Source: an uncultured Candidatus Peribacteria bacterium
Lineage (GTDB): Bacteria > Patescibacteriota > Gracilibacteria > Peribacterales > Peribacteraceae
Assembly: GCA_964506185.1 (NCBI GenBank)
Contig: CAZDKL010000001.1
Location: 23,196 to 87,195, forward strand
DNA: 64,000 nt
Direction of reading: 5' to 3'
In this document: piece by piece, positions 1 to 64,000 of the stretch
Layout of the letters: each line of letters begins with the position of its first letter
Position numbering within the stretch: position 1 is the stretch's first letter
The notes under the pieces: model-generated
Told to the model about the DNA's origin: nothing
What the model saw: only the letters and a program-made list of their open reading frames with translations
Databases searched by the model: none
Program-made: the position numbers and the translations under genes

Positions 1-1200
1 ATTTCCACCATTCGCAGTCAATTCCCGATTCTCTCGGAAATTATCTACTTAGATAACGCCGCAACAGCTCAGACTCCGCAAATTGCGATCGATGCCGTCT
101 CTGAATTTTATAAGGATTCAAATGCCAACGTCCACCGCGGCCTTCATCCCCTTGCCGAGAAAGCAACGGAGTCATATGAAGATGCAAGGAGAACTGTTAG
201 TAAGTTTATTAACTCTGAGTTCGTCGAAGAAATTATTTTCACAAGCGGAACAACCGAAAGCATTAATTTAATTGCAAGAAGTTTGGGTGAATCTGAGATT
301 AATGAGGGAGATAAAATTGTTCTGACTACACTGGAACACCACAGCAACATAACTCCGTGGATACAAGTAAAAAACAAAACCGGAGCCGAGATTGGCTGGA
401 TTGATATTGATGATGAAGGGAATCTGAAGATGGATAACCTTGATGCACTTCTTGATGATGGGAACGTTAAACTTATTTCTGTAACGGGCCTGAGCAATGT
501 AGTCGGTACTCGCCCGCCAATCGAAGAAATTATCAAAAAAGCACATGCTGAAGGCGCAAAAGTTTTGATTGATGCTGCACAACTTGCCGCACATCACCAA
601 ATTGATATTCAGAAATTGGATTGTGACTTCCTGGCATTCTCTGGACATAAAGTTTACGGCCCAATGGGCATTGGAGTTTTGTACGGAAAGAAAGAACTAC
701 TGGAATCCATGCCTCCATTTCAAACAGGAGGAGGAATGATAAGAGATGTTTCAGCTGAGAGTTTTACTTGCGCAGATCTTCCCGAGAAATTCGAAGCCGG
801 CACTCCGCCTGTAGCCGAAGCTGTTGGACTTAAAAGCGCCATTGATTGGCTAAGCCAATTTGATTGGAAAGATATCGAGGAGCAAGAGAGTAATCTGATC
901 AGCCAAGCAAAAGCAGAGCTTAGCAAAATAAAGAATCTTACCATTCTTGGAAACGGAGAGGGTTCCGGATCATTAAGCTTCGTTGTCGAAGGTGTCCACG
1001 CACATGATCTTACTGATATTCTGGGCGAAAAAAGAATCTGCCTTCGCGCCGGACATCATTGCGCTATCCCCCTTCACGAAAGACTTAAAGCTGAAGCTTC
1101 TACAAGACTCAGTATTGGAATTTATAATACTGAGGAAGAAATCATGAGAGTGAGACCGGAGATTGAGGAAGTTATTGAATTCTTTGAAAAGGGCAATTAG
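1..1200 (+). CDS. sufS: cysteine desulfurase SufS (class V aminotransferase); 5' end cut by window edge
   Basis: Frame 1 is open from nt 1 (ISTIRSQFPIL..YLDNAATAQ). Motifs HHSNITPW, FSGHKVYGP (PLP Lys) and RAGHHCA (catalytic Cys) are present. sufU follows. Confidence 0.9.
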   Translation: MSTIRSQFPILSEIIYLDNAATAQTPQIAIDAVSEFYKDSNANVHRGLHPLAEKATESYEDARRTVSKFINSEFVEEIIFTSGTTESINLIARSLGESEINEGDKIVLTTLEHHSNITPWIQVKNKTGAEIGWIDIDDEGNLKMDNLDALLDDGNVKLISVTGLSNVVGTRPPIEEIIKKAHAEGAKVLIDAAQLAAHHQIDIQKLDCDFLAFSGHKVYGPMGIGVLYGKKELLESMPPFQTGGGMIRDVSAESFTCADLPEKFEAGTPPVAEAVGLKSAIDWLSQFDWKDIEEQESNLISQAKAELSKIKNLTILGNGEGSGSLSFVVEGVHAHDLTDILGEKRICLRAGHHCAIPLHERLKAEASTRLSIGIYNTEEEIMRVRPEIEEVIEFFEKGN

Positions 1201-1256
1201 CTTGTTAGCAGATTAGCAGATTAGCTAATCTGCTAATTGCCAATCTGCTAATTGCC
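1192..1256. repeat. word-palindrome repeat, AGCAGATTAGC/GCTAATCTGCT family, copy 1
   Basis: ggcaattagcttgttagcagattagcagattagcTaatctgctaattgccaatctgctaattgcc. 64 of 65 nt are identical to 27904-27968. The sufS stop codon (1198-1200) lies inside it. Confidence 0.85.
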
Positions 1257-1286
1257 CGATGGATAATCGACTAACCTAAAACCACC

Positions 1287-1643
1287 ATGGACCTATATGC
1301 AGAGAACATCCTCGACCACTTCAAAAACCCTCGCGGGAAACGTGAAATTTCTGACCCCACCGTTTCGCACGAAGAAGTGAACCTTGCATGCGGGGACAAG
1401 CTGACGATTCATTTGAAAATTGAAGACTCCATCATCAAAGAAGCGGCATGGGAAGGCTCCGGTTGCGCAATAAACCTCGGGGCAATGTCCATTTTGTGGG
1501 AAAAGCTGGAAGGAATGCCTGTTAAAGATGCGACTGAAATGTCCGAAGATGACATAAGAGAAATGCTTGGTGTACCGATAAGTAAGAGGAGATCTAAGTG
1601 TGCTTTTTTGTGTTTGGAGGGATTGAAGAATGTGTTGAAATGA
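1287..1643 (+). CDS. sufU: SufU/IscU-like Fe-S cluster scaffold
   Basis: 118 aa with the three conserved Cys contexts (LACGDKL, GSGCAI, SKCAF). It lies directly downstream of sufS. Confidence 0.85.
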   Translation: MDLYAENILDHFKNPRGKREISDPTVSHEEVNLACGDKLTIHLKIEDSIIKEAAWEGSGCAINLGAMSILWEKLEGMPVKDATEMSEDDIREMLGVPISKRRSKCAFLCLEGLKNVLK

Positions 1644-1671
1644 TTGACTGATGTAAATAATAGTTTACGAT
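1644..1671 (+). promoter_or_regulatory. putative sigma70-like promoter of GC-rich cassette 1
   Basis: TTGACT (1644-1649), 16 nt, TACGAT (1666-1671). This is a consensus match only. Confidence 0.3.
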
Positions 1672-1736
1672 TAATTTGACCACCAACTTAAACGTATTTC
1701 GGTCACAATGTCCTTTCTTACACACGGGAGAACGTC

Positions 1737-2051
1737 ATGCATCTTGACAGAGTTTCCAGCCAGTATCGTTGCATCAGCCTCAAGCCAAACCAGGATTACC
1801 ATTGGCTTTCGAGCGCTCAGCGCCATGGGGGCGACCCCCTGACAGTGCGTGTTCAGAAGGCGGCAGGGAAAGGTGAATACACCAACCTCGTCCTGAAAGT
1901 ACGCTCCGTCCAAGCAGTTGATCCGCCTGCCGGCAGCAGCCAAGCCGACCAGGAATGCTACTTGGTCAAAGGATTCGCCGAAGGCGAACCGATGGAGATC
2001 CTCATCGACATCGGTCCGGACAAAAACGGTCGGACCAAGATCGAGGAGTGA
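1737..2051 (+). CDS. hypothetical protein, GC-rich cassette 1 (104 aa)
   Basis: GGGAGA (1726-1731) lies 5 nt upstream of the ATG. Third codon positions are GC-rich in this frame. A hairpin terminator sits 24 nt after the stop. I recognise no family. Confidence 0.55.
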   Translation: MHLDRVSSQYRCISLKPNQDYHWLSSAQRHGGDPLTVRVQKAAGKGEYTNLVLKVRSVQAVDPPAGSSQADQECYLVKGFAEGEPMEILIDIGPDKNGRTKIEE

Positions 2052-2074
2052 AGTCCCGCAAAGAAGGGGCACCC

Positions 2075-2112
2075 AAATCGCCGACTGGCTTTCAGCCGGC
2101 GATTTCGTTAAT
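2075..2112 (+). terminator. hairpin terminator after cassette 1
   Basis: AAATCGCCGACTG..CAGCCGGCGATTT stem with one mismatch, then a T-containing tail (cgttaatgttt). Confidence 0.5.
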
Positions 2113-2114
2113 GT

Positions 2115-2142
2115 TTGACATATTAAATTTCGAGTGTATAGT
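2115..2142 (+). promoter_or_regulatory. putative promoter of the 2156 gene
   Basis: TTGACA (2115-2120), 16 nt, TATAGT (2137-2142), 13 nt upstream of the ATG. There is no SD in between. Confidence 0.4.
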
Positions 2143-2155
2143 TAGATGCTAACTT

Positions 2156-2743
2156 ATGTCAGATAGCACCCTAGAACGGATTTGGACAATCCATGAAGAA
2201 GACGCATGGGAGGCATTTCAAGAACAGGGCGTTATTAAAGGAGATGGACGTAGGATTATTCATGATCACAGAAAAGCATACAGGTGGATGATGCGTCAGA
2301 TGAAAGACCGCATACCGGGTTACGGCGGCGGCTATCCTGTTTGGGCTTATTCAAGATGGGCGCCTGATGAACCAAAACCTGACGTAAATGATTGCGTCGA
2401 TCCTTCACCAAAAAGATTAGTGATGCTTGAGTGCGAAGTGCCAAGAGATCGGATTCTAAAAAGTGATGTGGAGCTTTGGAATTTCGTCTTGAATGGAACT
2501 GAATATCTTGGAAGAAATGAACAAGAGGAGGAAGCTTGGGAAGCGCGAGCACGGAGTGGCAAAGTTCATCATGCGACACTTGCAAAAGAAATGCGTGATA
2601 GTTGGATGTTAATGTTTGAACTAACAAATGACAGAGGAGATAAGGATTGGCTCGGAGATGCAAACAGCAATGCTATTCAAGCTGCAATCGAACAAATCAC
2701 ATTAGATCAGGTTAAAAAGATTGAGCATTTTGTGATTAATTAA
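2156..2743 (+). CDS. hypothetical cytoplasmic protein (possibly DUF3841-like)
   Basis: 195-aa ORF with host-like composition. YPVWAYSRW and LECEVPRDRILKSDVELWNFVLN resemble my memory of DUF3841. Unverified. Confidence 0.65.
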   Translation: MSDSTLERIWTIHEEDAWEAFQEQGVIKGDGRRIIHDHRKAYRWMMRQMKDRIPGYGGGYPVWAYSRWAPDEPKPDVNDCVDPSPKRLVMLECEVPRDRILKSDVELWNFVLNGTEYLGRNEQEEEAWEARARSGKVHHATLAKEMRDSWMLMFELTNDRGDKDWLGDANSNAIQAAIEQITLDQVKKIEHFVIN

Positions 2744-2771
2744 AAAGAAGACCCTCGGCGGAAACCGAGGG
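2741..2771 (-). terminator. hairpin terminator of cassette 2 (may act bidirectionally)
   Basis: CCCTCGG-cggaaa-CCGAGGG (2752-2771). On the minus strand it is followed by TCTTCTTTTT. Confidence 0.55.
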
Positions 2772-2816
2772 CCTGAAGACAGGTGCGTTGACTAGCGAAT
2801 GTTGTGCCGAGAATCG

Positions 2817-3239
2817 CTACTTCTCGAGGACTTCGCAGCTCCAAAGGAGTCGACAGAGCAACCCCCTCAGATTTGCAGCTCGCGCTTCCACGGGGTCGTC
2901 CGTCAGTCGTTCGACGACTGCGTAGTACTTCGCGGACTTGCGCAGATGCATTTGCTCGTTTTCGGAATCCGTGGACACGAGATGTCGATGAGCTTTCGCC
3001 AATTTCCTAGCGGCGAATAAGTTTGTCTCACCAACTTCCTCGACCTCGTCCAACGTTTCCCGCATGAGCTTGGCGCTCACTTCTTGCCCCTTAGCCATCT
3101 TCTCGGTGCAGGGGCGAAACGAGTCCCAAAACTCCGCCTTCTCGACGGCAGACTTTGCCGCCTTCTGAAGGCTAGCATCGTCGGCGACCACGTTTCCGCA
3201 GATCCCGACACACAACACCACCAACATCCAATAACGCAT
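2817..3239 (-). CDS. hypothetical secreted helical protein, GC-rich cassette 2 (141 aa)
   Basis: The start was moved to ATG 3239, preceded by AAGGAA. The N-terminus MRYWMLVVLCVGICGNVVA-DD looks like a Sec signal peptide. The rest is charged and helical. I recognise no family. Confidence 0.6.
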   Translation of the reverse strand: MRYWMLVVLCVGICGNVVADDASLQKAAKSAVEKAEFWDSFRPCTEKMAKGQEVSAKLMRETLDEVEEVGETNLFAARKLAKAHRHLVSTDSENEQMHLRKSAKYYAVVERLTDDPVEARAANLRGLLCRLLWSCEVLEK

Positions 3240-3450
3240 GCTACGTTCCTTGTGTAAGTACTCCATTCGCAGACACAAAAACACTTGGGGCAAACCATGC
3301 CAACATACCAAACGCATAATGCATCCTCCGGAGCAGCTGACCCACGGCCAGCACCATAGCGCACTATGCAAGACTATTTGCACACTGCGCTATGGTTTAT
3401 TCAAGGAATAACACCTGTCAAAGATCAATCTGCCTAAGCAGATAAAGTAT

Positions 3451-3478
3451 ATTATACGTATTTTCTGAGTATAATCAA
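3451..3478 (-). promoter_or_regulatory. putative promoter of cassette 2
   Basis: Minus strand TTGATT (3478-3473), 16 nt, TATAAT (3456-3451). The ~200-nt leader contains the inverted repeat CCATAGCGCA..TGCGCTATGG (about 3353-3394). Confidence 0.4.
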
Positions 3479-3493
3479 TGTCTACTTTTTGGC

Positions 3494-5209
3494 TTATGAC
3501 CGCCAATACCCCTTATACCCCTCCGGCACTGTGTAAGCTGAGGCGCAAGAGGGCTTATTGGTCATAAATTCGGATTTAAGCATATCCATCAGTTCTTTAT
3601 CTGATGTGAAATCCTCCCATGTTGGATCCATAAACAGAAATTCTGATTTCTTGAGGTTATCAAATGTTTGCGTACGGAAATGCTCTGACTGATTGGATCC
3701 AAACGAGCGGAATGCGGACCATCCCATTTGTAGTGGAAGATGATCTGGAAGAAGGAAGCCTGCTCCGATCCCGATGTAATTCTCGAAACCACACTTATCC
3801 ATCATCGCATCAAGCTCAGCAGTCTTTTGCATACTTGCCACGTAGTTTTCGTTTTCTAGTCTGACCTTTGCACTCCTCTCCTCCCAATTTATCTTTGGCA
3901 GAATGAATGGAATCAAAGCAATTAGTCCTATGAGTACACCCGAGGCAATTTGCATCAGAGAATTTTTTATTTTTGGAAGTGTAATCAGAAACAACAGGAA
4001 TACTGCTGCACAAAGAGGTGCGATATTCGTTCGTTGATAAATGTTGAAGTGCGAAGCGCCAGCTGCAAGCGAGACAGGATAGAATGCAAGTACTGATACG
4101 ACAACGTAGCTGAGTACTTTCTTATTTTTCCTGAATACTTGAACCAAACTGACTGCAAATACCAAGCATGCAACCGCACTAAGCACGCACATAACGTCTT
4201 TGTAATTCGAAATCGTATGTTCAAGCTCAGTTTTACTTAGAATGTAAGCAATGTAACTCACATTGAATGCAATCATTCCGCTGACTGAACACACAAGGAC
4301 CACAATCAGCTCTTTCCACTTAGTAAGTTCTGACTTAAAGACTGGAACTGATGCAAGTAATGCTCCAAATGCAATTCCAAACACAGGAAGCATAAAGAGT
4401 AAGCTCATATCCAACATCAAAATCCATCCATGAAGTCCCCGCATCCAAAGCGAGCCCAATTGATTTGTTTGAATTCTGACGGAGAAAGCGTCAGGCAAAT
4501 AAATATTAAGATAAGGTCCAAGTAATCCCAATATGAGCATAATCAAGGATCCTAAAATGAATGCTATTACGAATGGAATTACGAATGATCTTACAAAGAA
4601 CTTGAATGTAGGACTTAAAATCATGCTAACTGCAATTAGCGGGAACAAAAACTGCTCGCGCATTCCCATGGAAGCTGCGATGAAGACCGATGCTAAGATT
4701 ATTCTAAGAGGAGTCATCTTCTTTGTATCCCACGCAACAACCAAAACATATGCAATCGCAAACGGCACTCCGAATGACTCAGCTTGCAAGCCTACTATTC
4801 TCTCGACTGAGTATATCGAGATTGCTCCACCGAATATCAAAGCCGTACATACTCCAACCGACTTAAGAAATGCTGACGATTCTTTCAGATTTCTGACTGC
4901 AAACCACGCAAATGATATTGGTATGCACACAAAGCAGAGCAGCTTGAATATAAGCAGAGGTATCTCGTTATTGGCGATCAGAAGAGAGATTGCATTTAGG
5001 AATAGGAGCCCCGGAGGCTTCATTTCGAAGAATTCGCTGTACAGATCTTTGCCGTTTATAAGCCCCTTTGCGACCGTGAAGAACGTCCCATCATCCCCCA
5101 TTAGCCTCGTCTGACCCTCCAGAATGAGCATCGAAGCCAAAATACATAAGGTTTTGACTGCAGCTAAAGCCAAAATTACCGTTGCCAGCCAAATCAACTT
5201 TTTCTTCAT
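3494..5209 (-). CDS. GT-C-type membrane glycosyltransferase (ArnT/PMT_2-like)
   Basis: Polytopic protein of about 570 aa. The first loop, DGTFFTVAKGLINGKDLYSEFFEMKPPGL, is typical of the family. The start was set at MKKKLIW (ATG 5209); the ORF extends to 5254. Confidence 0.75.
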   Translation of the reverse strand: MKKKLIWLATVILALAAVKTLCILASMLILEGQTRLMGDDGTFFTVAKGLINGKDLYSEFFEMKPPGLLFLNAISLLIANNEIPLLIFKLLCFVCIPISFAWFAVRNLKESSAFLKSVGVCTALIFGGAISIYSVERIVGLQAESFGVPFAIAYVLVVAWDTKKMTPLRIILASVFIAASMGMREQFLFPLIAVSMILSPTFKFFVRSFVIPFVIAFILGSLIMLILGLLGPYLNIYLPDAFSVRIQTNQLGSLWMRGLHGWILMLDMSLLFMLPVFGIAFGALLASVPVFKSELTKWKELIVVLVCSVSGMIAFNVSYIAYILSKTELEHTISNYKDVMCVLSAVACLVFAVSLVQVFRKNKKVLSYVVVSVLAFYPVSLAAGASHFNIYQRTNIAPLCAAVFLLFLITLPKIKNSLMQIASGVLIGLIALIPFILPKINWEERSAKVRLENENYVASMQKTAELDAMMDKCGFENYIGIGAGFLLPDHLPLQMGWSAFRSFGSNQSEHFRTQTFDNLKKSEFLFMDPTWEDFTSDKELMDMLKSEFMTNKPSCASAYTVPEGYKGYWRS

Positions 5210-5253
5210 AAACTGATGATAGAAAAGGTTTACAAAGAGTACAATGCCATCCA

Positions 5254-5676
5254 ATGTCTGCAGTCCACTTGCACGCCAAGCAATTTTCCAAATTCTCCGT
5301 TACAGGCACAGTTACAACGATAGTCGACCTGGGATCCCTGACGTTTTTTATGGAGATATTGAAAATTCCACTCAGGCCTTCCGTAGGCTCTGCGGCACTG
5401 ATTGGATTCACCGTGGCATTCTTTGTGAATAAATACTGGAGCTTCAAAAATGGTGAGAAACAATTATTTAAGCAATATTCCCGCTTTATTGCGGTCTATG
5501 CTGTCAGCTTTTTTATTGGAGTCGGTTTTACGATATTAATTACAGAATCATTTGAGCTTCAGTATATAATCTCTCGTCTATTGGCAATTATACTCTGCGG
5601 ACTTTGGAATTATTTATGGCTTCACCATGTAGTATTCGACAACTCACCACAAACTCCTCTTGAAGATTCTCTTTAG
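5254..5676 (+). CDS. GtrA-family membrane protein
   Basis: 140 aa with 4 TM segments. KFSVTGTVTTIVDLG and FFVNKYWSF signatures are present. Confidence 0.8.
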   Translation: MSAVHLHAKQFSKFSVTGTVTTIVDLGSLTFFMEILKIPLRPSVGSAALIGFTVAFFVNKYWSFKNGEKQLFKQYSRFIAVYAVSFFIGVGFTILITESFELQYIISRLLAIILCGLWNYLWLHHVVFDNSPQTPLEDSL

Positions 5677-6387
5677 AATTAAACTTCTGTATTCACCAAG
5701 AGTTTTGAACAGTTTCATTTTTGATTTACCTTTCTTAAGACCGTAATCATAAACAAGAGGAGCCTCAGAATTTTTATTGGAGAAATCTCTGACTTTTAAT
5801 AAGACTTCCAAGTTCGCTGCGAATGATTTTTGCGTGATAAATTGATCCTGATACTTCTCGAATGCTTTCTTAATGATTCGCGCTGAATATCCTCTGTAAA
5901 AAATTGTGTAGTCCGTAACTCCTTTTGTGCGAAAGAAGATTTTGAGCACTGTATTTACAACCCCGCTTCCAAAAGTTCTTATGAGCGGGAAGTTTTTGTA
6001 CTTTCCGCCTTTGATGTATCTGGATGCAACGACAATATCTGACTCGTTGGCAATCATATCAATCATTTGCGGCATTACACTCAAATCAGAAGTACAATCT
6101 CCTTCAATTATGAATATTACATCGTCATCTGACGCGAGCTCGCTCGCTTTTTTTAGTCCGTCATAAAAAGTTTTTGGAACTCCTGCATTTTGTTCATGAA
6201 CAACGATCTCCATATCTATTTTGTTTAGATACTCCTTTGCAATCTCAAGCGTTCTATCACTGCTTCCATCGTCGACCAAAACAATTTTTTTGCTTACGGG
6301 GATATTAAGAGCAAGTAAATCATCAAGAAGCCTGGCTATGTTCCCCTCCTCATTGAACGCCGGAATGATTATGTAAGCAGTTGACAC
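5644..6387 (-). CDS. family 2 glycosyltransferase (polyprenyl-phosphate sugar synthase-like)
   Basis: IIIPAFNEEGNI..VLVDDGSSDRT..IFIIEGD matches GT2 DxD architecture. Confidence 0.85.
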   Translation of the reverse strand: MSTAYIIIPAFNEEGNIARLLDDLLALNIPVSKKIVLVDDGSSDRTLEIAKEYLNKIDMEIVVHEQNAGVPKTFYDGLKKASELASDDDVIFIIEGDCTSDLSVMPQMIDMIANESDIVVASRYIKGGKYKNFPLIRTFGSGVVNTVLKIFFRTKGVTDYTIFYRGYSARIIKKAFEKYQDQFITQKSFAANLEVLLKVRDFSNKNSEAPLVYDYGLKKGKSKMKLFKTLGEYRSLILKRIFKRSLW

Positions 6388-6431
6388 ATGCTGATAATAT
6401 CAACAATTTAAGAAATTCATATACATAAACG

Positions 6432-6464
6432 AAGCCCGAGCGGTATGAAAACCAACTCGGGCTT
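6432..6464 (-). terminator. hairpin terminator of cassette 3
   Basis: AAGCCCGAG..CTCGGGCTT stem. On the minus strand it is followed by the T-rich cgtttatgtatatg. Confidence 0.5.
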
Positions 6465-6504
6465 GTGTGGGGCCGCCATGATAGTGGCAGCGCTTCCCAC
6501 TGCA

Positions 6505-6930
6505 TTAACCGACGGCGCACGCCTCGCGGGTTTGGGACATCGCAGCGACGTCCTCAACGAAACCCCGCGAAAAGCGGAATGTGCCGTCCATGTTGTCCAG
6601 GAAGAAACCGAGATCGACGAGATCGCTAACCATCCTTGCGGAGGATTCCCCGATGTCATCGGGGGCGAAATCGGCCCATCGTCCTGCTTCTTGCGCGTAT
6701 CGCAACGCGTTTTCGGCGCAGCCCTCGAGACCAGAGGCCCCAAAGGTGCCGGTCGAGTTGAAGTGAACGATATCCCCAGGCTGGATTGCGTGGTCGTCAT
6801 CGGCGTTTTGCTGGTTCAAGGTGAACCGCAGAGTTTTTCCGTGCTGATAAACGCCCCACGTACCGGCCCTTCTTCCGCCACGATTCTCGATCAATACTTC
6901 GATTTCCGTCCAGTCGGCCATGTTGAACAT
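6505..6930 (-). CDS. hypothetical protein, GC-rich cassette 3 (141 aa)
   Basis: The start was set at ATG 6930, preceded by TAGGAG plus a 7-nt spacer. Line 6541-6600 has 36/60 GC. I recognise no family. The antisense 169-aa ORF is judged a shadow. Confidence 0.6.
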   Translation of the reverse strand: MFNMADWTEIEVLIENRGGRRAGTWGVYQHGKTLRFTLNQQNADDDHAIQPGDIVHFNSTGTFGASGLEGCAENALRYAQEAGRWADFAPDDIGESSARMVSDLVDLGFFLDNMDGTFRFSRGFVEDVAAMSQTREACAVG

Positions 6931-6965
6931 GCCAAAGCTCCTAAAAAAGATTGAACAACTATGCA

Positions 6966-7025
6966 GGTAGGACCTCTGTGTTCCACCCGCACCAAAACTA
7001 ACTCCAGAAAACACAGAGGACTACC
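6966..7025 (-). promoter_or_regulatory. nested leader hairpin of cassette 3
   Basis: Inner stem CCTCTGTGTT (6973-6982) pairs with AACACAGAGG (7010-7019). Outer stem is GGTAG/CTACC. The architecture resembles 29305-29355. Confidence 0.4.
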
Positions 7026-7054
7026 TACTTTGATGTAAAAGAACACTCTATAAT

Positions 7055-7082
7055 ATTATATCCTATATTGGATATTAGTCAA
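7055..7082 (-). promoter_or_regulatory. putative promoter of cassette 3
   Basis: Minus strand TTGACT (7082-7077), 16 nt, TATAAT (7060-7055). It begins 20 nt downstream of the tRNA-Thr 3' end. Confidence 0.45.
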
Positions 7083-7101
7083 ATAGCTTATATAAGCCAA
7101 A

Positions 7102-7176
7102 TGGAGCCGCCCACGAGATTTGAACTCGTGACCCCCTCCTTACCATGGAGGTGCTCTACCACTGAGCTAGGGCGGC
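7102..7176 (-). tRNA. tRNA-Thr (anticodon GGU), CCA encoded
   Basis: GCCGCCC-TA-GCTC AGTGGTA GAGC-A-CCTCC AUGGUAA GGAGG-GGGTC-ACGAG TTCAAAT CTCGT-GGGCGGC-T-CCA folds as a canonical cloverleaf. Confidence 0.9.
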
Positions 7177-7239
7177 GTAGTTTACAAGCTATAATGAAGT
7201 GAACAGATTCTCAACCGAGCTAGTCTTTTTTATTACGCC

Positions 7240-7309
7240 ATCGCAGGCGATGGCTGGGCACTGCCCGCCCACCGAAGTCGCGAAGCGCGAAGGTGGGAGC
7301 TAGGGCGGC
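7240..7309. repeat. GC-rich hairpin block plus 13-nt duplicate of the tRNA-Thr 5' end
   Basis: Three hairpins: GCCATCGC/GCGATGGC, GGGCA/TGCCC, and CGCCCACCG..GCGAAGGTGGG. gagctagggcggc at 7297-7309 is identical to 7164-7176. Confidence 0.6.
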
Positions 7310-7377
7310 ATGCTCAAAAGCTCGTGAATACTACAATACCAATATATTTATCTCAATCGATGCAATTGTTTTCTTTA

Positions 7378-7716
7378 TTAAATCAAACACCCCATCTCCT
7401 TTGGTTCAACCGGATCTGGATTTAATTGCTCTGCCGGAATCAAATCTGCGACACACCTTTTGACCTCAGCCATTGCAGTTTGCAAATCAGCATTCTCCCA
7501 TCTATCAAAAAGGTTAGCTATTAGATCGCCAGATGGAGTGCTAAAAACCCCAATCAAGGCTTGTACTGTATCAATTCCATATTCAGCGAGTATTTTCGCA
7601 ACATCGCGATGGACTGCCAGTACCACCTCGCCGTCATCCTGTATCTCCGGCTGAAAACTACCCGAGCGCAATTCTTCTGCACCTTCTTTTGCCACAATTT
7701 TGATTGCATTTGTCAT
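7378..7716 (-). CDS. hypothetical protein (112 aa)
   Basis: ORF with host-like composition. The first ATG is at 7716 (the ORF track starts at a TTG at 7725). I recognise no motif. Confidence 0.5.
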   Translation of the reverse strand: MTNAIKIVAKEGAEELRSGSFQPEIQDDGEVVLAVHRDVAKILAEYGIDTVQALIGVFSTPSGDLIANLFDRWENADLQTAMAEVKRCVADLIPAEQLNPDPVEPKEMGCLI

Positions 7717-7742
7717 ATGCAACAACTATACAGCATATTTGA

Positions 7743-8717
7743 ATGTTGTCAATGACCAGACTTCTATATAATCCCCTTATGCTAAGGATTTTTGCTGTCT
7801 CCATCCTATTTTCCCAAACCTGTTTTGCGGCTTCGATAATATCAAATCCTGTTCCCGCTGACCTAAATCAGCTCAATCAAAGCATATCCGAAGAAGCCTC
7901 GCACGCATCAGTCGACTTGTCCGGCAAAGGAGCGGATCTGAAGATCAACTACTCTTCACCATCTCCCCTCTCAATCTACATTCTATTTTTGAATGACGAT
8001 GGATCGGTAAATCCGCGTGAAATAGTTTCCGCTGAACTACCGAAGGGAACGGCAGTTGAATCTCTGATACCCCTTTCACAAACCAGAGGCTGGTCTTGGG
8101 GCGAAAGGAAATACAAACTGCATTTTTTAACTGATAAAGGAGTCGTCCCGGCAATCAGCAAAGTTGAAATCAGCGGAAGCCCGTCGTTAATCGATGGCAT
8201 CAAACAATTTTTCGCACTTGAACCTTTCACTCCATCTTCTTATCACAGATTAAGCGGATACAAACTCTTTGGAATCTCGTTCACTCTTGCGCTGACTCTA
8301 ATCTTGATCATTCTTTTATTCTTCAGAAGAAAAAAGCATGTAATGAACGTAATTATCATTCTGATACTTCTATTTAACGTCCGTTTTTCAATGGACCTGC
8401 TCAGATACACAAAAATCAACTTAAGTTCCGACACATATTCAACCGCAGGCTCCGCATATCAGATTGCTGACTACTTTAAATCGAATGAAATTAATAGCAT
8501 CCAACTTTGTTCTGACGGAAACACTTACTTCCCGACTATTTTAAAGTACGCAGGTTATCCGTTATCAGTTAACTCCGAAGCTGATCATGTTTTAATTCGC
8601 AACGCATTCAAGTGGTCTTTCGAAAATGGAAATCTGACGTGCGGCGATCTGACAGCGCCAGCAACTCAAATCAGTAAGTTCCCCGATGGTTCAATTCTCT
8701 TTAAATTATCAAAATGA
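7743..8717 (+). CDS. hypothetical membrane-anchored/secreted protein
   Basis: Signal-like N-terminus (LRIFAVSILFSQTCFAAS) and internal TM segments. Its stop overlaps the next start (ATGA at 8714). Confidence 0.65.
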   Translation: MLSMTRLLYNPLMLRIFAVSILFSQTCFAASIISNPVPADLNQLNQSISEEASHASVDLSGKGADLKINYSSPSPLSIYILFLNDDGSVNPREIVSAELPKGTAVESLIPLSQTRGWSWGERKYKLHFLTDKGVVPAISKVEISGSPSLIDGIKQFFALEPFTPSSYHRLSGYKLFGISFTLALTLILIILLFFRRKKHVMNVIIILILLFNVRFSMDLLRYTKINLSSDTYSTAGSAYQIADYFKSNEINSIQLCSDGNTYFPTILKYAGYPLSVNSEADHVLIRNAFKWSFENGNLTCGDLTAPATQISKFPDGSILFKLSK

Positions 8718-9922
8718 TTTTTGCTCTGACCCTAATCGGCCTGATACTGGAAGGATGGCTTATCCTAGGGCTAATCGGACTGCCTAAAGGATGGCTCCGA
8801 TTCGCGCTTGCCCTGCCAATATCGGCGCTCACGTGCACATTGATAATTTTTGTACTGACTATATTCAGTATCTCTTTAACTCCTGTAAGCATCCTCGGAT
8901 TACACCTGATAACTATCATCATCTTAATATTAATCCCAAAACCTAAGACCAAACCCGAACCCGCAAACCTAAAACCGAATCTTCTTCTCCTACTATTACT
9001 GATCCCCGTATTTGTTTATAGCCTGACCCACTCCACTCTCCTTTCAACCTTCCACTACGACTCCGCAACCAACTGGAACATGCGATCGCAAGTTTCCTTT
9101 TACGAAAAACAAATCGTTTTTGATACGCAAGAGGGATTAATCAAAAAACCGCACTACCCATTCCTTTATCACTCGCTTCAGATAACAACACAGCAGCTTC
9201 AATCTGAATGGAATGATCAGTTAGCCAACACCATCCATTTTCTTTTTAACCTGAGCGCGCTTATAGCTCTCGCCCTGATTACTAAATCACTTCTCGCAAT
9301 AATTCTGATAGTCACAACTCCGCTTTTTGCAATGCACTTGGGTGGAGGTTACGCAGACATTACGCTGACGCTGTTTGCGTTACTCTCCTTTGCATCATAT
9401 TTAGAATTTAAGAAGTCTGACAATAAGATGTGGCTGATTCTTTCTGCAATATTCATAAGTGCATGCGTGTGGACTAAGAGCGAAGGGCTTATTTTATGTC
9501 TGATTCCATGGATCATAATGATTGGCATCAGAAAACCGGTACTAATCGCACTCGGCCTGTCTTTACTCTGGCCAATCTTCGCGATCTTTAAAGGCATACC
9601 TCTCTCTCCTCACGGATCAACTGACCTCAGCATAGGTTTGCAGGCAGGCGCATTCACAGAAGCTCTAAAAGTAATATTCATCTCCGGCTCCATTGGTCCA
9701 ATCCTACCTCTAGCTCTAGTCCTTACTATTATCCGAACCCGAAAACCGAAATCCGAAATCCGAAGCCTCCTCTTCCCCCTCCTCTCCCTCATCCTCATCC
9801 TCGCAATCTACACTCTGACTCCGAATGCTGAGTATCTTCTAAACGGCCAGTCGTTTGACCGCCAACTTCTGCTTCCAACCTCGCTTTTTATACTATCTTT
9901 TTTCTTGACCTTACCTGAGTGA
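8714..9922 (+). CDS. polytopic membrane protein, tentatively GT-C-like
   Basis: 402 aa with at least 10 TM segments and a WTKSEGL motif. Translationally coupled to the upstream gene. Low-complexity PKPKTKPEP and RTRKPKSEIR loops are encoded by ccgaaa-type word repeats. Confidence 0.6.
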   Translation: MIFALTLIGLILEGWLILGLIGLPKGWLRFALALPISALTCTLIIFVLTIFSISLTPVSILGLHLITIIILILIPKPKTKPEPANLKPNLLLLLLLIPVFVYSLTHSTLLSTFHYDSATNWNMRSQVSFYEKQIVFDTQEGLIKKPHYPFLYHSLQITTQQLQSEWNDQLANTIHFLFNLSALIALALITKSLLAIILIVTTPLFAMHLGGGYADITLTLFALLSFASYLEFKKSDNKMWLILSAIFISACVWTKSEGLILCLIPWIIMIGIRKPVLIALGLSLLWPIFAIFKGIPLSPHGSTDLSIGLQAGAFTEALKVIFISGSIGPILPLALVLTIIRTRKPKSEIRSLLFPLLSLILILAIYTLTPNAEYLLNGQSFDRQLLLPTSLFILSFFLTLPE

Positions 9923-9947
9923 GCAAATAAGCTCTCCCCGACGATTT

Positions 9948-9974
9948 CCTGATTTTAACTTTAAATCAGGTTTT
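9948..9974 (+). terminator. rho-independent terminator
   Basis: CCTGATTT-taacttt-AAATCAGG followed by TTTT, 26 nt after the stop at 9922. Confidence 0.55.
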
Positions 9975-9987
9975 ACCCGCGAATCGT

Positions 9988-10563
9988 ATGCCCCCTTCTG
10001 ACGACACCACAGTAACTGATGACTGCGTATACGAGTGCTGCGTGCTTTTGCCGTTTCCCCTTTCCCAGAAGGAAGAAAAGGATACTTTGAAGGAGATTGA
10101 GGGATATTTTGAGGAAGCCGGAGCAAAGCAAATGGCAAAAGATGTGTGGGGACGAAGAGGTCTTGCCTATCCGATCGGAGGACGAGAAGAAGGCTCCTTT
10201 GTGGTGTATCACTACGAGATGGATCCTTCAAAGGTAAAAGAGATAGACGAACAAATGAAAATTTCAACAACCATCCTTAGGCATCTCATTATCAAACCTC
10301 CAAAGGGATATCAGATTGCTAAGTATTCCGAGGAATATGAAACATGGCTCAAGGAACGCAAGACATTTAGCGAGCAAAAGGAAGAAGAGAAAGAAGAAAA
10401 GATAAAGCGCAAGGTTGCGGAAAAAGCCAAGAGGCAGGCAAAGAAAGTCGAGGAAGAGAAGAAGGCAAAAGCCCCGACTGTTCCCGAAAAGTCTGCAATC
10501 GAAGAAGATAAACTTTCCGAAGAACTGGAGAAGCTTATTTCCGACGACGAACTTGACATTTAG
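9988..10563 (+). CDS. rpsF: 30S ribosomal protein S6 with a long Lys/Glu-rich C-terminal tail
   Basis: YECCVLLPF..WGRRGLAYPI..GSFVVYHYEM..ILRHLII is an S6 core. About 80 extra charged residues follow. Confidence 0.85.
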   Translation: MPPSDDTTVTDDCVYECCVLLPFPLSQKEEKDTLKEIEGYFEEAGAKQMAKDVWGRRGLAYPIGGREEGSFVVYHYEMDPSKVKEIDEQMKISTTILRHLIIKPPKGYQIAKYSEEYETWLKERKTFSEQKEEEKEEKIKRKVAEKAKRQAKKVEEEKKAKAPTVPEKSAIEEDKLSEELEKLISDDELDI

Positions 10564-10589
10564 TCACCCTGAGCCCTGTCGAAGGGTGA
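10564..10589. repeat. REP-like GC hairpin (CCCTGAGC..GTCGAAGGGTGA type)
   Basis: TCACCCT-gagccctgtcga-AGGGTGA. The related sequence is at 50268-50304. Confidence 0.5.
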
Positions 10590-10603
10590 TAACCCGAAAT
10601 ATT

Positions 10604-10840
10604 ATGTTCCAACCATCTCAATCCAGACGCGGCGATCCCAGACAAAAGAAATGTCCATTCTGCGACAAGGGTACCAAGTACATTGATTACAAAGATTATC
10701 CTACTCTCAAGCCTTATACGGATTACTTCGGAAACATTCGACAGAAGTACTACACAGGAGTCTGCCTAAAGCACCAAAAAATGCTTAGAACAGCGGTACA
10801 AAGGGCCAGATTTATGGGTATGCTTGCTTACCGAAAATAA
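10604..10840 (+). CDS. rpsR: 30S ribosomal protein S18
   Basis: KKCPFCDKGTKYIDYKDYPTLKPY..YTGVCLKHQKMLRTAVQRARFMGMLAY. The start was set at ATG 10604; the upstream part of the ORF is read-through of the S6 tail region. Confidence 0.9.
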   Translation: MFQPSQSRRGDPRQKKCPFCDKGTKYIDYKDYPTLKPYTDYFGNIRQKYYTGVCLKHQKMLRTAVQRARFMGMLAYRK

Positions 10841-10846
10841 TTTTTT

Positions 10847-11596
10847 ATGTCAGGACATTCCAAATGGGCCAGCATCAAGCACAAGAAAGGAGCCGCTGAT
10901 GCGAAGCGGGGGAAGATTTTTACGCGCCATGCAAAACTGATCGAGATTGCCGCAAGAGAAGGCGGAAGCGGAGATCCCGGAATGAACCCTAGCCTTAAGG
11001 CTGCCATTGATAATGCAAAAGCCGAGAATGTTCCGAATATGAACATTGATCGCGCCGTAAAGAAAGGATCAGGCGAACTTAAGGGCGAACAAACAGTTGC
11101 AGTAACTTACGAAGCTTACGGACCCGGCGGCGCCGCTGTAATCGTTGAGTGTTTGACTGACAATAAGAATCGAACTTTGAGCTCCGTGAAATCAACCATC
11201 GAAAAGAAAGGTGGCAAATGGGCGGAAAGCGGATCTGTTATGTGGATGTTCGAGAAAAAAGGGATTGTAATTGCAAAAGCCGACGGAGAATTATCTGATG
11301 ACGTTCAACTGGAACTGATTGATGCGGGTGCGGAAGACTTTGAAACAGCTGACGGAACAGTCACTGTAACCACAGGCCCCGCGGATTGGCCAAAAGTTCG
11401 CGACGCGATTAAATCAGCCGGAATGGAACTGGAAGAAGCCGGAATGAAGTATGTGGCAAAACAATCAGCCGAGATTGCTGATGCCGAATCGGCAAAAAAA
11501 CTCATGAGCTTTGTAGAAGAACTGGAAGCAGATGAAGATGTATCTGAGGTGCACACTAATGCCGATATTTCTGATGAGGTGGCTTCTCAGTTGTAA
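10847..11596 (+). CDS. yebC: YebC/PmpR-family transcriptional regulator
   Basis: MSGHSKWASIKHKKGAADAKRGKIFTR..NPSLKAAIDNAKAENVP is a hallmark N-terminus. Confidence 0.9.
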   Translation: MSGHSKWASIKHKKGAADAKRGKIFTRHAKLIEIAAREGGSGDPGMNPSLKAAIDNAKAENVPNMNIDRAVKKGSGELKGEQTVAVTYEAYGPGGAAVIVECLTDNKNRTLSSVKSTIEKKGGKWAESGSVMWMFEKKGIVIAKADGELSDDVQLELIDAGAEDFETADGTVTVTTGPADWPKVRDAIKSAGMELEEAGMKYVAKQSAEIADAESAKKLMSFVEELEADEDVSEVHTNADISDEVASQL

Positions 11597-12618
11597 TTAA
11601 CAAAATACCGTTCCCTAACTTCATGATTCGGCATCCTGAATAATGCTTCCCAATCTTCAACGCTGTCTAAATCCAACCCCGCGGCAACCTCGTATCCTTT
11701 GCGATGTTCGACCAAGCGCAGTGCTTCTTTTCTGATTACTCTTTGCTTATCACGAATCGAAGACACCCTGCCATGATGTGAAGTTAAAACATCAAAATCA
11801 GGACTATCTTCACCTTCTCTTAATTTTCTTCTTTCATTTTGATATCTTTGTTCCAACTTGCCAATAAGTTCTCTTCCCATATGAGCGACTCTTCTGGCTT
11901 TTAACAACCTTCCTGCATACCATTCTCTATCAGGCGGTGCTGGATCTTCCAGATTCCAATGTTCAAATGTCTGGTTAAACATTCTCCTTCCAAGAAAACC
12001 AAAAAATTCATCTACATTTACATCGCTCACAGGCCTTACTGGTCTGTATGAAGCTGTTGTTACCTCCTGCTGCTGCCTGGGCTTAAACCATGCTTTCATC
12101 CTCTCAAACAAATTAGTGCCTGTGCGAAACTGTTTTGAAAATTCCTTTAGGCGCCCTCTCGGATCACGACTGGAAGGACACAACTGGTACCGCAAATAAT
12201 GCCCAACCTCTTCTCCAATAGATTCAAATAGTTCCGAGTTGGATGACAAGACATACTCAGAAATTGTAAGCGTATTTGTGTCGGGCTCATAAGTTCCATC
12301 AAGATTTTTGTCCTTTGAAAATTCAATGCGAGGCAATTTATCTTTATCAAATGGCAGATCATATTTTTGGCACATCTTATAAATTATCTTTGGAATACTT
12401 CTTGCCACAAAAGCCTTGCTCTCGGATAGTTTATCCTCCGATGCTACAGGCTCTACCTGAATTTGCGGATCATTACCTTCGCATTCTTGCTGACTTAAAA
12501 GCTGATTAATTGCCTCATTTTCAGACCTTGTGGCCTCTCCAACATTCCTTACTTCCTCAGGCGAATCTCTACCCTCAGGACAATCTAATACGTTTTCTGG
12601 ATTATGGTCTTCCGTCAC
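11587..12618 (-). CDS. hypothetical protein (343 aa)
   Basis: Long ORF with host-like composition and an acidic N-terminus. GEEVGHYLRY..DEFFGFLG is not a confident metalloprotease motif. Confidence 0.6.
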   Translation of the reverse strand: MTEDHNPENVLDCPEGRDSPEEVRNVGEATRSENEAINQLLSQQECEGNDPQIQVEPVASEDKLSESKAFVARSIPKIIYKMCQKYDLPFDKDKLPRIEFSKDKNLDGTYEPDTNTLTISEYVLSSNSELFESIGEEVGHYLRYQLCPSSRDPRGRLKEFSKQFRTGTNLFERMKAWFKPRQQQEVTTASYRPVRPVSDVNVDEFFGFLGRRMFNQTFEHWNLEDPAPPDREWYAGRLLKARRVAHMGRELIGKLEQRYQNERRKLREGEDSPDFDVLTSHHGRVSSIRDKQRVIRKEALRLVEHRKGYEVAAGLDLDSVEDWEALFRMPNHEVRERYFVNYN

Positions 12619-12651
12619 AATCTTTATTTTACCATATTGGAGCTATTTTGG

Positions 12652-15600
12652 CTATTCTACCTCAATCTGCCTAACAGCCCATTCCTTCTCTTCGCCTGAG
12701 CTGTCTTCAGTAATCAAACGAATAACAAACTCCCCAGCCCGATCCGCCTTCCAAACCCGCTTGTAAACGCCTTCGCCGGAGGTCAGATTTAGAAGAACAT
12801 CCTGTCCCGATATCACTCCTCCCTCTACTACAACTCTAACTCTTCTAAACTCACTTCCGAGACCCTGAACATCGGAATGAACATCGATTATTTCTCCAAC
12901 ACTTACACTTAGCGGACCCGAAGGCTTAATCAGACTTGGTCCTCCGGTTGACTCAGACGGAGTCACCGGAGCTGATGGTTTTGTGCCGCCTTTGCCAATT
13001 GTAATCGTGATTGAATCTTCCGCTTTATTCTTCGCAAGATCTTCTGCAATCACTTTAAGCGTATAAGTTCCGTCAGGAAGTCCGATTGTATACGTAAGTT
13101 CATATGGCTCTTTGGGTTTGGTTGAAAGCAAAGTGTCATCGAGGAAGAACTGAACGTACTTGATGGCACCGTCCGGATCATTTGCTTCCGCTTTCATAAA
13201 TACATCACTCTCTGACTTTATGCTGATGTCGCTCTTGGGCTTGATCAATCTGACCGTAGGCTTCCTTTTATCTTCGTCGAATCTGAATGAGACTGACTTT
13301 GTAATCTCATTGTAATATTCATCAACAAGAGTAACTGTAAGTGAATGAATACCGGACTTTTTGACTGAACGAGGAACTCTGATTGTTTTGTCGAACGGTT
13401 CTTCTTCTATTCGCGCAACGCGTTTGCCATCCACCTTGTACATAATCTCTCTGACCTTTGAGCCAACCGAGTGTTCTATTCTTGGCTGGAACGCAGGATA
13501 GGATGCGACTCCTCCTTGTGTTGGGAATTTGATAGTAAGTTCGGGTTTATTGAGTCGTCCTGGAGTCAAATCCAGACTACATTCTTCTGTTGGAGCGATA
13601 GGGAGAGTAATAATCGCACCTGAGTGAGTTTCATCTGCATACCAAAGCTCCATTTGCTTGCCGACCCATGCCTGAACTCCCTCTTCCCACTTTGGCCACC
13701 TCTTTGGAAGCAGGCTTTGTGCTACCAGGAATTGTCCTTCTTCCTGTGCTTCTTTGGGGCATTCGTCTGACGCCAAGAGATGAGTTAGCTTATCTACCGT
13801 AAGCTCCTTGCATGCAGGATCTTGCTTCGAAGGAGCATTTTCCTTAAGGAAGATATCAGCTCTTCGTAAGTGAACAGGTGTACATTCTGTTGCGAACTCA
13901 CCCGAAAGCATCGAGATCTGTGGTCTTACCACTCCATCAGGAGCTTCAAATTCTGTCTTTGGTGATTCAATCTTTCTGTGGGCACGCATCATGTAATCTC
14001 TCCAGATAGGACTTGCAGTATTTAAGCCCCCTGCTTTCTCGAACATTGCAGAGCTATCTGCATTTCCAACCCAAACTCCTGTTATAAGATTCGGGGTGTA
14101 GCCAACTAGCCACGCATTATCAGGTTTTCTGAGCAGGCAGGTATCTTCATCCTTCCATTCAAGGCACTTGTTGCTTGTGCCGGTCTTTGCAGCAGTCTGA
14201 TATCCGGGAATTGTCAGTTGCGTCTTCCAATACTCTTCCGGTCTTGCCCATTCATCACTCAAGATTGAAGTGATCTGATACGCAATGCGGTTATCCAGAA
14301 CCGTATCCGTCTTAACTGGAGACTCAGCCTCGTAAAGAATGTTTCCTTTCTTATCTGTAATGCGTCTGATGGGTACTATCGGAGCTGCCTCTCCGCCAGA
14401 AGCAAAAGTTCCATACGCTTGAACCATTTCTATTAAAGGAGTTTCTGCAGCACCAAGAGCTAACGGCCATCCGTAATCAAAACCGTCCTCTCGTTCCATC
14501 GCAAGCTCAGACTTTCTAACTAATGGAGAAGGTGCTCCCATGTCTCTTGCAAGCCTTAGAATTTTCTCCTCTCCTCCAGCAAGGAAGAATGTCTTCGCAG
14601 CGGGAATGTTTCTGGAAGCGCCGAGCGCTTGCCTCATAGTCATCAAGCCATTGAATAATCCATCGAAGTTCTGTGGTTCATTGTCACCGATCTTTGTAGG
14701 AACATCCCAAATGGGAGTTGCCGGACTGTACCCATGCTGAAATGCCGAAGCGTATATGAACGGCTTGAAGCTTGATCCGGGTTGGCGCGGAGCGTGAACC
14801 ATATCAATTTTTCCTCCGTGTTCTTTGTCTGAATAGTCCATGTTGCCAACGTACGCCATTATCTCGCGAGTGTTTGGATCCATGGATACAAGTGACATGT
14901 TGCGAGCGCCGAAACGGGTCAGAATATCTTCGCGATGGAACTCAATAACTTCTTCCGCTGCTTCCTGCATATCCCAATCAAGAGTTGTTTCTATGGTAAG
15001 TCCACCTTGCTCAAACAATCCTTCTTCCGAAGTTGCAGCAAACATCTTCTCAATCTCCTCTTTGATCCAGAGCACAAAGTGCGGAGCCCGAATATTCTCA
15101 CGAGTTGGTTCAAATTCCATGCTCTCTAATTCTTCGATTGCAGTAAGGCGTTCTTGCTCATTTATGAATCCCTGAACTTCCATATTTCGCAGTACTTGAT
15201 CCGTTCGTCCTCCCACATAAAGCAAGGAAGATCCCGTACCTGCATAATCTCCAAGAAGCCCAATCATCACTTTGTTATCGGGAATTTGCGAAGATTTTTT
15301 TATCTTCCCATCGATAACCTTCTGATGAACATCATCGCTTACCTCTGTGTGCAAATGCCTGCCATAAGGATTGAAATATGATGGGCGCTGAGGAAGAGAA
15401 GCCAATACAGCAGCTTGAGCAATGCTAAGATTCTTTGCTTCAATACCAAAATAAATATGGCTTGCTTGTTCTACCCCGTATGCATTTTGTCCGAATGGAA
15501 TCCAGTTTAAATAGAGTTCAATCAGTTCTTCTTTGTCAAAGCGCCTCTCAAGCTGACAACCAAGTACTACTTCCTTAAGCTTTCTGTTGTACTTATTGTC

Positions 15601-16110
15601 CTGGAATAAATTCAGAGAATTGCGAGCGAGCTGCCTTGTGATTGTAGAACCTCCTCCTGCTCTCCCCCAAAAGACAACCGCACGCATAATTGCCTTTATA
15701 TCCAGGCATCCCCTTTCGTAATACCTCTCATCTTCTATTGCAATCATTGCCTTCTTCATGTGATCTGGAATTTGATCGCCCGTCACATAAGTTCGATCTT
15801 CTTCCGAGAATAATCTGTAAAGCTCAACTCCATTCCGATCAGTAATAACTGAACTTTGCGAAGCAATAAGGCTGGCAGGATCATCTATATCCGGAAGAGT
15901 GATCCAAAGGAAACTCAGATACAGCAACACAAATACAGCAAACCCAATGATTAGCCTGCTGATTATTTTCTTTCTACCTCCGCTTAGTAGATTCTTGATT
16001 ATTTTTGCAATGAATGCACCGCCTCGACCTCTCCCGGCAGGCTTGCGCGGCCGACGCTGTTGGCGTGGCTCGGAGAACACAGAACGTGAAGAAAATCCGT
16101 TCGCAGACAT
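12652..16110 (-). CDS. bifunctional class A penicillin-binding protein (GT51 transglycosylase + transpeptidase) with C-terminal Ig-like repeats
   Basis: AIEDERYYER..GGSTITRQLARN (GT51), then SSFKPFIY (SxxK), SRN and KTGTS. The start was set at ATG 16110 (MSANGF..), upstream of the TM anchor. Confidence 0.9.
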   Translation of the reverse strand: MSANGFSSRSVFSEPRQQRRPRKPAGRGRGGAFIAKIIKNLLSGGRKKIISRLIIGFAVFVLLYLSFLWITLPDIDDPASLIASQSSVITDRNGVELYRLFSEEDRTYVTGDQIPDHMKKAMIAIEDERYYERGCLDIKAIMRAVVFWGRAGGGSTITRQLARNSLNLFQDNKYNRKLKEVVLGCQLERRFDKEELIELYLNWIPFGQNAYGVEQASHIYFGIEAKNLSIAQAAVLASLPQRPSYFNPYGRHLHTEVSDDVHQKVIDGKIKKSSQIPDNKVMIGLLGDYAGTGSSLLYVGGRTDQVLRNMEVQGFINEQERLTAIEELESMEFEPTRENIRAPHFVLWIKEEIEKMFAATSEEGLFEQGGLTIETTLDWDMQEAAEEVIEFHREDILTRFGARNMSLVSMDPNTREIMAYVGNMDYSDKEHGGKIDMVHAPRQPGSSFKPFIYASAFQHGYSPATPIWDVPTKIGDNEPQNFDGLFNGLMTMRQALGASRNIPAAKTFFLAGGEEKILRLARDMGAPSPLVRKSELAMEREDGFDYGWPLALGAAETPLIEMVQAYGTFASGGEAAPIVPIRRITDKKGNILYEAESPVKTDTVLDNRIAYQITSILSDEWARPEEYWKTQLTIPGYQTAAKTGTSNKCLEWKDEDTCLLRKPDNAWLVGYTPNLITGVWVGNADSSAMFEKAGGLNTASPIWRDYMMRAHRKIESPKTEFEAPDGVVRPQISMLSGEFATECTPVHLRRADIFLKENAPSKQDPACKELTVDKLTHLLASDECPKEAQEEGQFLVAQSLLPKRWPKWEEGVQAWVGKQMELWYADETHSGAIITLPIAPTEECSLDLTPGRLNKPELTIKFPTQGGVASYPAFQPRIEHSVGSKVREIMYKVDGKRVARIEEEPFDKTIRVPRSVKKSGIHSLTVTLVDEYYNEITKSVSFRFDEDKRKPTVRLIKPKSDISIKSESDVFMKAEANDPDGAIKYVQFFLDDTLLSTKPKEPYELTYTIGLPDGTYTLKVIAEDLAKNKAEDSITITIGKGGTKPSAPVTPSESTGGPSLIKPSGPLSVSVGEIIDVHSDVQGLGSEFRRVRVVVEGGVISGQDVLLNLTSGEGVYKRVWKADRAGEFVIRLITEDSSGEEKEWAVRQIEVE

Positions 16111-16199
16111 AAGCAGGTAGAGCGAGAGTATAGAGCAATGCAACAGAAACTAGAAACCAAAAACTTAAAACAGTTCAATATATGATATAATACCGATCA

Positions 16200-16532
16200 A
16201 TGAAAGTAGCCAAATCCGCCCTCTCTTCGATTATCCTGATATTGATTCCAATTACTGTATCTGCCCAGATCAAAGTTTGGGGGCCTGCGTCTGGCCTGAC
16301 CGCTGCAGGAGGAATAAACAACGTAACCAGTATGCTGATGAACACTGGTTGGTACGTGTGTACTGCAATTTTCATTGCTGGTGCATTCTTTTTCATTATT
16401 TCATTGGGAGCAGAATCCAGATCCGGCCTTGGTAAGGGCATGATGATAGGAGCAGTTATCGGGGCAGTAGTAATCGGAGGAGCCAGATTGATACTGAATA
16501 CGGTGATGTACTTTGTATATGCAAACTACTAA
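16200..16532 (+). CDS. small secreted/membrane protein (110 aa; VirB2/TrbC-like topology, tentative)
   Basis: Signal peptide ..IPITVSA-QIK followed by two hydrophobic helices. Confidence 0.5.
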   Translation: MKVAKSALSSIILILIPITVSAQIKVWGPASGLTAAGGINNVTSMLMNTGWYVCTAIFIAGAFFFIISLGAESRSGLGKGMMIGAVIGAVVIGGARLILNTVMYFVYANY

Positions 16533-16541
16533 GCCTTAGGT

Positions 16542-16661
16542 GTGTTGGGGGTCAAAAATGTAAGAATATTTGTTGTCTGATCAAGTTTTTGCAGTCGCTG
16601 GTCACGAGTCTCTTGACCCATGACCAATGACTCGTGACTCGTGACATGCGACCCCCAACAC
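16542..16661. repeat. compound inverted repeat
   Basis: A perfect 12-bp outer inverted repeat, GTGTTGGGGGTC (16542-16553) with GACCCCCAACAC (16650-16661). An inner pair is GGTCACGAGTC with GACTCGTGAC, with tandem tcgtgac words. Confidence 0.7.
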
Positions 16662-16733
16662 TTATTTCTCGTTTGCTCCAAAAACTCATCATTTTTTTCT
16701 TGCCACCATCATCTCTCGGTTATACTTACCACA

Positions 16734-17327
16734 ATGTCGAACATCGATCCGTCTCCGAAAGTACTCGAGCAGCTGGAAAGCTCCGAGGCTTTAAAAATGG
16801 CCGGACAGCACAAAGAGGCTTTGGAAATATTGGAAAAATTGCTAACAGAAGAACCGGAAAATGTTTCTGCACTGGAAGAAATTGCAGATAACGAATTGGC
16901 TTTGGAACATACCAATCGAGCTCATAAGGCTGCCAAGCAAGCAGTGGATTTGGATAATGACAGTTACACAGGACATTACATTCTTGGATTCTTGCACTCT
17001 CAAAAGGATAAATGGAATGAATCTTTGAAGCATTTGCAAAGAGCCAATAATCTTAAGCCGAATAATCCGGAGATACTTAGATGCCTTGGTTGGGCTCTGT
17101 TCAATAGCGGGCAAAGAACTCAGGGCATAGTTACCCTCGAAAGAGCATTGAACTTGGATAGCGATAATCCGCTGACTCTTTGCGACCTTGGTGTAACTCA
17201 TCTGCAGGTACAAAATTTCGGAAAGGCAAAAGCATTATTTACGAGGGCGCTGGATCTGGATCCGGAAAATGCAAGGGCAAGAGAATGCAGGGAGGCGGTT
17301 GAAAGATTGGAGAAGGCGGTAAGTTAG
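16734..17327 (+). CDS. tetratricopeptide-repeat protein
   Basis: Repeated A/L/Y/G-patterned 34-mers (ALEILEKLL.., GHYILGFLH.., LRCLGWALFNSGQ.., AKALFTRALDLDPEN). The start was set at ATG 16734. Confidence 0.75.
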   Translation: MSNIDPSPKVLEQLESSEALKMAGQHKEALEILEKLLTEEPENVSALEEIADNELALEHTNRAHKAAKQAVDLDNDSYTGHYILGFLHSQKDKWNESLKHLQRANNLKPNNPEILRCLGWALFNSGQRTQGIVTLERALNLDSDNPLTLCDLGVTHLQVQNFGKAKALFTRALDLDPENARARECREAVERLEKAVS

Positions 17328-17334
17328 CTACACT

Positions 17335-17431
17335 CAATTAACAATGAACAATTGACAATTGACAATGCGCAAGCGAGAACAAGCTTTGCGTCTCTTTAGA
17401 ATTGTCAATTATCAATTCTCAATTATCAATT
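17335..17431. repeat. word-palindrome repeat, CAATTGACAAT/ATTGTCAATT family, copy 1
   Basis: caattaacaatgaacaattgacaattgacaat, then a GC-containing core (gcgcaagc..gctttgcg), then attgtcaattatcaattctcaattatcaatt. Confidence 0.8.
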
Positions 17432-17475
17432 TTTCCAAGCGACATTAATAGCAACAACCGCATCTTTTACGTATA

Positions 17476-18438
17476 ATGAGCTCCATGCTCAGCATGGGAC
17501 CCAACATTTCGGTTATCCTCAGACGATCCGTAAGAAGAGGGGCAAGTAACGTTTTCCGAGAGCGGCAATGGTTAACTTCTTTTGGAGCTTTGTTTGGAGT
17601 CTTTCTGATGCTTCAAATACTGCTTGTGAGCCTTGCGGGGGCAGAAACGATGCAGAATGTTCTTAAATCCCGTACAAATATTAAATTGGATCTTCTGCCA
17701 CAGGCTACAAATGATCAGCGGAATGAATTTCTGAACAAGGTAAATGAGTTGCCGGTTATTGAGCATGCAGTATTCATCACCAAAGAACAAGCCTACGAAA
17801 GTGCAAGAGTAAATGACCCTCAACTTGTCGCATTTCTGGAGAAGTACAATATGAAAAATCCCTTTTCTGACACTGTTGGAATATCACTTAGGTCGTTTGA
17901 AGATGCCAATGAGTTTTCGGACTTTGTTCAGCAGGAAAGATGGAAAAATGTCGTAAACCCTGCACATCTTTCGGAAATAACTGAGCAGGAAGGACAAGTT
18001 GCCGAACTTTTGAGCATAATTGCAACCGGCAGAACGCTTGCCATGCTTATTATCATTGTGGCTGCAGCCGTACTGATGTTAGTTGTGACTGAACTAGTAA
18101 GACAAAGAGTTGCTGTTCGGCAGGAGGAAGTATTTATAGAGAATTTAGTAGGCGCTGATCCTTCGACTGTAATTATTCCATTCGCAGTCGAAGCGACATT
18201 CCTGCTCTGGCTTGCTGCATCTTTAAGTTTGATATTGGTAATAATAATTCTAGCTGTTCTTCCGTCAGTCTCCCCCGCCTTCCACGGTGACTTAGCCAAA
18301 ACTTTGTCTGCGCCATATATTGATTACCTTAAAGGATTCATACCAATCACAATTGCTATCGAAATTCTAGCTGCTCCGGTTGTTGCTTCAATAGGGGCTT
18401 GGCTTGGAGTTAGGCCGCAGTTAAAGCAGATTAGCTGA
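17476..18438 (+). CDS. ftsX: FtsX-like permease (cell-division ABC transporter membrane subunit)
   Basis: Topology is 1 TM, a large loop, then 3 TM. IENLVGADPSTVIIPF resembles the FtsX LVGA motif. No ftsE is adjacent. Confidence 0.7.
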   Translation: MSSMLSMGPNISVILRRSVRRGASNVFRERQWLTSFGALFGVFLMLQILLVSLAGAETMQNVLKSRTNIKLDLLPQATNDQRNEFLNKVNELPVIEHAVFITKEQAYESARVNDPQLVAFLEKYNMKNPFSDTVGISLRSFEDANEFSDFVQQERWKNVVNPAHLSEITEQEGQVAELLSIIATGRTLAMLIIIVAAAVLMLVVTELVRQRVAVRQEEVFIENLVGADPSTVIIPFAVEATFLLWLAASLSLILVIIILAVLPSVSPAFHGDLAKTLSAPYIDYLKGFIPITIAIEILAAPVVASIGAWLGVRPQLKQIS

Positions 18439-18486
18439 TTGGCTTATTAGCAGATTAGCTAATCTGCTAATTGCTAATCTGCTAAT
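18426..18486. repeat. word-palindrome repeat, AGCAGATTAGC family, copy 2
   Basis: gcagattagctgattggcttattagcagattagctaatctgctaattgctaatctgctaat. The last ftsX codons (cag att agc tga) are made of the word. Confidence 0.8.
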
Positions 18487-18508
18487 GGCGATCTGATACT
18501 ATATATGC

Positions 18509-19084
18509 ATGCCTCACGCTTTACTCTATAACAGTATAATCCTAAAAGCCTACGACGTTGGCGAGGCCGATAGATTTTTAGTATTGCTGACCAAGGAGCG
18601 TGGAAGGCTAAGTGCCAGAGCAAAAGCCGTGAGGAAACTTACAAGTAAACTTGGAGGAAGCTTGCTCCCATTTAACCACGTGACTATCGGACTGCATGAA
18701 GGCAAGGCAGGATGCATCGTAACCTCAGCACAAAAACTTCCTTCACCTGACTTAACTGATACAAAAGCATTTCTAAATGCCCAGCAGGGAGTTGAATTGT
18801 TACTGACTCTTCTGCATGACGAAGAACCGCTACCTGAAATTTTTGATCTGACTCTTGAATTCCTTAATCAATGTCCGAAAACCGAACCCGTTCTTCCCTT
18901 CACAGTAAACGTTCTAAGGTCCCTCGGCCTTCTCCCGGCTAACGTGGATCTCCCCCAATCAGAATCTGAGCTTAATGCACTTTGCAATGAGATAATTGCC
19001 GAGCATGGAAATACTGCTCAAAGAGCATCACAAATTGCATCTCTAATAGCAACAAGCGGAGGGGTCGCCCGCCACGGGGGGTGA
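18509..19084 (+). CDS. recO: DNA repair protein RecO (short form)
   Basis: N-terminal OB-fold signature: ILKAYDVGEADRFLVLLTKERGRLSARAKAVRK. Confidence 0.75.
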   Translation: MPHALLYNSIILKAYDVGEADRFLVLLTKERGRLSARAKAVRKLTSKLGGSLLPFNHVTIGLHEGKAGCIVTSAQKLPSPDLTDTKAFLNAQQGVELLLTLLHDEEPLPEIFDLTLEFLNQCPKTEPVLPFTVNVLRSLGLLPANVDLPQSESELNALCNEIIAEHGNTAQRASQIASLIATSGGVARHGG

Positions 19085-19092
19085 AGGGAGAT

Positions 19093-20457
19093 TTATTCCC
19101 CTATCCAACTAGGCTCATCCCCCGGTGCATCACTAACTCCAATCTGAGTTAAATTTGGTCTTGCTTCGTAAAAAGAAAAGAATGGTTCGACTGTTTCCTC
19201 TCCCCCATCATTCACGACTCTGTACCACACAGCTTTTAAACCCGGAACTCTTCCGCCCGCCTTGCGTGTTGTCCCCGGCGCAATTGCTGTCGTGTATTCA
19301 ATCTTATCCGCCGGAGCCGATCTTCTTCCCCAAATATAAGGTCCGATTATTTCTGATTCGCGATTATCATTCGTTCCATAATATATGTAATACGCCAAAC
19401 GGTTTTCCGGATCATTATGTGTTTGAATAAGAAGCGCTCCCGGTGAATCGTTTTTAAACTTCATATCCGTATGCGGAGGATAGATAGTTGCATCGGTTCC
19501 TTGCGGAGAGTAATACAGAACAGCGAAGCTATGGTTGCGCCTTTTTTCTATGGGAAAGCCATACTCCCAAACACCTCTGTACGCAGTCGTACTAACCTGA
19601 CAAAGTCCTCCACCATATTCGGGCAGAGTACGCTCCCCGAGTATTACAAGTTCTTTGTAATATCCGGTTGTACTGTTTACAGGACCCAGTGTTTCGTTAA
19701 AGGAAAATATTTCTCCTTCTTCTATAACTGTTCCATTGAACTTACTTAAGCCATTGGCAATATTAAGGCGCCGAGCATAAGGAGATCCGGAGTAATCTGA
19801 CTCTCCAACTGCAATAACTTCTCTTATCCCAAGTTTTCTAAGAGCTTTATCTATCTCCATTTCTGGCTGAATCTCAATAACCGGCAAAACTATATCGGTA
19901 ACCTCATTCTCGAGAGCCATAATCGTCAACTCAACTACCAATTCCAAATCAACTTTTCTGCCAAGCATTCCAACTCCTTCAAACAGAACTCCTGTTCCTG
20001 TTTTTTTGATTATCACTGAACCAGATTCGCGATCAAGTTTCTGTGATATCTTTTCTTTAAGCGTTGCACGTATGGCTCTTTCGTCCCAATCAATGACCGT
20101 ATGTCGTACAACACCTGCCGGCAAGGATGGAAGAAGATCTCCATCAACTCTAAACTCCGCGAGAGGCCTGATCTGCTTTCCATGTGATGACCATACTTGT
20201 TTTTGCCCTTTCCAATGCGAATACTCATATGGTTGAAGTTCGAATAAATGGTGATTGTAGCGGAAAGTTAAAGCATAGTTCTGGCTCTGAGCTAATGATG
20301 GAATTATCAGCAAAAGCACGAAGCACGAAATCCGAAACAAATCAGAAATAGGAAAAAACCAAATTCCAAAGGATATATTTTTATTTTTTCGAATTTCATT
20401 TTTCGTATTTGTTTCGCTTTTCGAATTTCGAATTTGAATTCTACTTATTATCTTCAT
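19093..20457 (-). CDS. VanW-family protein with an N-terminal TM anchor
   Basis: FSFNETLGPV..GYYKELVI..GGGLCQVSTTAYRG is a VanW core. The first ~45 codons are encoded by an inverted word repeat, so the true start is uncertain. Confidence 0.8.
   Translation of the reverse strand: MKIISRIQIRNSKSETNTKNEIRKNKNISFGIWFFPISDLFRISCFVLLLIIPSLAQSQNYALTFRYNHHLFELQPYEYSHWKGQKQVWSSHGKQIRPLAEFRVDGDLLPSLPAGVVRHTVIDWDERAIRATLKEKISQKLDRESGSVIIKKTGTGVLFEGVGMLGRKVDLELVVELTIMALENEVTDIVLPVIEIQPEMEIDKALRKLGIREVIAVGESDYSGSPYARRLNIANGLSKFNGTVIEEGEIFSFNETLGPVNSTTGYYKELVILGERTLPEYGGGLCQVSTTAYRGVWEYGFPIEKRRNHSFAVLYYSPQGTDATIYPPHTDMKFKNDSPGALLIQTHNDPENRLAYYIYYGTNDNRESEIIGPYIWGRRSAPADKIEYTTAIAPGTTRKAGGRVPGLKAVWYRVVNDGGEETVEPFFSFYEARPNLTQIGVSDAPGDEPSWIGE
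20317..20441. repeat. inverted word repeat (CGAAAT/CCGAAA words)
   Basis: gcacgaagcacgaaatccgaaacaaatcagaaat faces tttcgtatttgtttcgcttttcgaatttcgaatttg. It lies within the annotated 5' end of the VanW ORF. Confidence 0.7.
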
Positions 20458-21010
20458 AATGTGGGCTGGGATGCTCGTCTAAAGCCTTGTTAACTAGTGC
20501 GTCTGCTCTAAAATTATCTGCCCTCGGAATATAATGGAATTCAACAGAAGCAAATTCTTCCATCAACTCATTTATTTCATCCACAAATGTTTTTAAAGTA
20601 TCCATTTTTACTCGGTACTCGCCCTTTAATTGCTTAACAATCAATTCAGAATCCAAAAAACACACTAAACGATTGGGGTGATACCGTTTTGCTATCTTTA
20701 GCCCCTCTATCAATGCTCGATACTCCGCAACGTTGTTTGTTTGTATTCCGATTCTTTCTGCATGTTCCCTTAATACCTTCCCCTCAACAGGATCTTCAAT
20801 CACGCATCCTACTGCAGCTTGACCGGGATTGCCTCTGGAACCTCCGTCCGTAAATAAATGGAGAGTCCCTCCAACCATTTCTATATCTGATCCCGATTGA
20901 TTTTTGTCCAAAGCCTCCTCGATCACGTCTGCGGCAAACTTATCGCGATCTTTAGCTCTGGAGAAGGCATCTTTCAGTCTCCTTTCTAGCTTGGCGGGTA
21001 GCTTTATCAT
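20441..21010 (-). CDS. rnhA: ribonuclease HI with an N-terminal ribbon-helix-helix-like extension
   Basis: TDGGSRGNPGQAA..NNVAEYRALIEGL..DSELIVKQL..RADNFRADALVN is an RNase H core. The N-terminal ~45 aa (IKLPAKLERRLKDAFSRAK..VIEEAL) look CopG/RHH-like. Confidence 0.85.
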   Translation of the reverse strand: MIKLPAKLERRLKDAFSRAKDRDKFAADVIEEALDKNQSGSDIEMVGGTLHLFTDGGSRGNPGQAAVGCVIEDPVEGKVLREHAERIGIQTNNVAEYRALIEGLKIAKRYHPNRLVCFLDSELIVKQLKGEYRVKMDTLKTFVDEINELMEEFASVEFHYIPRADNFRADALVNKALDEHPSPHYEDNK

Positions 21011-21030
21011 GCTAATATACTAGCACAACT

Positions 21031-22290
21031 ATGCTAAAGCCTCTTCGCACCGCAACACTAATAATTCTTCCCCTAATAACACTGGTTTTGGGTTGGCAAT
21101 TGGGAGTTAGATACGAACAAAGGCATGTTGTAGAAATGACAGAAAAGCTGGAGCTTTTGTACACTGGTAAAACGAATAGCGGGGCATTGCTCGAAGATCC
21201 TGAACGTGAAGTGGATCTATCGCTTTTGTGGGGTGTCTGGAGGCTTTTGTTGGCGCATTACATAGACCCGGACATGTTAAATCCTCCCGAAATGGTTTAT
21301 GGAGCCGTTGGAGGATTGGTTGGATCTGTCGGAGATCCTTATACGACGTTTATGACGCCCTCGGAGAACAGCGATTTTCAGAAAGCTCTGCAGGGCAAAT
21401 TGGAGGGAATAGGAGCTGAACTAACCATGAGAGACGGCCTTGTTGTAGTAGTCGCTCCACTTAAAGGGTCGCCTGCTTCGAAGGCAGGCCTGGAACCCGA
21501 AGACGTGATTACCCATGTTAATGATAAAAATATTGCCGGCCAAACTCTGCATCAAGTAGTGCAATTGATCAGAGGCCCCAAGGGCTCGAAGGTTGAACTC
21601 ACAATCGCACGCACTGATGCACCTGAGCCTATAAAAATTCAGATAATAAGGGCAAGTATCCAAGTTCCGAGTGTAGAGTACGAGATCAAAGAAACCGCAA
21701 CCGGATCGGTTGGATACATTGCCCTGAATCAATTCGGAGAAGACTCCGTAAATGAAATTAAAACCACACTTGATATTATGAGAGGCGCAGATCTTGCAGG
21801 ACTCATACTGGACCTTAGGTTTAACGGTGGAGGATATCTGGAAAGATCCGTAGAAATGTCATCTATGTTCCTAAATGAAGGAAAAGTAGTGACAGTTGAA
21901 AGAAGAAATGGAGATCCTACTCACCACTATGTGTCAGGCAGGCCAAGCGATCCGGATATTCCTATGGTTGTGATGATAAATGAGGGATCCGCAAGCGCGT
22001 CTGAGATATTGGCAGGTGCATTGCAAGATCACGAGCGCGCAACAATAATCGGCAAGAAGAGTTTTGGAAAAGGAACAGTACAGGAAGTATTTGATCTTCC
22101 CGGAAACGCGTCAGTCAGAATGACAATAGCAAGATGGCTTACTCCAGACGGAAATGATCTTGGCAAAGGAGGAGTTTATCCGGATATCGAAGTTGATAGA
22201 ACCCGCCAGCAGATTATTGATGAAGTCGATCCGCAACTTCAGGCTGCGCTTGAATGGCTGTTGGATGGGGAGGGATTAACTGAGAATTAG
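21031..22290 (+). CDS. S41 C-terminal processing peptidase with a PDZ domain
   Basis: DPYTTFMTPSE, a PDZ segment, and GSASASEILAGALQD..GKKSFGKGTVQ (Ser/Lys dyad context). Confidence 0.9.
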   Translation: MLKPLRTATLIILPLITLVLGWQLGVRYEQRHVVEMTEKLELLYTGKTNSGALLEDPEREVDLSLLWGVWRLLLAHYIDPDMLNPPEMVYGAVGGLVGSVGDPYTTFMTPSENSDFQKALQGKLEGIGAELTMRDGLVVVVAPLKGSPASKAGLEPEDVITHVNDKNIAGQTLHQVVQLIRGPKGSKVELTIARTDAPEPIKIQIIRASIQVPSVEYEIKETATGSVGYIALNQFGEDSVNEIKTTLDIMRGADLAGLILDLRFNGGGYLERSVEMSSMFLNEGKVVTVERRNGDPTHHYVSGRPSDPDIPMVVMINEGSASASEILAGALQDHERATIIGKKSFGKGTVQEVFDLPGNASVRMTIARWLTPDGNDLGKGGVYPDIEVDRTRQQIIDEVDPQLQAALEWLLDGEGLTEN

Positions 22291-22721
22291 TACTCAAATA
22301 GTTCGTCCTCTTTGAAGAATCTCGCAACTTCTTTCTCCGCCGTCTCCGGAGAGTCTGAAGCATGAACAACATTTTTCATCTTGTTCTCCCCTTCTTCCTT
22401 GCTTCCAAACTCTGCTCTAATGGTGCCGGGTGCCGCTTCTAAACAATCTGTTACCCCAAGCATATCTCTCATCTTGTTTATGATGTCATCTCCTTCCAAA
22501 ACCATAGCAATAACCGGGGTTAAACTCATGAACTTTTCGATTTCCGGATAAAAAGGAAACTCTGCTATGTGCGCATAGTGTTCGCGTAGAGTTTCTAAGT
22601 CTAACTTGATCATTTTGCATCCGATTATTTTGAAGCCTGCTTCTTCGAAGCGCTTGAGGACTGTTCCGCAGATTTTCTTCTGCATGCAGTCGGGTTTTAG
22701 GAGGATTAAGGTGCGTTGCAT
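22287..22721 (-). CDS. ndk: nucleoside diphosphate kinase
   Basis: RTLILLKPD..FYPEIEKFM..NVVHASDSPETAEKE (active-site His). Confidence 0.9.
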   Translation of the reverse strand: MQRTLILLKPDCMQKKICGTVLKRFEEAGFKIIGCKMIKLDLETLREHYAHIAEFPFYPEIEKFMSLTPVIAMVLEGDDIINKMRDMLGVTDCLEAAPGTIRAEFGSKEEGENKMKNVVHASDSPETAEKEVARFFKEDELFEY

Positions 22722-22974
22722 TGGAATTTGAAGGTAAATATCTGGTAAAAGTACACCGCACCCCTGCTATAGATACACCCACCCCCTCTTCGAGCCTGAG
22801 CCTCAGAGCCGAATGGCCAGGGGTGGGTATGGCTTTGGGTGGGTGGGCTGTCGGTTAATATGTGTCAGCCCTGAAACCGCGTCAACCCCTTCTCAAAAAA
22901 AACTTTTTCTGACCTCCTCTTTTTAGCTTCCCTTAGCCCCGTAAGACGTTCCGCTTCAAAGCGGAACAACACGC

Positions 22975-24234
22975 TTATTTTATCAATTTCTCCAATTTCT
23001 CCTTCTCCTCCCCCTTTCCTATCACAACCAATCTCATCTCATCCGGTTTGAGGAGTTTTTGAGCCAACTCATTCACATTATCCTTTGTAACTGATTCTAT
23101 CTCCGCAAAATAATCTTCGACGGTTCTTACTTTTGGATAAAGAAGCTCTTGCTTGCCGTAAAAGTGCGCAACTTCTTCCGAATCTTCCAGGCTGAGAGTT
23201 ATCTTTCCTTTAAGAAAGTCTTTTGATCTCTTTAATTCTTCATCGGTTACTCCATCCTTGGCACACTCTGCATATTCATGATTAATGCACTCAATTGCTT
23301 CATGTAAACGAGTCTGATCTACTCCGGCACGGGTTGAAAGCGAGCCCGCATCCAGATAAGCATCATCATCGGTAGAAATATAATAACAAAGTCCCTTGGC
23401 TTCGCGGATATTAAGGAACATTCGCGAGCTCATGTTGCCTCCCAGAATTATTGCGAGGAGTTTTTGAGTAAAGTAGTCATCACCCTGTGAATTCGCTCCG
23501 GGAACTCCCATAACCAAGTGTGCTTGTTCGGTTTCTTTTTTTCTAAGGAACACGCGATCTTTTCCGTAGTCATCAAACTTATTAAACTCCCGATCTTTTG
23601 ATCCGGAAACGCCGGTGAAATACTTTTCGGAAAGCTCAATCGCTTCGCCTTCATCAATTTTTCCCGAATAAGAGATCACTATGTTATCCGGCGTGTATAG
23701 AAGATCTTTATGCTTCTGGAAATCTTTTTGCCCTACTGAATTTATTACTTCCATCCTTCCAATCGTATCCCAGCCGAGCGGATGATCTCCGAAAACTAGT
23801 TCTTCGAAGTCCCAACCTGCGCGATACATTGGAGTATCCTGATACATTCGTTCCTCTTCGATAATTACTCCCCGTTCGCGCTCAATATCTTCCTGAGGAA
23901 ATGATGCATGCAAAAGCATGTCGCTGATTACGTCGCACGCCAATTCCTTGTGCTCGGCTGCCACTTTTACGTAGTAGCCGGCGTATTCCTTTCCGGTAAA
24001 AGCATTGAAATCGCCTCCCACTCCATCTATGGCAACGCTGACTTCCTTGGTATTTTTGTACTTCTTCCCGCCTTTAAAGAACATATGCTCCAGAAAATGG
24101 CTGATTCCGCGTTCTTCGTTTGTCTCGTAACGGGACCCTGCCCCTGCAAATACCAAGACTGTTACAGACGCTGTTCCGTCCAATGGAGCTGTAAGGACCC
24201 TCAGGCCCGATTTGAGTTTTGAGGTTTTGTACAT
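22975..24234 (-). CDS. M16-family zinc peptidase (insulinase-like)
   Basis: GISHFLEHMFFKGG (HxxEH motif). The start was set at ATG 24234 (MYKTSKLKSGLRV). Confidence 0.85.
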   Translation of the reverse strand: MYKTSKLKSGLRVLTAPLDGTASVTVLVFAGAGSRYETNEERGISHFLEHMFFKGGKKYKNTKEVSVAIDGVGGDFNAFTGKEYAGYYVKVAAEHKELACDVISDMLLHASFPQEDIERERGVIIEEERMYQDTPMYRAGWDFEELVFGDHPLGWDTIGRMEVINSVGQKDFQKHKDLLYTPDNIVISYSGKIDEGEAIELSEKYFTGVSGSKDREFNKFDDYGKDRVFLRKKETEQAHLVMGVPGANSQGDDYFTQKLLAIILGGNMSSRMFLNIREAKGLCYYISTDDDAYLDAGSLSTRAGVDQTRLHEAIECINHEYAECAKDGVTDEELKRSKDFLKGKITLSLEDSEEVAHFYGKQELLYPKVRTVEDYFAEIESVTKDNVNELAQKLLKPDEMRLVVIGKGEEKEKLEKLIK

Positions 24235-24321
24235 GAATAGGAGTTTAGCTGAATCTAACCAGAAACCAAAAACTATTAAACTTTGTTGACCGCTAACCCA
24301 AAACCCCATAATCTTCCGCCG

Positions 24322-24462
24322 ATGTTAGGAAAACTCAAATGGCGCCGGCGTTTAAGGAAACATGGATTCATGAGTCGCATGAAGACCAAAAATGGGCGAA
24401 AAGTGCTGAATAGGCGCAGAAGGAAAGGAAGAAAGAGGACAGCCGTACAGAAAAAGAAATAA
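24322..24462 (+). CDS. rpmH: 50S ribosomal protein L34 (absent from the supplied ORF track because it is under 60 aa)
   Basis: My own translation is [46 protein letters not shown]. The [19 protein letters not shown] signature is classical L34. Confidence 0.85.
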
Positions 24463-24478
24463 TAAACACTTTGGATTT

Positions 24479-24510
24479 CCAGTATTCTAGTATTCCAGTA
24501 TTCTAGTACT
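24479..24510. repeat. tandem 16-mer (ccagtattctagtatt x2)
   Basis: Direct tandem repeat in the spacer between rpmH and the next gene. Confidence 0.7.
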
Positions 24511-24512
24511 TG

Positions 24513-24833
24513 ATGGTCAAATACCTCCACAAGCTGACAGCGTTCTTCTTCTTCATATTAGGCATAACCTTCTTCACAGCCTATTTCCTTTTAAAGAACG
24601 GAATGATGATGACTCCCTCGGCATGGTGGATGCAGAGAGCTGACCTTCCATTCGCACTTGTTACAATCATGTACGGAGGCCTAAGTTTATTCAGAAGCCT
24701 TAATCCAAATGAAAAACCGGCCAAAGCCTTGGCGCTCGCGATTGCCATTCCTCTGATCGCGTTTTTCCTTTTCCTGGTAGTCCTTAACTTTTGGGAGGTT
24801 TTGGGACTGCCAAAAGGCGAAACGATGATTTAG
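24513..24833 (+). CDS. small membrane protein (about 106 aa, 3 TM)
   Basis: Hydrophobic ORF. The first ATG is at 24513 (the ORF track begins at TTG 24510). Confidence 0.55.
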   Translation: MVKYLHKLTAFFFFILGITFFTAYFLLKNGMMMTPSAWWMQRADLPFALVTIMYGGLSLFRSLNPNEKPAKALALAIAIPLIAFFLFLVVLNFWEVLGLPKGETMI

Positions 24834-24836
24834 GAG

Positions 24837-24857
24837 TGTATGTACAATGTACATACA
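24837..24857. terminator. perfect 10-bp palindrome between convergent genes
   Basis: TGTATGTACA-a-TGTACATACA. It lies between the stops at 24833 (+) and 24860 (-). Confidence 0.4.
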
Positions 24858-24859
24858 GT

Positions 24860-25459
24860 CTATATTTCAGTTTCCAAGCCTTCTGCTCTATTAGCCCGCC
24901 TTGCGCAAAGAAATAGATAGTCGCTGAGTCTGTTTAAGAATATCTGAATCTGCTCATTGATCTTCCTGTCCTCCGAAGCTTTAGCGCAGGAGGACTCCTC
25001 CTCTGCAAGTCTGACCGTGCATCTCTCCGCTCTCCTACAAACCGTACGAGCCTGATGTAGAAATGACCCCAGCTTTGAGCCGCTCGGAAGTATGAATCTC
25101 TTTAGCTCAGGTAAAGCTGATTCTAGCTCTTCTATCCATTCATCAATAACTCTGACTTCGTCGGATGACACTCTTTTTATATTCACCTGAGAATCCTTAG
25201 GGGTAGCAAGATCTGAACCTACACCAAAGAGAAGACGCTGAATTTCAAATAACTGCTTACGCAGGCGGGACGGTGGTTCGTCCCCGCTCACCACAGGCTC
25301 TGTCCCGCCCTGCGGTAGCAGGGAGATTACAACACCCAAGATAGAATTCAACTCATCAACTGTTCCGTATGCCTCAAGTCTTAAGCCACCTTTCGAAACT
25401 CGCTCCCCCGTTAGCAAACGTGAGAATCCACCATCGCCGGTACGAGTTGTAACTGACAT
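24860..25459 (-). CDS. PduO-type ATP:cob(I)alamin adenosyltransferase-family protein
   Basis: TRTGDGGFS..G.RVSKGGLRLEAYGTVDELNS is typical. The start was set at ATG 25459 (MSVTTRTGDGG); the ORF extends to 25483 into the repeat. Confidence 0.8.
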   Translation of the reverse strand: MSVTTRTGDGGFSRLLTGERVSKGGLRLEAYGTVDELNSILGVVISLLPQGGTEPVVSGDEPPSRLRKQLFEIQRLLFGVGSDLATPKDSQVNIKRVSSDEVRVIDEWIEELESALPELKRFILPSGSKLGSFLHQARTVCRRAERCTVRLAEEESSCAKASEDRKINEQIQIFLNRLSDYLFLCARRANRAEGLETEI

Positions 25460-25470
25460 CGGACACTCAT

Positions 25471-25500
25471 TCTCAATTGTCAATTATCAATTGTCAATTG
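25471..25500. repeat. word repeat, CAATTGTCAATT family, copy 2
   Basis: tctcaattgtcaattatcaattgtcaattg. It fills the spacer between the pheT stop and the next gene. Confidence 0.75.
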
Positions 25501-27873
25501 CTATCCAACAAGAGCGAGTACTGCTTTATGTTCTTCTTTGGCTTCCTCCTCCTTCAGGGTCCTATCTTCTGCTCTATAAGTACATCTAATCGTCAGATTA
25601 TATTCCTGCATCTGATCTTTCGAGTACAACTTGGCAACCTCAACGCTTTCTAGGAGTTTCGAAGTTTTTCTTACTTTCTTAATTAAATCTCCAACGCTTT
25701 TATCCTGCGAGAATGGAATTGTTACGTCGTAAGTGATTCCTGGAAATTGAGGCACACTCTTCGCTATCTTTTTGGAAGGCTCGGAGTTAAATAGAACTGA
25801 AAGATTGATTCTAAGTGCTGCAGCACGTGCTGGAAGATCAAAATTCTTGCGGACATAAGGATGTACCTCGAATATTTCTCCAACTGCATCTTTTCCAACC
25901 ACAATCTGTGCCCTTCGTCCGGGATGCATGAATGAAGCCGAGTTCTTCATAGTCTCAACCCTCATGTGATACCCTGCTGACTTTAATGCATTCTTGATTG
26001 CTGATTTTAATTCAAGAAACGGATCATCATCTATTCCAGTTTCATTTCTGCAAGCAACCAAACCTCCCAATTCAACCGTATCTTTCCCATCTTTATCGAA
26101 CATCTGCCCGTAATGGAATGTCCTGAGTTTTGAACCAACGTTCAGTAAATTATGTTCTGCATGTTCCAAAAGCCCTGGTAGCACATGCGGCTGCATTATC
26201 GAAGTTTCTGCACCTAATGAGTTCTCGATAGCTATTGAGTTGGACGAATCCATTCCGCATTTCTCCAAAAGCGCTGGGCCCATCAAAGACAATGGAAGGA
26301 TTTCCATAAACCCTGACTCTTTTAATGAATCTCTGACCAAGTGAACCCGCTCGTCGCGCGGAGGAGGCTCGATTGAAGCCTCGGGCATTTGTGAATCAAT
26401 CTCATCATATCCAAATACTCTTCCCACTTCCTCAATCAAATCATGAGGCCCAGAAACATCACTCAGACGGTGAAGAGGAGGTGTGACAGTTAATGAGTCA
26501 CCTGATCCTTCGACTTTGAATTCCAGATCTTTGAGTATTTTTTTTGTTGTATTTACAGGAATATCTGCACCAAGGAAATCTGACACGCGCTTAGCGGAAA
26601 GCTTGATCGATATTGCCTTTCCATCATCACCCCAACTGTCCTGTGAGGAAATTACCTTTGCCCCAGGTACCAAATCCAAAAATAACTGGAGAGCTCGATT
26701 GAAACCTTCCTTAACAATTACATTTGGAACTCCTTTTTCATAGATTGTCGCAGCATCTGTCCTATGACCTGTTGCCATAATAGTTTTTCTGATTGATGTA
26801 GGCTCAACGCCGGCGCTGTGAAGATAAACTCGCTTGGTAGATTCTTTTGTTGAGCTTCTAAGCCCTCCCATAACACCCAAAAGGTCGAAAATCCCATCAT
26901 CATCGCTTAGTACGATTGACCCTTCGGGAAGTTCGCGTTCCTTTTCATCTAAAGTTGTAATCTTCTCTCCTTTTTTACTGAGCCTCATGTGTACGTCCCC
27001 CTTAAAATCATCAGCATCAAAGCTATGTAAGGGCATGCCCACCTCGATCATCACAAAGTTTGTAATATCAATGGGAAGATAAAGCGATCTGAGGCCTACT
27101 GACTCAAGTCTCTGCTTCATCCAATCGGGGGTTTCTCCAACACTATCAATCTCCATCAAGCAAGCATGATAATTTGGAATCTTATCCTTGCAATCCAAAA
27201 CATTTTTGAACGGAAGTTTGGTCGAGGGAAACTTATGATCCGCGAAGTCAGGACGATCTTTCTTCCAAGTAGCTAAACCTAACGCAACAAACTCCCGCGC
27301 GAAGCCGACTTGAGAAAATAGGTCGGGACGATGTGCAATTGAATGATTATCGATATCTATAACAATATCTCCACCTCCAATATATTCACTGAGCGCTTTA
27401 CCAACGTCTTCATCTCCATCTCCAAAATCAACCACAGGCCATTCTCCTTCTTCCGGCTTGGGAGGATATTGCATCGTAAGCTCCAATTCTTCCGCTGCAC
27501 AGATCATTCCATTGCTATCTTCTCCCCTTATCTTAACTTTCTTAAGTTCAAACTCTCCTCCGCTCTTTGGATCTTTGACCTTTGTTCCAACATGCGCGAA
27601 TGCGATCCTCATTCCTTCTCGGAGGTTTGTTCCGCCACATACTACTCTAACTTTTCCTTTATCAGTTTCCACATCGCAAAGCTGAAGCCTGTCTGCATTT
27701 GGGTGCGCACTGAGTGTGATCACTTTTCCAACGCAACAGCCATCCAGAAATCCGCCTTGGCCCTGTATTCCTTCCACTTCTGCAACAGAGGAGGTTAATT
27801 TGTCCGCAATTGCCTGAGGATCGGTTACTTTTAGGTCTACGAAGTCGGATATCCAGTTTAATGATAGTTTCAT
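25501..27873 (-). CDS. pheT: phenylalanine-tRNA ligase beta subunit
   Basis: MKLSLNWISDFVDL start, tRNA-binding OB domain, B3/4 and B5 regions, 790 aa. pheS is not adjacent. Confidence 0.9.
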   Translation of the reverse strand: MKLSLNWISDFVDLKVTDPQAIADKLTSSVAEVEGIQGQGGFLDGCCVGKVITLSAHPNADRLQLCDVETDKGKVRVVCGGTNLREGMRIAFAHVGTKVKDPKSGGEFELKKVKIRGEDSNGMICAAEELELTMQYPPKPEEGEWPVVDFGDGDEDVGKALSEYIGGGDIVIDIDNHSIAHRPDLFSQVGFAREFVALGLATWKKDRPDFADHKFPSTKLPFKNVLDCKDKIPNYHACLMEIDSVGETPDWMKQRLESVGLRSLYLPIDITNFVMIEVGMPLHSFDADDFKGDVHMRLSKKGEKITTLDEKERELPEGSIVLSDDDGIFDLLGVMGGLRSSTKESTKRVYLHSAGVEPTSIRKTIMATGHRTDAATIYEKGVPNVIVKEGFNRALQLFLDLVPGAKVISSQDSWGDDGKAISIKLSAKRVSDFLGADIPVNTTKKILKDLEFKVEGSGDSLTVTPPLHRLSDVSGPHDLIEEVGRVFGYDEIDSQMPEASIEPPPRDERVHLVRDSLKESGFMEILPLSLMGPALLEKCGMDSSNSIAIENSLGAETSIMQPHVLPGLLEHAEHNLLNVGSKLRTFHYGQMFDKDGKDTVELGGLVACRNETGIDDDPFLELKSAIKNALKSAGYHMRVETMKNSASFMHPGRRAQIVVGKDAVGEIFEVHPYVRKNFDLPARAAALRINLSVLFNSEPSKKIAKSVPQFPGITYDVTIPFSQDKSVGDLIKKVRKTSKLLESVEVAKLYSKDQMQEYNLTIRCTYRAEDRTLKEEEAKEEHKAVLALVG

Positions 27874-27903
27874 AGGGGTAGCATAGAAATATTAGAACAA
27901 ATT

Positions 27904-27968
27904 GGCAATTAGCTTGTTAGCAGATTAGCAGATTAGCCAATCTGCTAATTGCCAATCTGCTAATTGCC
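27904..27968. repeat. word-palindrome repeat, AGCAGATTAGC family, copy 3
   Basis: 64 of 65 nt identical to 1192-1256. Confidence 0.85.
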
Positions 27969-28019
27969 GCTTGACAGGGATATTGTCATTCGAATCTCGC
28001 AATAGTACTCTAGTCTCCG

Positions 28020-28265
28020 ATGTTCCCCTTCCACACCATGAGCAAATCTAACCCTTCTTCCATACAGGCGCTTCGATGGGTAGTAAACGTACTAACGTTT
28101 CTCACAATGCTTGCATCCCTCGCAGGTATCTATGAAACCCATTTTGTAGGAGCAGGAGCTACATTTGGAACTACAGGCGCTTCACTCTCCCTTATCGCAT
28201 TTGCAATAACATCACACCTCTGGATAAAGACTATGGCGTGTTGTATGGGAAACTGTGAAAAATAA
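28020..28265 (+). CDS. small membrane protein (81 aa, 2 TM, Cys-rich C-terminus)
   Basis: Hydrophobic ORF ending ..TMACCMGNCEK. Host-like composition. Confidence 0.5.
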   Translation: MFPFHTMSKSNPSSIQALRWVVNVLTFLTMLASLAGIYETHFVGAGATFGTTGASLSLIAFAITSHLWIKTMACCMGNCEK

Positions 28266-28280
28266 TCTTGTATAACAAAG

Positions 28281-28302
28281 ACGGCAGCTTGGAGGCTGCC
28301 GT
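28281..28302 (-). terminator. hairpin terminator of cassette 4 (possibly bidirectional)
   Basis: ACGGCAGC-ttggag-GCTGCCGT. On the minus strand it is followed by ctttgttatacaag. Confidence 0.5.
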
Positions 28303-28341
28303 CCTGTTCGCCCTGATTTTCGGAATGGGCGGGACTTTCCG

Positions 28342-29166
28342 TCAGTTGAGTTTGATGAACGGATCGCTTTGTCCGGGGAACAGTCGGTTGCCGGAAGCGG
28401 CGACCGAGTTCTTCGGCTTCACTCCCCATGCAACAAGCTGCTTGTGCGTCGCGTAGCGGAAGTAGTAGAGTGAATAGGCGTAAGGTCGCGGTTGGAAATC
28501 GGAATCCGCAAGTGGATTATCGAAATCTTCACCGACACCAGTGCCAATGCCTTTTCCACCTCGCGACTGCGACTTGACCGGCTCTGGGTGTTCGCCGCGG
28601 AAAACCGCGACAACGATGGTTCCCAAAGCTGTTGGGTCGTCTTTCTGATCGACTGCAAACGAGTTGGCTTCCTTGGTAACGACAAAACGTTTGCCACCTT
28701 GGTAACCGGTTTGCCAGCCCTTGCAGGCGTAAGCACGATTGCCGATCACAACGCCCATCGGCCATGTCTCTTCTTGGTTGATGCCCACTGCCGGAATCTG
28801 CTTACCCGTGAGGGTGCACCGACCGTCTACAGCCACACCAACACAGACCTCTTTCGCGACGACATGAGACCACATGTTGATACCGTAGACGTCGCCCTTC
28901 TTGAGTTCCACGTAGCGGTAGTAGCGATCCGGATTCTTGCCTTCGCCCTTGATGAACGAGGGAATCGTACCGGACGGCGGCGCGTAGATCGCCGCAGGGC
29001 CTTCGTTGTCGACTTCGATACTGAGCGTAACGCAGTCGCCTCGGATTGTCTGGCTGAAATTCGCCGCAGCCGCCTGGGATCCAGCCCCCGGATGGAACAT
29101 GACCACCAGAGCGGTGGCAACCAACGCGAGAGCACCAACAGAACCAAAAACGAGTTTGCGCGTCAT
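28342..29166 (-). CDS. hypothetical secreted/anchored protein, GC-rich cassette 4 (274 aa)
   Basis: The start was set at ATG 29166, preceded by CAGGAGG plus 7 nt. The N-terminus MTRKLVFGSVGALALVATALVVMF..AAAA is signal-like. Lines 28501-28740 have 50-63% GC. I recognise no family. Several overlapping ORFs are shadows. Confidence 0.65.
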   Translation of the reverse strand: MTRKLVFGSVGALALVATALVVMFHPGAGSQAAAANFSQTIRGDCVTLSIEVDNEGPAAIYAPPSGTIPSFIKGEGKNPDRYYRYVELKKGDVYGINMWSHVVAKEVCVGVAVDGRCTLTGKQIPAVGINQEETWPMGVVIGNRAYACKGWQTGYQGGKRFVVTKEANSFAVDQKDDPTALGTIVVAVFRGEHPEPVKSQSRGGKGIGTGVGEDFDNPLADSDFQPRPYAYSLYYFRYATHKQLVAWGVKPKNSVAASGNRLFPGQSDPFIKLN

Positions 29167-29304
29167 AATGTGTCCTCCTGGACAAAGTGTTACAGCAGCA
29201 TCCAGACGCATAGGAATACTGCCCTTGACGAAAATGTACCCGTACATCGGGTCGGCATAAGAGAAACTGCTTAGAATTTCCCACATGCCAACCCGACATT
29301 CCTA

Positions 29305-29355
29305 GTAGGCAGGGCATCTGTGTTCGCGATGCGAACACAGGTAAATACCTACCAG
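29305..29355 (-). promoter_or_regulatory. nested leader hairpin of cassette 4
   Basis: Perfect inner stem CTGTGTTCGC (29318-29327) with GCGAACACAG (29331-29340). Outer stem is GTAGG/CCTAC. Same design as 6966-7025. Confidence 0.4.
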
Positions 29356-29385
29356 GTCCTATGCTGCAAATGAGCTATCTATATT

Positions 29386-29414
29386 ATAATAGACATAATT
29401 TAGAATATTGTCAA
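29386..29414 (-). promoter_or_regulatory. putative promoter of cassette 4
   Basis: Minus strand TTGACA (29414-29409), 17 nt, TATTAT (29391-29386). It begins 51 nt downstream of the tRNA-Ser 3' end. Confidence 0.45.
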
Positions 29415-29464
29415 TTCGCCGATATTGGCTTTAACTAAAGGAAAACGACCATTTCAAACCAAAC

Positions 29465-29555
29465 TGGCGGAGAGAGGGGGATTCGAACCCCCGAGACCCT
29501 TGCGGGCCTACCCGCACTCCAAGCGGGCGCACTAGACCAACTATGCGATCTCTCC
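29465..29555 (-). tRNA. tRNA-Ser (anticodon GGA), long variable arm, CCA encoded
   Basis: GGAGAGA..CCCGC UUGGAGU GCGGG, variable arm GGCCCGCAAGGGTC, GGGGG TTCGAAT CCCCC, TCTCTCC-G-CCA. Confidence 0.9.
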
Positions 29556-29608
29556 AAGGGTAACTTTACTGATGAATTTGATCTGTGAAAAGAGATTGAT
29601 CAGTTAAT

Positions 29609-29648
29609 TCTTCACTATTCACTATTAACTATTAACTTTTCACTTTTT
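29609..29648. repeat. tandem word repeat (tcactatt/aactatta words)
   Basis: cttcactattcactattaactattaacttttcacttttta. It abuts the permease stop codon. Confidence 0.65.
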
Positions 29649-30555
29649 AACTAACAATCAAATTAAATCCATACCCAATCAATATAATCCCCAAAGCAAC
29701 CACACTGAAGAAGGCTATAAGCAAAGGCAGTCTCATTACTTTCTTTAGTATCAGAGCTTCCGGCAAAGAGAGTCCTACGACTGCCATCATAAATGCCAAA
29801 GCAGTACCCAGTGGTATCCCCTTTCCAACCAAAGACTCCACAATTGGGATTACGCCGCTCGCATTTGCATACAAAGGAATAGCAAGAATAACTGCTGCGG
29901 GGACTGCCAGAAGATTATCAGCCTGAATATATTTTTCGAAGAACCCTTCCGGAACATATCCATGAATTAAAGCCCCTACTCCGACTCCTAGAATTACATA
30001 CGGAGCAACTTTTTTAAAAATTCCCATTGCATCATTATTAATCACCTTAAATGTGCTTTGTTTCTTATTAGTCTGATCTTTTTTGCAGCAACAACATTTC
30101 TTTTGAACAAACCCCGCAACATATCGATCTAATTTGAGCGCACTCAAAATCATTCCTCCAAAAACTCCAATGAATATCCCGGCAGCAACATACAACAAAG
30201 TAATCTTCCATCCGAAGAGTCCAAGAAATAGAACGACTGCAACTTCGTTAATCAATGGAGAAGTTATCAGAAACGAAAGAGTAACACCCAGAGGAATGCC
30301 GGCTTCCAGAAAACCAATGAATAGAGGAATAGATGAGCAGGAACAGAACGGCGTTGCAGCTCCGAAAAGAGTCGCAAGAAAATAATCCGCTCCATAGAAC
30401 TTATGCGAAACCAAAAACTTCCTCATCTTTTCTATCGGAAGATATAGCCTGAACGCTCCCATCAGATGCGTGATTACTAAGAGCAATAAAAGAATCTTAA
30501 TGCTGTCATATACAAAGAAATCTATAGCCTCCATCAGATGTGCATCGATAACCAT
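29647..30555 (-). CDS. predicted permease (UPF0718/ArsP-like)
   Basis: 302 aa, polytopic, with the ATPFCSCSSIPLFIGF motif characteristic of this family. Confidence 0.8.
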   Translation of the reverse strand: MVIDAHLMEAIDFFVYDSIKILLLLLVITHLMGAFRLYLPIEKMRKFLVSHKFYGADYFLATLFGAATPFCSCSSIPLFIGFLEAGIPLGVTLSFLITSPLINEVAVVLFLGLFGWKITLLYVAAGIFIGVFGGMILSALKLDRYVAGFVQKKCCCCKKDQTNKKQSTFKVINNDAMGIFKKVAPYVILGVGVGALIHGYVPEGFFEKYIQADNLLAVPAAVILAIPLYANASGVIPIVESLVGKGIPLGTALAFMMAVVGLSLPEALILKKVMRLPLLIAFFSVVALGIILIGYGFNLIVS

Positions 30556-30559
30556 GAAT

Positions 30560-30685
30560 CTATTCTACACGTCCCAGCCTGTCTTTTGGTTCATAAAACT
30601 TAAGTTCTAGCTTCTTATATATCTCCTCCTCTGTTTTGCCGGCAATAACTGCATCACCCTTAAAAAGCCCATACTCATTGAGCTT
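30560..30685 (-). pseudogene. orphan second copy of the PolX C-terminus (about 41 codons, with its own stop)
   Basis: KLNEYGLFKGDAVIAGKTEEEIYKKLELKFYEPKDRLGRVE aligns with the end of the intact PolX, KLNEYGLFKGDALIASNTEKQIYDALELQYYEPSERISRL. By eye 27 of the 40 aligned positions are identical. Confidence 0.65.
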
Positions 30686-30705
30686 CCGGCCTACGCGCAG
30701 CGTAG

Positions 30706-30797
30706 GTCGCCCACCGTAGACTCCTGAACTCAATTGTATATCTAGATTACAAACTCGCTGCGACTTCGGCCGGCAGGCCATCAGGAGCGAAGGTGGG
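30706..30797. repeat. GC-rich inverted-repeat element between polX and its 3'-end duplicate
   Basis: The arms are CGCCCACCG..TCCTGA (30708-) and TCAGGA-GCGAAGGTGGG (-30797). The same arm sequences occur at 7266-7297. The right arm abuts the polX stop. Confidence 0.6.
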
Positions 30798-31748
30798 CTA
30801 CAATCTGCTAATTCTTTCACTAGGCTCATAGTATTGTAATTCTAATGCATCATATATTTGTTTTTCAGTATTACTAGCTATAAGTGCATCACCTTTAAAG
30901 AGTCCATATTCATTCAGCTTCCACCCTTTCTTAATCGCGACCTTCCTCATTGCAATGTTGTGCTCCTTGGAGCCTGTGAAATATAGGAGGGCCGAACCCC
31001 ACTGATCTTTTTTAACAAATCTGATATCGACGCGCAAACCTGTCTTTAAGTCGAAAGAAAGCTTTTTATCTCCATGAGCTACTACATTTCTAACGTCTTT
31101 TAACTCAGCCACTGCATCAGAAACCTCTTTGGGTTTTGAGGTTACAACCAAAATATCTATATCCCCCACAGTTTCCTTCTCACGACGAAAAGACCCGGCA
31201 ACTTCCGTCTCCTGAACATTCTTAAGTCCTTTTATTTTCTTGATTAACTTATCAACATCATCCTTAACCTCCTCCCGAGGGAATCTTTTGATCCTTTCTT
31301 TAACTCTTTTCGCATTCTCCAGAACTTTCTTCTCCATAAGTTCAGAAAAACGCGGAAGCGACCTAAGCTTTCCTTCTTCCGCAACTTTGATTAAGTCAGC
31401 GACTGTCTTTACACCAAATTCTGACTGGATTTGTCTGACGCATGCAGGGCCTAAGCCCTCAATGTCCATTAGCTCAGCTGGAATATTACCCTGAGTTATT
31501 CGAAGATTCTCCAAAGCAGTCATCTTCCCCGTTTTTAAATATTCAACAATCTTTCCGGCAATCGCATCGCCAATACCGGAGAGCTTCTTAAGTTCTTTCT
31601 CATCTCCGATCTCCGAAACATCCTTATCTAATTCTTCAATGACTTGAGCTGCACGCCTATACGCAGCGGGCTTGAAATCGACTCCTTGTTCTTGAAGAAG
31701 AGCAGCAATCTGACGGAGAAGGCCGGCGATTGCCTTGTTATTTTCCAT
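30798..31748 (-). CDS. polX: family X DNA polymerase (Pol beta-like, no PHP domain)
   Basis: HhH motifs (LSGIGDAIAGKI, IEGLGPACVRQI) and the nucleotidyltransferase motif GSFRREKETVGDIDILV. The start was set at ATG 31748 (MENNKAIAGLL). Confidence 0.85.
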   Translation of the reverse strand: MENNKAIAGLLRQIAALLQEQGVDFKPAAYRRAAQVIEELDKDVSEIGDEKELKKLSGIGDAIAGKIVEYLKTGKMTALENLRITQGNIPAELMDIEGLGPACVRQIQSEFGVKTVADLIKVAEEGKLRSLPRFSELMEKKVLENAKRVKERIKRFPREEVKDDVDKLIKKIKGLKNVQETEVAGSFRREKETVGDIDILVVTSKPKEVSDAVAELKDVRNVVAHGDKKLSFDLKTGLRVDIRFVKKDQWGSALLYFTGSKEHNIAMRKVAIKKGWKLNEYGLFKGDALIASNTEKQIYDALELQYYEPSERISRL

Positions 31749-31791
31749 ATATGAATTATACAACAAAATCTAACCTCATTTTTTTGACTAA

Positions 31792-31822
31792 GTCAGACCC
31801 GCCCACGAGGGGCGGGTCTGAC
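31792..31822 (-). terminator. strong GC hairpin downstream of the zinc-finger ORF
   Basis: GTCAGACCCGCCC-acgag-GGGCGGGTCTGAC, a 13-bp stem. The T tract is poor on the minus strand, so terminator function is uncertain. Confidence 0.35.
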
Positions 31823-31854
31823 GTGAATATGGAAGAACTGAAATCTCGGTGCTG

Positions 31855-32073
31855 TTACACCAGCGCCAGCGTAGGCGTTGTCTTCCGTGACCTATCGGGC
31901 GGCAGAGCTTCGTCGGCAAGCCTCAAAGCATCTCGCTCCCTTTCGTTGTGCACACTCATCAGATGAGATGCAAGGCTTCTCCGCACGATTACGCGCGGAC
32001 AATGAGGACATTCGACACGCTGGTTGTGGTGTAATCTGGCCTTTTGGCACATACAACAGATCTCCCTTTCCAT
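31855..32073 (-). CDS. hypothetical small C2H2-like zinc-finger protein (65-72 aa), GC-rich island 5
   Basis: CPHC-x11-H-x4-H (ECPHCPRVIVRRSLASHLMSVH) plus upstream C-x-C..HH. The alternative start ATG 32052 has GGGAG 9 nt upstream. Two overlapping ORFs compete with it. Confidence 0.4.
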   Translation of the reverse strand: MEREICCMCQKARLHHNQRVECPHCPRVIVRRSLASHLMSVHNERERDALRLADEALPPDRSRKTTPTLALV

Positions 32074-32443
32074 CCTCTTGGTTCTTGTGGACTAGTCGCA
32101 AAGCGACCTCCGGAGCGGTAGTTCCACTACCAACAGTGAACTCCGAAAACTAACTTGTGAGAGGATAGATTTCGTCATACAATCGATGCTTTCAATGAAC
32201 AATTTATAAACCCCTAATCCTTCTGGATGGGGGGCAAAACTCTTTATTCTTATTACATCCTGTCAGCGCCCCCTTCTGCATAAATCTTGCAGAGACCAAA
32301 ACAAACCGGAAAAAGGACGTATGAAATAGACATTTCGTGGATATTCTACTCGCCAAGATAACAATGTCAAGGTCTTGTCAATACTGCCGTAGCGGTACAT
32401 AAATTACATATATTGCACTCAAATATAATCATTGAGCATATTC

Positions 32444-32471
32444 TTGAAATATGGCAAAAAGCACGTACAAT
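32444..32471 (+). promoter_or_regulatory. putative promoter of the 32592 ORF
   Basis: TTGAAA (32444-32449), 16 nt, TACAAT (32466-32471). The leader contains the hairpin GGAGGGAGTT..AACTTCCTCC (about 32502-32542). Confidence 0.4.
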
Positions 32472-32591
32472 CGGCTCAGTTCATTGAAATATCAATCTAT
32501 TGGGAGAGGAGGGAGTTTTCTGACTGAACTTCCTCCCCTCCTTGTCTACAAAACCAATTAACTCAGTGTTTAGCGTAGAAAGGGATTCGCG

Positions 32592-32777
32592 ATGTCTGGT
32601 AAGAAGAGAGGTTCTCAACCCACTACCGGTGGGACAGAGAAGCAACACCAGCGTACTATCAGCAAGAGAAAGCAAAAGCAAAAGAATCGACAACGATTCG
32701 AACTTTTGCGCCGAATCAAGAGAGCAAAGAAGAATGGGAATACGGTTTTGGTTGAGAAGCTTCAGGCTCAACTATGA
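32592..32777 (+). CDS. hypothetical very basic small protein (61 aa), island 5
   Basis: AAAGGGA lies 6 nt upstream of the ATG. The sequence is MSGKKRGSQ..KRKQKQKNRQRFELLRRIKRAKK. A terminator follows. Overlapping ORFs compete with it. Confidence 0.4.
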   Translation: MSGKKRGSQPTTGGTEKQHQRTISKRKQKQKNRQRFELLRRIKRAKKNGNTVLVEKLQAQL

Positions 32778-32814
32778 CCACCTTCCACGCTCTCCAGCAG
32801 ACCAACCGAGGCAC

Positions 32815-32863
32815 GCTCCAGACTGGTTGCCCCACAAGGTGACCGGGGCTGGAGCTCTTTTTA
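32815..32863 (+). terminator. compound hairpin followed by a T tract
   Basis: GCTCCA..GCCCC-acaaggtgacc-GGGGC-TGGAGC followed by TCTTTTTA. The T tract overlaps the ahcY stop codon. Confidence 0.45.
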
Positions 32864-34114
32864 TGTACCCTCCCTCCACTCATTCTGGTATTTGACCTGT
32901 TCATCAGTCATCTCATCATACTCAACGCCAATGGCATCGAGTTGCATCTTCGCAATCTCATTATCAATCTCTGCAGGCAAAGTAATTACTTCGGGCTTAA
33001 GCTGACCTTTGTTTTTGACTAAGTACTCGCAAGCCAAAGTCTGTCCGCAGAAACTCAGACTCATTACTTCCGAAGGATGTCCTTCTGCAGATGCTAAGTT
33101 GACGAGCCTTCCCTCTCCCGCAACGTAAACAACCTTGCCGGACTTCATGAGGTACTCATCCAGGTAATGCCTTACTCTTCGTTTGCGCTTAGCGTTTCTT
33201 TCCAGTGCTTCCATATCTATTTCGTTATCGAAGTGGCCTGAGTTTGCAAGAACAACTCCATCCTTCATCTTTTCCATGTGCTCCATGCGGAAGATATGCT
33301 TGTTGCCTGTAACTGTAATAAAGATGTCTCCGAGCTCAGCGGCCTTGCTCATTGGCATAACCCTGTATCCATCAGTAGCAGCTTGAAGTGCATTGAATGC
33401 GTTTACTTCCGTAACGATGACGTTAGATCCCAATCCCTTTGCTCTGAGCGCGCATCCTTTTCCGCAGCTTCCGTAACCTCCAACAACAACCGTCTTTCCT
33501 GCGAATAGAATATTTGTGGATCTGAGTATTCCATCCATAGTGGACTGACCTGTTCCGTAATAGTTATCGAACAAGTGCTTTGTCTTGTTGTCATTGACCG
33601 CGATCATCGGGTACTTGAGTACTCCTTCTTCTTCCATCGCTCGCAGTCTGATGATTCCCGTTGTGGTCTCTTCGCATCCTCCTATTATGTTTGGGATTAG
33701 ATCCGGATGCTTTGTGTGGATCTCTGTAACCAGATCGCATCCGTCATCGATTGTGATATTGGGCTCCGTTTCTATTACAGCATTTAGGAACTTGTAGTAA
33801 TCCTCTTTGCTCTCTCCTTTATATGCCCAAACCAGAACTCCTTCCTCCTCTGCCAAAGCAGCTGCAACATCATCCTGCGTGCTAAGTGGATTGCATCCTG
33901 TGATTGCTACTTTAGCTCCTCCGTCTCGCAGAGTTCTGACCAATACTCCCGTTTCTTTTGTAACATGCAGAGCCAAGCCAATAGTTAAACCTTTGAATGG
34001 CTTCTCTTTGCTCATTCGATCCCTGACTTTCATCAAAGCTCCCATTCGCTTCTCCGCGATCTCTAGATTGAGCCTGCCTTGGTCCGCCAAAGATGAATCT
34101 GTTACATAGGACAT
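32861..34114 (-). CDS. ahcY: adenosylhomocysteinase
   Basis: 417 aa. LALHVTKETGVL..GCNPLSTQDDVAAAL..GYGSCGKGCA (NAD-binding) are typical. Confidence 0.9.
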   Translation of the reverse strand: MSYVTDSSLADQGRLNLEIAEKRMGALMKVRDRMSKEKPFKGLTIGLALHVTKETGVLVRTLRDGGAKVAITGCNPLSTQDDVAAALAEEEGVLVWAYKGESKEDYYKFLNAVIETEPNITIDDGCDLVTEIHTKHPDLIPNIIGGCEETTTGIIRLRAMEEEGVLKYPMIAVNDNKTKHLFDNYYGTGQSTMDGILRSTNILFAGKTVVVGGYGSCGKGCALRAKGLGSNVIVTEVNAFNALQAATDGYRVMPMSKAAELGDIFITVTGNKHIFRMEHMEKMKDGVVLANSGHFDNEIDMEALERNAKRKRRVRHYLDEYLMKSGKVVYVAGEGRLVNLASAEGHPSEVMSLSFCGQTLACEYLVKNKGQLKPEVITLPAEIDNEIAKMQLDAIGVEYDEMTDEQVKYQNEWREGT

Positions 34115-34161
34115 TGGAGCGATAGACTAACAGAATATTGAGTTTGATCAATTAAAAGGTC

Positions 34162-34288
34162 GACAATTGACACGGGCGCTTCGCGCCCTCTTAACAGTTA
34201 ACAATTAACTATTTGTTGGTTGTTAACTGTTAATTGTTAATTGTTAAAAGCGAGTCCCGCAAGCGCGGGACGATCGTGTTAACTGTCG
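34162..34288. repeat. word-palindrome repeat, TTAACAGTTAACAATTAAC family, copy 1, with two GC tetraloop hairpins
   Basis: GGGCGC-ttcg-CGCCC; then ttaacagttaacaattaac facing gttaactgttaattgttaattgttaa; then GTCCCGC-aagc-GCGGGAC. Confidence 0.8.
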
Positions 34289-34459
34289 TATTAAAACAAA
34301 CCCGCAACCTGGGCGAACCATAATTACGGAATCTGTTCTGTCATCAGAAAATAAAATAAATCTTATTAACCGAAGACAACTATAGTATAGCAAACTTTAC
34401 ACATTTTCTCAATAGCCTTTTTGAGCCCAGATTTGGAAGTTTCAAGGCGTTTTAAAGGC

Positions 34460-34489
34460 GGGACTTTCCGGAATTATCCGGAAAGTCCC
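34460..34489 (-). terminator. perfect 13-bp hairpin terminator of cassette 7
   Basis: GGGACTTTCCGGA-atta-TCCGGAAAGTCCC, 31 nt after the stop at 34520. Confidence 0.55.
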
Positions 34490-34519
34490 TTGTTTCCCAT
34501 CGGAGCACTCCATTGCTCA

Positions 34520-34780
34520 TTACGACTTGCGTCCGTTCAAGTCCCCCAAAACTCTGCCTGTGGAAATGTGAATAAGGACATCTGCTTCGGTCAACCTGAC
34601 CCACATGTCATCCTCCGAAAGTCCCAGGGCAAGCCCCAACTTCATTCGGATCTGACAGTTGTAAGGTTTCTGCCATCCTCCCCTTTCGATTCCTAGGGTA
34701 AGCCGCCGAATCCAATTGGCAACACGCCTCTCGATCGGCCAAGCCGGGTACACTTTCCTGCGCATCATTACTTGCGGCAT
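34520..34780 (-). CDS. hypothetical protein, GC-rich cassette 7 (86 aa)
   Basis: AAGGAG plus 7 nt lies upstream of ATG 34780. The product is basic and Trp-rich (RRKVYPAWPIERRVANWIRRL..). I recognise no family. Confidence 0.55.
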   Translation of the reverse strand: MPQVMMRRKVYPAWPIERRVANWIRRLTLGIERGGWQKPYNCQIRMKLGLALGLSEDDMWVRLTEADVLIHISTGRVLGDLNGRKS

Positions 34781-34884
34781 CGAACATCTCCTTGCATCCT
34801 GGCGTTAAAAAGGTTTGCGCTCCAACAGGTCCCCGCACCTTTGCACAAAGAAACAGGGACCCATTGGTATCTGTGATGTAAATG

Positions 34885-34922
34885 AACAAATACAAAAACA
34901 CCTCCCTGAGGTGTAAGGGAGG
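34885..34922 (-). terminator. rho-independent-type terminator with no obvious upstream gene
   Basis: Minus strand CCTCCCT-tacacctc-AGGGAGG followed by TGTTTTTGTATTTG. The only upstream minus-strand candidate is a 25-codon ORF (34947-35024). Confidence 0.45.
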
Positions 34923-35086
34923 CTGGATACTTATTTAATAATTAATCTAACTACAGCTTCCCTCACCGTCTGTCTTAATGACGACGATGCTAAAGAGGCT
35001 GATGCAGACGCTAAGTGGGTTCATTTCGATTAGGGAAACGAATGCGCTTGTAGTTTGTTACAGAAATAAAGTACTCTGTACACACT

Positions 35087-35623
35087 TTGACTGCACGCTT
35101 GCAAATTCGGGAAAAATTCACATTCATAGAATTAGTGATTATTTTCGCTATTGTTACAATAATTGTAGCTGCAGCATTTGTCGCCATTGATCCAGCACGC
35201 CGATTGCATACTGCTCGCAATACCAACAGATTGGAGGATGTATCATCGATTCTTAATAGTATTACAAAATACCGCAATGACAACGATGGGGTATTACCTT
35301 CGACGCCAATCGCTATTGATTCAAATCCCAATACATTCCAACTCATTGGAAAAAATATTGGAGACTGTGAGAGTGCAACATGCTCAGTTCTAAAAGCAAA
35401 ACAAATTTCAACATCTGACTGCGAAGTGACAGGGCTCTATAGAGATATCCAACCTTACATTGTAAACATTCCTAAAGATCCAAAAGCAAGCAACGAAGAT
35501 AATACGCGTTATTACATTAATAAAGATAGCAATGGCTTTATTACAATCGGAGCTTGCGATGTCGAACCTGAAGGTGCTGGAGGTACTGGTATTAAGCCAA
35601 AAATTGAAGTTACCGAAAAATAA
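35087..35623 (+). CDS. type IV pilin / pseudopilin-like protein
   Basis: N-terminal methylation-type motif ..EK-FTFIELVIIFAIVTIIVAAAF. The start is uncertain: TTG 35087, or TTG 35099 giving the leader MQIREK. Confidence 0.6.
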   Translation: MTARLQIREKFTFIELVIIFAIVTIIVAAAFVAIDPARRLHTARNTNRLEDVSSILNSITKYRNDNDGVLPSTPIAIDSNPNTFQLIGKNIGDCESATCSVLKAKQISTSDCEVTGLYRDIQPYIVNIPKDPKASNEDNTRYYINKDSNGFITIGACDVEPEGAGGTGIKPKIEVTEK

Positions 35624-35630
35624 AACAGCC

Positions 35631-36548
35631 TTAAGAATCCTCCAACAACGTCCCCTCCTGCTCAACCGCCCTCCTCCCCATCTCGCATCCTTTTTTGCAT
35701 GAACTAATCAGATCCTGACCTTCATTAAGACCCGCAAGAAAACCGGCTCTAAATGCATCACCGGCTCCGGTTGGATTTATAACCTTGTCTGACTTAACAG
35801 CTGGAATTAGCTCAGATCCATCTCGTGTAACCAACAAACATCCCTTGTCACCAAGAGTTATTATAATAATTCCCTCCTCACCTCCTGACCTATTAACCTC
35901 CCCACCTAGTAGGTCAAGCACCCCCTCTTCGTCACAACCAAGTTTCTTCTTAGTTATATCCCATTCATATTCATTAACAATGAGCCCGCAACTCATACTC
36001 GTCATCCTTTCGAAAGCATCATCGCCAAAACTAATTGCCTGCTGACCGGGATCAAAAAATGCCTCCACATTATTTTCCGAGCACCACTCCATTCCCTGAA
36101 CCATTGCAGTCGTATCGCGCGCACTGATTATTGCGTAAGAAATTTCGGAAGGATCCATATCATTAGGCCATCGACCATACGAATCTGCACCAGGATGATA
36201 GAAAGCAATCTGATGTTCGGAACTATCGGTATTTATTACCGCAGTTGCAGTCACCTTGTCGGAAACAACCTGAATGCGATCTGTTGATAATCCGACTGAT
36301 TTAAACTCCTCCAAATATTCTCCCCCATCTTTTCCAACTGATCCCACTAAGACCGGATCCTGCCCCAAAACCTTGAGGCCCCATGCAATATTCGCTCCCG
36401 TACCTCCATAATGCTTGGCATAATGAGGTGAGAAATAGGAAACCGAGAGCGCCTCAAGCGCCTGAGGATCGATTGCATCGGCAAATTCGCCGTCATATCC
36501 AAGAAGGACGTCGTATGCGATTGAGCCGGTAACTAGGATCTTGCTCAT
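35631..36548 (-). CDS. PfkB-family carbohydrate/nucleoside kinase
   Basis: GGTGANIAWGL and NPTGAGDAFRAGFLAG signatures. Confidence 0.85.
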   Translation of the reverse strand: MSKILVTGSIAYDVLLGYDGEFADAIDPQALEALSVSYFSPHYAKHYGGTGANIAWGLKVLGQDPVLVGSVGKDGGEYLEEFKSVGLSTDRIQVVSDKVTATAVINTDSSEHQIAFYHPGADSYGRWPNDMDPSEISYAIISARDTTAMVQGMEWCSENNVEAFFDPGQQAISFGDDAFERMTSMSCGLIVNEYEWDITKKKLGCDEEGVLDLLGGEVNRSGGEEGIIIITLGDKGCLLVTRDGSELIPAVKSDKVINPTGAGDAFRAGFLAGLNEGQDLISSCKKGCEMGRRAVEQEGTLLEDS

Positions 36549-36615
36549 ACCAATATCTTACAGGCCTACTGCGTTAAAACTAAAATTTAATGCGTAATTT
36601 TCGTAGCTCTCGACC

Positions 36616-36631
36616 GTCTTTAGTATAGACT
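36616..36631 (+). promoter_or_regulatory. conserved 16-nt motif GTCTTTaGTATAGACT (extended -10/operator-like) upstream of ugd
   Basis: Ends 9 nt upstream of ATG 36641. 15 of 16 nt are identical to 37983-37998. Confidence 0.45.
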
Positions 36632-36640
36632 GCTCTCACT

Positions 36641-37951
36641 ATGAAAATAGCTGTAATCGGTACCGGCTATGTCGGCCTTGTTTCCGCCGCATGTTTCGCG
36701 GAATTGGGGCACGAGGTATTTGGAGTTGATATCGATAAAGAGAAGATTGAGAAGTGCAAGAGAGGCGAAAGCCCGATTTATGAACCGGGGCTGGAAGAGA
36801 TACTTAAGGAAGGATTGAGGAACGGCAGGCTTAGTTTTACCACTGATCTTACTGAAGTTCTTTCTGATGTGAAGATCGTCTTCTCTGCAGTAGCAACTCC
36901 TCCAGGAGAAGGATACAAAGCTGACCTGAGGGCTGTATTTACAGTTGCTGAAACTGTGGCACGCCACGCTGATCATGACATTGTTTTTGTAAACAAATCG
37001 ACCGTCCCAGTAGGTACCGGGAAACTATGCGAAGAGAAGATTGCCGGGGTTCTTAAAGAAAGAGGAGTCAACTATCAGGTTCCGGTTGTTTCTAATCCGG
37101 AATTCCTGCGTGAAGGAATGGCAGTAAGCGACACAATCATGCCTGACCGTGTTGTCGTCGGTGTTAATCACAACCAGTGGGCAAAAGATCTTATGGAAGA
37201 GCTTTACAGGCCCATTACAAGAGTCGGAAAACCTCTTGTCTTCATGAATCGCGAAAGCTCGGAGATTGTTAAGTACGCAGCTAACTCTCTTTTGGCGACC
37301 AAGATCAGTTTTATAAATATGTTGACCGAAATGACCGAAAAGACAGGTGCAAATATCAGGGACGTTGCACGAGGAGTGGGACTTGATACAAGAATCGGAC
37401 CCAGATTCCTCCATGCCGGAATCGGATATGGAGGAAGTTGTTTCCCGAAAGACGTAAAAGCGCTTCTTGCAACCGCATCTGAGCTTGGCATACCCATGGA
37501 TATCGTTGAAGCAACTGACCGAATCAATTCAAGACAAAGAAAAAGGTTCTTTAAGCAGATTGTTGACCTGCTTCCTCCTAATTCCAATGTTGGAATACTC
37601 GGGCTTTCGTTCAAACCAAAGACTGATGACATGAGAGAGGCACCGAGCCTTGATCTTATTCCTGAGCTGATCGAAAAGGGGCACAATGTAAAAGTATTTG
37701 ATCCCGCCGCAATGGAAGTAGCTAAGCCTCTCTTGCCGCCTCAGGTAACTTTCTGCAAAGACGCGCTTGAAACGGTAAAAGATGCTGATGCTGTTGCCGT
37801 GCTGACTGAGTGGGATGAGTTTAGAGGCATAGATTTGGTTCAATTGAAGAGTGATATGCGAGGCAACGATTTATTTGATGGCAGAAATGTCTATGAGCCT
37901 GATGAAGTACGCGAGGCAGGACTCCGGTATCATGGAATTGGTATTGGATAA
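36641..37951 (+). CDS. ugd: UDP-glucose 6-dehydrogenase
   Basis: MKIAVIGTGYVGLVSAACFA..GGSCFPKD (catalytic Cys), 436 aa. Confidence 0.9.
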   Translation: MKIAVIGTGYVGLVSAACFAELGHEVFGVDIDKEKIEKCKRGESPIYEPGLEEILKEGLRNGRLSFTTDLTEVLSDVKIVFSAVATPPGEGYKADLRAVFTVAETVARHADHDIVFVNKSTVPVGTGKLCEEKIAGVLKERGVNYQVPVVSNPEFLREGMAVSDTIMPDRVVVGVNHNQWAKDLMEELYRPITRVGKPLVFMNRESSEIVKYAANSLLATKISFINMLTEMTEKTGANIRDVARGVGLDTRIGPRFLHAGIGYGGSCFPKDVKALLATASELGIPMDIVEATDRINSRQRKRFFKQIVDLLPPNSNVGILGLSFKPKTDDMREAPSLDLIPELIEKGHNVKVFDPAAMEVAKPLLPPQVTFCKDALETVKDADAVAVLTEWDEFRGIDLVQLKSDMRGNDLFDGRNVYEPDEVREAGLRYHGIGIG

Positions 37952-37982
37952 AACAATCATGTAATTAATCGCATCTTCGTTC

Positions 37983-37998
37983 GTCTTTGGTATAGACT
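37983..37998 (+). promoter_or_regulatory. second copy of the motif, GTCTTTgGTATAGACT
   Basis: Ends 7 nt upstream of ATG 38006. Confidence 0.45.
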
Positions 37999-38005
37999 AC
38001 ACACA

Positions 38006-38953
38006 ATGAAAATTTTAATTACAGGAGCGGCCGGATTCATTGGGTTTCACACTGCCAAGAAGTTGCTTGAGCGCGGAGACGAAGTTGTCGGCCTCGATAA
38101 CTTCAGTCCTTACTATGATCCTAAACTTAAGGAAGCCAGAGCCGCTCAATTGGACGGTAAGCCGGGCTTTAAAATGATCCGCGGAGATATAACCGATCGC
38201 GAAACTGTAAGAGAAGCAATGAAAGGAGTTGATAGAATCTGCCACCTCGCAGCTTTGGCCGGAGTCAGATACTCGTTTGAGCATCCTGAAGAATATATTT
38301 CGAACAATATAAATGGATTCTTCGAAATTCTGGACGAAGCAAAGCAACAGGAGATTGCAGGTTTGATTTACGCGTCTTCAAGCTCTGTTTACGGAGGGAA
38401 TGAGAAAGCTCCTTCGCAGGAAGAGGACAAGGTGGACAACCAACTCTCACTTTATGGAATGACTAAGAAGGATAATGAGCTGATGGCCCACACATATAAT
38501 CATCTCTACGGAATTCCTGTAACCGGACTTAGGTTCTTTACGGTTTACGGGGAATGGGGAAGGCCCGATATGGCATTGTTTCTGTTTACTGACGCTATTT
38601 TGAATGACAGGCCCATTGATGTATTTGGGGAAGGCAAGATGCAAAGGGACTTCACATATATTGATGATATTGTTTCCGGAGTAATCGCATCAATTGATAA
38701 GAATTACGATGAAGAGATCTTTAATTTGGGATGCGGAAGAAAAGAAGAGTTGATGGAATACATTTCAACAATAGAAAAAGCTTGCGGAAAAGAAGCTGAG
38801 AAGAATTTTACGGGAATGCAGCCGGGCGATGTGCGCGTAACTTCAGCTGATATTTCACATGCTCAAGACAAATTAGATTTCGATCCTCAAACCATGATTG
38901 ATGTTGGTGTTCCTAAGTTTGTGGAGTGGTACAAGAAGTATTACAACAAGTAA
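38006..38953 (+). CDS. NAD-dependent SDR epimerase, UDP-glucuronate 4-epimerase-like
   Basis: ILITGAAGFIGFH..VVGLDNFSPYYDPKLKEARAAQL and YGMTK (YxxxK). It lies immediately downstream of ugd. Confidence 0.8.
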   Translation: MKILITGAAGFIGFHTAKKLLERGDEVVGLDNFSPYYDPKLKEARAAQLDGKPGFKMIRGDITDRETVREAMKGVDRICHLAALAGVRYSFEHPEEYISNNINGFFEILDEAKQQEIAGLIYASSSSVYGGNEKAPSQEEDKVDNQLSLYGMTKKDNELMAHTYNHLYGIPVTGLRFFTVYGEWGRPDMALFLFTDAILNDRPIDVFGEGKMQRDFTYIDDIVSGVIASIDKNYDEEIFNLGCGRKEELMEYISTIEKACGKEAEKNFTGMQPGDVRVTSADISHAQDKLDFDPQTMIDVGVPKFVEWYKKYYNK

Positions 38954-40054
38954 TTATTGCTTCTTCCAAGTGATCATCCTATTCATGGAGTAATTCCATA
39001 GGACTCCTGTTAATGCGCCGATAAATACGGCCAAAAGCTCTGTCCACCCTCGTGAGAATAGGAATGTACTCACAGCCCAGATGGCAATAGCTCCGATAAC
39101 GCATGCTGCATTGTATTTTACGAAACCTTTTGCGGCTCCAAGCCCTTTTAATTTCTGGTTTGCGAAAGTCCAGGCATTGTTAAGCAAAAAATTAAACAGG
39201 ATCGCGGTCTCCGTCGCTCCAATAACCGCCAAACTGAACCTGAACCCAGCAACGTTTAACTCCTCTCCCCCGCCTATTAATTTTGCATAACCTAAATACG
39301 CGGTCATGTGAACTCCGACTCCAAGCGTCCCAACAATGCAGAATTTTACAAAGGTAAGAGGTATGAACCTTCCGATTGTGACGTCGTATAAGTACTCCAG
39401 AAAGTCTAACTGAACTTTCCAGCTTAATTTGCTTTCACCATGTATTCGAGTGCTAAATGTGAATGGAAGCTCGACTGCTTGCGTCCCCTTTGGTGCATGG
39501 ACCAATAGATCAAGCAGTATTTTGAAGCCTTTTGGATTTAATTTCTCCAAAGCTCCCTCAAATACAGCCCTGTCCAAAGCGAAAAACCCGCTCATGGGAT
39601 CTTTGACTTTCACTTTGCAAAGAGCAAGTGCCATCTTTGTGGCAACTCTGCTTATTAACTGACGGCGCTCATCCCATTCTCCAACGCTTCCTCCCTCAAT
39701 GTAGCGCGAGCCGACTGCAAAGCCTTTGTTTTCTCTGACCGCCTTATAAAGTTCCGGTAACAAATTCATATCATGCTGTCCATCCGCATCCATTACTGCA
39801 AGTACATCTCCTTTTGCAGAAAGGAAACCATCAATGACAGCCGAGGAAAGTCCTCGCTTATCAACTCGCCTGATCACATGAACATCATCCATATCTTTGG
39901 ATACTTCCAAGCCTATTCTCCACGTCTCATCCGGTGAATTATCGTCCACAATGATTATCTCATGCGGAATATCGCGCAGAACGTCTCTGAGCTTTGGAAT
40001 AAGCACAGGAATATTCTCAGCCTCGTTATATGTAGGCAGTACTACAGAAAGCAT
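38954..40054 (-). CDS. polyprenyl-phosphate mannose/glucose synthase (GT2) fused to a C-terminal GtrA-like domain
   Basis: LSVVLPTYNEAENI..IIIVDDNSPDET..VMDADGQHD, then 4 TM segments with the GtrA-like NNAWTF motif. The start was set at ATG 40054. Confidence 0.85.
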   Translation of the reverse strand: MLSVVLPTYNEAENIPVLIPKLRDVLRDIPHEIIIVDDNSPDETWRIGLEVSKDMDDVHVIRRVDKRGLSSAVIDGFLSAKGDVLAVMDADGQHDMNLLPELYKAVRENKGFAVGSRYIEGGSVGEWDERRQLISRVATKMALALCKVKVKDPMSGFFALDRAVFEGALEKLNPKGFKILLDLLVHAPKGTQAVELPFTFSTRIHGESKLSWKVQLDFLEYLYDVTIGRFIPLTFVKFCIVGTLGVGVHMTAYLGYAKLIGGGEELNVAGFRFSLAVIGATETAILFNFLLNNAWTFANQKLKGLGAAKGFVKYNAACVIGAIAIWAVSTFLFSRGWTELLAVFIGALTGVLWNYSMNRMITWKKQ

Positions 40055-40115
40055 CTGACCTAATAATAGCGGTTTTTTGATTATAAAATACAAATATTCC
40101 AATTATTATGTCCCT

Positions 40116-40400
40116 GTGAAAAAGCTCAATCCCATTATCATCTGTGGCGCCCTAACTGTTCTCTTCAGTCTCCCGTCAATTCTTAAGATTCCAACGGTGA
40201 TGCCTTTTCTTGAATCTGAAGTACGCGCAAAAGCACCTAAGGCAATCGATAAACTTAGGAAGGAAGGAATCTGGATGGTTAATACAGATCTAAAGTCAAT
40301 TACTCAGGATGAAAAAGGAACATGCTTCCACTTCGATCACAGATATACGCCCGACAACCGACAACCAAAACCCGAAAACCGAACCACCTGCATCCAATGA
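40116..40400 (+). CDS. small secreted protein (about 94 aa)
   Basis: A GTG start at 40116 gives the signal-like KKLNPIIICGALTVLFSLPSIL. Its stop overlaps the next start (ATGA at 40397). Confidence 0.45.
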   Translation: MKKLNPIIICGALTVLFSLPSILKIPTVMPFLESEVRAKAPKAIDKLRKEGIWMVNTDLKSITQDEKGTCFHFDHRYTPDNRQPKPENRTTCIQ

Positions 40401-41674
40401 CCTGCAAATGCGCTAATAAATTTCTGTGGCTGTTAATAATTCTGGGAATCCTCCTAAGACTGACCGATGTTGCGTTCCCCGACTTCGCAACCGACGAAGC
40501 GCAGTTCGCTCTCAATGCATCCGCCGCTCAGCCGCCGGTTGGCATGTTCTTTTTTTGGCTTTCACAAGCCATTTTTGGAGCTTCCATAATTTCAGCAAGA
40601 CTTGTTTCGATAATTCTAGGCATCGCAACTATCTATCTGATTTATCAAATTGTTCTGACCTTCTCCGACAAAAAAGTTGCGCTGACTGCCGCCGCAGTCG
40701 CATCAATCTTCCCAACTCACATAATTTTCTCCAAGCTGGCTTACTTGAGTGTGCCATTATGTTTTGCATGGGCACTAACTGCTCTGATGTTTATCAAGGC
40801 AAATAAAAAACCTAATGATTCAAAACTGCTAATCGGACTATTCCTCTCATCAGTCCTTGCAACATTTATAAAGACTCAAGGATTACTCCTCCCCTTCTTC
40901 TTACTGATTGGAACCATCATCGTATCAACCAAAAATAAAAAAGCATTATCAATTATCAATTATCAATTATCAATTATTCTCGCACTGAGCCTCCTCCCCA
41001 TAACCCTCTACATTCTGACCAACCCCGGCATCGGAGCTACACTGACCTTGTATGGAGGAAACATGTACGGAGTATCCGATTTCTTAAGTAGAATTTGGAC
41101 ATTAATTCATCTTTGGTGGACTCTGATCCCACTATTATTAATCCTATTCATCCTAAGTTCTAAGTTCTACCTTCTAAGCTCTAAAAACAATTGGCCAATC
41201 TACGTCTTAATATTAACTGGAGTTTTACTAGGGCTATTGCTCGGTCCCGCCCACGAATACTACACAACCTATCTTGTTTACTGGTCTATACCAGTCGCAT
41301 TGCTTCTAAACAGAATGAAGCCATGTTGGACACCAATTATTTTGACGCTGATTGTTGTTAACACATTGTTGCTAACCGGACCCCGATCGATCTTTCTTAA
41401 CGGAAGAACTTATAAGGTTTATCAGAACGAAGGCTATTGGAATACTCATGCAACAAAAATAAATGAAGTTCTTAAGGGGGTCGATGAAGTAATTGTCCTC
41501 GGTCACCCTGGTCACCACATTCGTTGGTATCTGGAACCTCGAACACTTGTGGGTAAAAATATGGACTTAACCAATCGCAAGGGCGTCTTCCTCAATCTGA
41601 GCAAAGAACTGCCGGTAGAAGCTGTTGGCGAAGTGCTTTATGATGATGAGAAAGTGGTAATCACCAGAAAATAG
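40397..41674 (+). CDS. GT-C-type membrane glycosyltransferase (ArnT/PMT_2-like)
   Basis: LRLTDVAFPDFATDEAQFALNA first-loop motif and at least 10 TM segments. The start was set at ATG 40397. Confidence 0.7.
   Translation: MTCKCANKFLWLLIILGILLRLTDVAFPDFATDEAQFALNASAAQPPVGMFFFWLSQAIFGASIISARLVSIILGIATIYLIYQIVLTFSDKKVALTAAAVASIFPTHIIFSKLAYLSVPLCFAWALTALMFIKANKKPNDSKLLIGLFLSSVLATFIKTQGLLLPFFLLIGTIIVSTKNKKALSIINYQLSIILALSLLPITLYILTNPGIGATLTLYGGNMYGVSDFLSRIWTLIHLWWTLIPLLLILFILSSKFYLLSSKNNWPIYVLILTGVLLGLLLGPAHEYYTTYLVYWSIPVALLLNRMKPCWTPIILTLIVVNTLLLTGPRSIFLNGRTYKVYQNEGYWNTHATKINEVLKGVDEVIVLGHPGHHIRWYLEPRTLVGKNMDLTNRKGVFLNLSKELPVEAVGEVLYDDEKVVITRK
40946..40978. repeat. tandem TTATCAA heptamer array inside a coding sequence
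   Basis: ttatcaattatcaattatcaattatcaattatt encodes ..LSIINYQLSIIL.. of the GT-C protein. The words match the intergenic repeats at 17401-17431 and 25471-25500. Confidence 0.8.
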
Positions 41675-41719
41675 CATAAAAGTTGTGAAATTTTCGTATT
41701 TCAGTTTAGGATACTCGAG

Positions 41720-42628
41720 ATGAAAATATTGGTAACCGGTTCTTCGGGGACAGTCGGCACGAGGCTTTGCGAAAAGCTTCTGGAACAAGGGCACGAAGTT
41801 GTTGGTGCAGACTGGCAAAAGAACAAATGGAAGCCGGATATTAACAAGTTGACGGTTAATGTGGATCTGAGGAAGGCAAAGAAACTAAAGAAGCTTCCGA
41901 CTGATATTGATTTCATTTACCACCTGGCTGCGAATGCCAGAGTGTATGAACTTGTTAAAGAACCGGACATGGCATTGGACAACTTCCTAAGCACTTACAA
42001 TGTTCTGGAGTTTGCGCGCAAAAATAATATTAAGAGAATCGTATTCACATCATCTCGCGAAGCATACGGAAATGATGAACATGAAGTACATACTGAAGAC
42101 ATGGTCAGAGTTGATAATTGCGAAAGTCCGTACACAGCCAGCAAAATAGGAGGAGAAGCTTTGGTTTGGTCATATATTCGCTGCTATGGAATAGACGGCA
42201 TAGTAACCAGACTCTCCAACGTTTATGGAATGTACGACGAATCTGATCGCGTGGTTCCGTTGTTTATAAAACAAGCCAAAGCGAATGAGGGGATGGTAGT
42301 TTTTGGAAAAGACAAATGCCTAGATTTCACTTACATTGACGACACAATAAGCGGACTTCTGCTGATGCTGGAAAAATTTGATTCAGCCAAGAACGACACT
42401 TACAACCTGGCTTGCGAGAAAGGAACAACCATCGTTCATCTGGCAGAGAAAATTAAGGAACTTCTTGGAAGCTCTTCTGAAATCACAATAAAAGACAACA
42501 GACCGGGTGAAGTTGTTCAATATGTTGCAAACGTAGATAAGGCAAGAGAGAAACTTGGCTACAATCCTCAAACTGACTTTGAGGAAGGCATCAGGAAAAC
42601 TATCGAGTGGTACAAAAACAACGCCTAA
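41720..42628 (+). CDS. NAD-dependent epimerase/dehydratase (SDR)
   Basis: ILVTGSSGTVGTRL (modified Rossmann motif) and YTASK (YxxxK). Confidence 0.85.
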   Translation: MKILVTGSSGTVGTRLCEKLLEQGHEVVGADWQKNKWKPDINKLTVNVDLRKAKKLKKLPTDIDFIYHLAANARVYELVKEPDMALDNFLSTYNVLEFARKNNIKRIVFTSSREAYGNDEHEVHTEDMVRVDNCESPYTASKIGGEALVWSYIRCYGIDGIVTRLSNVYGMYDESDRVVPLFIKQAKANEGMVVFGKDKCLDFTYIDDTISGLLLMLEKFDSAKNDTYNLACEKGTTIVHLAEKIKELLGSSSEITIKDNRPGEVVQYVANVDKAREKLGYNPQTDFEEGIRKTIEWYKNNA

Positions 42629-43781
42629 ACTTGGACATAACAAAGATCACAAATAATAAGTCGATCAGAATAGGTACCGTGAAGAATTGATATGTCATCT
42701 GATGCCTTTCTGACCATGCCAAAAAGAAATAGAACCACTGGAAGTGCAAAGTTGCGAGGACAAGAGGGATCCAGAGTTGATGTTTCTTTAGCACAGGCAA
42801 AGCTGCGAGGATAAATAAGAGGATGCTTGCATGCATGTACTCATGATTCATTGTGGATACGACTGCATTCATAAGTAATCCGCCCAATGCGCCGACCAGT
42901 AACGCCCAATATAACTTTTTATCCTCAATGTATTTAAGTTTTGGAGCCAAGAATGCCGCCAAACCTAAGAATATTAGTAGCGGGGATGTGTGCATTAAGT
43001 TCTGATGCCCTGTTCCACCGGGATCCGGGAAGTGATAGTTGTGAACCGAGAAAAGAATCTGGAGTGAGTACGCTAAATTCAAAATAACCTTCATCGGACT
43101 TTGCCAGATTGTAGCTTCGTTCAAATCCGGATGTACCCCCGCCATTAAATGACCCATTTGCATGTATTGGATCACTGCGTACAAAGCCGGAATTGCGAGT
43201 CCAAGTATTATTAGTTGATTACGCCTGAATACTGAGCCTTTAGCTGGTCTCTTTATCCAAAGAAGCGGAAGCAAAACCAAAGCGAAAGGCTTTGTAGTCA
43301 TCGCAAGCCCCCACACAATCCACGTCCACCATGATTTTTTACAAGCGCCTAAGATTGTTAGAAGCATTAACCCAATGTATGCAGACGTTGTGTACCCGAT
43401 GAAAGCTTTGAAAGTCCAAAACGGCATCATCGTTACGATCCCGGCGAGCATTAAGCCGTGCCATTTGTCCTTGAAGAGTTCTTTGCCCGCAAGATAAGCA
43501 AGAGCGGGAAGAAGCAACGACCAAATAAGCTGATAATAAATTTCGGTAAACTTGGAAGGGATAATTATGTGCATGAGAGCCGCCGGAATGTTTGAACCAT
43601 GGAATCCCGGAATGCTTAAATCAAATCTTCCATTCGCAAGCGCCTCCACAAATGCCTGATAAAGCTTAAAGTCGCGGTCTTCATAAGGAATTATTCCAAT
43701 GAAGCTTACGAGTAACGCCAAAGTCATTAGAAAGACGTACGTCCAGGGAGATGATGTGAGGCGTTTGAGGCACATAGTCAC
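42600..43781 (-). CDS. polytopic membrane protein, possibly a GT-C-like glycosyltransferase
   Basis: 393 aa with at least 10 TM segments. The first loop has YEDRDFKLYQAF. The assignment is tentative. Confidence 0.6.
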   Translation of the reverse strand: MTMCLKRLTSSPWTYVFLMTLALLVSFIGIIPYEDRDFKLYQAFVEALANGRFDLSIPGFHGSNIPAALMHIIIPSKFTEIYYQLIWSLLLPALAYLAGKELFKDKWHGLMLAGIVTMMPFWTFKAFIGYTTSAYIGLMLLTILGACKKSWWTWIVWGLAMTTKPFALVLLPLLWIKRPAKGSVFRRNQLIILGLAIPALYAVIQYMQMGHLMAGVHPDLNEATIWQSPMKVILNLAYSLQILFSVHNYHFPDPGGTGHQNLMHTSPLLIFLGLAAFLAPKLKYIEDKKLYWALLVGALGGLLMNAVVSTMNHEYMHASILLFILAALPVLKKHQLWIPLVLATLHFQWFYFFLAWSERHQMTYQFFTVPILIDLLFVIFVMSKFRRCFCTTR

Positions 43782-43865
43782 ATATTAGACCATGAATATG
43801 ATCAGGAGAACCAAAGACCTGCTGTTTTTTCCGATTTGAGCTGCCATTATCTGTTTATAGTAATT

Positions 43866-43885
43866 AACTAATTGATTAATTAGTT
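43866..43885. promoter_or_regulatory. near-perfect 20-bp palindrome, candidate ArsR operator
   Basis: AACTAATTGA|TTAATTAGTT (one mismatch), 35 nt upstream of the ArsR-family gene. A TATAGAAT box follows. Confidence 0.4.
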
Positions 43886-43919
43886 TATTAATATAGAATG
43901 ATCACGCATACCCTTAATT

Positions 43920-44192
43920 ATGAGCAACATTCAATCACAATCGCGGCTTCTTAAGGTGTTATCTAACCCTAAGCGATTGCAGATAATTTGTTTTCTTAGA
44001 AAGAATCGATCAGGAGCCATGAATGCAATTGCAAAAGAGATACGCTTATCATGGGCAGGTACATCAAAGCATCTTCAGATACTTAGGCTTGCAGGAATAG
44101 TAGAACATAAAAAACGTGGGTTATTTGTTACATACCGCCTGTCTCTTCCTCAGCAAAAAATCGTCAAACAGGTATTATCGGTAATTAAGTAG
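43920..44192 (+). CDS. ArsR/SmtB-family HTH transcriptional regulator
   Basis: LKVLSNPKRLQIICFL..AIAKEIRLSWAGTSKHLQILRLAGIV. Confidence 0.8.
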   Translation: MSNIQSQSRLLKVLSNPKRLQIICFLRKNRSGAMNAIAKEIRLSWAGTSKHLQILRLAGIVEHKKRGLFVTYRLSLPQQKIVKQVLSVIK

Positions 44193-44195
44193 TTT

Positions 44196-45317
44196 CTAAT
44201 CCATAGACTTCATTCCCTTCAATAAATCGGAAAGTGGTCCTTTTAGGGCCTTTTTCAATTGTCCGGGAATATCTCCATCAGCAAATGCAATTTGCTTAGC
44301 AGGATCTCTTACGCCATATCCATATTTACCATAGCCACTGCGCGAATCGAAGAACGCAGGACTTGGGCCCAAATCTCTGGCAGGCTCTTCCGTAATAAGA
44401 CATACATGCGCAATATCTCTGCTGGCAGTAACTCCGATTTGCTCAAGATTCTGTCGTGCAAATTGTTCCAATTCAACTGCACGGATACATGCGCCTAGCA
44501 CCTTACTTCCAAAATCAATATCCTCATCTTTCTTTCCTCGTCCTCCGTGGCTAGCTCTTCTCTGCGCTGCTATATCCCTAAAAAGTAAATCCATTTCGTC
44601 TCTTGTTACACCGGTAATGTATCTGGGACTTCTTGATCCTCTAAACTTAGCAAGTTCAGCAGGCTGACCAATTGAAGATGACAAGCCAAGGTATAAACAA
44701 TTAGTTTCTGTCACAAAATCTGTGTGATATATGGATTTTCTTGTCCCCGCTATTCTCGATCCTAAAGTAAGTTGAACGGCATAAGCGTAATGGCACAAAA
44801 GTGAATATGTTTTGTCCTCCAACCCATATGGAAACCTATGAATTCCAATTGGATTGAAAAATGAATGGAAAGATTCCCCCTTTGAAAATACATCACACAT
44901 CTCTTGGTATCTTGTCATCTGGATAATTCCATCCGGACTTTTTCCGTAAAACATATTTTTCTGCGTGTTGTTACATAGAAGACACAAATATGTTGCAAGA
45001 TCCTCATAAGTAAAAGGCGGAGTGATATACGGCTCGTCCTCTCCATCACCTCTGACTGTTAATGGAAACGCAATTTCTTGATTCAACAAACGTTGACGCA
45101 CATGATCATCACCTCGTATCCCAAGAGAAGGAGGACCAGCTTTAAAGCTACCTCCAATTGCTTTTTCATAATCATCCAAGCTTCCACCAATGGCTTCTTT
45201 TACTTCGGGCAAATCCAAAAATCTATCAACTTGATCTGATAGTGCATGCCAGTCGCGACAACCATAACGATTACGCTTAGGTCTTGATCTTGGCTCATTT
45301 CTACGCATAGCACACAC
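44196..45317 (-). CDS. hypothetical protein (about 370 aa)
   Basis: Long ORF with host-like composition, 22 nt downstream of the Nudix gene on the same strand. I recognise no motif. Confidence 0.65.
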   Translation of the reverse strand: MCAMRRNEPRSRPKRNRYGCRDWHALSDQVDRFLDLPEVKEAIGGSLDDYEKAIGGSFKAGPPSLGIRGDDHVRQRLLNQEIAFPLTVRGDGEDEPYITPPFTYEDLATYLCLLCNNTQKNMFYGKSPDGIIQMTRYQEMCDVFSKGESFHSFFNPIGIHRFPYGLEDKTYSLLCHYAYAVQLTLGSRIAGTRKSIYHTDFVTETNCLYLGLSSSIGQPAELAKFRGSRSPRYITGVTRDEMDLLFRDIAAQRRASHGGRGKKDEDIDFGSKVLGACIRAVELEQFARQNLEQIGVTASRDIAHVCLITEEPARDLGPSPAFFDSRSGYGKYGYGVRDPAKQIAFADGDIPGQLKKALKGPLSDLLKGMKSMD

Positions 45318-45339
45318 TTTATCCTTTTTGTCAATTTAC

Positions 45340-45780
45340 TCAAGAATTCTCCCTATTTTTTACAATTTCGGCGCATTTCGCTATTTCCATATGATCGAAG
45401 GCTAAATCTGCGTTCTTCCAATCCTTGATAATCTCAATTTCAGCAGCATCATCACCTGCCTTTGGTGCTCCTGACCATTCTGTAGCCAGAAATACCACAC
45501 TAATTATTCTGCCACGCGGATCGCGATCAGGCTTGGAAAATACTCCAACTAGTTTAAGGCCATCGACTTTAAGATTAGTTTCCTCGAGCATCTCGCGCTT
45601 GCAAGCCTCCTCCACAGTTTCATCTATCTCCATCATTCCACCTGGTAGAGTGAGCCGACCCTTGCCCGGCTCTTCCCCTCTTCTGATGAAAAGCAATCCT
45701 TCATCCATGAAGACCGCACAATCTGCGGCAACGACGGGAAGGATTTGGTTGGTGAAGTAATCCATGACAACATTATACAC
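45340..45780 (-). CDS. NUDIX hydrolase
   Basis: Nudix box GGMMEIDETVEEACKREMLEETNL. The start is possibly at MDYFT (45765). Confidence 0.85.
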   Translation of the reverse strand: MYNVVMDYFTNQILPVVAADCAVFMDEGLLFIRRGEEPGKGRLTLPGGMMEIDETVEEACKREMLEETNLKVDGLKLVGVFSKPDRDPRGRIISVVFLATEWSGAPKAGDDAAEIEIIKDWKNADLAFDHMEIAKCAEIVKNRENS

Positions 45781-45808
45781 TCAACACGCCTCGCATGCGC
45801 GGGGCTGT

Positions 45809-45890
45809 CAACAATCAACATTAAAATAGTTGAAAGTGAGCGTAGCGAACGTGTTGATTGTTAATTGTTAAGAGCAGCGCTTAGCGCTGC
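45809..45890. repeat. word-palindrome repeat, TTAACAATTAAC-type family, copy 2
   Basis: tcaacaatcaaca faces tgttgattgttaattgttaa. The hairpin GCAGCGC-tta-GCGCTGC has the stop codon of the 45881 gene in its loop. Confidence 0.7.
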
Positions 45891-47326
45891 GTGTCGCATG
45901 GCACATACCCTCTCTCAAAATACTCACTGCCTGACCCGACTGAATCGACCTCATACCTCTTTCCTTCAAGCACGCTTCGCGCGGCAAGTATTCCCATCTC
46001 GAGTGAGTGATCTTGGTTTGTGTAGCGGAATCTTCCCGGACGACCAATTGCATAGAAGTTTTCGAAGCTGTCTAACCAGTTTGTGATGACACTGACGTTT
46101 TCCGCATATTCAAGATCATAAATTGGATATGCATCCGGCTCTTTTATCATGTGAATGTTAAGAACTTCTTCGCGCCTGAGGAACTTGAGTTTTTCCAACC
46201 ACTCCATCGCCATGCCAAATAACTCTTCTTTTCCTGCATTCCATATTTCATCTCCTTCGAAACAGAAAAATTCTATAAACAATGATGTTCTTCCCTTGGG
46301 GCACATTTCTTTCGAGAAGTTTTTCATTTCCGTAATGCGTCCAAACGGAACTTCTTTATCCGGGAAGTAAACCCAGTTGTCATCTGTTACTTTCTCCTTA
46401 TCAATAGTTAGAAACAAGTAAACTTGTGCGCGGAATCGGAGTTTCTTTGCAGCATTTCTGACTTCTTCGGGAGCAACAGGATCAAAAAGTTCGATTGATC
46501 TGATTATTGGAACTGAGCTTATGACCGATTTTGGTCTGTAAGTGTGCGTGCCTGACTCTGACGCGACTTCAACTGATATCACGTTTCCATTTTCGTGAAC
46601 TATTCTGGTTGGTTCTGACTTAAGGAGTACTTCTGAACCGCGTTCTTGAATCTTTTTGCTCATTGTTTCGTATACAAGACCGGATCCTAGCTTCGGATAA
46701 TAGAAAGTATCAACCAATGTCTTTGGTCCTCCTCTTTTAACAAGCATTTTTTTAAGTGCTGCCCAAATACTCATTCCCGCAATACGCTGCTCCGCCCAGT
46801 CGACGGAAATTTCCTTAGCTGGAATTCCCCAAATCTTTTCCGTGTAGTTGATCATGTTGAATTCAGCAAGAGTGCGACCGAAACGTGCAACGACAAAGTC
46901 TTCGAAGCTCTGTGGTTTCTTTTTTTTAATCCTTCCTTTCACATGTTCGATGGAATAATCCCTGAGCATCTTGTTTGCCTTAAATATTCCCATCTGACCA
47001 AGGACGTTTCTGAATCTGACGGGATAGTAATAGAACTTTCCGTCCACAAAGAAGCGTGTGAGCCTTTTGACCTGTATCCATTTTTCTCCGAGCAAATCTC
47101 CGATCATGTCATACAAGTATTTATTCTTGCTGAAAAATCGGTGCGGACCGTTATCAACTCTGAATGTTCCTTGAGACTCATTGAAAACATACGTCTTGGC
47201 TAGCCCTCCAACTTGGCCTGCTCTTTCGATGACAGTAACTTGTTTTTCTGAACGACTGAGTTCCCAAGCTGAAGCCATGCCCGCAGGGCCGGCTCCAAGA
47301 ATCAATATTGAATCTGAGTTATTCAT
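45881..47326 (-). CDS. FAD/NAD(P)-binding oxidoreductase (amine-oxidase / UDP-galactopyranose-mutase-like fold)
   Basis: ILILGAGPAGMASAWEL..VTVIERAGQVGGLAKT dinucleotide-binding motif, 481 aa. Confidence 0.8.
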   Translation of the reverse strand: MNNSDSILILGAGPAGMASAWELSRSEKQVTVIERAGQVGGLAKTYVFNESQGTFRVDNGPHRFFSKNKYLYDMIGDLLGEKWIQVKRLTRFFVDGKFYYYPVRFRNVLGQMGIFKANKMLRDYSIEHVKGRIKKKKPQSFEDFVVARFGRTLAEFNMINYTEKIWGIPAKEISVDWAEQRIAGMSIWAALKKMLVKRGGPKTLVDTFYYPKLGSGLVYETMSKKIQERGSEVLLKSEPTRIVHENGNVISVEVASESGTHTYRPKSVISSVPIIRSIELFDPVAPEEVRNAAKKLRFRAQVYLFLTIDKEKVTDDNWVYFPDKEVPFGRITEMKNFSKEMCPKGRTSLFIEFFCFEGDEIWNAGKEELFGMAMEWLEKLKFLRREEVLNIHMIKEPDAYPIYDLEYAENVSVITNWLDSFENFYAIGRPGRFRYTNQDHSLEMGILAARSVLEGKRYEVDSVGSGSEYFERGYVPCDTQR

Positions 47327-47332
47327 TAATTA

Positions 47333-47734
47333 TTAATGAAACACGAATAGTTTTCTCATGCCAAAATTCCAAAATAGTACGATCCAAAGAATAATGAACT
47401 TAGCAACTATAGGCACAAGATGCACGAACTCGACTGTAAGCCAAAGGAGTAACTCAGTCCAGAAAAGCCCTCCCAAAGCTATACCAAATACCATCAAGAA
47501 TTCCAAAAGACGAGGATGCTTGCTTTTAAATACCCACAATAGGCCAAGTGTGTAATTCCACATAAGACCAAACATATATGCAATAAATGCTGCCCAGAGG
47601 TAATGCATGCCCAAATACTGTATTAACAAAAAGAATATGATCAAATCAACAATAGAGGCTGAACCGCCTACAAATAAGTATCGGAAAAACTGTATCTTTG
47701 ATGATCTCGGACTACCGAAGATGAGATGTTTCAT
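47333..47734 (-). CDS. GtrA-family membrane protein
   Basis: FFRYLFVGGSASIVDL..NYTLGLLWVF. The start was set at ATG 47734; the ORF extends to 47806, where it would overlap the divergent gene's start. Confidence 0.75.
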   Translation of the reverse strand: MKHLIFGSPRSSKIQFFRYLFVGGSASIVDLIIFFLLIQYLGMHYLWAAFIAYMFGLMWNYTLGLLWVFKSKHPRLLEFLMVFGIALGGLFWTELLLWLTVEFVHLVPIVAKFIILWIVLFWNFGMRKLFVFH

Positions 47735-47805
47735 TGCTCTGAGTTTAGCGATTTTTCTGAAGATTTCTACTGCGTTAGCTGTGTACTTCGCTAAACTATC
47801 ACGCA

Positions 47806-49062
47806 TTGAGTAATACTATCGCCATCGTCGGCCTCGGTTACGTCGGTCTACCGCTTGCACACGCATTTGCAAAGAAGGGCAACCGCGTAATTGGGTATGA
47901 CATCAGCGAAGAGCGTATTGCCAGCCTGAATTCAGGAACTGACTGGACGAATGAACTGACTAATGAGCAGATGCGGGAAGTTCCAATCGAATTCAGCGCT
48001 GACCCCGCTGTAATTGGCGAAGCTGACATAGTAATTGTCGCACTTCCAACTCCGATTGATGAAAATAATAAACCTGATATTACAATTCTAAGATCCGGAA
48101 CAGAGACTGTAGGGAAAAACATGAAAGACGGAGCAATCATTGTATTTGAATCAACCGTTTATCCGGGAACGACCGAGGAGGTTTGCGGAGAAATTCTTAA
48201 GGAAGCTTCCGGCGGAAAAAACTTTAAGCTTGGTTACTCTCCGGAAAGAATTAATCCGGGTGATAAGGAACATACTGTTACGAAAATTCTCAAGATCGTT
48301 GCCGGAGAGGATGACGAAACAACTGACGTTCTATGTGATCTGTATAAATCAATCATTGAAGCAGGCATACACAGAGCTTCGTCAATCAAAGTTGCGGAGA
48401 TGGCGAAGGCTATAGAGAATGCACAAAGAGATCTAAACATTGCATTTGTTAATGAGATAGCCCAAATGTGCAATAAGATTGGAATTTCTTCTAAGGATGT
48501 CTTTGATGCTGCAAAAACTAAGTGGAACTTCCTCCCCTTTCAGCCGGGGCTGGTCGGAGGACACTGTATAGGAGTTGATCCCTATTACTTGGTTGAAAAG
48601 GCCAAGCAGCTTGGAATGGATACGCATGTAATAACCGCAGGAAGAAGCGTCAACGATAAAATGGGATCATATGTTGCCAGCCTTGTAGCTAGCGCACTCA
48701 AAGATTCCGGAAGCAAGCGCGTACTTGTGCTCGGTCTGACCTTTAAGGAGAATGTTCCTGACCGAAGAAACAGCAAATCGGGTGATGTAATCAAAGCACT
48801 TGAAGGTTACGGATGTGATGTAGAAGTTCACGATCCGTTTTTTGACGAATCTGAGATTGAGAATCTTGGATTCAAACCCGGTAAGCTGATGAACGGACCC
48901 TACGATGCCGTGATGCTCCTGGTTACCCACAGCGATTACTTCAATGGATACCCGCAGAATCTTTTGGGAAGCCTGAAAGAAGGCGGAATCTTCTTTGATT
49001 TAAAATCTATTATGGATAAAAAGGCTGTTGAGGGGGAGGGGTATAGATATTTGGCTCTTTAG
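47806..49062 (+). CDS. nucleotide-sugar 6-dehydrogenase, TviB/WbpO-like (UDP-HexNAc dehydrogenase family)
   Basis: IAIVGLGYVGLPLAHAFAK..SGTDWTNE..GGHCIGVDP (catalytic Cys). TTG start. Confidence 0.85.
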   Translation: MSNTIAIVGLGYVGLPLAHAFAKKGNRVIGYDISEERIASLNSGTDWTNELTNEQMREVPIEFSADPAVIGEADIVIVALPTPIDENNKPDITILRSGTETVGKNMKDGAIIVFESTVYPGTTEEVCGEILKEASGGKNFKLGYSPERINPGDKEHTVTKILKIVAGEDDETTDVLCDLYKSIIEAGIHRASSIKVAEMAKAIENAQRDLNIAFVNEIAQMCNKIGISSKDVFDAAKTKWNFLPFQPGLVGGHCIGVDPYYLVEKAKQLGMDTHVITAGRSVNDKMGSYVASLVASALKDSGSKRVLVLGLTFKENVPDRRNSKSGDVIKALEGYGCDVEVHDPFFDESEIENLGFKPGKLMNGPYDAVMLLVTHSDYFNGYPQNLLGSLKEGGIFFDLKSIMDKKAVEGEGYRYLAL

Positions 49063-49172
49063 TTAGCAGATTAGCACGGGCACTTCGTGCCCTTTAGCAA
49101 ATTAGCAGATTTGCTTTTTTTGATTACAAAATATAATTAGCTAATCTGCTAATCTGCCAATCTGCTAACTGC
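49063..49172. repeat. word-palindrome repeat, AGCAGATTAGC family, copy 4
   Basis: ttagcagattagca, then GGGCAC-ttc-GTGCCC, then tttagcaaattagcagatttgc, then gctaatctgctaatctgccaatctgctaact. It lies between convergent genes. Confidence 0.8.
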
Positions 49173-49175
49173 TCG

Positions 49176-50237
49176 TCAGGTCTTCACTTTCTCGACCTCA
49201 TACATCGGACTCAAGATATCTTTGCTGGCTTGTAGCCACTCAAGAAGCCTGACAATTCCTTCGCGAACCCCTGTGTTTGCATTCCATCCTGTCGTCTTCA
49301 TGAATTTGGAGTTATCGCTGATGAATATAGGCTGATCACCCGGGCGAACCTCGCTGAACGTGTAATGCAAAGGCATTTGCATTTCGTTGTTCAAAAGATC
49401 CATGAACTCAAGCAGTGACATAGTATTTCCCTTCCCTCCTCCGATGTTATAAGCCTGACCGGACACTTTATCCATGTTCTTTATGCATGCGTCGTAACAA
49501 TTGATCAGATCATCAACGTACAAAACATCTCTGACCTGTTTGCCATTGCCGTAGATCTGAACAGGCTTGTTGTAGAGCGCTGCAATCATGAACCATGCAA
49601 CCCATCCCTGATCTTCGACTCCCATTTGATGCGGACCGTAAATGCAGGACTGACGCAAAACGACTGTCTTTAGATCATATAGACGTGAGTAATCTCTAAC
49701 GTATTGATCAGCTGAACCTTTGGAGCATCCGTAAGGTGAATGGAAATCGAGTAGCTGAGCTTCAGAAACTCCCGTCATGCCTCCTGCGAATGAGTAGCGG
49801 ATGTCTCCTTCCACAACTTCAACATCATCCAGTCCTCCATACACTTTGTTTGTGGAAGCGTAGATTATCGCGGGCCTCTTTGAGCTTTGCCTGACAGCTT
49901 CCAAAACATTGAAAGTTCCAAGCGCATTTATCTCGAAGTCTTCACGCGGGTCGATAACTGATGTTGTAACTGCAACCTGAGCCGCTAAGTGCAAAACAAT
50001 GTCGCACTCCTCGCAGAGCTGATTCAGCTGTTCCTGATCTGTTCGAATGTCGCCAACTATAATCTTAAGTCTCTCTTTATAATTTTCTTCCAAAAACTTT
50101 CTATTTATATCCGTTCCCTTGCGGGAGAAGTTATCAAAAATTACAACCTCCCATCCGTTATCCAAAAAATGCTTAGCGGAATTAATTCCAATAAATCCTG
50201 CTCCGCCTGTGATCAACATTTTCTTTGATGACATCAT
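49176..50237 (-). CDS. NAD-dependent SDR epimerase, CDP-paratose/tyvelose 2-epimerase-like
   Basis: MLITGGAGFIGINSAKHFL..VVIFDNFSRKGT..GDIR and YGCSK (YxxxK). Confidence 0.8.
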   Translation of the reverse strand: MMSSKKMLITGGAGFIGINSAKHFLDNGWEVVIFDNFSRKGTDINRKFLEENYKERLKIIVGDIRTDQEQLNQLCEECDIVLHLAAQVAVTTSVIDPREDFEINALGTFNVLEAVRQSSKRPAIIYASTNKVYGGLDDVEVVEGDIRYSFAGGMTGVSEAQLLDFHSPYGCSKGSADQYVRDYSRLYDLKTVVLRQSCIYGPHQMGVEDQGWVAWFMIAALYNKPVQIYGNGKQVRDVLYVDDLINCYDACIKNMDKVSGQAYNIGGGKGNTMSLLEFMDLLNNEMQMPLHYTFSEVRPGDQPIFISDNSKFMKTTGWNANTGVREGIVRLLEWLQASKDILSPMYEVEKVKT

Positions 50238-50267
50238 AGTAAATTGGATTATTACATGCCTCTCCTG

Positions 50268-50304
50268 CCCTGAGCGAGGAGCGGAGCGACGAGTCGAAGG
50301 GTGA
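50268..50304. repeat. REP-like GC element (CCCTGAGC..GTCGAAGGGTGA type), copy 2
   Basis: ccctgagcgaggagcggagcgacgagtcgaagggtga shares its ends with 10564-10589. Confidence 0.5.
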
Positions 50305-50312
50305 TTAACATT

Positions 50313-51458
50313 TTACTCATGGACCTGAGAATAAAGATTCTCGAACTTTTCAGCAATAGAAGACCATCTGTTTTTCTCCGCATACTTGCGGCCTGCCTGA
50401 CCTAATTGTCGGCGTAAATCCTGATCTTCGCAGAGCCTGATTATTCTATCCGCGACTCCGCTGATATCGCCATCCTCCGCAATTAAACCGGTCTGAGCGT
50501 CTATAACTGCATCTCTGATACCTCCGGCATCCGTCGCAACAATCGGCTTTCCACACGCGCTTGCTTCCAGATAGACGATCCCAAATCCTTCGAATTTCAG
50601 GTCAACGACCTTTGGAGTGTGTACGTAAATATCGCATGCGTGATAGTAGCTGACTAAGTTATCTGCCATTTGCCTGCCTGCAAATTCAACGTGATTTTGT
50701 AGTCCAAGCTGGTTGATCAGTTCCTCTAACTGAGGACGCGCATTTCCTTCTCCTACCATCACATAAACTATGTCTTCTCTTTTTTTAATGACCTGACTTA
50801 AAGCCTTTAAAACAATGTCATGCCCTTTCCTCCCCCAAAGTCCGCCAACTGTAAGCAGAACCACCTTGCCCTCATATTTTGAACTGACAGATGAGGTGCC
50901 TACTCCTTTCTGGAAACGTTCGAAGTTTACTCCGTTGTGAATAACTTCAATCGGATACGTTTTGCCGGAATACTTTTCGATCATTTGTTTTGTATAAACA
51001 CTTGGTACCGTGACTTTCTTAGCCTGACTGTAACACTTCTTTAGAACTATCTTTTCCGGGAAGTACGTGAGCGGCCTAACCCCATGCGTTCCCTGCGCAC
51101 CCATTACAAAAGGCTTCTTGTATTTTTTTGCTGACCGCGCAGCAATCATGCAATAAGGAAACGCGAAGAGAGAATGTATCAAATCAAAATCTGACACATT
51201 GATTGTTTTCCAGAATTTAAGAGCTTTTGGCTGATAAAGCCTGAAGATGTATTCGGGCAATTCGTATCTGACCTCGAATGGGAGATTAAAAAGCTCGGCA
51301 AACTCCCTCTGCGATTCGGGCAAAAATAATGTAATTTCCGCTCCCCTCTGGCTCAAATGCCTCGTTAGCTCATAAGTTATATTGCCATAACCGTCTTTTG
51401 GACTGACTGTGGAGGAGAAAATAGCTGTTTTCACATACATACCGTAGCGGAGATTCAT
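50313..51458 (-). CDS. family 4 (GT-B) glycosyltransferase
   Basis: EGFGIVYLEASACGKPIVATDAGGIRDAV (E-x7-E region). Confidence 0.85.
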   Translation of the reverse strand: MNLRYGMYVKTAIFSSTVSPKDGYGNITYELTRHLSQRGAEITLFLPESQREFAELFNLPFEVRYELPEYIFRLYQPKALKFWKTINVSDFDLIHSLFAFPYCMIAARSAKKYKKPFVMGAQGTHGVRPLTYFPEKIVLKKCYSQAKKVTVPSVYTKQMIEKYSGKTYPIEVIHNGVNFERFQKGVGTSSVSSKYEGKVVLLTVGGLWGRKGHDIVLKALSQVIKKREDIVYVMVGEGNARPQLEELINQLGLQNHVEFAGRQMADNLVSYYHACDIYVHTPKVVDLKFEGFGIVYLEASACGKPIVATDAGGIRDAVIDAQTGLIAEDGDISGVADRIIRLCEDQDLRRQLGQAGRKYAEKNRWSSIAEKFENLYSQVHE

Positions 51459-51482
51459 GAATCTCCGCTACACTAAAAATCC

Positions 51483-52340
51483 ATGAAAACAGCAATTTTC
51501 GTCGGTCGATTTCAGCCTTTCCATGACGGACATAGAAAGTGCATAGAAAAAACATTAGAGGATTGCAACAGATGTATTGTCCTTGTTCGAGATACCAATA
51601 AGACAGAAAAAAATCCTTTCGACTATGAAAAGCGCAAAGCTTTGATCAGATCTGCTTTCCCCAATGAAGACGAAGTAACTATTCAAAGAATTGAAGATCC
51701 CAATTGCGATTTATCTGTATATATTGGAAGAGACGTTGGCTACGAACTTATTCAACTTGATGAAACAACCGAGGCAATCTCCGCAACAAATATTCGCAAG
51801 AAGCTTTATGAGGAATCTAACCCTAATCCTAACCCTCACCCTAACCCTATTATTTGGCTAACCGGTAACTCCGGCGCTGGCAAAACAACACTTGCCTACG
51901 GCATACGAGATCACTTCAAAGAAAGCGCCCCTGTTCTTGTTCTGGATGGAGATGAAATGCGTTCAACTATCTCTATCGATGAAGGCTTTTCTGATGAAGA
52001 TAGAATCAAGCACAATGCGCGCGTTGCAAGACTTGCAAAGCTGATGTCGGAACACGGCTTCCTTGTAATCGTCGCAGTAATTGCACCATTTGATGATGCC
52101 CGCCATATGGTCAGCAAGATATGTAATCCAAAATGGATATATTTGAAGCGCTCCGGACTGGAATCCGAGGACAGGCCATATGAGCCGCCGACTGATCCTG
52201 ACCTGACTGTGGATAATGATGTGCTGAGTATTGATGAAGCCAGAAGCACCTTAATTTCTTATCTAAGAGGGCTGGAAATTGGCGTACGCAAGCCAAAAAG
52301 TATGCCTGTTAAGCACAAAGACAGCCTCATTAAGAGATAA
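51483..52340 (+). CDS. fusion protein: HxGH nucleotidyltransferase domain + adenylylsulfate (APS) kinase domain
   Basis: N-terminal VGRFQPFHDGH..ISATNIRK; linker NPNPNPHPNP; C-terminal IIWLTGNSGAGKTTLA..LDGDEMR..GFSDEDRIKHNARVARLA (CysC-like). Confidence 0.8.
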   Translation: MKTAIFVGRFQPFHDGHRKCIEKTLEDCNRCIVLVRDTNKTEKNPFDYEKRKALIRSAFPNEDEVTIQRIEDPNCDLSVYIGRDVGYELIQLDETTEAISATNIRKKLYEESNPNPNPHPNPIIWLTGNSGAGKTTLAYGIRDHFKESAPVLVLDGDEMRSTISIDEGFSDEDRIKHNARVARLAKLMSEHGFLVIVAVIAPFDDARHMVSKICNPKWIYLKRSGLESEDRPYEPPTDPDLTVDNDVLSIDEARSTLISYLRGLEIGVRKPKSMPVKHKDSLIKR

Positions 52341-52398
52341 TAATAAGATCGCAAAGAATTTGACGATATACCCCATTTTGTTGTAAAAACTACTTATT

Positions 52399-53526
52399 AT
52401 GAGTGATTTGGACGAAACGAGAGTACCGGCTGATACTGCATATCCCGCTCCCCCGGAACCGGCATCCATGGAAAGAATAAATGTGGCCGGAAGATTGGGA
52501 GCAATTACCGAGCTACTTAGAGATCGTGTTGCGGATGTTGTCGATGATCCGCCGGTGGTACCACCATATTCCGATGCCGAACGAACTGAAACTATCAACC
52601 AAGTTGCTCGCAGAAGGTTTACTGAATTCAGAGATCAATGGACTGCGCTTGCCGATGCGGATCGAATGTCCGAGGCTGACGACTTGCTTGATCAGTTATT
52701 TTGCTATTTCCGCGAGCGCGAACCTAATGGAGACAATGATGATAACTTCCTTATGAAACACGGATTTAATATGTTCATAAGAAATGAAGACCCGCGATTC
52801 CTTCAGGCAATTGTTGCACGCTTTACAGAACGTCCTGATGCCGATCAACCTCATAATCAAGACTTGGTAAGTAAAGCGCATGAGTTTGGAGCAAGGCATT
52901 GCAGGGTTCGCGGAACTACTTTGATGGGAGATGAACAAACAGCTGAAGCCGGAAGAAGGCTGATAGAACAAGCTCGCGAAACACTTAGAGCATTAATCAC
53001 AACGTACGAAGAACGCGGAGAATTTGGCTCGGCCTGTCGTGCAGCCTACGAAACAGCCTACACATTTGTGCCGCAAGAACGATGGGGAGAGGCACATTTG
53101 TACTTTAGGATTTCAGGTCAGATGGCAGAAAAAGATCCGGAAGAAGTCCTTGGACAATTAATCGCAATAAACGAACAGAACTATGCTATGAAGATGGGGG
53201 GTACTATGCCGGCGGCAGATGTCATCGAAAGCTATCGGCAATTCACGCGCAAAGTAAGAGAATTGGCTGCACGCGGAAACCCGACCGCAAAGCGCTGGGT
53301 AAGCAATGCGCTTCATGAACAGGGAACGACAGCCTTGGAAATTGCGCAGGCAGAACGCGAAGCCAATGAGAGTGCAGATGTTGAAGTTTGGGTGCAGGAA
53401 GTATTGCTATGCACACAAATGATTATTGATGACGAAGATGGTTACTTGGCAGAACTTGACGAGCAAAGAATAATTGTAGATAAAGCAACAGAACTCCGAG
53501 AGAAAGCACTGGCACTTCAGGCTTAA
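52399..53526 (+). CDS. hypothetical, probably all-helical protein (375 aa)
   Basis: Long ORF inside the glycan cluster. I recognise no motif. By eye it is slightly more GC-rich than its neighbours. Confidence 0.65.
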   Translation: MSDLDETRVPADTAYPAPPEPASMERINVAGRLGAITELLRDRVADVVDDPPVVPPYSDAERTETINQVARRRFTEFRDQWTALADADRMSEADDLLDQLFCYFREREPNGDNDDNFLMKHGFNMFIRNEDPRFLQAIVARFTERPDADQPHNQDLVSKAHEFGARHCRVRGTTLMGDEQTAEAGRRLIEQARETLRALITTYEERGEFGSACRAAYETAYTFVPQERWGEAHLYFRISGQMAEKDPEEVLGQLIAINEQNYAMKMGGTMPAADVIESYRQFTRKVRELAARGNPTAKRWVSNALHEQGTTALEIAQAEREANESADVEVWVQEVLLCTQMIIDDEDGYLAELDEQRIIVDKATELREKALALQA

Positions 53527-53558
53527 TATCCTTGGATCTGATTTAATTCACCACTAAT

Positions 53559-54317
53559 ATGACCCCCATGCCTCGCATTACAGCAATCATCTGCGTACGC
53601 ATGGGATCCGAGAGGTTTCCGGGGAAGACTATGAAGCCAATAAATGGAAGGCCTCTTCTTGGAATCCTTATTGACCGCGTTAAGCAGTCCAAACACATTA
53701 ACAGCATCGTTGTCGCAACATCTGTTAATAAGAACAACGACATTATAGAAAGCTTTTGTGCTAACGAAGGGATTCATTGTTTTCGCGGATCGGAGGATGA
53801 TGTGGCTGGGCGAATGCTCGGCGCACTGGAGAGCGAAGGGGCTGACATTGGAGTAGAGATTTACGGAGACGGTCCTCTCAATGATCCTAGAGTGATTGAT
53901 AGATGCATTGAGTATTACCTTGAAGATGGATCTTATGATTTAGTTGGGAACGATATGAAAGCAGGTTATCCGTCCGGAATGTATAGCGAGACTTTCTCGA
54001 TGGAGGCATTCAAAGACTCAGTTGAAAAGAATACTGATCCTGCAATCAGGGAACACGGGACTCTTTACCTGCGCCAGCACTCAGAACTTTATAAGACAAT
54101 CAATCTTGAACCACCCGAGAATCTAAATCGCCCTGACATTCATCTGGATGTCGATACGGAGTTCGACTTCCACATTATTGAGTCTGTTGTAAAAAACTTT
54201 GCACCAAGAAATGACTATTCACTAGAAGAAATATTAGATTATCTGGATGCAAATCCGCTTCTGGCCAAAAGCAATCAGTTTGTGGAAAGAAGATGGAAGC
54301 AGTATCAAAAAGCCTAA
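53559..54317 (+). CDS. cytidylyltransferase (CTP_transf_3; SpsF/NeuA/PseF-like)
   Basis: ITAIICVRMGSERFPGKTMKPINGRPLL..IVVATS..FRGSEDDV. Confidence 0.8.
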   Translation: MTPMPRITAIICVRMGSERFPGKTMKPINGRPLLGILIDRVKQSKHINSIVVATSVNKNNDIIESFCANEGIHCFRGSEDDVAGRMLGALESEGADIGVEIYGDGPLNDPRVIDRCIEYYLEDGSYDLVGNDMKAGYPSGMYSETFSMEAFKDSVEKNTDPAIREHGTLYLRQHSELYKTINLEPPENLNRPDIHLDVDTEFDFHIIESVVKNFAPRNDYSLEEILDYLDANPLLAKSNQFVERRWKQYQKA

Positions 54318-55264
54318 TGGAGAATTCTAAGTTTAAATGCGGCATTATCGGAACCGGATCGTTTGCGGAGGTTCATTCGCAGGCAGCTGAGGAAAATTCA
54401 GCGACAACTCTTGCCGGAGTGTGCGATATTGATCCGCAAAGAAGCGGAGACTTTGCCCTGAAATGGAACTCGCAATCTTATGGAAGCGTTACTGATCTTT
54501 TGAGCGATACTGAACCTGACATTGTTGCTATTTGTTCTCCTGACGAGACACATGCAGGCATTGCAAAAGAGGTAATTGAACATACTAACGCTCCGCGTGT
54601 CCTGATAATCGAGAAACCTCTTTGCACTTCGACTGAGCAACTAAACATGCTCGCTTCCCTCCCCCAAGATAAAACAAGAATTGTTGTGGATCACAGCAGA
54701 AGATTTAATTCAGCTCATCAAAAGTTAAAGAAAATGATCGAGAACAATGAGTTGGGAACCGAATTGATATCAGTTGACTGGAAATACTATGCCGGCTGGT
54801 TCCACACGGGTATCCATGCGATTGATACTCTTAGGATGCTCTTGGGTGATCTTTCATATGTATATTCCAAGAAGACTCAGATCGATAGATTTCCGGCGGA
54901 CCCCCTATTTGACGTTGAGCTTCAGTCGGAAAAGTTCCCCGGAGTCAGAATCAATCTGGGAGGAGTGCCCGAAAAGCCATACATGATCTTTGAGTGTGTT
55001 TTGCTCTTTAATAAGGGCAGAATCCGCATTCATTGGGATGATATTTTTATCGATAAAGAGATACTGGATCGCGCAAAAAGACCGGCTCTTTGGTTTGATC
55101 ATAACTTCAAAGCAGATAGCATACATACGGCCCTCGATACCATGTATGGAGCGTGCGCTGAGTACTTGAATGGCGGAGATCCGGAGATCTTGAATCAAGT
55201 TAACTTCGAAGAAGCACGCAAGACTACCGAAATTCTTCTGGCCGCAATTGAAAACAATGAATGA
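54317..55264 (+). CDS. Gfo/Idh/MocA-family oxidoreductase
   Basis: KCGIIGTGSFAEVH..AICSPDETHAGIA..IEKPL. The start overlaps the previous stop (TAATG). Confidence 0.8.
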   Translation: MENSKFKCGIIGTGSFAEVHSQAAEENSATTLAGVCDIDPQRSGDFALKWNSQSYGSVTDLLSDTEPDIVAICSPDETHAGIAKEVIEHTNAPRVLIIEKPLCTSTEQLNMLASLPQDKTRIVVDHSRRFNSAHQKLKKMIENNELGTELISVDWKYYAGWFHTGIHAIDTLRMLLGDLSYVYSKKTQIDRFPADPLFDVELQSEKFPGVRINLGGVPEKPYMIFECVLLFNKGRIRIHWDDIFIDKEILDRAKRPALWFDHNFKADSIHTALDTMYGACAEYLNGGDPEILNQVNFEEARKTTEILLAAIENNE

Positions 55265-56537
55265 TCAATCAACTTCCATCGGCGCCGATACTCCAGTGCG
55301 CACAAAGCCCTGGAAAGAAAGCAATGCAATTGGCGAAGAAGAGCGTCTGGCCGCTGAACGAGTCATGCAGAGCAAGAATCTTTCAATGTTCCAAGGATCT
55401 TATAAACCTAATCCTCCTCTGAGCTTTTTAGGTGGGCAGGAAGTTCAAACTCTGGAATCTCTTGCGAAAGATTACATTGGTTCTGCGCATGTAGTCTCCG
55501 TTAACAGCGCAACTTCAGGTTTGTATGCCACAATTGGTGCATTAGGTCTTGGCTTTGGAGACGAAGTGATCGTTTCTCCTTACACAATGAGCGCATGCGC
55601 AACAGCTCCGCTCGTTTACGGAGCAATTCCTGTGTTTGCTGACGTTGAGAGAACAACCGGATGCTTGGACCCCGAATCAATCAAAGCAAATCTGACCTCA
55701 AGAACCAAAGCGATCTTAGTTGTACATCAATTTGGAATACCTGCGGACATGGATGCGATCATGAGCATAGCGAGAGAGCATGATTTGAAAGTTATTGAAG
55801 ATTGCGCGCAAGCATGGGGAGCTAAGTTTAAAGGAAAGCATGTCGGAACTTTCGGAGACATCGGAGTATTCAGTTTCAACGTTCACAAAACAATCCAATG
55901 CGGAGAAGGCGGGCTGTGCGTTACAAACGATTCTGACGTTGCTTTGAGGTTGCAGATGATCCGCAACCACGGCGAAGCAATTGTTGGTGATACGGAGCAT
56001 CGTGATCTGATAAATTTGGTCGGATTTAATTACAGAATGACCGAAATTAATGCAGCTATTGCTTCTGAGCAATTAAAGAAACTAGATCGTTTGAATGCTG
56101 TCAGGATTGAGTTAGTAAACACCGTTTCTGAAGGCATTGCACATCATGAATATTTGAGCGTACCGAGCCCAGAAGCTGACCGTAGCGCGACTTACTACAT
56201 TTATCCTCTCAGATACCACGCAGAGAAAGCAGGAAACATGCCGAGAGCTGAGTTTGTAAAGAAACTAAAGGCACAAGGAATCATTTTCTACGAGGGATAC
56301 GTAAAACCCATTTACATGCTCCCGCTATTCCAAAGCAGAACCGCTTACAAAAACGGATACCCATGGACAGCGCCGGAGAATGCTGAGTCTGATCCAAATT
56401 ATGCAAAAGGCGCATGCCCTGTTGCAGAAGATTTATTTGAAAATGAATTCTTGATGAACCTTCATTTGTGCCCGTCTCAAACAGTTGAGGATGCAGAAGA
56501 TATAGTCAAAGCAATCAACAAAGTACTTGGTATCTAA
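55257..56537 (+). CDS. DegT/DnrJ/EryC1/StrS-family aminotransferase
   Basis: SATSGLYATIGAL..DVIVSPYTMSA..FSFNVHKTIQCGEGG (PLP Lys). Overlaps the previous gene by 8 nt. Confidence 0.85.
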   Translation: MNDQSTSIGADTPVRTKPWKESNAIGEEERLAAERVMQSKNLSMFQGSYKPNPPLSFLGGQEVQTLESLAKDYIGSAHVVSVNSATSGLYATIGALGLGFGDEVIVSPYTMSACATAPLVYGAIPVFADVERTTGCLDPESIKANLTSRTKAILVVHQFGIPADMDAIMSIAREHDLKVIEDCAQAWGAKFKGKHVGTFGDIGVFSFNVHKTIQCGEGGLCVTNDSDVALRLQMIRNHGEAIVGDTEHRDLINLVGFNYRMTEINAAIASEQLKKLDRLNAVRIELVNTVSEGIAHHEYLSVPSPEADRSATYYIYPLRYHAEKAGNMPRAEFVKKLKAQGIIFYEGYVKPIYMLPLFQSRTAYKNGYPWTAPENAESDPNYAKGACPVAEDLFENEFLMNLHLCPSQTVEDAEDIVKAINKVLGI

Positions 56538-56546
56538 AAAAATAAT

Positions 56547-57149
56547 ATGAGAACAGTCGACACTCTTCTTTTGATCAAAGGCTATGGCGAACCTCATGAA
56601 GACAGGTGGCAACATCACGAAAGTGAAATTGCCAGATCTCGCGGAGTGCGCGTTATATATCCTCAGGAAATCCCCGGACTTCAGGGAACAGCAATTCCGA
56701 GCAGAGAAGAAGTCAGACAGTTCATGATAGATCTTCTTGAACAGGAAGGAGTTGAACCGGAAAAACTGCTTGCTCTCCCTCATAGCTTGGGAGGGAATGT
56801 TTGGATGGAAGTATTAAGACATAGAGAGGAATTTAGAAATGCATTAACCCGATTTATTGCTACTCCATGGGGAAGGCTTGCTGATTATCCGGAGCTGGAT
56901 GATTTCCTTCCGGAAACAGAAGTGCCAATGACCGTGGAACAAATAGGCAACATACTCGTTGCCGGCTCCGGTGATGATCCAATCATTAAGGAGCATCCAA
57001 TGACTTTCGCAGATAATATCGGAGCCAAATACGCTTTAAACATGGGCGCCGGGCACTACATGCCTCGCAAGCTATACGAAAATAGGGATTTCGGAGATTA
57101 TGGCAGACAATGGATTTCAGCTAGAACTCAACTTAAGATGCCTTATTAG
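56547..57149 (+). CDS. alpha/beta-hydrolase-fold protein (YdeN/RBBP9-like serine hydrolase, tentative)
   Basis: 200 aa with the nucleophile-elbow-like PHSLGGN and a C-terminal GAGHYM. Confidence 0.55.
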   Translation: MRTVDTLLLIKGYGEPHEDRWQHHESEIARSRGVRVIYPQEIPGLQGTAIPSREEVRQFMIDLLEQEGVEPEKLLALPHSLGGNVWMEVLRHREEFRNALTRFIATPWGRLADYPELDDFLPETEVPMTVEQIGNILVAGSGDDPIIKEHPMTFADNIGAKYALNMGAGHYMPRKLYENRDFGDYGRQWISARTQLKMPY

Positions 57150-58572
57150 AGCACTCTCTGACTTTTTCTCCCATCTTCTCTCCGACAATAATCGCACGCT
57201 CTAACCAAGTCTCTTTAAAGTGCGGTGTTTCCGGTGCGCCGGCGTATGGGAAAGTTGTTTCTTCTAATGCTTTCATAAAGATGCGCAGATCTCTGATGGT
57301 ATGAGTCGGCTTACCTGAAAGAATAACCTCTACTGCGCGTTTGCAATCCTCATTCGTGTGTACCCGCTGAACGCCGAGAGCATACTGGAAGAATTGATGC
57401 CCAAACATTACCGCGGGCTTTCCTTTAAAGAGTCCTTCTAAGCAAGCAGTGCCCGTTACGGTTGCAACAGCCAATGCACTCCTCGTTAGTTCATGTGTGC
57501 TGAAATATCTGGGAACCAATACCACTTGCTTGGTATTCTTAAGTGCTTCGTAAAATTCAGGACTTCTGCAAAGCTCTTCTTGTGCAGGATGTTCTTTGAC
57601 GTACAGGAATACATCAGGAGGAAGATGAGACGCCATTTGCTGAACCATCAAATCCTGATCCGTATAAACCCCTCCGAGCGGACAAGTTGTTGCTTCCGGC
57701 TGCATGTGCAGAGGCATGTATATGAACTTTTTACTCAAATCAGGTTCGACTGCAATTCTGTCATACATAAGCGATGTTTCGTGCTGTCTGAGTTTACGCT
57801 TCCAAAAAGTCGGCGATATAACTGAGCTAAAGAAGTACTTTGGTTTCTTGAACATGATGTTGATTGCAATCTTGCCCCATTTCTTAATGAAACTGTCCGT
57901 TTCCAAATGCGGATCGCGAGGACCCATGTACCAAGGATCTTTGTCTGCCATTTGGTTTTTGCAAAACTCTTCAAGATGAGGATGCAGATCTATTTCTTCT
58001 TTCCCTTCATATCTTTTCCTGACTTCTTCCATGTGTTCCTTGATTTCCATACCGGTTGTTTCGAAATGCTCTTCCATAGAAGCGACGCCTAGTACCGGCA
58101 TTCGTTCGAAAAACCAAACCGGAATGTTCTTGAGTCTGCACAGATCATCAATCACCTGATCATAACATTGATGGGCAACTGCATTCATGAGCAGAAGTCC
58201 TATTTGATGCTTTTCTATCATGTGATCCCAGTATCTTAAGTGATCGAAGTATTGCCGCTTGCGTTCTTCATAGGGCATATCTTTGTAATTCGCGTACCTT
58301 TCCACCATCGTCATAAACAGTGCTTCGCATGCACGCATCTTTTCTATCAGTTCTTCATCAAGCGGAGCAATTTCTGACCAGTCCATATCTGTGTAGTCGC
58401 CCGCTCTTTGCGGACCTGCGGGAATAAAGATGTGATTTTCGCAATCAAGCTCCGGCCACTGCTTTTTGTCGTTCATTACATTGATACATGTACCAAGCTT
58501 CACGCCCTTAAAGGCCGTCTCGATCATCGGCTTGCCTGCGGAGTCATCAAAACCTTTCAGTATGACATTCAT
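57133..58572 (-). CDS. capsule polysaccharide biosynthesis protein (KpsS/KpsC-like, Capsule_synth family)
   Basis: YVKEHPAQ..STHELTRSALAVATVTGTACLEGLFKGKPAVMFG. The start is uncertain: ATG 58572 is chosen, but the ORF is open to 58710. Confidence 0.7.
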   Translation of the reverse strand: MNVILKGFDDSAGKPMIETAFKGVKLGTCINVMNDKKQWPELDCENHIFIPAGPQRAGDYTDMDWSEIAPLDEELIEKMRACEALFMTMVERYANYKDMPYEERKRQYFDHLRYWDHMIEKHQIGLLLMNAVAHQCYDQVIDDLCRLKNIPVWFFERMPVLGVASMEEHFETTGMEIKEHMEEVRKRYEGKEEIDLHPHLEEFCKNQMADKDPWYMGPRDPHLETDSFIKKWGKIAINIMFKKPKYFFSSVISPTFWKRKLRQHETSLMYDRIAVEPDLSKKFIYMPLHMQPEATTCPLGGVYTDQDLMVQQMASHLPPDVFLYVKEHPAQEELCRSPEFYEALKNTKQVVLVPRYFSTHELTRSALAVATVTGTACLEGLFKGKPAVMFGHQFFQYALGVQRVHTNEDCKRAVEVILSGKPTHTIRDLRIFMKALEETTFPYAGAPETPHFKETWLERAIIVGEKMGEKVRECSNKAS

Positions 58573-58663
58573 ACCGGAGGAGTATGTCAAAGAATTATCT
58601 CTGATGACACAAAAAGGGCAAGAAAAGGGAGCAATTTGCCTTATGCCTGCTAATATATCCGAC

Positions 58664-59620
58664 ATGGACCTTGTCCTGACCAAGTGCTCTTCGGCTGAAG
58701 AATGGGACAACTTCGTTCTCGCGTCCCCTCAGGGAAACGTATTCACTTCATCAGCTTTTTTGAATTCAATGACAGATGAGCATAAAGGATATTTCGTCGA
58801 AGCAAATGGAGAGAAGCTCTTGGGTGCTCTAAGTTTTGGAGATAAGCCCTCTCCCCGTCCGTTCACAATGTATCAAGGGGTTTTGTTTGCGGAGTCTGTC
58901 GCCAATGCAAAGCCGCACACAGCTGTGAGCAAACAGATGAAGCTACTGGATTTTTTGTTGGAGGAACTCGAAAAAGAAACTGACCTGATTTCATTCAGTC
59001 TGCATCATAGCTTCCCAGATATAAGGAGCTTTCTTTGGTTCCATTATCACGAACGTGAAAAAGGAATGTTCACGGTTAATCCCAGATACACGGGGCTTAT
59101 TGATCTCGAAAATATGGGGAACATGGATGAAATGCTGATGGATATCAGAACTGTTCGCAGACAAGAAGTACGCAAAGCAGAAAAGAATGGATGGAGCGCT
59201 GAAGAATCAACTGACATTGGTTTGCTAGATGAGCTTCACAAGAAAACTTTCGAGCGACAGGATATTGAACGGCCGGAGGAACATGGCGAGCTTGTTAAGT
59301 CAATTGCTTCGTCAGCTTTTGAAAATAATTTTGGAGAAATGCTGATCGCAAAGAAAGATGGAGCGGTAGCGAGCGCAGTTCTGACGCTTTTTGATGACAG
59401 ATGCGCATATTACCTGTTTGGAGCCAATGATCCTGAGTTTAGGAATGACGCATGCGGAAGCATATTGCTCGCAAACTCAATCCAAAGAGCAAAAGATCGA
59501 GGACAAAAGAGTTTTGACACGGTCGGAATCAATTCCCCTGCGCGAGGTGATTACAAAACCAGTTTCTCCGCAATCCCGACTGTGTATTTTGATGTTACCT
59601 GGAACAAAAATGCTTCTTAA
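58664..59620 (+). CDS. FemAB/BioF2-like GNAT acyltransferase (tentative)
   Basis: ..RQEVRKAEKNGW..YYLFGANDPEFRNDACGSILL..AKDRGQKSFD. The start was set at ATG 58664 (MDLVLTK); the ORF extends to 58466. Confidence 0.55.
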   Translation: MDLVLTKCSSAEEWDNFVLASPQGNVFTSSAFLNSMTDEHKGYFVEANGEKLLGALSFGDKPSPRPFTMYQGVLFAESVANAKPHTAVSKQMKLLDFLLEELEKETDLISFSLHHSFPDIRSFLWFHYHEREKGMFTVNPRYTGLIDLENMGNMDEMLMDIRTVRRQEVRKAEKNGWSAEESTDIGLLDELHKKTFERQDIERPEEHGELVKSIASSAFENNFGEMLIAKKDGAVASAVLTLFDDRCAYYLFGANDPEFRNDACGSILLANSIQRAKDRGQKSFDTVGINSPARGDYKTSFSAIPTVYFDVTWNKNAS

Positions 59621-60215
59621 ACTGATCAGAATAATGAGTGAACGGGAGGACAAGAGTTTCGATAAGAAATTCGGATGCGACTTTAGCGGAGTTATAGGCG
59701 CCAAAGATTTAAAAACTGATTCTGAGTTCAGGGACAACGCAACTTCATATCACGCGGCGTGGTGCAGTTCGATCAGAAAGCTAATAAAGAAGAGTGCGAG
59801 TCTTAAAATTAGACCTGAGACTTTTATCGACATCGGATGCGGCAAAGGCAAGGTATGTTTTTATGCGGCGGCTCTCAAGAGATTCAAAAAAATCATTGGA
59901 ATTGATTTTGATTCCGAGCTTATTGCTCAGGCCAATGAATACAAATCTAAATTTTCTGAGTACAACATTGAGTTCTTGCATGCCGATGCCACCGAGTATG
60001 ATTTGGGTCAGTTCGAGCAGAGCATGATCTTTATGTTCAATCCATTTGATGACAAGGTGATGAGGATATTTCTGGAAAAGAACATGAACGCCTTCAGAGA
60101 AAAGAGGCATGTGATTGCATATTCAAATGACATGCAACATAAGGTAATTGAGGAAATGGGTTTTAAGAAGCTTTGGAGGCATCCAAAGCGCAAAATGTCT
60201 TTATGGCAGTTATGA
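59610..60215 (+). CDS. class I SAM-dependent methyltransferase
   Basis: Motif I is FIDIGCGKGKVCFYAA, followed by IGIDFD. The start was set at ATG 59610, overlapping the previous stop. Confidence 0.8.
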   Translation: MLLKLIRIMSEREDKSFDKKFGCDFSGVIGAKDLKTDSEFRDNATSYHAAWCSSIRKLIKKSASLKIRPETFIDIGCGKGKVCFYAAALKRFKKIIGIDFDSELIAQANEYKSKFSEYNIEFLHADATEYDLGQFEQSMIFMFNPFDDKVMRIFLEKNMNAFREKRHVIAYSNDMQHKVIEEMGFKKLWRHPKRKMSLWQL

Positions 60216-61234
60216 TTCTATTCTGCGCATCAGACGCCGGCGGGGCCAAAGAATTGATTCCCGTAATCAAGCTGGCCGAAGACAAAAAAGTATTCGGCTC
60301 CCATGTAACTGTTCCTATCTTTGCTGACTTCAGTATCGAGGCTGAAGAAATTAAGATAAATACAAAAGAAGAAGCCGACGAGTTTCTTAAAAAAATAAAT
60401 CCTGACTCCATTTGCATGGGAACAACCGGAACGATTAAAACCGAAAGATATCTGACCGAGTCAGCCAAAGAACTTGGAATCAAAACCGTCGCAGTGCTTG
60501 ATGAGTGGTACAACTACGCACTCAGGTTTGCAGATGAAGCTAAGCAAATTGGAAAATATTTACCTGACGTGATCTGTGTACAAGATGAAACATCTTTGGA
60601 ACTGGCAAAGGCTGAGGATATTCCCGAATCTAACATGAAAATAACCGGAAGCGTCTCGTTATCTGAACTTAAGAAAACTCCTCCGCCTGAATTTCCGGAG
60701 ATTCTAAAACCCGCAGGTGATCGTACTTCAGTTCTATTTGTTTCCGAACCTTTGAAAAGAGCTTACGGAGAAAAAGCAGGAGACAAAGGAACTCATGGTG
60801 AGTTCATAGGTTTCCATGAGGAGATTGTTCGGCAGTTGCTTGCTGACCATCTGACTAAGCTTGATAAAAATTATTTTGTTCTGGAAAAAATGCATCCGTC
60901 TCAGAAAGATGTGTCTGCCCCTCCAAACTGCGGACCCAACGTCGAGTGGATTTCTTCCGCTGAACCTATGCCGATCATTCCTTTGCTCTGGCACGCTGAC
61001 TTGGTTGTTGGAATGAGATCAAAGGCGTTACTTGAGGCTGCAATACTTGGGAAAAAGCCGATCTCAATTCAACCAAACTCGCCTGATCCCGAAAAATGCA
61101 CGGCTGTCAGACTTGGCGTGTGCGAGCTTCAAACTGATAAATTGAACCTTGATATTGGTGCAACTGAGCATGAAATACCGGAATTTCCTTTTGCTAATGT
61201 AGATGCTGCTATTAATGTATTGAGCTTTACCTAA
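60203..61234 (+). CDS. hypothetical protein (343 aa; possibly a GT-B/PseG-like fold, unverified)
   Basis: The start ATG 60203 overlaps the previous gene's end. The N-terminus ILFCASDAGGAKELIP suggests a Rossmann-like beta-alpha unit. Confidence 0.6.
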   Translation: MAVMILFCASDAGGAKELIPVIKLAEDKKVFGSHVTVPIFADFSIEAEEIKINTKEEADEFLKKINPDSICMGTTGTIKTERYLTESAKELGIKTVAVLDEWYNYALRFADEAKQIGKYLPDVICVQDETSLELAKAEDIPESNMKITGSVSLSELKKTPPPEFPEILKPAGDRTSVLFVSEPLKRAYGEKAGDKGTHGEFIGFHEEIVRQLLADHLTKLDKNYFVLEKMHPSQKDVSAPPNCGPNVEWISSAEPMPIIPLLWHADLVVGMRSKALLEAAILGKKPISIQPNSPDPEKCTAVRLGVCELQTDKLNLDIGATEHEIPEFPFANVDAAINVLSFT

Positions 61235-61273
61235 CAATGACATACATCAATATTGATGCTATAATCATGTGAA

Positions 61274-61765
61274 ATGTCCTTACATTCACAAGAACATCAA
61301 AAAGAGTTTGAGCCATCAAGAGCACCTGCAACAGTGAAATATCTGTTAGAGATTCATGAGCAAATGAAAGACAGTTATGAAAATTTTAATTGTGGAGTTG
61401 TTGCCGATAAGATTGCACGCAAGTTGATCATGGATGATGAAATCAGTGCAGAGCTAGTGTGCATCATGAATGTGTATGAGGAAGTTCGTCATCCTGTTGA
61501 ATGCGATGAGCTAAATCCATTATTTCCACCCTTCAGAACAGAAATAAAGAAAATACTTCCCACGCAGTACAAAGGAAAAATGGAGCCCTGGCATAGCCAC
61601 CTAGTATGCTGTGCTGGTGAATATGCTTTCGATCCAATTATTGGTGAACCTGTGCATATCTCCCAATATACTCAGCGCCTGTGTGAGAGCAGCATTGAAA
61701 TGAAAGTCCAAGAAACTGGAGACACCATAAGGCGTAAATTCGGAATAGACTCACGAGATAAATGA
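61274..61765 (+). CDS. hypothetical protein (163 aa)
   Basis: ORF with host-like composition within the cluster. No motif recognised. Confidence 0.55.
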   Translation: MSLHSQEHQKEFEPSRAPATVKYLLEIHEQMKDSYENFNCGVVADKIARKLIMDDEISAELVCIMNVYEEVRHPVECDELNPLFPPFRTEIKKILPTQYKGKMEPWHSHLVCCAGEYAFDPIIGEPVHISQYTQRLCESSIEMKVQETGDTIRRKFGIDSRDK

Positions 61766-61844
61766 CAGGAGCACATGCAATTTGCTCTAAAAAACCCCAG
61801 AAAACGCTTCCTTAAGCCGATTCCAACGGATAAGATGCCGTTCA

Positions 61845-62843
61845 ATGGAAGATTTCTCCCAGTCCTCAATTCTCGTTACAGGCGGTACAGGATCCTTCGG
61901 CAAGAAGTTTGTTGAAGTACTTCTGAGGGGCGTTCACCCGCGAAAATTGATAGTTTTCAGCCGGGATGAGCTAAAGCAATATGAGATGAAGAATGACGGT
62001 TTTGACGCGCCTTGTATGAGGTATTTCATCGGAGATGTAAGGGACAAGGAGAGACTGGAGCGCGCTATGAGAGGAGTGGATATCGTCGTCCACGCGGCAG
62101 CTCTTAAGCATGTTCCCGCTTGTGAGTACAATCCGATTGAAGCTGTGCAGACAAACATCATGGGTGCGCAGAACATAATAAACTCTGCAATTGATACCGG
62201 AGTTAAGAGGGTACTGGCACTGAGCACCGACAAAGCTGTAAATCCAATTAATCTTTATGGCGCAACTAAGTTGTGTGCGGAAAAACTTTTCGTACAAGGA
62301 AACGCATATTCCGGAGTAGGCGGAACACTATTCAGCTGCGTCCGTTACGGAAACGTGGTTGGAAGCAGAGGAAGCGTGATCCCGTTGTTTATGAAGCAAA
62401 AGCAAACGGGGAAAATTACAATTACTGACGATAGGATGACAAGGTTTTGGATTACTTTGGAACAAGGAGTTCAGTTTGTTTTGAATTCCATGGAAACAAT
62501 GCAGGGCGGAGAGATCTTTATTCCAAAGATCCCGAGCATGAAGTTAACTGACCTTGCAGAAGCAATTGCTCCGGGATGCCAGCAAGAAGTAATTGGAATC
62601 CGCCCGGGAGAAAAACTTCATGAAGCTTTGATATCGGAAGATGAATCCAGGCACACGGTCGAAAAAGAAAATGCTTATGTAATCCAGCCGGAGAATCCTC
62701 TGTGGACAGAAGCACATCCTGAATTAACCAATCTACAGGAGGGATTCAGTTACACAAGCGACAAGAATAGTCATTGGCTGACGGTCGAAGACTTGAGGAA
62801 TATGCTTTCTGTTAGAGAGCCAATCGAATCGTTTACTTGTTAA
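61845..62843 (+). CDS. pseB: UDP-N-acetylglucosamine 4,6-dehydratase (inverting), PseB/FlaA1-type
   Basis: ILVTGGTGSFGKKF..VFSRDELKQYEM..RYFIGDVRD..HAAALKHVPACEYNP..STDKAVNPINLYGATK..RYGNVVGSRGSV..MTRFWITL is collinear with H. pylori FlaA1 as I recall it. Confidence 0.9.
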   Translation: MEDFSQSSILVTGGTGSFGKKFVEVLLRGVHPRKLIVFSRDELKQYEMKNDGFDAPCMRYFIGDVRDKERLERAMRGVDIVVHAAALKHVPACEYNPIEAVQTNIMGAQNIINSAIDTGVKRVLALSTDKAVNPINLYGATKLCAEKLFVQGNAYSGVGGTLFSCVRYGNVVGSRGSVIPLFMKQKQTGKITITDDRMTRFWITLEQGVQFVLNSMETMQGGEIFIPKIPSMKLTDLAEAIAPGCQQEVIGIRPGEKLHEALISEDESRHTVEKENAYVIQPENPLWTEAHPELTNLQEGFSYTSDKNSHWLTVEDLRNMLSVREPIESFTC

Positions 62844-62898
62844 TTCGTTAATTCGGAATATTTCTAACATAACGAATTAACGAAGTAACGAATTAACG
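62841..62898. repeat. word-palindrome repeat (TAATTCG/CGAATTA words)
   Basis: taattcgttaattcgg faces cgaattaacgaagtaacgaattaacg. The first word contains the pseB stop codon. Confidence 0.75.
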
Positions 62899-62916
62899 GT
62901 AACATAAGGCCTATCA

Positions 62917-64000
62917 ATGTCATCAACTCTTGCCATAAACGGCGGCTCCCCTGTCAGAGATACCCTACTCCCCTACAGCCGCCAATTAATCGACGGAGAA
63001 GATAAGGAAGCTGTTTTGGAGGTTCTTCAATCGGATTGGCTCACAACCGGTCCTAAGATTCAGGAATTCGAAAAAGAGTTTGCGTCTTTTGTTGGGGCTA
63101 ATGATGCTATCGCTGTAAGCAACGGAACCGCCGCACTTCATGCTGCAATGTTTGCAGCGGGCATCTCGGCAGGAGATGAGGTGATTGTTCCTGCAATGAC
63201 ATTTGTTTCAACTGCAAACTCAGTCGTTTTTCAGAAAGGCAAACCTGTGTTTGTTGACGTTGATGCTGATTCGCTTTTGATCGATCCAAAGAAAGTTGAG
63301 GAGGCCATAACGAAGAAGACCAAAGCAATTGTTGCAGTGGATTACACGGGACAACCTTGTGATTACGATTCGCTGAGCCGGATTGCGGAAAAGAATCAGC
63401 TGACATTGATTGCTGATGCGTGCCACGCTCTCGGCGGAATGAACGAGGGTCAATCGGTCGGGTCTTTGGCTGACCTGAGTACGTTCAGTTTCCATGCAGT
63501 TAAACCTCTGGCAACCGGAGAGGGCGGAATGATCACGACTAACAACCCGCACTTCCCGAAAGTAATGAGGGAATTCAGAAATCATTGCATCTCCAGCGAT
63601 CATCGCGAGAGGCACGAAGCAGGTTCATGGTTTTATGAAGTGGATCAACTTGGATTTAATTACAGGCTGACTGATTTTCAGTGTGCGCTTGGTATTAGCC
63701 AACTTAAGAAGGTGCCTAAGTGGACTTCGCGCAGGCAGGAGATTGCACAGATTTACGACAAAGCATTCTCGAATCTTGATGAAGTTACTCCTCTTAAAGT
63801 AAGGGAAGATGTTTCTCATGCATATCATCTATACGTAGTTAAGCTGGAATTGGATTCTCTTAGAGTAAATCGAGATGAGATCTTTAAAGCGCTTAGAGCC
63901 GAGAATATGGGGGTAAATGTCCACTATATTCCGGTCCATCTGCATCCGTTCTATGTGAATAATTTCGGGACCAAAGAGGGTCAATGCCCGAACGCTGAGG
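62917..64000 (+). CDS. pseC: UDP-4-amino-4,6-dideoxy-HexNAc transaminase, PseC-like (DegT family); 3' end cut by window edge
   Basis: My own translation is open to nt 64000: LPYSRQLIDGEDKEAVLEVLQSDWLTTGP..SNGTAALH..FSFHAVKPLATGEGG..GFNYRLTDFQCALG. It is not in the ORF track because no stop is reached. Confidence 0.85.
   Translation, partial: MSSTLAINGGSPVRDTLLPYSRQLIDGEDKEAVLEVLQSDWLTTGPKIQEFEKEFASFVGANDAIAVSNGTAALHAAMFAAGISAGDEVIVPAMTFVSTANSVVFQKGKPVFVDVDADSLLIDPKKVEEAITKKTKAIVAVDYTGQPCDYDSLSRIAEKNQLTLIADACHALGGMNEGQSVGSLADLSTFSFHAVKPLATGEGGMITTNNPHFPKVMREFRNHCISSDHRERHEAGSWFYEVDQLGFNYRLTDFQCALGISQLKKVPKWTSRRQEIAQIYDKAFSNLDEVTPLKVREDVSHAYHLYVVKLELDSLRVNRDEIFKALRAENMGVNVHYIPVHLHPFYVNNFGTKEGQCPNAE

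Follow-up and report, generated by a model that had tools for sequence, protein, structure and literature searches.

The window, a 64,000-nt stretch of the genome of an ultra-small marine bacterium of the Candidatus Peribacteria (CPR/Patescibacteria), contains a series of self-contained, foreign-looking single-gene units lodged in spacers, a description that both composition and expression signals support. The closest matches of its PheT are found in Peribacteraceae and Peribacter MAGs (87-89% amino acid identity). At 44.0%, the overall GC content is moderate and not that of the AT-rich genome assumed in an earlier, sequence-only reading. Each unit would be monocistronic: a sigma70-type promoter of its own precedes a long, structured 5' leader that ends in an SD, and the ORF is followed by an intrinsic-terminator-like hairpin.

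The o1737 unit (1644-2110, forward strand) combines a promoter-like site (1644-1671), a 65-nt leader, the SD GGGAG, an ORF at 1737-2051 (104 aa, 56.5% GC, GC3 0.66) and a terminator hairpin at ~2085-2099. On the reverse strand, the o2817 unit (2749-3478) runs from a promoter at 3478-3451 through a ~210-nt structured leader and an ORF at 3239-2817 (140 aa, 56.0% GC, GC3 0.70) to a terminator at 2774-2749. Its product has a signal-peptide-like N-terminus, and the members of the family, 31-43% identical, all keep a hydrophobic one. The o6505 unit (6382-7098, reverse strand) occupies the entire spacer from the 3' end of tRNA-Thr(GGT) (7102-7176, reverse strand), which lies directly upstream, to the start codon of GT2; it consists of a promoter (7082-7055), a hairpin (7033-6959), an ORF at 6930-6505 (141 aa, 57.7% GC, GC3 0.68) and a terminator hairpin (~6461-6435). 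The o28342 unit (28268-29414, reverse strand) likewise lies directly downstream of a tRNA gene, tRNA-Ser(GGA) (29465-29555, reverse strand), with a promoter (29414-29386), a hairpin (29357-29301), an ORF at 29166-28342 (56.6% GC, GC3 0.63) and a terminator hairpin (~28303-28280). It encodes 274 aa with an N-terminal signal/anchor and a beta-sandwich, and belongs to a family of more than 60 clusters in which 9 of 34 members match DUF7918. The window has two tRNA genes, and each is followed by a unit.

The two remaining GC-rich units are also on the reverse strand. That of o31855 (31800-32370) has a promoter at 32370-32343, a ~270-nt leader, an ORF at 32073-31855 (72 aa, 54.3% GC) with a C-x2-C-x12-H-x4-H motif, and a GC-rich hairpin (31836-31800) that lacks a T tract. 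Translation probably starts at the ATG of position 32052, for a product of 65 aa, and a relative (P0020, 79% aa identity) begins at this second ATG. The o34520 unit (34460-34930) shows leader hairpins at 34923-34900 and ~34868-34820, the SD AAGGAG, an ORF at 34780-34520 (86 aa, 52.9% GC) and a palindromic terminator (34489-34460). A seventh unit, o32592 (32426-32858, forward strand), has a promoter at 32444-32471, a leader hairpin, a candidate ORF at 32592-32777 and a terminator-like site at 32845-32858; the candidate product of 61 aa is very basic (19/61 K+R, 31%). On inspection, the translations bear out the signal-peptide-like N-termini, the C2H2-like Cys/His motif and the very basic protein noted previously.

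Six of the seven ORFs differ sharply from the genome background in computed composition. Their GC content (52.9-57.7%) lies 4.6-7.0 standard deviations above that of 36 core genes (43.6±2.0%, range 37.8-47.9%), and no fragment of equal length from any core gene is as GC-rich. ORF 32592-32777, which had been counted with them, is not enriched (45.2% GC, z 0.8). In 150-nt windows of at least 53% GC, runs longer than 350 nt occur at 1692-2126, 2734-3292, 6398-6942, 28253-29233, 31763-32131 and 34487-34876 (52.6-55.8% GC); milder runs of ~50% GC, at 24938-25440 and 45578-46028, fall within ordinary genes. GC3 ranges from 0.58 to 0.70 in the six and averages 0.425 in the ORFs of 150 aa or more, among which two patch ORFs are counted; GC1 and GC2 of the six are likewise elevated. 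The dinucleotide signature is also shifted (delta* 0.113 vs a null of 0.043±0.013, z 5.2). Pooled codon usage of the patches is uncorrelated with that of the window core genes (r -0.18) and resembles that of genes at loci of higher-GC Peribacteria (r 0.63 for L004 and 0.57 for L100). Expression-linked codon bias does not account for the patch GC, because the GC3 of the ribosomal protein S6 gene is ordinary (0.48).

The sites upstream of the units are the top sigma70-like sites of the scans, while promoter-like sites in general are no commoner than in shuffled sequence. Those of o6505 and o28342 match the consensus at 11/12 positions, those of o2817 and o32592 at 10/12 and that of o1737 at 9/12; these five had been reported. 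For 31855-32073 no convincing promoter had been seen, and an 11/12 site ~270 nt upstream of it (32370-32343) had been overlooked. Folding confirms leader hairpins in four units (z -2.8 to -4.75, with -4.75 for o2817 and -4.2 for o34520), and GC-rich 3' hairpins after the ORFs are present.

Comparison with sister genomes, proposed earlier as a check, reveals presence/absence differences at the spacers of the units, which are among the few that vary between otherwise collinear genomes. For each of the six genes, some sister lineages hold an orthologue at the corresponding position; in others the gene is absent, or its place is taken by DUF559 or GIY-YIG genes, by palindromic repeats or by a serine-recombinase element of 8 kb. 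The o1737 unit is missing from the L095 and L101 loci, and its positional orthologue (P0100, 64% aa identity) comes after NifU in L104-L107. The o2817 unit is missing from L095, L101 and L104; in the loci compared (L093-96, L101-103 and L104-107) the block made up of o2817 and DUF3841 is missing, with DUF559 in its stead. The o6505 segment is missing from L104-L107 and from L093-L096, and in the latter the tRNA directly adjoins the ATG of GT2; in L101-L103 an orthologue (P0006, 73% aa identity) takes the same position. Further along, L085-87 carry o28342, o31855 and o34520, but in L001, L089, L003 and L005 these genes are lacking, truncated or replaced. At the same locus in L085-L087, orthologues of o28342 (P0002, 78%) and o34520 (73% aa identity) are found, and a truncated o28342 orthologue (P0003) adjoins the serine-recombinase element in L089-L091. 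Positional homologues of o31855 exist in L085, L086, L087 and L005 (67% aa identity) and in L003 (37%), and a DUF559 gene fills its spacer in L001. Window segment 34417-35638 is missing from L001 and L003, and the o32592 segment from L005 and L001; tblastn of o32592 against the sister loci searched gave zero matches. For none of these polymorphisms do the junction sequences distinguish gain from loss.

A recent insertion is not supported: five of the six genes have a same-locus orthologue in a sister species at a synonymous divergence of 0.7-2.3, and linkage of the o6505 family to tRNA-Thr(GGT) reaches L110. Coalescence relative to core genes goes both ways, dS being lower for o28342 than for PheT (0.71 vs 1.55) and higher for o6505 than for its flanks (1.93 vs 1.36-1.39).

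The six ORFs are real, fast-evolving accessory genes. On balance, with marginally better than even probability, the units belong to a flexible gene pool, sit in spacers that are recombination hotspots and reached this genome from GC-richer Peribacteria, with partial amelioration of their composition and no dedicated cassette machinery. Piecemeal horizontal acquisition, as suggested before, remains the best reading, with a probable source within the same radiation. Members of the o28342 family in genomes of 35.5% and 45% GC are host-like (GC3 0.31 and 0.39), so that GC-richness is not intrinsic to the family; a point against import is that P0008, the nearest relative of o28342, also stands out as GC-rich in the genome that carries it. 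Among polarised changes at third positions of o28342, 53 go from GC to AT and 24 from AT to GC, compared with ~1:1 in core genes (equilibrium simulation, P ~0.007-0.014). Implied ancestral GC3 is high for o1737 (0.90), which counts against this reading; for o28342, o31855 and o34520 it is 0.69-0.74, values that might be compatible with a GC-rich donor, for example Peribacter riflensis, with genomes of 58.5% GC (PMC4736985). An o2817-family member in the Peribacteria sequence CP082927.1 (P0097) is compositionally native to its locus of ~50% GC. The donors would be GC-richer Peribacteria, a group reaching 58.5% GC. DNA uptake was probably followed by homologous recombination via conserved flanks among close lineages; for more distant donors, illegitimate joins may have used conserved sequence, for instance tRNA genes, as anchors. 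After arrival, the genes would have been passed on and exchanged while their composition slowly approached the 44% GC of the background, and would repeatedly have been lost or overwritten. Among the products may be a beta-sandwich protein that is secreted or anchored, a helical one that is secreted and a small zinc-finger-like one.

Could the genes instead be native? As lineage-specific Peribacteria genes, their GC-rich structured mRNA would be kept by selection (e.g., for mRNA stability or translational control) and differential loss alone would explain the mosaic, a less likely alternative of appreciable probability. The tRNA-Thr(GGT), leader hairpin and o6505-family linkage extends to L110, where family member P0033 comes after tRNA-Thr(GGT) and core proteins are 58-77% identical to those of the window. 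Between the window and L101, the S/W state of o6505 synonymous sites is essentially randomised (mismatch 0.41 of a possible 0.43), and still GC3 is 0.67-0.69 in both; the more distant members in L110 and L114 are likewise GC-rich. Neutral decay from any ancestor cannot yield a GC3 of ~0.68 after such saturated turnover; either selection or a renewed influx of alleles out of a GC-rich pool is required. Against synonymous shuffles, three ORFs show excess mRNA structure (z -4.1, -2.5 and -2.4; -4.08 for o2817), with eight control genes at -1.7 to +0.8, and the six differ from the controls as a group (43/48 pairwise comparisons), which hints at selection on RNA. The long stable leaders and the named homologues, all CPR or unclassified 'bacterium', also fit native genes. 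However, the excess is not significant for o1737, o28342 and o34520, and host-like o28342 relatives, net GC to AT flux, the ordinary S6 gene and a shift that extends beyond synonymous sites, to every codon position and to the dinucleotide signature, argue against native origin. Selection may have acted alongside import, given the o6505 GC3 and the structured mRNAs.

A dedicated cassette system, integron-like or directed by hairpins or tRNAs, with a recombinase encoded elsewhere and the leader hairpin as recombination site, is improbable. It would account for units after both tRNA genes, for hairpins at both unit ends, for two unrelated tRNA-adjacent ORFs sharing a promoter and hairpin module, and for spacers recurrently targeted by other elements. 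However, the 5' hairpins are unrelated to the 3' ones, every unit has its own promoter, and the distal junctions carry no att-like repeats, tRNA 3'-end direct repeats or common motif. As stated previously, the window has no mobility gene: integrase, transposase and recombinase Pfam domains are absent from 42 of the larger window ORFs outside the seven and from precomputed lists for genes called at 15.5-37.9 kb. None lies beside the units in sister loci either, the single serine recombinase belonging to the separate 8-kb element of host-like composition.

Slightly less probable again is a donor outside the CPR, namely a high-GC organism that serves the episymbiont as host or lives next to it, a kind of source given as an example at first. 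Patch GC above that of the genome would agree with it, as would the lack of a taxonomic label for most homologues. An exhaustive phmmer search, which took in the six ORFs and left out o32592, found homologues for all six. About three quarters of these are nameless; in the named minority, on which restriction to the CPR depends, every entry is a hypothetical protein assigned to Patescibacteria, Peribacteria, Gracilibacteria, Parcubacteria or an unclassified 'bacterium'. The neighbourhoods of the homologue loci examined are CPR-like, and codon usage points to higher-GC Peribacteria. No donor genome was found, the nearest relatives outside the clade being 33-44% identical, and PHROG and PADLOC gave no matches to the patch ORFs.

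It is highly improbable that the patches encode structured non-coding RNAs, with ORFs that arose by chance. GC-rich sequence does hold long ORFs on both strands, and the regions fold stably. However, no patch matches Rfam even at E<=1, and the proposed frames have dN/dS values of 0.08-0.28 (0.28 for o1737, 0.11 for o6505, 0.14-0.18 for o28342, 0.08 for o31855 and 0.16 for o34520) vs 0.67-0.98 in opposite-strand ORFs (0.98 for that opposite o1737). Together with confident AF2 models of conserved protein families (pLDDT 80.7, for o28342, and 87.1), these values show that the six are protein-coding. Assembly chimerism or contamination, supported solely by the composition jumps themselves, is refuted as far as public assemblies allow and has negligible probability, since four assemblies from other samples (JGI, two ENA, Logan) are 100% identical over 15501-37873, all junctions included, three Logan assemblies from other runs encode an identical o6505 protein with gene calls matching the 1.7-7 kb units in order and size, and sister species carry orthologous units at the same loci.

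The leader hairpin of the two tRNA-adjacent units is a new lead. Copy 1 (6959-7033, reverse strand) reads GTAGGTA-N5-CTGTGTT ... AACACAGA ... CCTACCTGC in the o6505 leader; copy 2 (29301-29357, reverse strand), in the o28342 leader, is detected with a model built from o6505-family leaders only (21.8 bits, E 2e-4). In 387 kb of sequence from Peribacteria and other CPR bacteria, the hairpin occurs at two loci only; it is found at 0/80 viral loci and is missing from the other four units, a distribution that speaks against a cassette site. It lies within the variable segment, outside the fixed flank, is kept across relatives with compensatory changes and co-evolves with the o6505 family across deep divergence, which fits a regulatory element. 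The promoter and leader-hairpin module is conserved and has no counterpart in Rfam, and its hairpin is an RNA element not described before.

The window derives from a marine member of the class Peribacteria, within the CPR/Patescibacteria, since its phenylalanyl-tRNA synthetase beta chain (PheT) shares 87–89% identity with the corresponding proteins in MAGs of marine 'Candidatus Peribacteraceae' and 'Peribacter'. Positions 36–64 kb are occupied by a sugar and polysaccharide biosynthesis cluster. Rfam places tRNA-Thr(GGT) at 7102–7176 and tRNA-Ser(GGA) at 29465–29555, and behind each of the two, in the same orientation, comes a GC-rich unit, that is, a promoter-like site, leader, Shine-Dalgarno (SD) sequence, single ORF and 3' hairpin within one spacer. 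An assembly artefact is excluded as the source of these units: positions 15501–37873, which span all AT/GC junctions of four units, recur at 100% identity in a JGI metagenome contig, two ENA assemblies and one Logan assembly. Three more Logan assemblies encode an identical o6505 protein (the ORFs are named by their lower window coordinate), and their called genes agree with the 6505, 2817 and 1737 units and the adjacent genes both in their order and in their sizes.

The sequence-only reading described seven GC-rich ORFs in an AT-rich genome. The observation is largely right, but the background was overstated, as the window has 44.0% GC, and the patches are real for six of the seven ORFs. Six GC runs (150-nt windows of at least 53% GC, extending over more than 350 nt) match o1737, o2817, o6505, o28342, o31855 and o34520, while the seventh ORF, 32592–32777, is ordinary (45.2% GC, z 0.8). 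Two additional runs of about 50% GC, at 24938–25440 and 45578–46028, lie inside ordinary genes. The six ORFs have 52.9–57.7% GC (z-scores 4.6–7.0) versus 43.6±2.0% (range 37.8–47.9%) in 36 core genes, and none of the equal-length fragments of core genes is as GC-rich. Their GC3 is 0.58–0.70 versus a mean of 0.425 in ORFs of at least 150 aa, GC1 and GC2 are raised too, and the dinucleotide signature departs from the null (delta* 0.113 versus 0.043±0.013; z 5.2).

Comparisons with sister orthologues show the ORFs to be protein-coding. dN/dS is 0.08 for o31855, 0.11 for o6505, 0.14–0.18 for o28342, 0.16 for o34520 and 0.28 for o1737; it is 0.02–0.11 in neighbouring core genes and 0.67–0.98 in the long opposite-strand ORFs of the same patches. 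One exhaustive phmmer search with the concatenated ORFs yields homologues for each of the six. The o28342 family comprises more than 60 clusters at 50% identity, and for o6505 and o2817 several family members were recovered at 29–44% identity, with clear conserved motifs. All homologues with a named source are hypothetical proteins from Patescibacteria, Peribacteria, Gracilibacteria, the 'Parcubacteria group' or an unclassified 'bacterium'. None of the proteins has an above-threshold Pfam match. A phage or defence origin finds no support either, as PHROG and PADLOC profiles do not match the proteins and a scan of viral contigs returned no relatives of o28342.

What do these genes encode? A hydrophobic N-terminal segment in o28342 precedes a beta-sandwich predicted with confidence (pLDDT 80.7), for which Foldseek finds nothing significant in the PDB (best E 0.03, TM at most 0.25). 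The protein scores 14.5 bits (E 0.037) against Pfam DUF7918, with a gathering threshold of 27 bits, and 9 of 34 family members match DUF7918, the best with E 1.6e-8; a distant relationship is likely. The o6505 model (pLDDT 87) has no significant Foldseek match in the PDB (best E 0.37), and its C-terminal half bears a weak winged-helix-like resemblance in structure comparison. A profile search against PDB sequences gave no match. The o2817 protein and its relatives begin with a signal-peptide-like segment, and o31855, whose true start is probably the second ATG, carries the motif C-x2-C-x12-H-x4-H. Two of the genes, o2817 and o28342, probably encode secreted or surface proteins.

The expression signals noted from sequence alone are mostly present. 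The scans place their strongest promoter-like sites ahead of the units, including a TTGACA-16-TAGAAT site about 270 nt upstream of 31855–32073 that had been overlooked, and the hairpins in four leaders are stabler than shuffled sequence (z -2.8 to -4.75). The idea that the patches are structured RNA genes is unsupported, because Rfam, at gathering and even at permissive thresholds (E<=1) over patches and leaders, finds no such match, and only the two tRNAs in the window.

The clearest view of the units comes from sister genomes, whose core proteins are about 80–90% identical to those of the window and which are collinear with it save for a few spacers. In the lineage of loci L085–L087 (L numbers denote homologous loci from sister or other genomes), o28342 (78% aa identity), o31855 (67%) and o34520 (73%) occupy the same positions. 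In the L001 and L089–L091 lineage, o28342 is truncated N-terminally and separated from tRNA-Ser by an element of about 8 kb (L089 1441–9920, with a remnant at L001 7883–9075; also present at L005 2519–9163), which encodes a large serine recombinase (PF07508 and Zn_ribbon_recom), a 1,942-aa protein and three small ORFs and is host-like in composition. A DUF559 endonuclease gene replaces o31855 in its spacer in that same lineage, and 1.2 kb with o34520 and a pilin-like gene is missing both there and from L003. The entire 717-nt o6505 unit is absent from L093–L096, where the tRNA-Thr 3' end lies 4 nt from the start of GT2, the gene beyond the unit. L101–L103 have an o6505 orthologue (73% aa identity) and a DUF559 gene in place of o2817, DUF3841 and o1737, and L104–L107 carry an o1737 orthologue followed by DUF559, with no o6505. 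Presence and absence of the units thus vary as a mosaic over a set of fixed hot spots.

Five spacers in all hold a fixed position between conserved core genes and differ in content among close relatives, the alternatives being DUF559 or GIY-YIG genes, palindromic repeats, a pilin-like ORF and the recombinase element. Orthologues of the GC-rich ORFs keep a GC content of 0.52–0.57 and a GC3 of 0.53–0.68 in every sister genome, against backgrounds of 0.42–0.44. The recombinase element, like the DUF559 and GIY-YIG genes, has a host-like or AT-rich composition. The DUF559/GIY-YIG genes of the hot-spot spacers (L095 11760–12350; L001 5712–6215; L101 6056–6457; L104 6534–6875; L085 11001–11258) resemble selfish endonuclease genes in competition for these sites. 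DUF559 has a Vsr-like endonuclease fold, and the L095 gene is flanked by inverted GGGGTGAGG/CCTCACCCC-type repeats.

Several further features were seen at or near these spacers. Beside o34520 lies an AT-rich ORF of 174 aa (35099–35623, +; 38% GC, GC3 0.28) that is present in the window's lineage only, has no Pfam match and by inspection has a type IV prepilin-like N-terminus. At L094 8388–8556, the 5' part of tRNA-Thr and its upstream region are partly duplicated around a GC-rich insert of about 60 nt, which is another rearrangement at this tRNA gene. The tRNA-Ser(GGA) gene at L003 8185–8275, the counterpart of window 29465–29555, is inverted relative to PheT, and the adjoining 1.4 kb has no similarity to the window; the tRNA-Ser neighbourhood has therefore been rearranged repeatedly. 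In the window, the end of the o6505 unit contributes the GTG start codon of GT2. In L093, L094 and L096, at the junction equivalent to window 6381/7099, GT2 has no SD; with its start 4 nt past tRNA-Thr, this suggests that the GT2 mRNA may be leaderless there, perhaps released by tRNA 3' processing.

Why are these genes so GC-rich? Expression-linked codon bias can be rejected, since GC3 is ordinary in the ribosomal S6 gene. Gene conversion biased towards GC at hot spots is considered unlikely, as neither adjacent genes nor leaders are GC-enriched. Several results point to import from GC-richer relatives. The pooled codon usage of the ORFs is uncorrelated with that of the window's core genes (r -0.18) and correlates with that of genes from higher-GC Peribacteria loci (r 0.57–0.63). 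Peribacter riflensis genomes average 58.5% GC (PMC4736985), and an o2817-family member in the Peribacteria genome CP082927.1 is compositionally native to its locus of about 50% GC. Members of the o28342 family can be host-like (GC3 0.31 in a 35.5% GC genome, 0.39 in a 45% GC genome), so that being GC-rich is not inherent to the protein family. Across three lineages, polarised changes at third positions of o28342 number 53 GC->AT versus 24 AT->GC, whereas core genes are balanced; simulation of equilibrium sequences, parsimony bias included, gives such an excess with P of about 0.007–0.014. Turnover of the strong/weak (S/W) state at synonymous sites implies a common-ancestor GC3 of 0.69–0.74 for o28342, o31855 and o34520, which may fit a GC-rich donor such as Peribacter riflensis; o31855 and o34520 are likewise compatible with amelioration. 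Synonymous divergence of the units departs from that of their neighbours in both directions (dS 0.71 for o28342 versus 1.55 for PheT; 1.93 for o6505 versus 1.36–1.39 for flanking genes), as expected for genes exchanged independently of the core. Horizontal acquisition, already proposed from the sequence, is the best-supported explanation, with two amendments: the named homologues are CPR or unclassified, which points to a source within the CPR, and acquisition mostly dates far enough back for sister species to share the genes.

The main rival holds that selection on the mRNA alone keeps these genes GC-rich, and some results do not fit simple amelioration. Between the window and L101, synonymous third-position S/W mismatch in o6505 is 0.41, almost randomised against a saturation value of 0.43, and both copies retain a GC3 of 0.67–0.69. 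Neutral decay towards 0.41 would demand an impossible ancestor, which contradicts neutral amelioration. Distant family members are GC-rich too, in L110 (a 41.5% GC locus) and in L114. Furthermore, the mRNAs of o2817 (z -4.08), o6505 (-2.50) and o31855 (-2.40) are more stably folded than permutations of their synonymous codons, whereas eight control genes range from -1.68 to +0.79. These results leave either repeated re-import of alleles from a GC-rich pool or mRNA selection that helps to keep the genes GC-rich. On the most far-reaching reading, the units would form a CPR gene class of their own, with mRNAs under selection for GC-richness and strong structure, a subset of them standing under a previously undescribed tRNA-linked leader hairpin that acts as a shared regulatory or exchange module before unrelated ORFs. 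We consider this unlikely. If it were true, the GC-rich composition would be a functional property and would not be left over from transfer, and the hairpin would represent a cis-regulatory RNA family new to Patescibacteria.

GC-rich small genes were also seen in two unrelated CPR loci. Small ORFs with GC3 0.63–0.73 lie at L113 6694–7905, in a 45% GC locus. The GC-rich block at L108 1086–5753 comprises a MoxR-like ATPase, a VWA protein, a 653-aa protein and P0008, an o28342-family protein with GC3 0.76; the Mur genes beside the block have GC3 0.40.

The leader hairpin deserves separate attention. The o6505 and o28342 units, the two that follow tRNA genes, encode unrelated proteins and have in common a module that starts with the -35 box, includes the -10 box and ends in a long hairpin (6959–7033 and 29301–29357, both on the minus strand) with the consensus GTAGGTA-N5-CTGTGTT ... 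ACACAGA ... CCTRCCT. Plain pairwise alignment of the two leaders is not significant (26 versus 17.7±2.4, maximum 28), so that the case has to be made by motif counts and a non-circular covariance model. The window contains exactly two copies of the half-motif GTAGGTA-N5-CTGTGTT, against zero expected by chance. A covariance model built from four o6505-family leaders only recovers the o28342 leaders of the window (21.8 bits, E 2e-4) and of L085 (17.4 bits, E 6e-3) and nothing further in 220 kb. The leader alignment reaches the orthologous leaders in L085, L101 and L110, and a diverged copy lies upstream of the o6505-family gene of L114. In the alignment of six sequences, 95.6% of the cells of the 19-bp stem are paired, compared with 28–51% when the partners are slid, and three stem pairs have changed on both sides. 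The six-sequence model, applied to 387 kb of related loci and to 80 viral loci, yields no extra copy.

Loop length ranges between 9 and about 32 nt with the stems preserved, which favors an RNA structure over a double-stranded DNA operator, and a LexA-type operator is rejected on this ground. The 14-nt half-motif has at least 120 matches in viral contigs; the 80 listed loci among them lack the hairpin, and those matches are attributed to chance. In L110 and L114, gene callers begin the ORF inside the 3' arm of the hairpin ('MSTEVLPA', 'MSVEVLPA'). Because L114 has a strong SD and ATG farther downstream, the conservation of this arm would appear to act at the RNA level. The hairpin has no Rfam family and could serve in mRNA stabilization, protein binding or translation control. 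It is a candidate for a new regulatory RNA that can be put to the test.

Other repeats and structured sites also occur in the window. Four intergenic palindromes of about 70 nt with 8-nt-period TTAGCAGA / TCTGCTAA repeats, located just after genes at 1187–1256, 18421–18490, 27891–27968 and 49094–49172, are probably lineage-specific bidirectional terminator-like elements. A second palindromic family of about 96 nt, with CAATTGACAATTG-type repeats, is found at 17336–17432 and also at 25466–25503, 34191–34251, 40942–40980 and 45852–45875; its copies in L001 (439–542, 2947–3047, 3980–4077 and 9863–9958) sit in exactly those spacers where the window has its GC-rich units. The S-adenosylhomocysteine hydrolase gene (32861–34114) is preceded by a conserved leader at 34255–34420 (-) that is 90% identical to L003 over 128 nt. 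This leader has a TTGAGA-17-TATACT promoter and two hairpins, the second followed by a U-run, with some pairs kept by double changes in L001, and no Rfam match; it may be an attenuator or riboswitch-like element. A PolX-family (DNA polymerase beta-like) gene is split between 30560–30829 and 30798–31766 (-), with the thumb domain on a separate overlapping ORF of 89 aa, so that it could be a frameshift or a pseudogene. Gene callers split it in other assemblies too.

How, then, do the units move? As first noted, there is no mobility gene: Pfam scans of 42 larger window ORFs besides the seven, and precomputed Pfam lists for the genes called at 15.5–37.9 kb, contain no integrase, transposase or recombinase. 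A new cassette mechanism, also suggested at that stage, receives no support. Alignment with empty sites reveals no duplication of a tRNA 3' end, a repeat search likewise shows none, the units have no common boundary motif, the hairpins at a unit's two ends are unrelated, and every unit has its own promoter. The o6505 junctions carry an imperfect 10-nt GCTTAYATAA repeat, which may be coincidental; it is not accepted as a target-site duplication because the tRNA-GT2 sequence of the sister genomes is not what simple duplication or deletion leaves. The junctions do not tell an ancestral empty site from a deletion. The linkage of the o6505 family to tRNA-Thr(GGT) in L110 argues for an old unit, with its empty sites the outcome of loss. 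On the simplest account, related lineages would acquire and shed units by homologous recombination in the conserved flanks, and the original entries from more distant donors may have occurred by illegitimate or homology-facilitated recombination. Type IV pili have been reported in Peribacteria (PMC4736985).

CPR bacteria have tiny genomes with few recognisable mobile elements, and how their gene content is renewed is consequently poorly understood. The present set of loci shows such renewal at single-gene resolution: a few spacers act as exchange points where orphan genes, selfish endonuclease genes, repeats and one integrative element swap between sister species. The probable secreted or surface proteins among them are of the kind expected to mediate host contact. 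Genes imported with a GC content above that of the genome, and remaining so, also offer a simple marker for such genes in other Patescibacteria. Current views are not overturned, and the locus is a clean example, not a new principle; the persistence of o6505 in a GC-rich, structured state and the shared leader hairpin are noteworthy and deserve follow-up.

Among known systems, the leader hairpin is closest to structured 5'-UTR elements, such as the mRNA-stabilizing stem-loops and protein-binding leaders exemplified by the ompA 5' UTR. It resembles them in having a conserved 19-bp stem with compensatory changes between promoter and SD, and differs in lacking an Rfam family and in preceding two unrelated genes after tRNA genes. 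The Lawrence-Ochman model describes the amelioration of horizontally transferred genes, and the atypical composition at all codon positions, the GC->AT flux of o28342 and three plausible ancestral GC3 values agree with it; o6505 does not fit its neutral version. Non-autonomous IS200/IS605-type or MITE/PATE elements, with similar subterminal hairpins at both ends and multiple dispersed copies, are no match, since the 5' and 3' hairpins of the units differ and the 5' hairpin occurs at just two loci per genome region, with no others in 387 kb. The analogy with integron cassettes, drawn by the sequence-only reading, holds for small single-ORF units with a hairpin-forming 3' end. Unlike cassettes, the units show no intI, attI or evident attC consensus, are dispersed over 33 kb instead of standing in an array and have their own promoter and long leader, and their 3' hairpins are terminator-like and unrelated in sequence, with no repeat family connecting them.

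As in tRNA-targeted integrative islands with tyrosine or serine recombinases, two units lie directly 3' of tRNA genes, and the tRNA-Ser/o28342 site holds an 8-kb serine-recombinase element in sister genomes. The units differ in being single ORFs without Pfam domains, recombinase or duplicated tRNA 3' end, and the o6505 unit takes up its spacer completely, from the end of the tRNA gene to the following start codon. In natural transformation, homology-facilitated illegitimate recombination, as in Acinetobacter baylyi (discussed in PMC3410848), might account for how foreign single genes were added without an integrase next to a conserved anchor, for instance a tRNA gene; the analysis revealed no donor, anchor or microhomology join. 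Close counterparts are the flexible genomic islands and islets at conserved hot spots of marine bacteria, described in Alteromonas (PMC3698932) and Methylophilaceae (PMC10872708). The units differ from these in being single genes of 0.4–1.1 kb and not multi-gene, in being GC-richer and not AT-richer than the host, and in residing in a CPR genome of the 1-Mb class with no integrase or conjugative element nearby. In both, close relatives carry different genes at fixed positions flanked by conserved core genes, some of these positions lie beside tRNA genes, composition is atypical and content is biased towards surface, secreted and unknown proteins. With varying content at five spacers and an atypical composition in GC, delta* and RSCU, the locus has the hallmarks of hot-spot islets and is a clear example of known genome dynamics that are little documented in the CPR.

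Follow-up and report, generated by a model that had tools for sequence, protein, structure and literature searches.

A GC-rich single-gene cassette beside tRNA-Thr in a marine Peribacteria genome and the conserved leader that precedes its gene

The stretch of DNA analysed here, referred to as the window, is 64,000 nt long and covers positions 23,196-87,195 (forward strand) of contig CAZDKL010000001.1 in assembly GCA_964506185.1, from an uncultured Candidatus Peribacteria bacterium (Peribacteraceae). This is a small marine Patescibacteria genome (hereafter G000), and all genomes compared are metagenome bins. On the minus strand of the window, a short unit lies between a tRNA-Thr gene and the gene of a GT2 glycosyltransferase, with GtrA and SufS/SufU in the wider flank. 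An earlier reading of the letters alone (the original prediction) had listed here, in order, tRNA-Thr, a gap, a promoter, a hairpin, AGGAG, an ORF of 141 aa and a 3' hairpin, and all of these are present where it had placed them (Table 1).

Table 1. Features of the tRNA-Thr cassette and of its sister cassette at tRNA-Ser (positions are those of the window)
Feature	Position	Strand	Details
tRNA-Thr(GGU)	7102..7176	-	ARAGORN and Rfam; upstream neighbour of the cassette
19-nt spacer	7083..7101	-	contains the 12-nt palindrome GCTTATATAAGC (7097-7086)
Sigma-70-type promoter TTGACT-16-TATAAT	7055..7082	-	11/12 positions; kept in the leader alignment
5' box GTGTTCTTTTACA	7034..7046	-	family consensus G-Y-TCTTT-N-N-CA; leader alignment
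Leader hairpin	6963..7028	-	lower stem GTAGGTAG/CTACCTGC; upper stem CCTCTGTG.../...CACAGAGG
Shine-Dalgarno AGGAG	6938..6942	-	7 nt upstream of the ATG
141-aa ORF, ATG start	6505..6930	-	GC 0.58, GC3 0.68
Two 3' hairpins (6500-6466 and 6464-6432)	6432..6500	-	weak T-run CGTTTATG after; z -4.69
AT-rich 3' flank of the cassette	6388..6431	-	reaches the GTG start of the glycosyltransferase (6387)
tRNA-Ser(GGA)	29465..29555	-	ARAGORN and Rfam
Sister cassette	28281..29464	-	TTGACA-17-TATTAT promoter, homologous leader, 274-aa ORF, terminator hairpin
Sister leader	29296..29391	-	C1:52491-52586; homologous to the leader of the tRNA-Thr cassette
274-aa ORF of the sister cassette	28343..29166	-	signal peptide judged by eye

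Between positions 6300 and 7400, TTGACT-16-TATAAT ranked first of five promoter-like sites, where shuffled sequences lead one to expect 1.6, and the 5' box would lie at or just downstream of the transcription start that we infer. The leader hairpin had been placed at 7025-6966; it exists, slightly longer than that, and has an asymmetric internal loop with 1 nt on the 5' side and 2 nt (TC) on the 3' side. It folds with a z-score of -2.87, and 2 of 200 shuffles did equally well. At the distal end, the hairpin that had been taken as the terminator (6464-6432) is present, preceded by a second one; a simple terminator scan gave no call and the T-run is weak, and we treat the two hairpins together with this T-run as a putative terminator. 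The AT-rich flank beyond them resembles, by eye, the 3' flank of a cassette in another genome, G003 (TTTATGTA...ATTGTT...ATTAT).

What the original prediction had missed is that the hairpin and its promoter are a class-wide conserved element, common to cassettes with unrelated ORFs. Promoter, 5' box (G-Y-TCTTT) and hairpin form one conserved leader, which has three copies in G000 and occurs in 39 of 151 genomes (22 of 69 genera) of the family/order sample and in 14 of 135 genomes from eight further families of the class, the E-values of the model being rough. In 35 loci the leader holds the same place between promoter and start codon, and conservation spans the promoter and 5' box as well as the hairpin. 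Within the hairpin the stem sequence itself is conserved, not pairing alone, and the asymmetric bulge is constant, with a loop length that ranges from 3 to ~60 nt. Changes on both sides (compensatory) were found in 20 of 22 base pairs and none of 500 shuffles reached the observed values; the counts come from an alignment that had been fitted to the model and so lean towards structure. The proportion of paired cells in the leader alignment was 91.4%, against 31-50% when the partner was slid. Furthermore, the G-U pairs of the hairpin fit the sense strand alone, the antisense match scoring 22 bits against 77-80. Searches with Rfam 15 of the window and 15 other leader loci gave no family at the gathering threshold except tRNA, and the best non-tRNA rows in 6400-7200 were far below thresholds. 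On this evidence the leader is probably a functional RNA element, and promoter, box and hairpin together would constitute a cis-regulatory leader RNA common to the class, with a predicted effect on expression. Among 34 folded leaders, 14 had over 2 expected pairs between the 5' box and the Shine-Dalgarno, and in the other 20 this pairing was absent or weak. Box-Shine-Dalgarno pairing is a folding prediction here, of a kind that a purine-rich Shine-Dalgarno allows with any run of pyrimidines. In the part of the literature that was accessible to us, neither this leader nor cassettes of the kind are described for Patescibacteria, an absence that is not proof.

Each of the 35 leader loci has one ORF, of 50-314 aa, and these fall into 17 similarity groups (one of 13 members, two of 3, two of 2 and 12 singletons); none of the 20 downstream ORFs searched against Pfam reached the cut-off. 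Occurrence of the leader among genomes is patchy, and the cassettes are scattered as singletons or pairs, with tandem cassettes in genome G194 and on contig C10 of G000. The 3' hairpins are not conserved between cassettes, and each unit has one hairpin of the leader type, with none at its 3' end. The same layout had been proposed at tRNA-Ser in the window, and we confirm it (Table 1). The hairpin core CTGTGTT...AACACAG, common to both cassettes, is matched twice in the window and never in 100 shuffles, and a pairwise MAFFT alignment of the two leaders was uninformative. In none of the five same-genus genomes examined were the tRNA-Ser cassette and model R2 found downstream of tRNA-Ser(GGA).

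The 141-aa protein belongs to a small family whose members have 137-228 aa. A representative search (1.84 billion) returned 11 matches to it, 9 of them small proteins. P0011 (2776 aa; DUF4347/cadherin-like) and P0013 (1240 aa; MucBP) are repeat proteins, treated as spurious because they match by many weak stretches. A scan of metagenome contigs returned loci L095 and L096 (38-39% identity over 51-69 residues, GC-rich DNA, without the leader), which were rejected as chance matches. In profile databases, the 141-aa and 274-aa proteins gave sub-threshold rows at most in Pfam and PHROGs and nothing in NCBIfam or PADLOC. The sole PHROG row of the 141-aa protein (E 0.029) was far below significance, no MarR or HTH sequence profile in Pfam or NCBIfam matched it, and a sequence-profile search of the PDB gave just an antibody row (E 0.25).

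AlphaFold modelled this protein with a pLDDT of 88.2 and predicts a three-stranded N-terminal beta part followed by a winged-helix-like C-terminal part. In VIA comparisons residues ~58-141 align over ~65-80 residues with winged-helix proteins, e.g., 1stz (Z 7.7, rmsd 2.5, 75 residues), MotA (1bja; Z 7.0) and many MarR entries (Z 5.5-6.6), although Z values of 5.5-7.7 are middling and in a range common for unrelated models. The Foldseek rows from the PDB all had an E of at least 0.44, the best BFVD row was a phage HTH protein (E 0.028), and no ESM Atlas score exceeded 0.81. The predicted C-terminal half has the helix-helix-helix-wing order of MarR/IclR/HrcA-N/MotA-type domains, but the protein has no sequence-level match to them and its N-terminal part no match. 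We predict that the product is a small cytoplasmic protein which, because its C-terminal domain is winged-helix-like, probably binds nucleic acid or another protein. Contigs of two metatranscriptome libraries cover the ORF (6506-6929 and 6498-6787); these are assembled contigs and not proof of transcription. Within 5000-8000 no such contig lies over the leader, the tRNA or the neighbouring genes, and missing cover proves nothing.

The unit had been described as a GC-rich cassette, and its composition is indeed foreign. In 200-nt intervals GC rises to 0.595 within the ORF, against 0.33-0.45 in the flanks and 0.428 for the genome, and the GC3 of the ORF (0.68) compares with a genome mean of 0.391 (sd 0.069, 99th percentile 0.671; 639 ORFs of at least 250 aa). 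SufS loci in 29 other genera of the family, the best 29 of 58 other genomes with a match, have a mean GC of 0.535 (range 0.41-0.62), and in 22 of the 29 the SufS gene has a GC of at least 0.50. Since GC-rich genera make up most of the rest of the family, the cassette has the look of an import from a relative, with a GC-richer member of the Patescibacteria as its probable source. No donor was found, the closest proteins (73% and 44%) coming from metagenome contigs or a same-genus genome. Genome-wide, GC-rich islands are not enriched downstream of tRNAs (3 of 46 against 6.4% of random segments, p 0.57).

As anticipated for an insert, there is an empty site. In G005 and G006, the two nearest genomes (SufS 82% identical, the nearest of seven same-genus genomes), ~711 bp (6388-7098) are missing, and the sequence reads ...GGCGGCTCCATTTTATG straight into the orthologous GT2 gene, so that tRNA-Thr is followed at once by the start codon. 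In G006 this junction sits in the interior of a contig; the left edge of the missing DNA, read from the sequence, falls at ~7098, inside the spacer. The 711 bp hold one 141-aa ORF, without a family match at curated thresholds and without an integrase, in keeping with the single self-contained gene that had been proposed. The tRNA-Thr sequence is 100% identical in G001, G002, G004 and G005, and across the genus the DNA flanking it is a hot spot of variation. Among 40 other relatives searched, two encode the 141-aa protein: G003, downstream of tRNA-Thr, and G002, elsewhere, after an unrelated gene and with the nearest tRNA 2.9 kb off. The G002 protein is the more similar of the two (45% against 38% identity), though G003 is the closer genome (SufS 73% against 63%).

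Two gains and a single ancient gain followed by a loss in the G005/G006 lineage are equally parsimonious, and an old resident gene, inherited vertically, deleted in that branch and owing its high GC and fast divergence to selection and not to import, would explain the pattern in the latter way. The homologous cassettes of G003 and G000 share their location, resemble each other in their short 3' flanks and have near-identical hairpins (36 of 38 stem positions by eye), and the G005/G006 junction, joining the tRNA end to a start codon without a ribosome-binding site, looks likelier to be a deletion scar than an ancestral intergenic region. However, at 38% protein identity synonymous sites should have drifted to the host GC3 of 0.39, yet GC3 is still 0.68 in G000 and 0.61 in G003, whose homologue, though at the same site, is itself GC-rich (0.54 against 0.41-0.44 in its flanks) and not of native composition. 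In AT-rich genomes of other families the ORFs after the same leader are AT-rich (GC 0.31 and 0.36), therefore the leader does not impose high GC. Furthermore, the protein identities conflict with the genome distances, and G002 has the gene at a different locus. We consider long residence of the gene unlikely.

The original prediction had invoked tRNA 3' flanks as integration sites for foreign DNA; the foreign DNA and the variable site are borne out at tRNA-Thr, classical integration into the tRNA site is not. No direct repeat of the tRNA 3' end, for which a search near the distal boundary had been suggested, was found there or anywhere in the window: the 27-nt tRNA end matches itself alone when up to 3 mismatches are allowed, short-word BLAST with the last 50 nt returned just chance words of 8-13 nt, and neither the tRNA-Thr nor the tRNA-Ser end has a longer copy. 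With no such repeat and no integrase, the unit is therefore not a classical tRNA-integrated island. It may still be the remnant of a classical insertion at the tRNA-Thr 3' end, made by a tyrosine integrase acting in trans or since lost, with its att site in the tRNA. Like tyrosine-integrase islands, the cassette adjoins a tRNA, is of atypical composition and is present or absent among close relatives; both window cassettes lie downstream of a tRNA on the same strand, and 10 of the 35 leader cassettes adjoin a tRNA gene, where rough null rates would give 2-10%. Downstream of this tRNA-Thr in G001 lie two modules whose borders are partial copies of the tRNA 3' end (31 nt exact; core ~20 nt), therefore site-specific integration operates at tRNA-Thr in the genus. 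Unlike such islands, however, the cassette is just 0.7 kb with one gene, has neither an integrase nor a duplicated tRNA end, and begins ~3 nt past the CCA, outside the tRNA, instead of breaking within it. Related cassettes also lie upstream of or away from tRNAs: among the ten tRNA-adjacent cases the tRNA is downstream of the cassette in five and divergent in one, and the G002 homologue is not beside a tRNA. Such a remnant is, in our view, distinctly unlikely.

We hold it very improbable that the hairpin serves as a site of DNA recombination formed by single-strand folding (integron attC or IS200/IS605 end type), with mobile cassettes and an unrecognised recombinase. A conserved, imperfect stem with a constant asymmetric bulge and a loop of 3 to ~60 nt, tied to unrelated small ORFs of a GC unlike the host, patchy in occurrence and at times in tandem, does recall integron cassettes. 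However, the hairpin precedes the ORF, follows the unit's own promoter, stands alone in its unit and shares its conservation with the promoter and 5' box as expected of a transcript leader; its arms lack the core motifs GTTRRRY and RYYYAAC, and there is no array and no evident integron integrase nearby. In the single mapped indel the edges fall at the tRNA end and at the start of the next gene, outside the hairpin, so that promoter and terminator are included and the hairpin is not broken.

Phage morons are independent promoter-gene-terminator units of deviant composition, and the cassette is like them in having one gene with its own promoter and terminator, set between unrelated genes at a different GC. 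Unlike a moron, it lies outside any prophage, flanked as it is by tRNA, GT2, GtrA and SufS/SufU genes, and a tblastn search of 50,697 phage records was without a match. We know of no conserved leader shared by morons such as that of these cassettes.

The reading that we favour by a modest degree is that of a self-contained monocistronic accessory-gene cassette, gained horizontally without an integrase, most likely from a GC-richer Patescibacteria relative, and read via the class-wide leader. The cassette would have entered a variable spot beside tRNA-Thr without a site-specific integrase. Its near-consensus sigma-70 promoter would start the mRNA at the conserved 5' box, with the 20-bp bulged hairpin next after it, and across the hairpin's foot the pyrimidine 5' box is predicted to base-pair with the Shine-Dalgarno, giving a closed leader that may limit ribosome access and/or protect the 5' end. 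The hairpin would then be the handle for a conserved trans-acting factor, possibly a double-strand RNA-binding protein or an RNase III-type nuclease, which would open or cut the leader. Some known leaders hide a ribosome-binding site until cleavage or a factor opens them, e.g., the RNase III-processed leaders of phage lambda N and the T7 early transcripts, and the fourU/ROSE thermometers. The cassette leader is like these in its pyrimidine stretch, predicted to pair with the Shine-Dalgarno, and in its ~20-bp stem with an internal loop, the size of an RNase III substrate; unlike them, it has no Rfam match and its stem sequence is conserved across a bacterial class. Control by box-Shine-Dalgarno pairing, as modelled from these folds, is a tentative suggestion, and the action of a processing nuclease on the leader is a good deal more doubtful. 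We offer only as a speculation, and an improbable one, that Patescibacteria have a dispersed 'plug-and-play' system of gene capture and expression, in which the conserved promoter and leader would be a universal adapter for small accessory genes, cassettes would pass from one genus to another and come to rest next to tRNA genes by integrase-free and repeat-free recombination, and the hairpin would be the handle of an RNA- or DNA-binding factor controlling, or even moving, the whole set.

Patescibacteria have tiny genomes with few known regulators and many genes of unknown function. The small proteins encoded after the class-wide leader are lineage-specific and evolve fast; the leader groups them into a regulon-like set open to study as a whole, and its hairpin is a concrete handle for fishing out the binding factor. 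For annotation, a covariance model of the leader picks out small genes that are real and probably expressed but escape profile databases. The GC contrast and the pattern of presence and absence indicate that expression units of one gene each pass from genus to genus among these episymbionts and persist beside tRNA genes without the usual integrase signature, which bears on how accessory functions are gained in reduced genomes.

On sequence, the tRNA-Thr(GGU) locus belongs to a group of small, self-contained expression cassettes with a common leader, i.e., a promoter, a 5' box and a hairpin ahead of a single ORF. All the parts listed in the original prediction, from the tRNA through to the 3' hairpins, were found on the minus strand, and a reading of the tRNA-Ser(GGA) locus gave the same order of parts. 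The leader hairpin was present as described, with the extent of 7025-6966 slightly short of the stretch that folds. The 3' hairpins are a putative terminator only, because the T-run behind the last of them is weak and a simple terminator scan made no call there.

Features of the tRNA-Thr cassette and the adjoining gene
Feature	Position or length	Strand	Basis or remark
tRNA-Thr(GGU)	7102-7176	-	ARAGORN, Rfam
Spacer between tRNA-Thr and promoter	19 nt	-	read from sequence
Promoter TTGACT-16-TATAAT	7082-7055	-	11/12 consensus positions
Leader hairpin	7028-6963	-	folding prediction; long
SD AGGAG	6942-6938	-	
141-aa ORF, ATG start	6930-6505	-	
Two 3' hairpins after ORF	6464-6432 (second)	-	
GT2 glycosyltransferase gene	5644-6387		orthologue abuts tRNA-Thr in same-genus genomes G005 and G006

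The hairpin core is common to both cassettes of the window, and the same-genus genomes G002 and G003 have the entire stretch from the -10 box through the hairpin in common. A covariance model of these four sequences (R1) had matches in 11/151 genomes from the family and identified a third copy in G000, the genome that holds the window, on contig C10 before a lipoprotein-like ORF and without an adjoining tRNA. The second model (R2, 16 sequences) returned the same three copies in G000, with matches in 39/151 genomes and 22/69 genera of an order/family sample and in 18/151 genomes of a class-wide sample (14/135 in eight other families), at one to five copies per genome. The -10 box is conserved, and so is a box G-Y-TCTTT-N-N-CA roughly 7 nt past it, where the transcript is inferred to begin. 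Conserved features of the hairpin are its lower stem (GCAGGTAG/CTRCCTGC), an internal loop of one by two nucleotides (TC on the 3' side), an upper stem near CTGYG/CRCAG and a loop of 3 to ~60 nt. Across the 16-sequence alignment, which was fitted to the model and is therefore biased towards the structure, standard pairs occupied 91.4% of cells compared with 31-50% when the 3' partner was slid by 1-3 columns, both sides had changed in 20 of 22 pairs, and none of 500 shuffles reached the observed pairing values. Folded singly, every sequence likewise forms the hairpin. Frequent G-U pairs and an antisense score of 22 bits, against 77-80, assign the element to the sense strand. Rfam families (Rfam 15) did not match the leader in the window or at 15 other loci, and no description was found in the literature as far as its text was accessible; within these sources, the leader appears to be new. 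At C10:43563-45801 of G000 two GC-rich cassettes stand in tandem, the upstream one with windows up to GC 0.69 and no leader, the downstream one with the leader and a lipoprotein-like 208-aa ORF.

Each of 35 leader loci carries one ORF of 50-314 aa, which starts 2-80 nt past the model match or, at the weakest locus, 11 nt before its end. A GC-rich hairpin follows the ORF at most of the first 16 loci, where the downstream sequence was read. The ORFs form 17 similarity groups: one of 13 members (~111-149 aa), the 141-aa family and a membrane-anchored or lipoprotein-like family with three members each, two pairs and 12 singletons. The Pfam threshold was reached by none of 20 leader ORFs scanned, and PADLOC matched none of five. 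By eye, the proteins of the Ser and C10 cassettes have hydrophobic, signal-like N-terminal segments, and no signal peptide was seen in the 141-aa protein.

Among 1.84 billion representatives there were 11 matches to the 141-aa protein, nine of them small proteins (137-228 aa); two long repeat proteins were regarded as spurious. A word-index search gave three close clusters (100%, 77% and 73% identity). The AlphaFold model (10-sequence alignment; mean pLDDT 88.2, pTM 0.82) has three predicted strands in the N-terminal part (residues 7-36), then helices at 66-82, 90-93, 98-106 and 122-140 and a two-stranded wing at 110-121. Its C-terminal half aligned with 1stz (Z 7.7, rmsd 2.5, 75 residues), MotA 1bja (Z 7.0) and many MarR and IclR entries (Z 5.5-6.6), Z scores under 8 being common by chance; BFVD gave a phage HTH protein (E 0.028) and Foldseek on the PDB nothing below E 0.4. 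Given the Foldseek result and the range of Z scores, the predicted C-terminal domain is called winged-helix-like, and not a member of the MarR family.

Two metatranscriptomic libraries contain contigs that match the ORF, one of 424 nt at 6506-6929 (word depth 17.3) and one of 290 nt at 6498-6787 (word depth 5.0); such contigs are no proof of transcription and give neither transcript ends nor strand. Two DNA runs, possibly the source of the window, cover 5000-8000 completely. The contig at 6506-6929, from run X7, coincides with the ORF from start to stop codon to within 1 nt at either end. The sequencing runs with the complete stretch are labelled marine or seawater metagenomes.

Same-genus genomes were searched for tRNA-Thr and its flanks, with nearness to G000 taken from SufS identity (G005 and G006 82%, G003 73%, G007 66%, G002 63%, G001 62%, G004 59%). 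In three of them, G005, G006 and G007, the SufS match is interrupted by one in-frame stop (TAG or TAA). In G005 and G006 the end of tRNA-Thr is joined directly to the start codon of the glycosyltransferase orthologue (...GGCGGCTCCATTTTATGCCCA...), at a contig start in the former and in the interior of a long contig in the latter. G000 therefore holds ~711 extra bases, 6388-7098, give or take a few nt at either edge. Searches for the 141-aa protein and for the leader gave no match in G005 or G006 (G006 is 81% complete). G003 has a homologue (38% identical) directly after tRNA-Thr(GGU), behind the same promoter and hairpin and followed by SufU/SufS in place of the glycosyltransferase block. The G002 homologue (45% identical, same leader) occupies a different locus behind an unrelated large gene, and the tRNA-Thr(GGU) site of that genome is compact, i.e., SufU, tRNA, then the rpsF region. 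In G001 the tRNA is followed by two modules (C23:88700-91400), each bounded by a partial copy of the tRNA-Thr 3' end (31 nt exact; core ~20 nt); one carries a 524-aa membrane protein with no Pfam match, the other a RelB antitoxin and a ParE/YafQ-type toxin, and neither contains an integrase. Judged by these contents, the tRNA-Thr flank is a hot spot in the genus. The original prediction had suggested foreign DNA at a classical tRNA integration site. The foreign-DNA part largely stood; tRNA integration in its classical form found no support, because the extra DNA starts after the CCA of tRNA-Thr and the window, searched for further copies of the end of tRNA-Thr or of tRNA-Ser, gave chance words only.

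Upstream of the tRNA, at a distance of 117 nt, 13 nt of the tRNA-Thr 5' end (GCCGCCCTAGCTC) recur exactly and are followed by GC-rich hairpins. This stretch, 7232-7305 (-), has no ARAGORN or Rfam call; its identity to G006 is 91% and to G004 80%. An analogous 12-nt copy occurs in G003, and in G158, another relative, a 24-nt copy (40 nt with context) is found upstream of a tRNA-Ile that comes after a leader cassette.

Downstream of tRNA-Ser(GGA), the Ser cassette and its leader were present in none of five same-genus genomes examined; the gene beyond the cassette in G000 is kept in G002 and G001. A tRNA gene is the direct neighbour in 10 of the 35 leader loci: upstream on the same strand in four (including the relative G194, with a second cassette between), upstream and divergent in one, and starting 150-260 nt past the stop codon in five. 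This adjacency is enriched against rough null rates of 2-10%, the loci being non-independent and amounting to ~7 separate situations. Just past the end of tRNA-Ser(GGA) in G007 and G002 there is a 25-nt palindromic hairpin, followed by a repeat of the tRNA's final 8 nt (CTCCGCCA).

GC is 0.545-0.595 over the 141-aa ORF compared with 0.33-0.45 in its surroundings (200-nt windows). The GC3 of the ORF is 0.68; that of G000 (1.355 Mb, 51 contigs, GC 0.428) has a mean of 0.391, sd 0.069 and a 99th percentile of 0.671 over 639 ORFs of at least 250 aa. SufS had a match in 58 other genomes, and the 29 top-scoring of these loci, all in other genera of the family, have a mean GC of 0.535 (range 0.41-0.62), with the SufS gene itself at 0.50 or above in 22. 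The surroundings of leader copies in two other relatives, G164 and G140, are evenly ~0.57 over 12- and 20-kb stretches, and the three leader cassettes of G000 have GC 0.54-0.58 and GC3 0.61-0.68. G000 (GC 0.43) is an AT-rich outlier in the family, and its leader cassettes match the composition of the family majority. Leader ORFs in AT-rich genomes of other families are themselves AT-rich (GC 0.31 and 0.36), so high GC is not inherent to the leader's genes.

Taken together, this composition, protein identities at odds with genome distances (45% to G002, 38% to G003), the other locus in G002 and a GC3 that is undecayed although the G000 and G003 proteins diverge by 62% speak best for import from relatives of higher GC, perhaps repeatedly into this one spot, and this reading is reasonably probable. 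It is rather improbable that an old resident gene was lost in the G005/G006 branch, where the fusion of tRNA to start codon does resemble a deletion scar.

GC-rich DNA is widespread in G000, with 89 windows of at least 300 nt and GC of at least 0.54 scattered through 1.36 Mb of GC 0.43, among them a 5-kb block at C3:51371-56631 with GC up to 0.70, and about 59 GC-rich ORFs of at least 80 aa (crude ORF caller). Further GC-rich single-gene units of the window, 1737-2051 (+, 104 aa) and 2817-3239 (-, 140 aa), lie on either side of a normal-GC DUF3841 gene. Each possesses promoter-like sites and hairpin terminators of its own, with no Pfam match and no R1 or R2 leader, and the 140-aa unit has another, different long hairpin in its 5' region.

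As for how the leader might act, transcription would start at the 5' box. Predicted ensembles pair the box with the SD region, at more than two expected pairs, in 14 of 34 leaders, and their variants match (UCCUU box with AAGGA, UCUUU box with AAAGGAG). Such pairing would close the leader round the foot of the hairpin, and the closed 5' end could hide the ribosome-binding site and also protect the mRNA. Of 38 stem positions in the leader, 2 differ between G000 and G003, whose proteins are 38% identical, and this strong conservation of stem sequence argues for a putative sequence-specific factor. In size, a 20-bp stem that carries an asymmetric internal loop also fits an RNase III substrate; by analogy, an RNase III-type cut in the hairpin would release the 5' box, freeing the SD. 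The cassette may be likened to genomic islets or moron-like units, with a cis-regulatory leader in addition, and this leader has a patchy distribution within a class of Patescibacteria.
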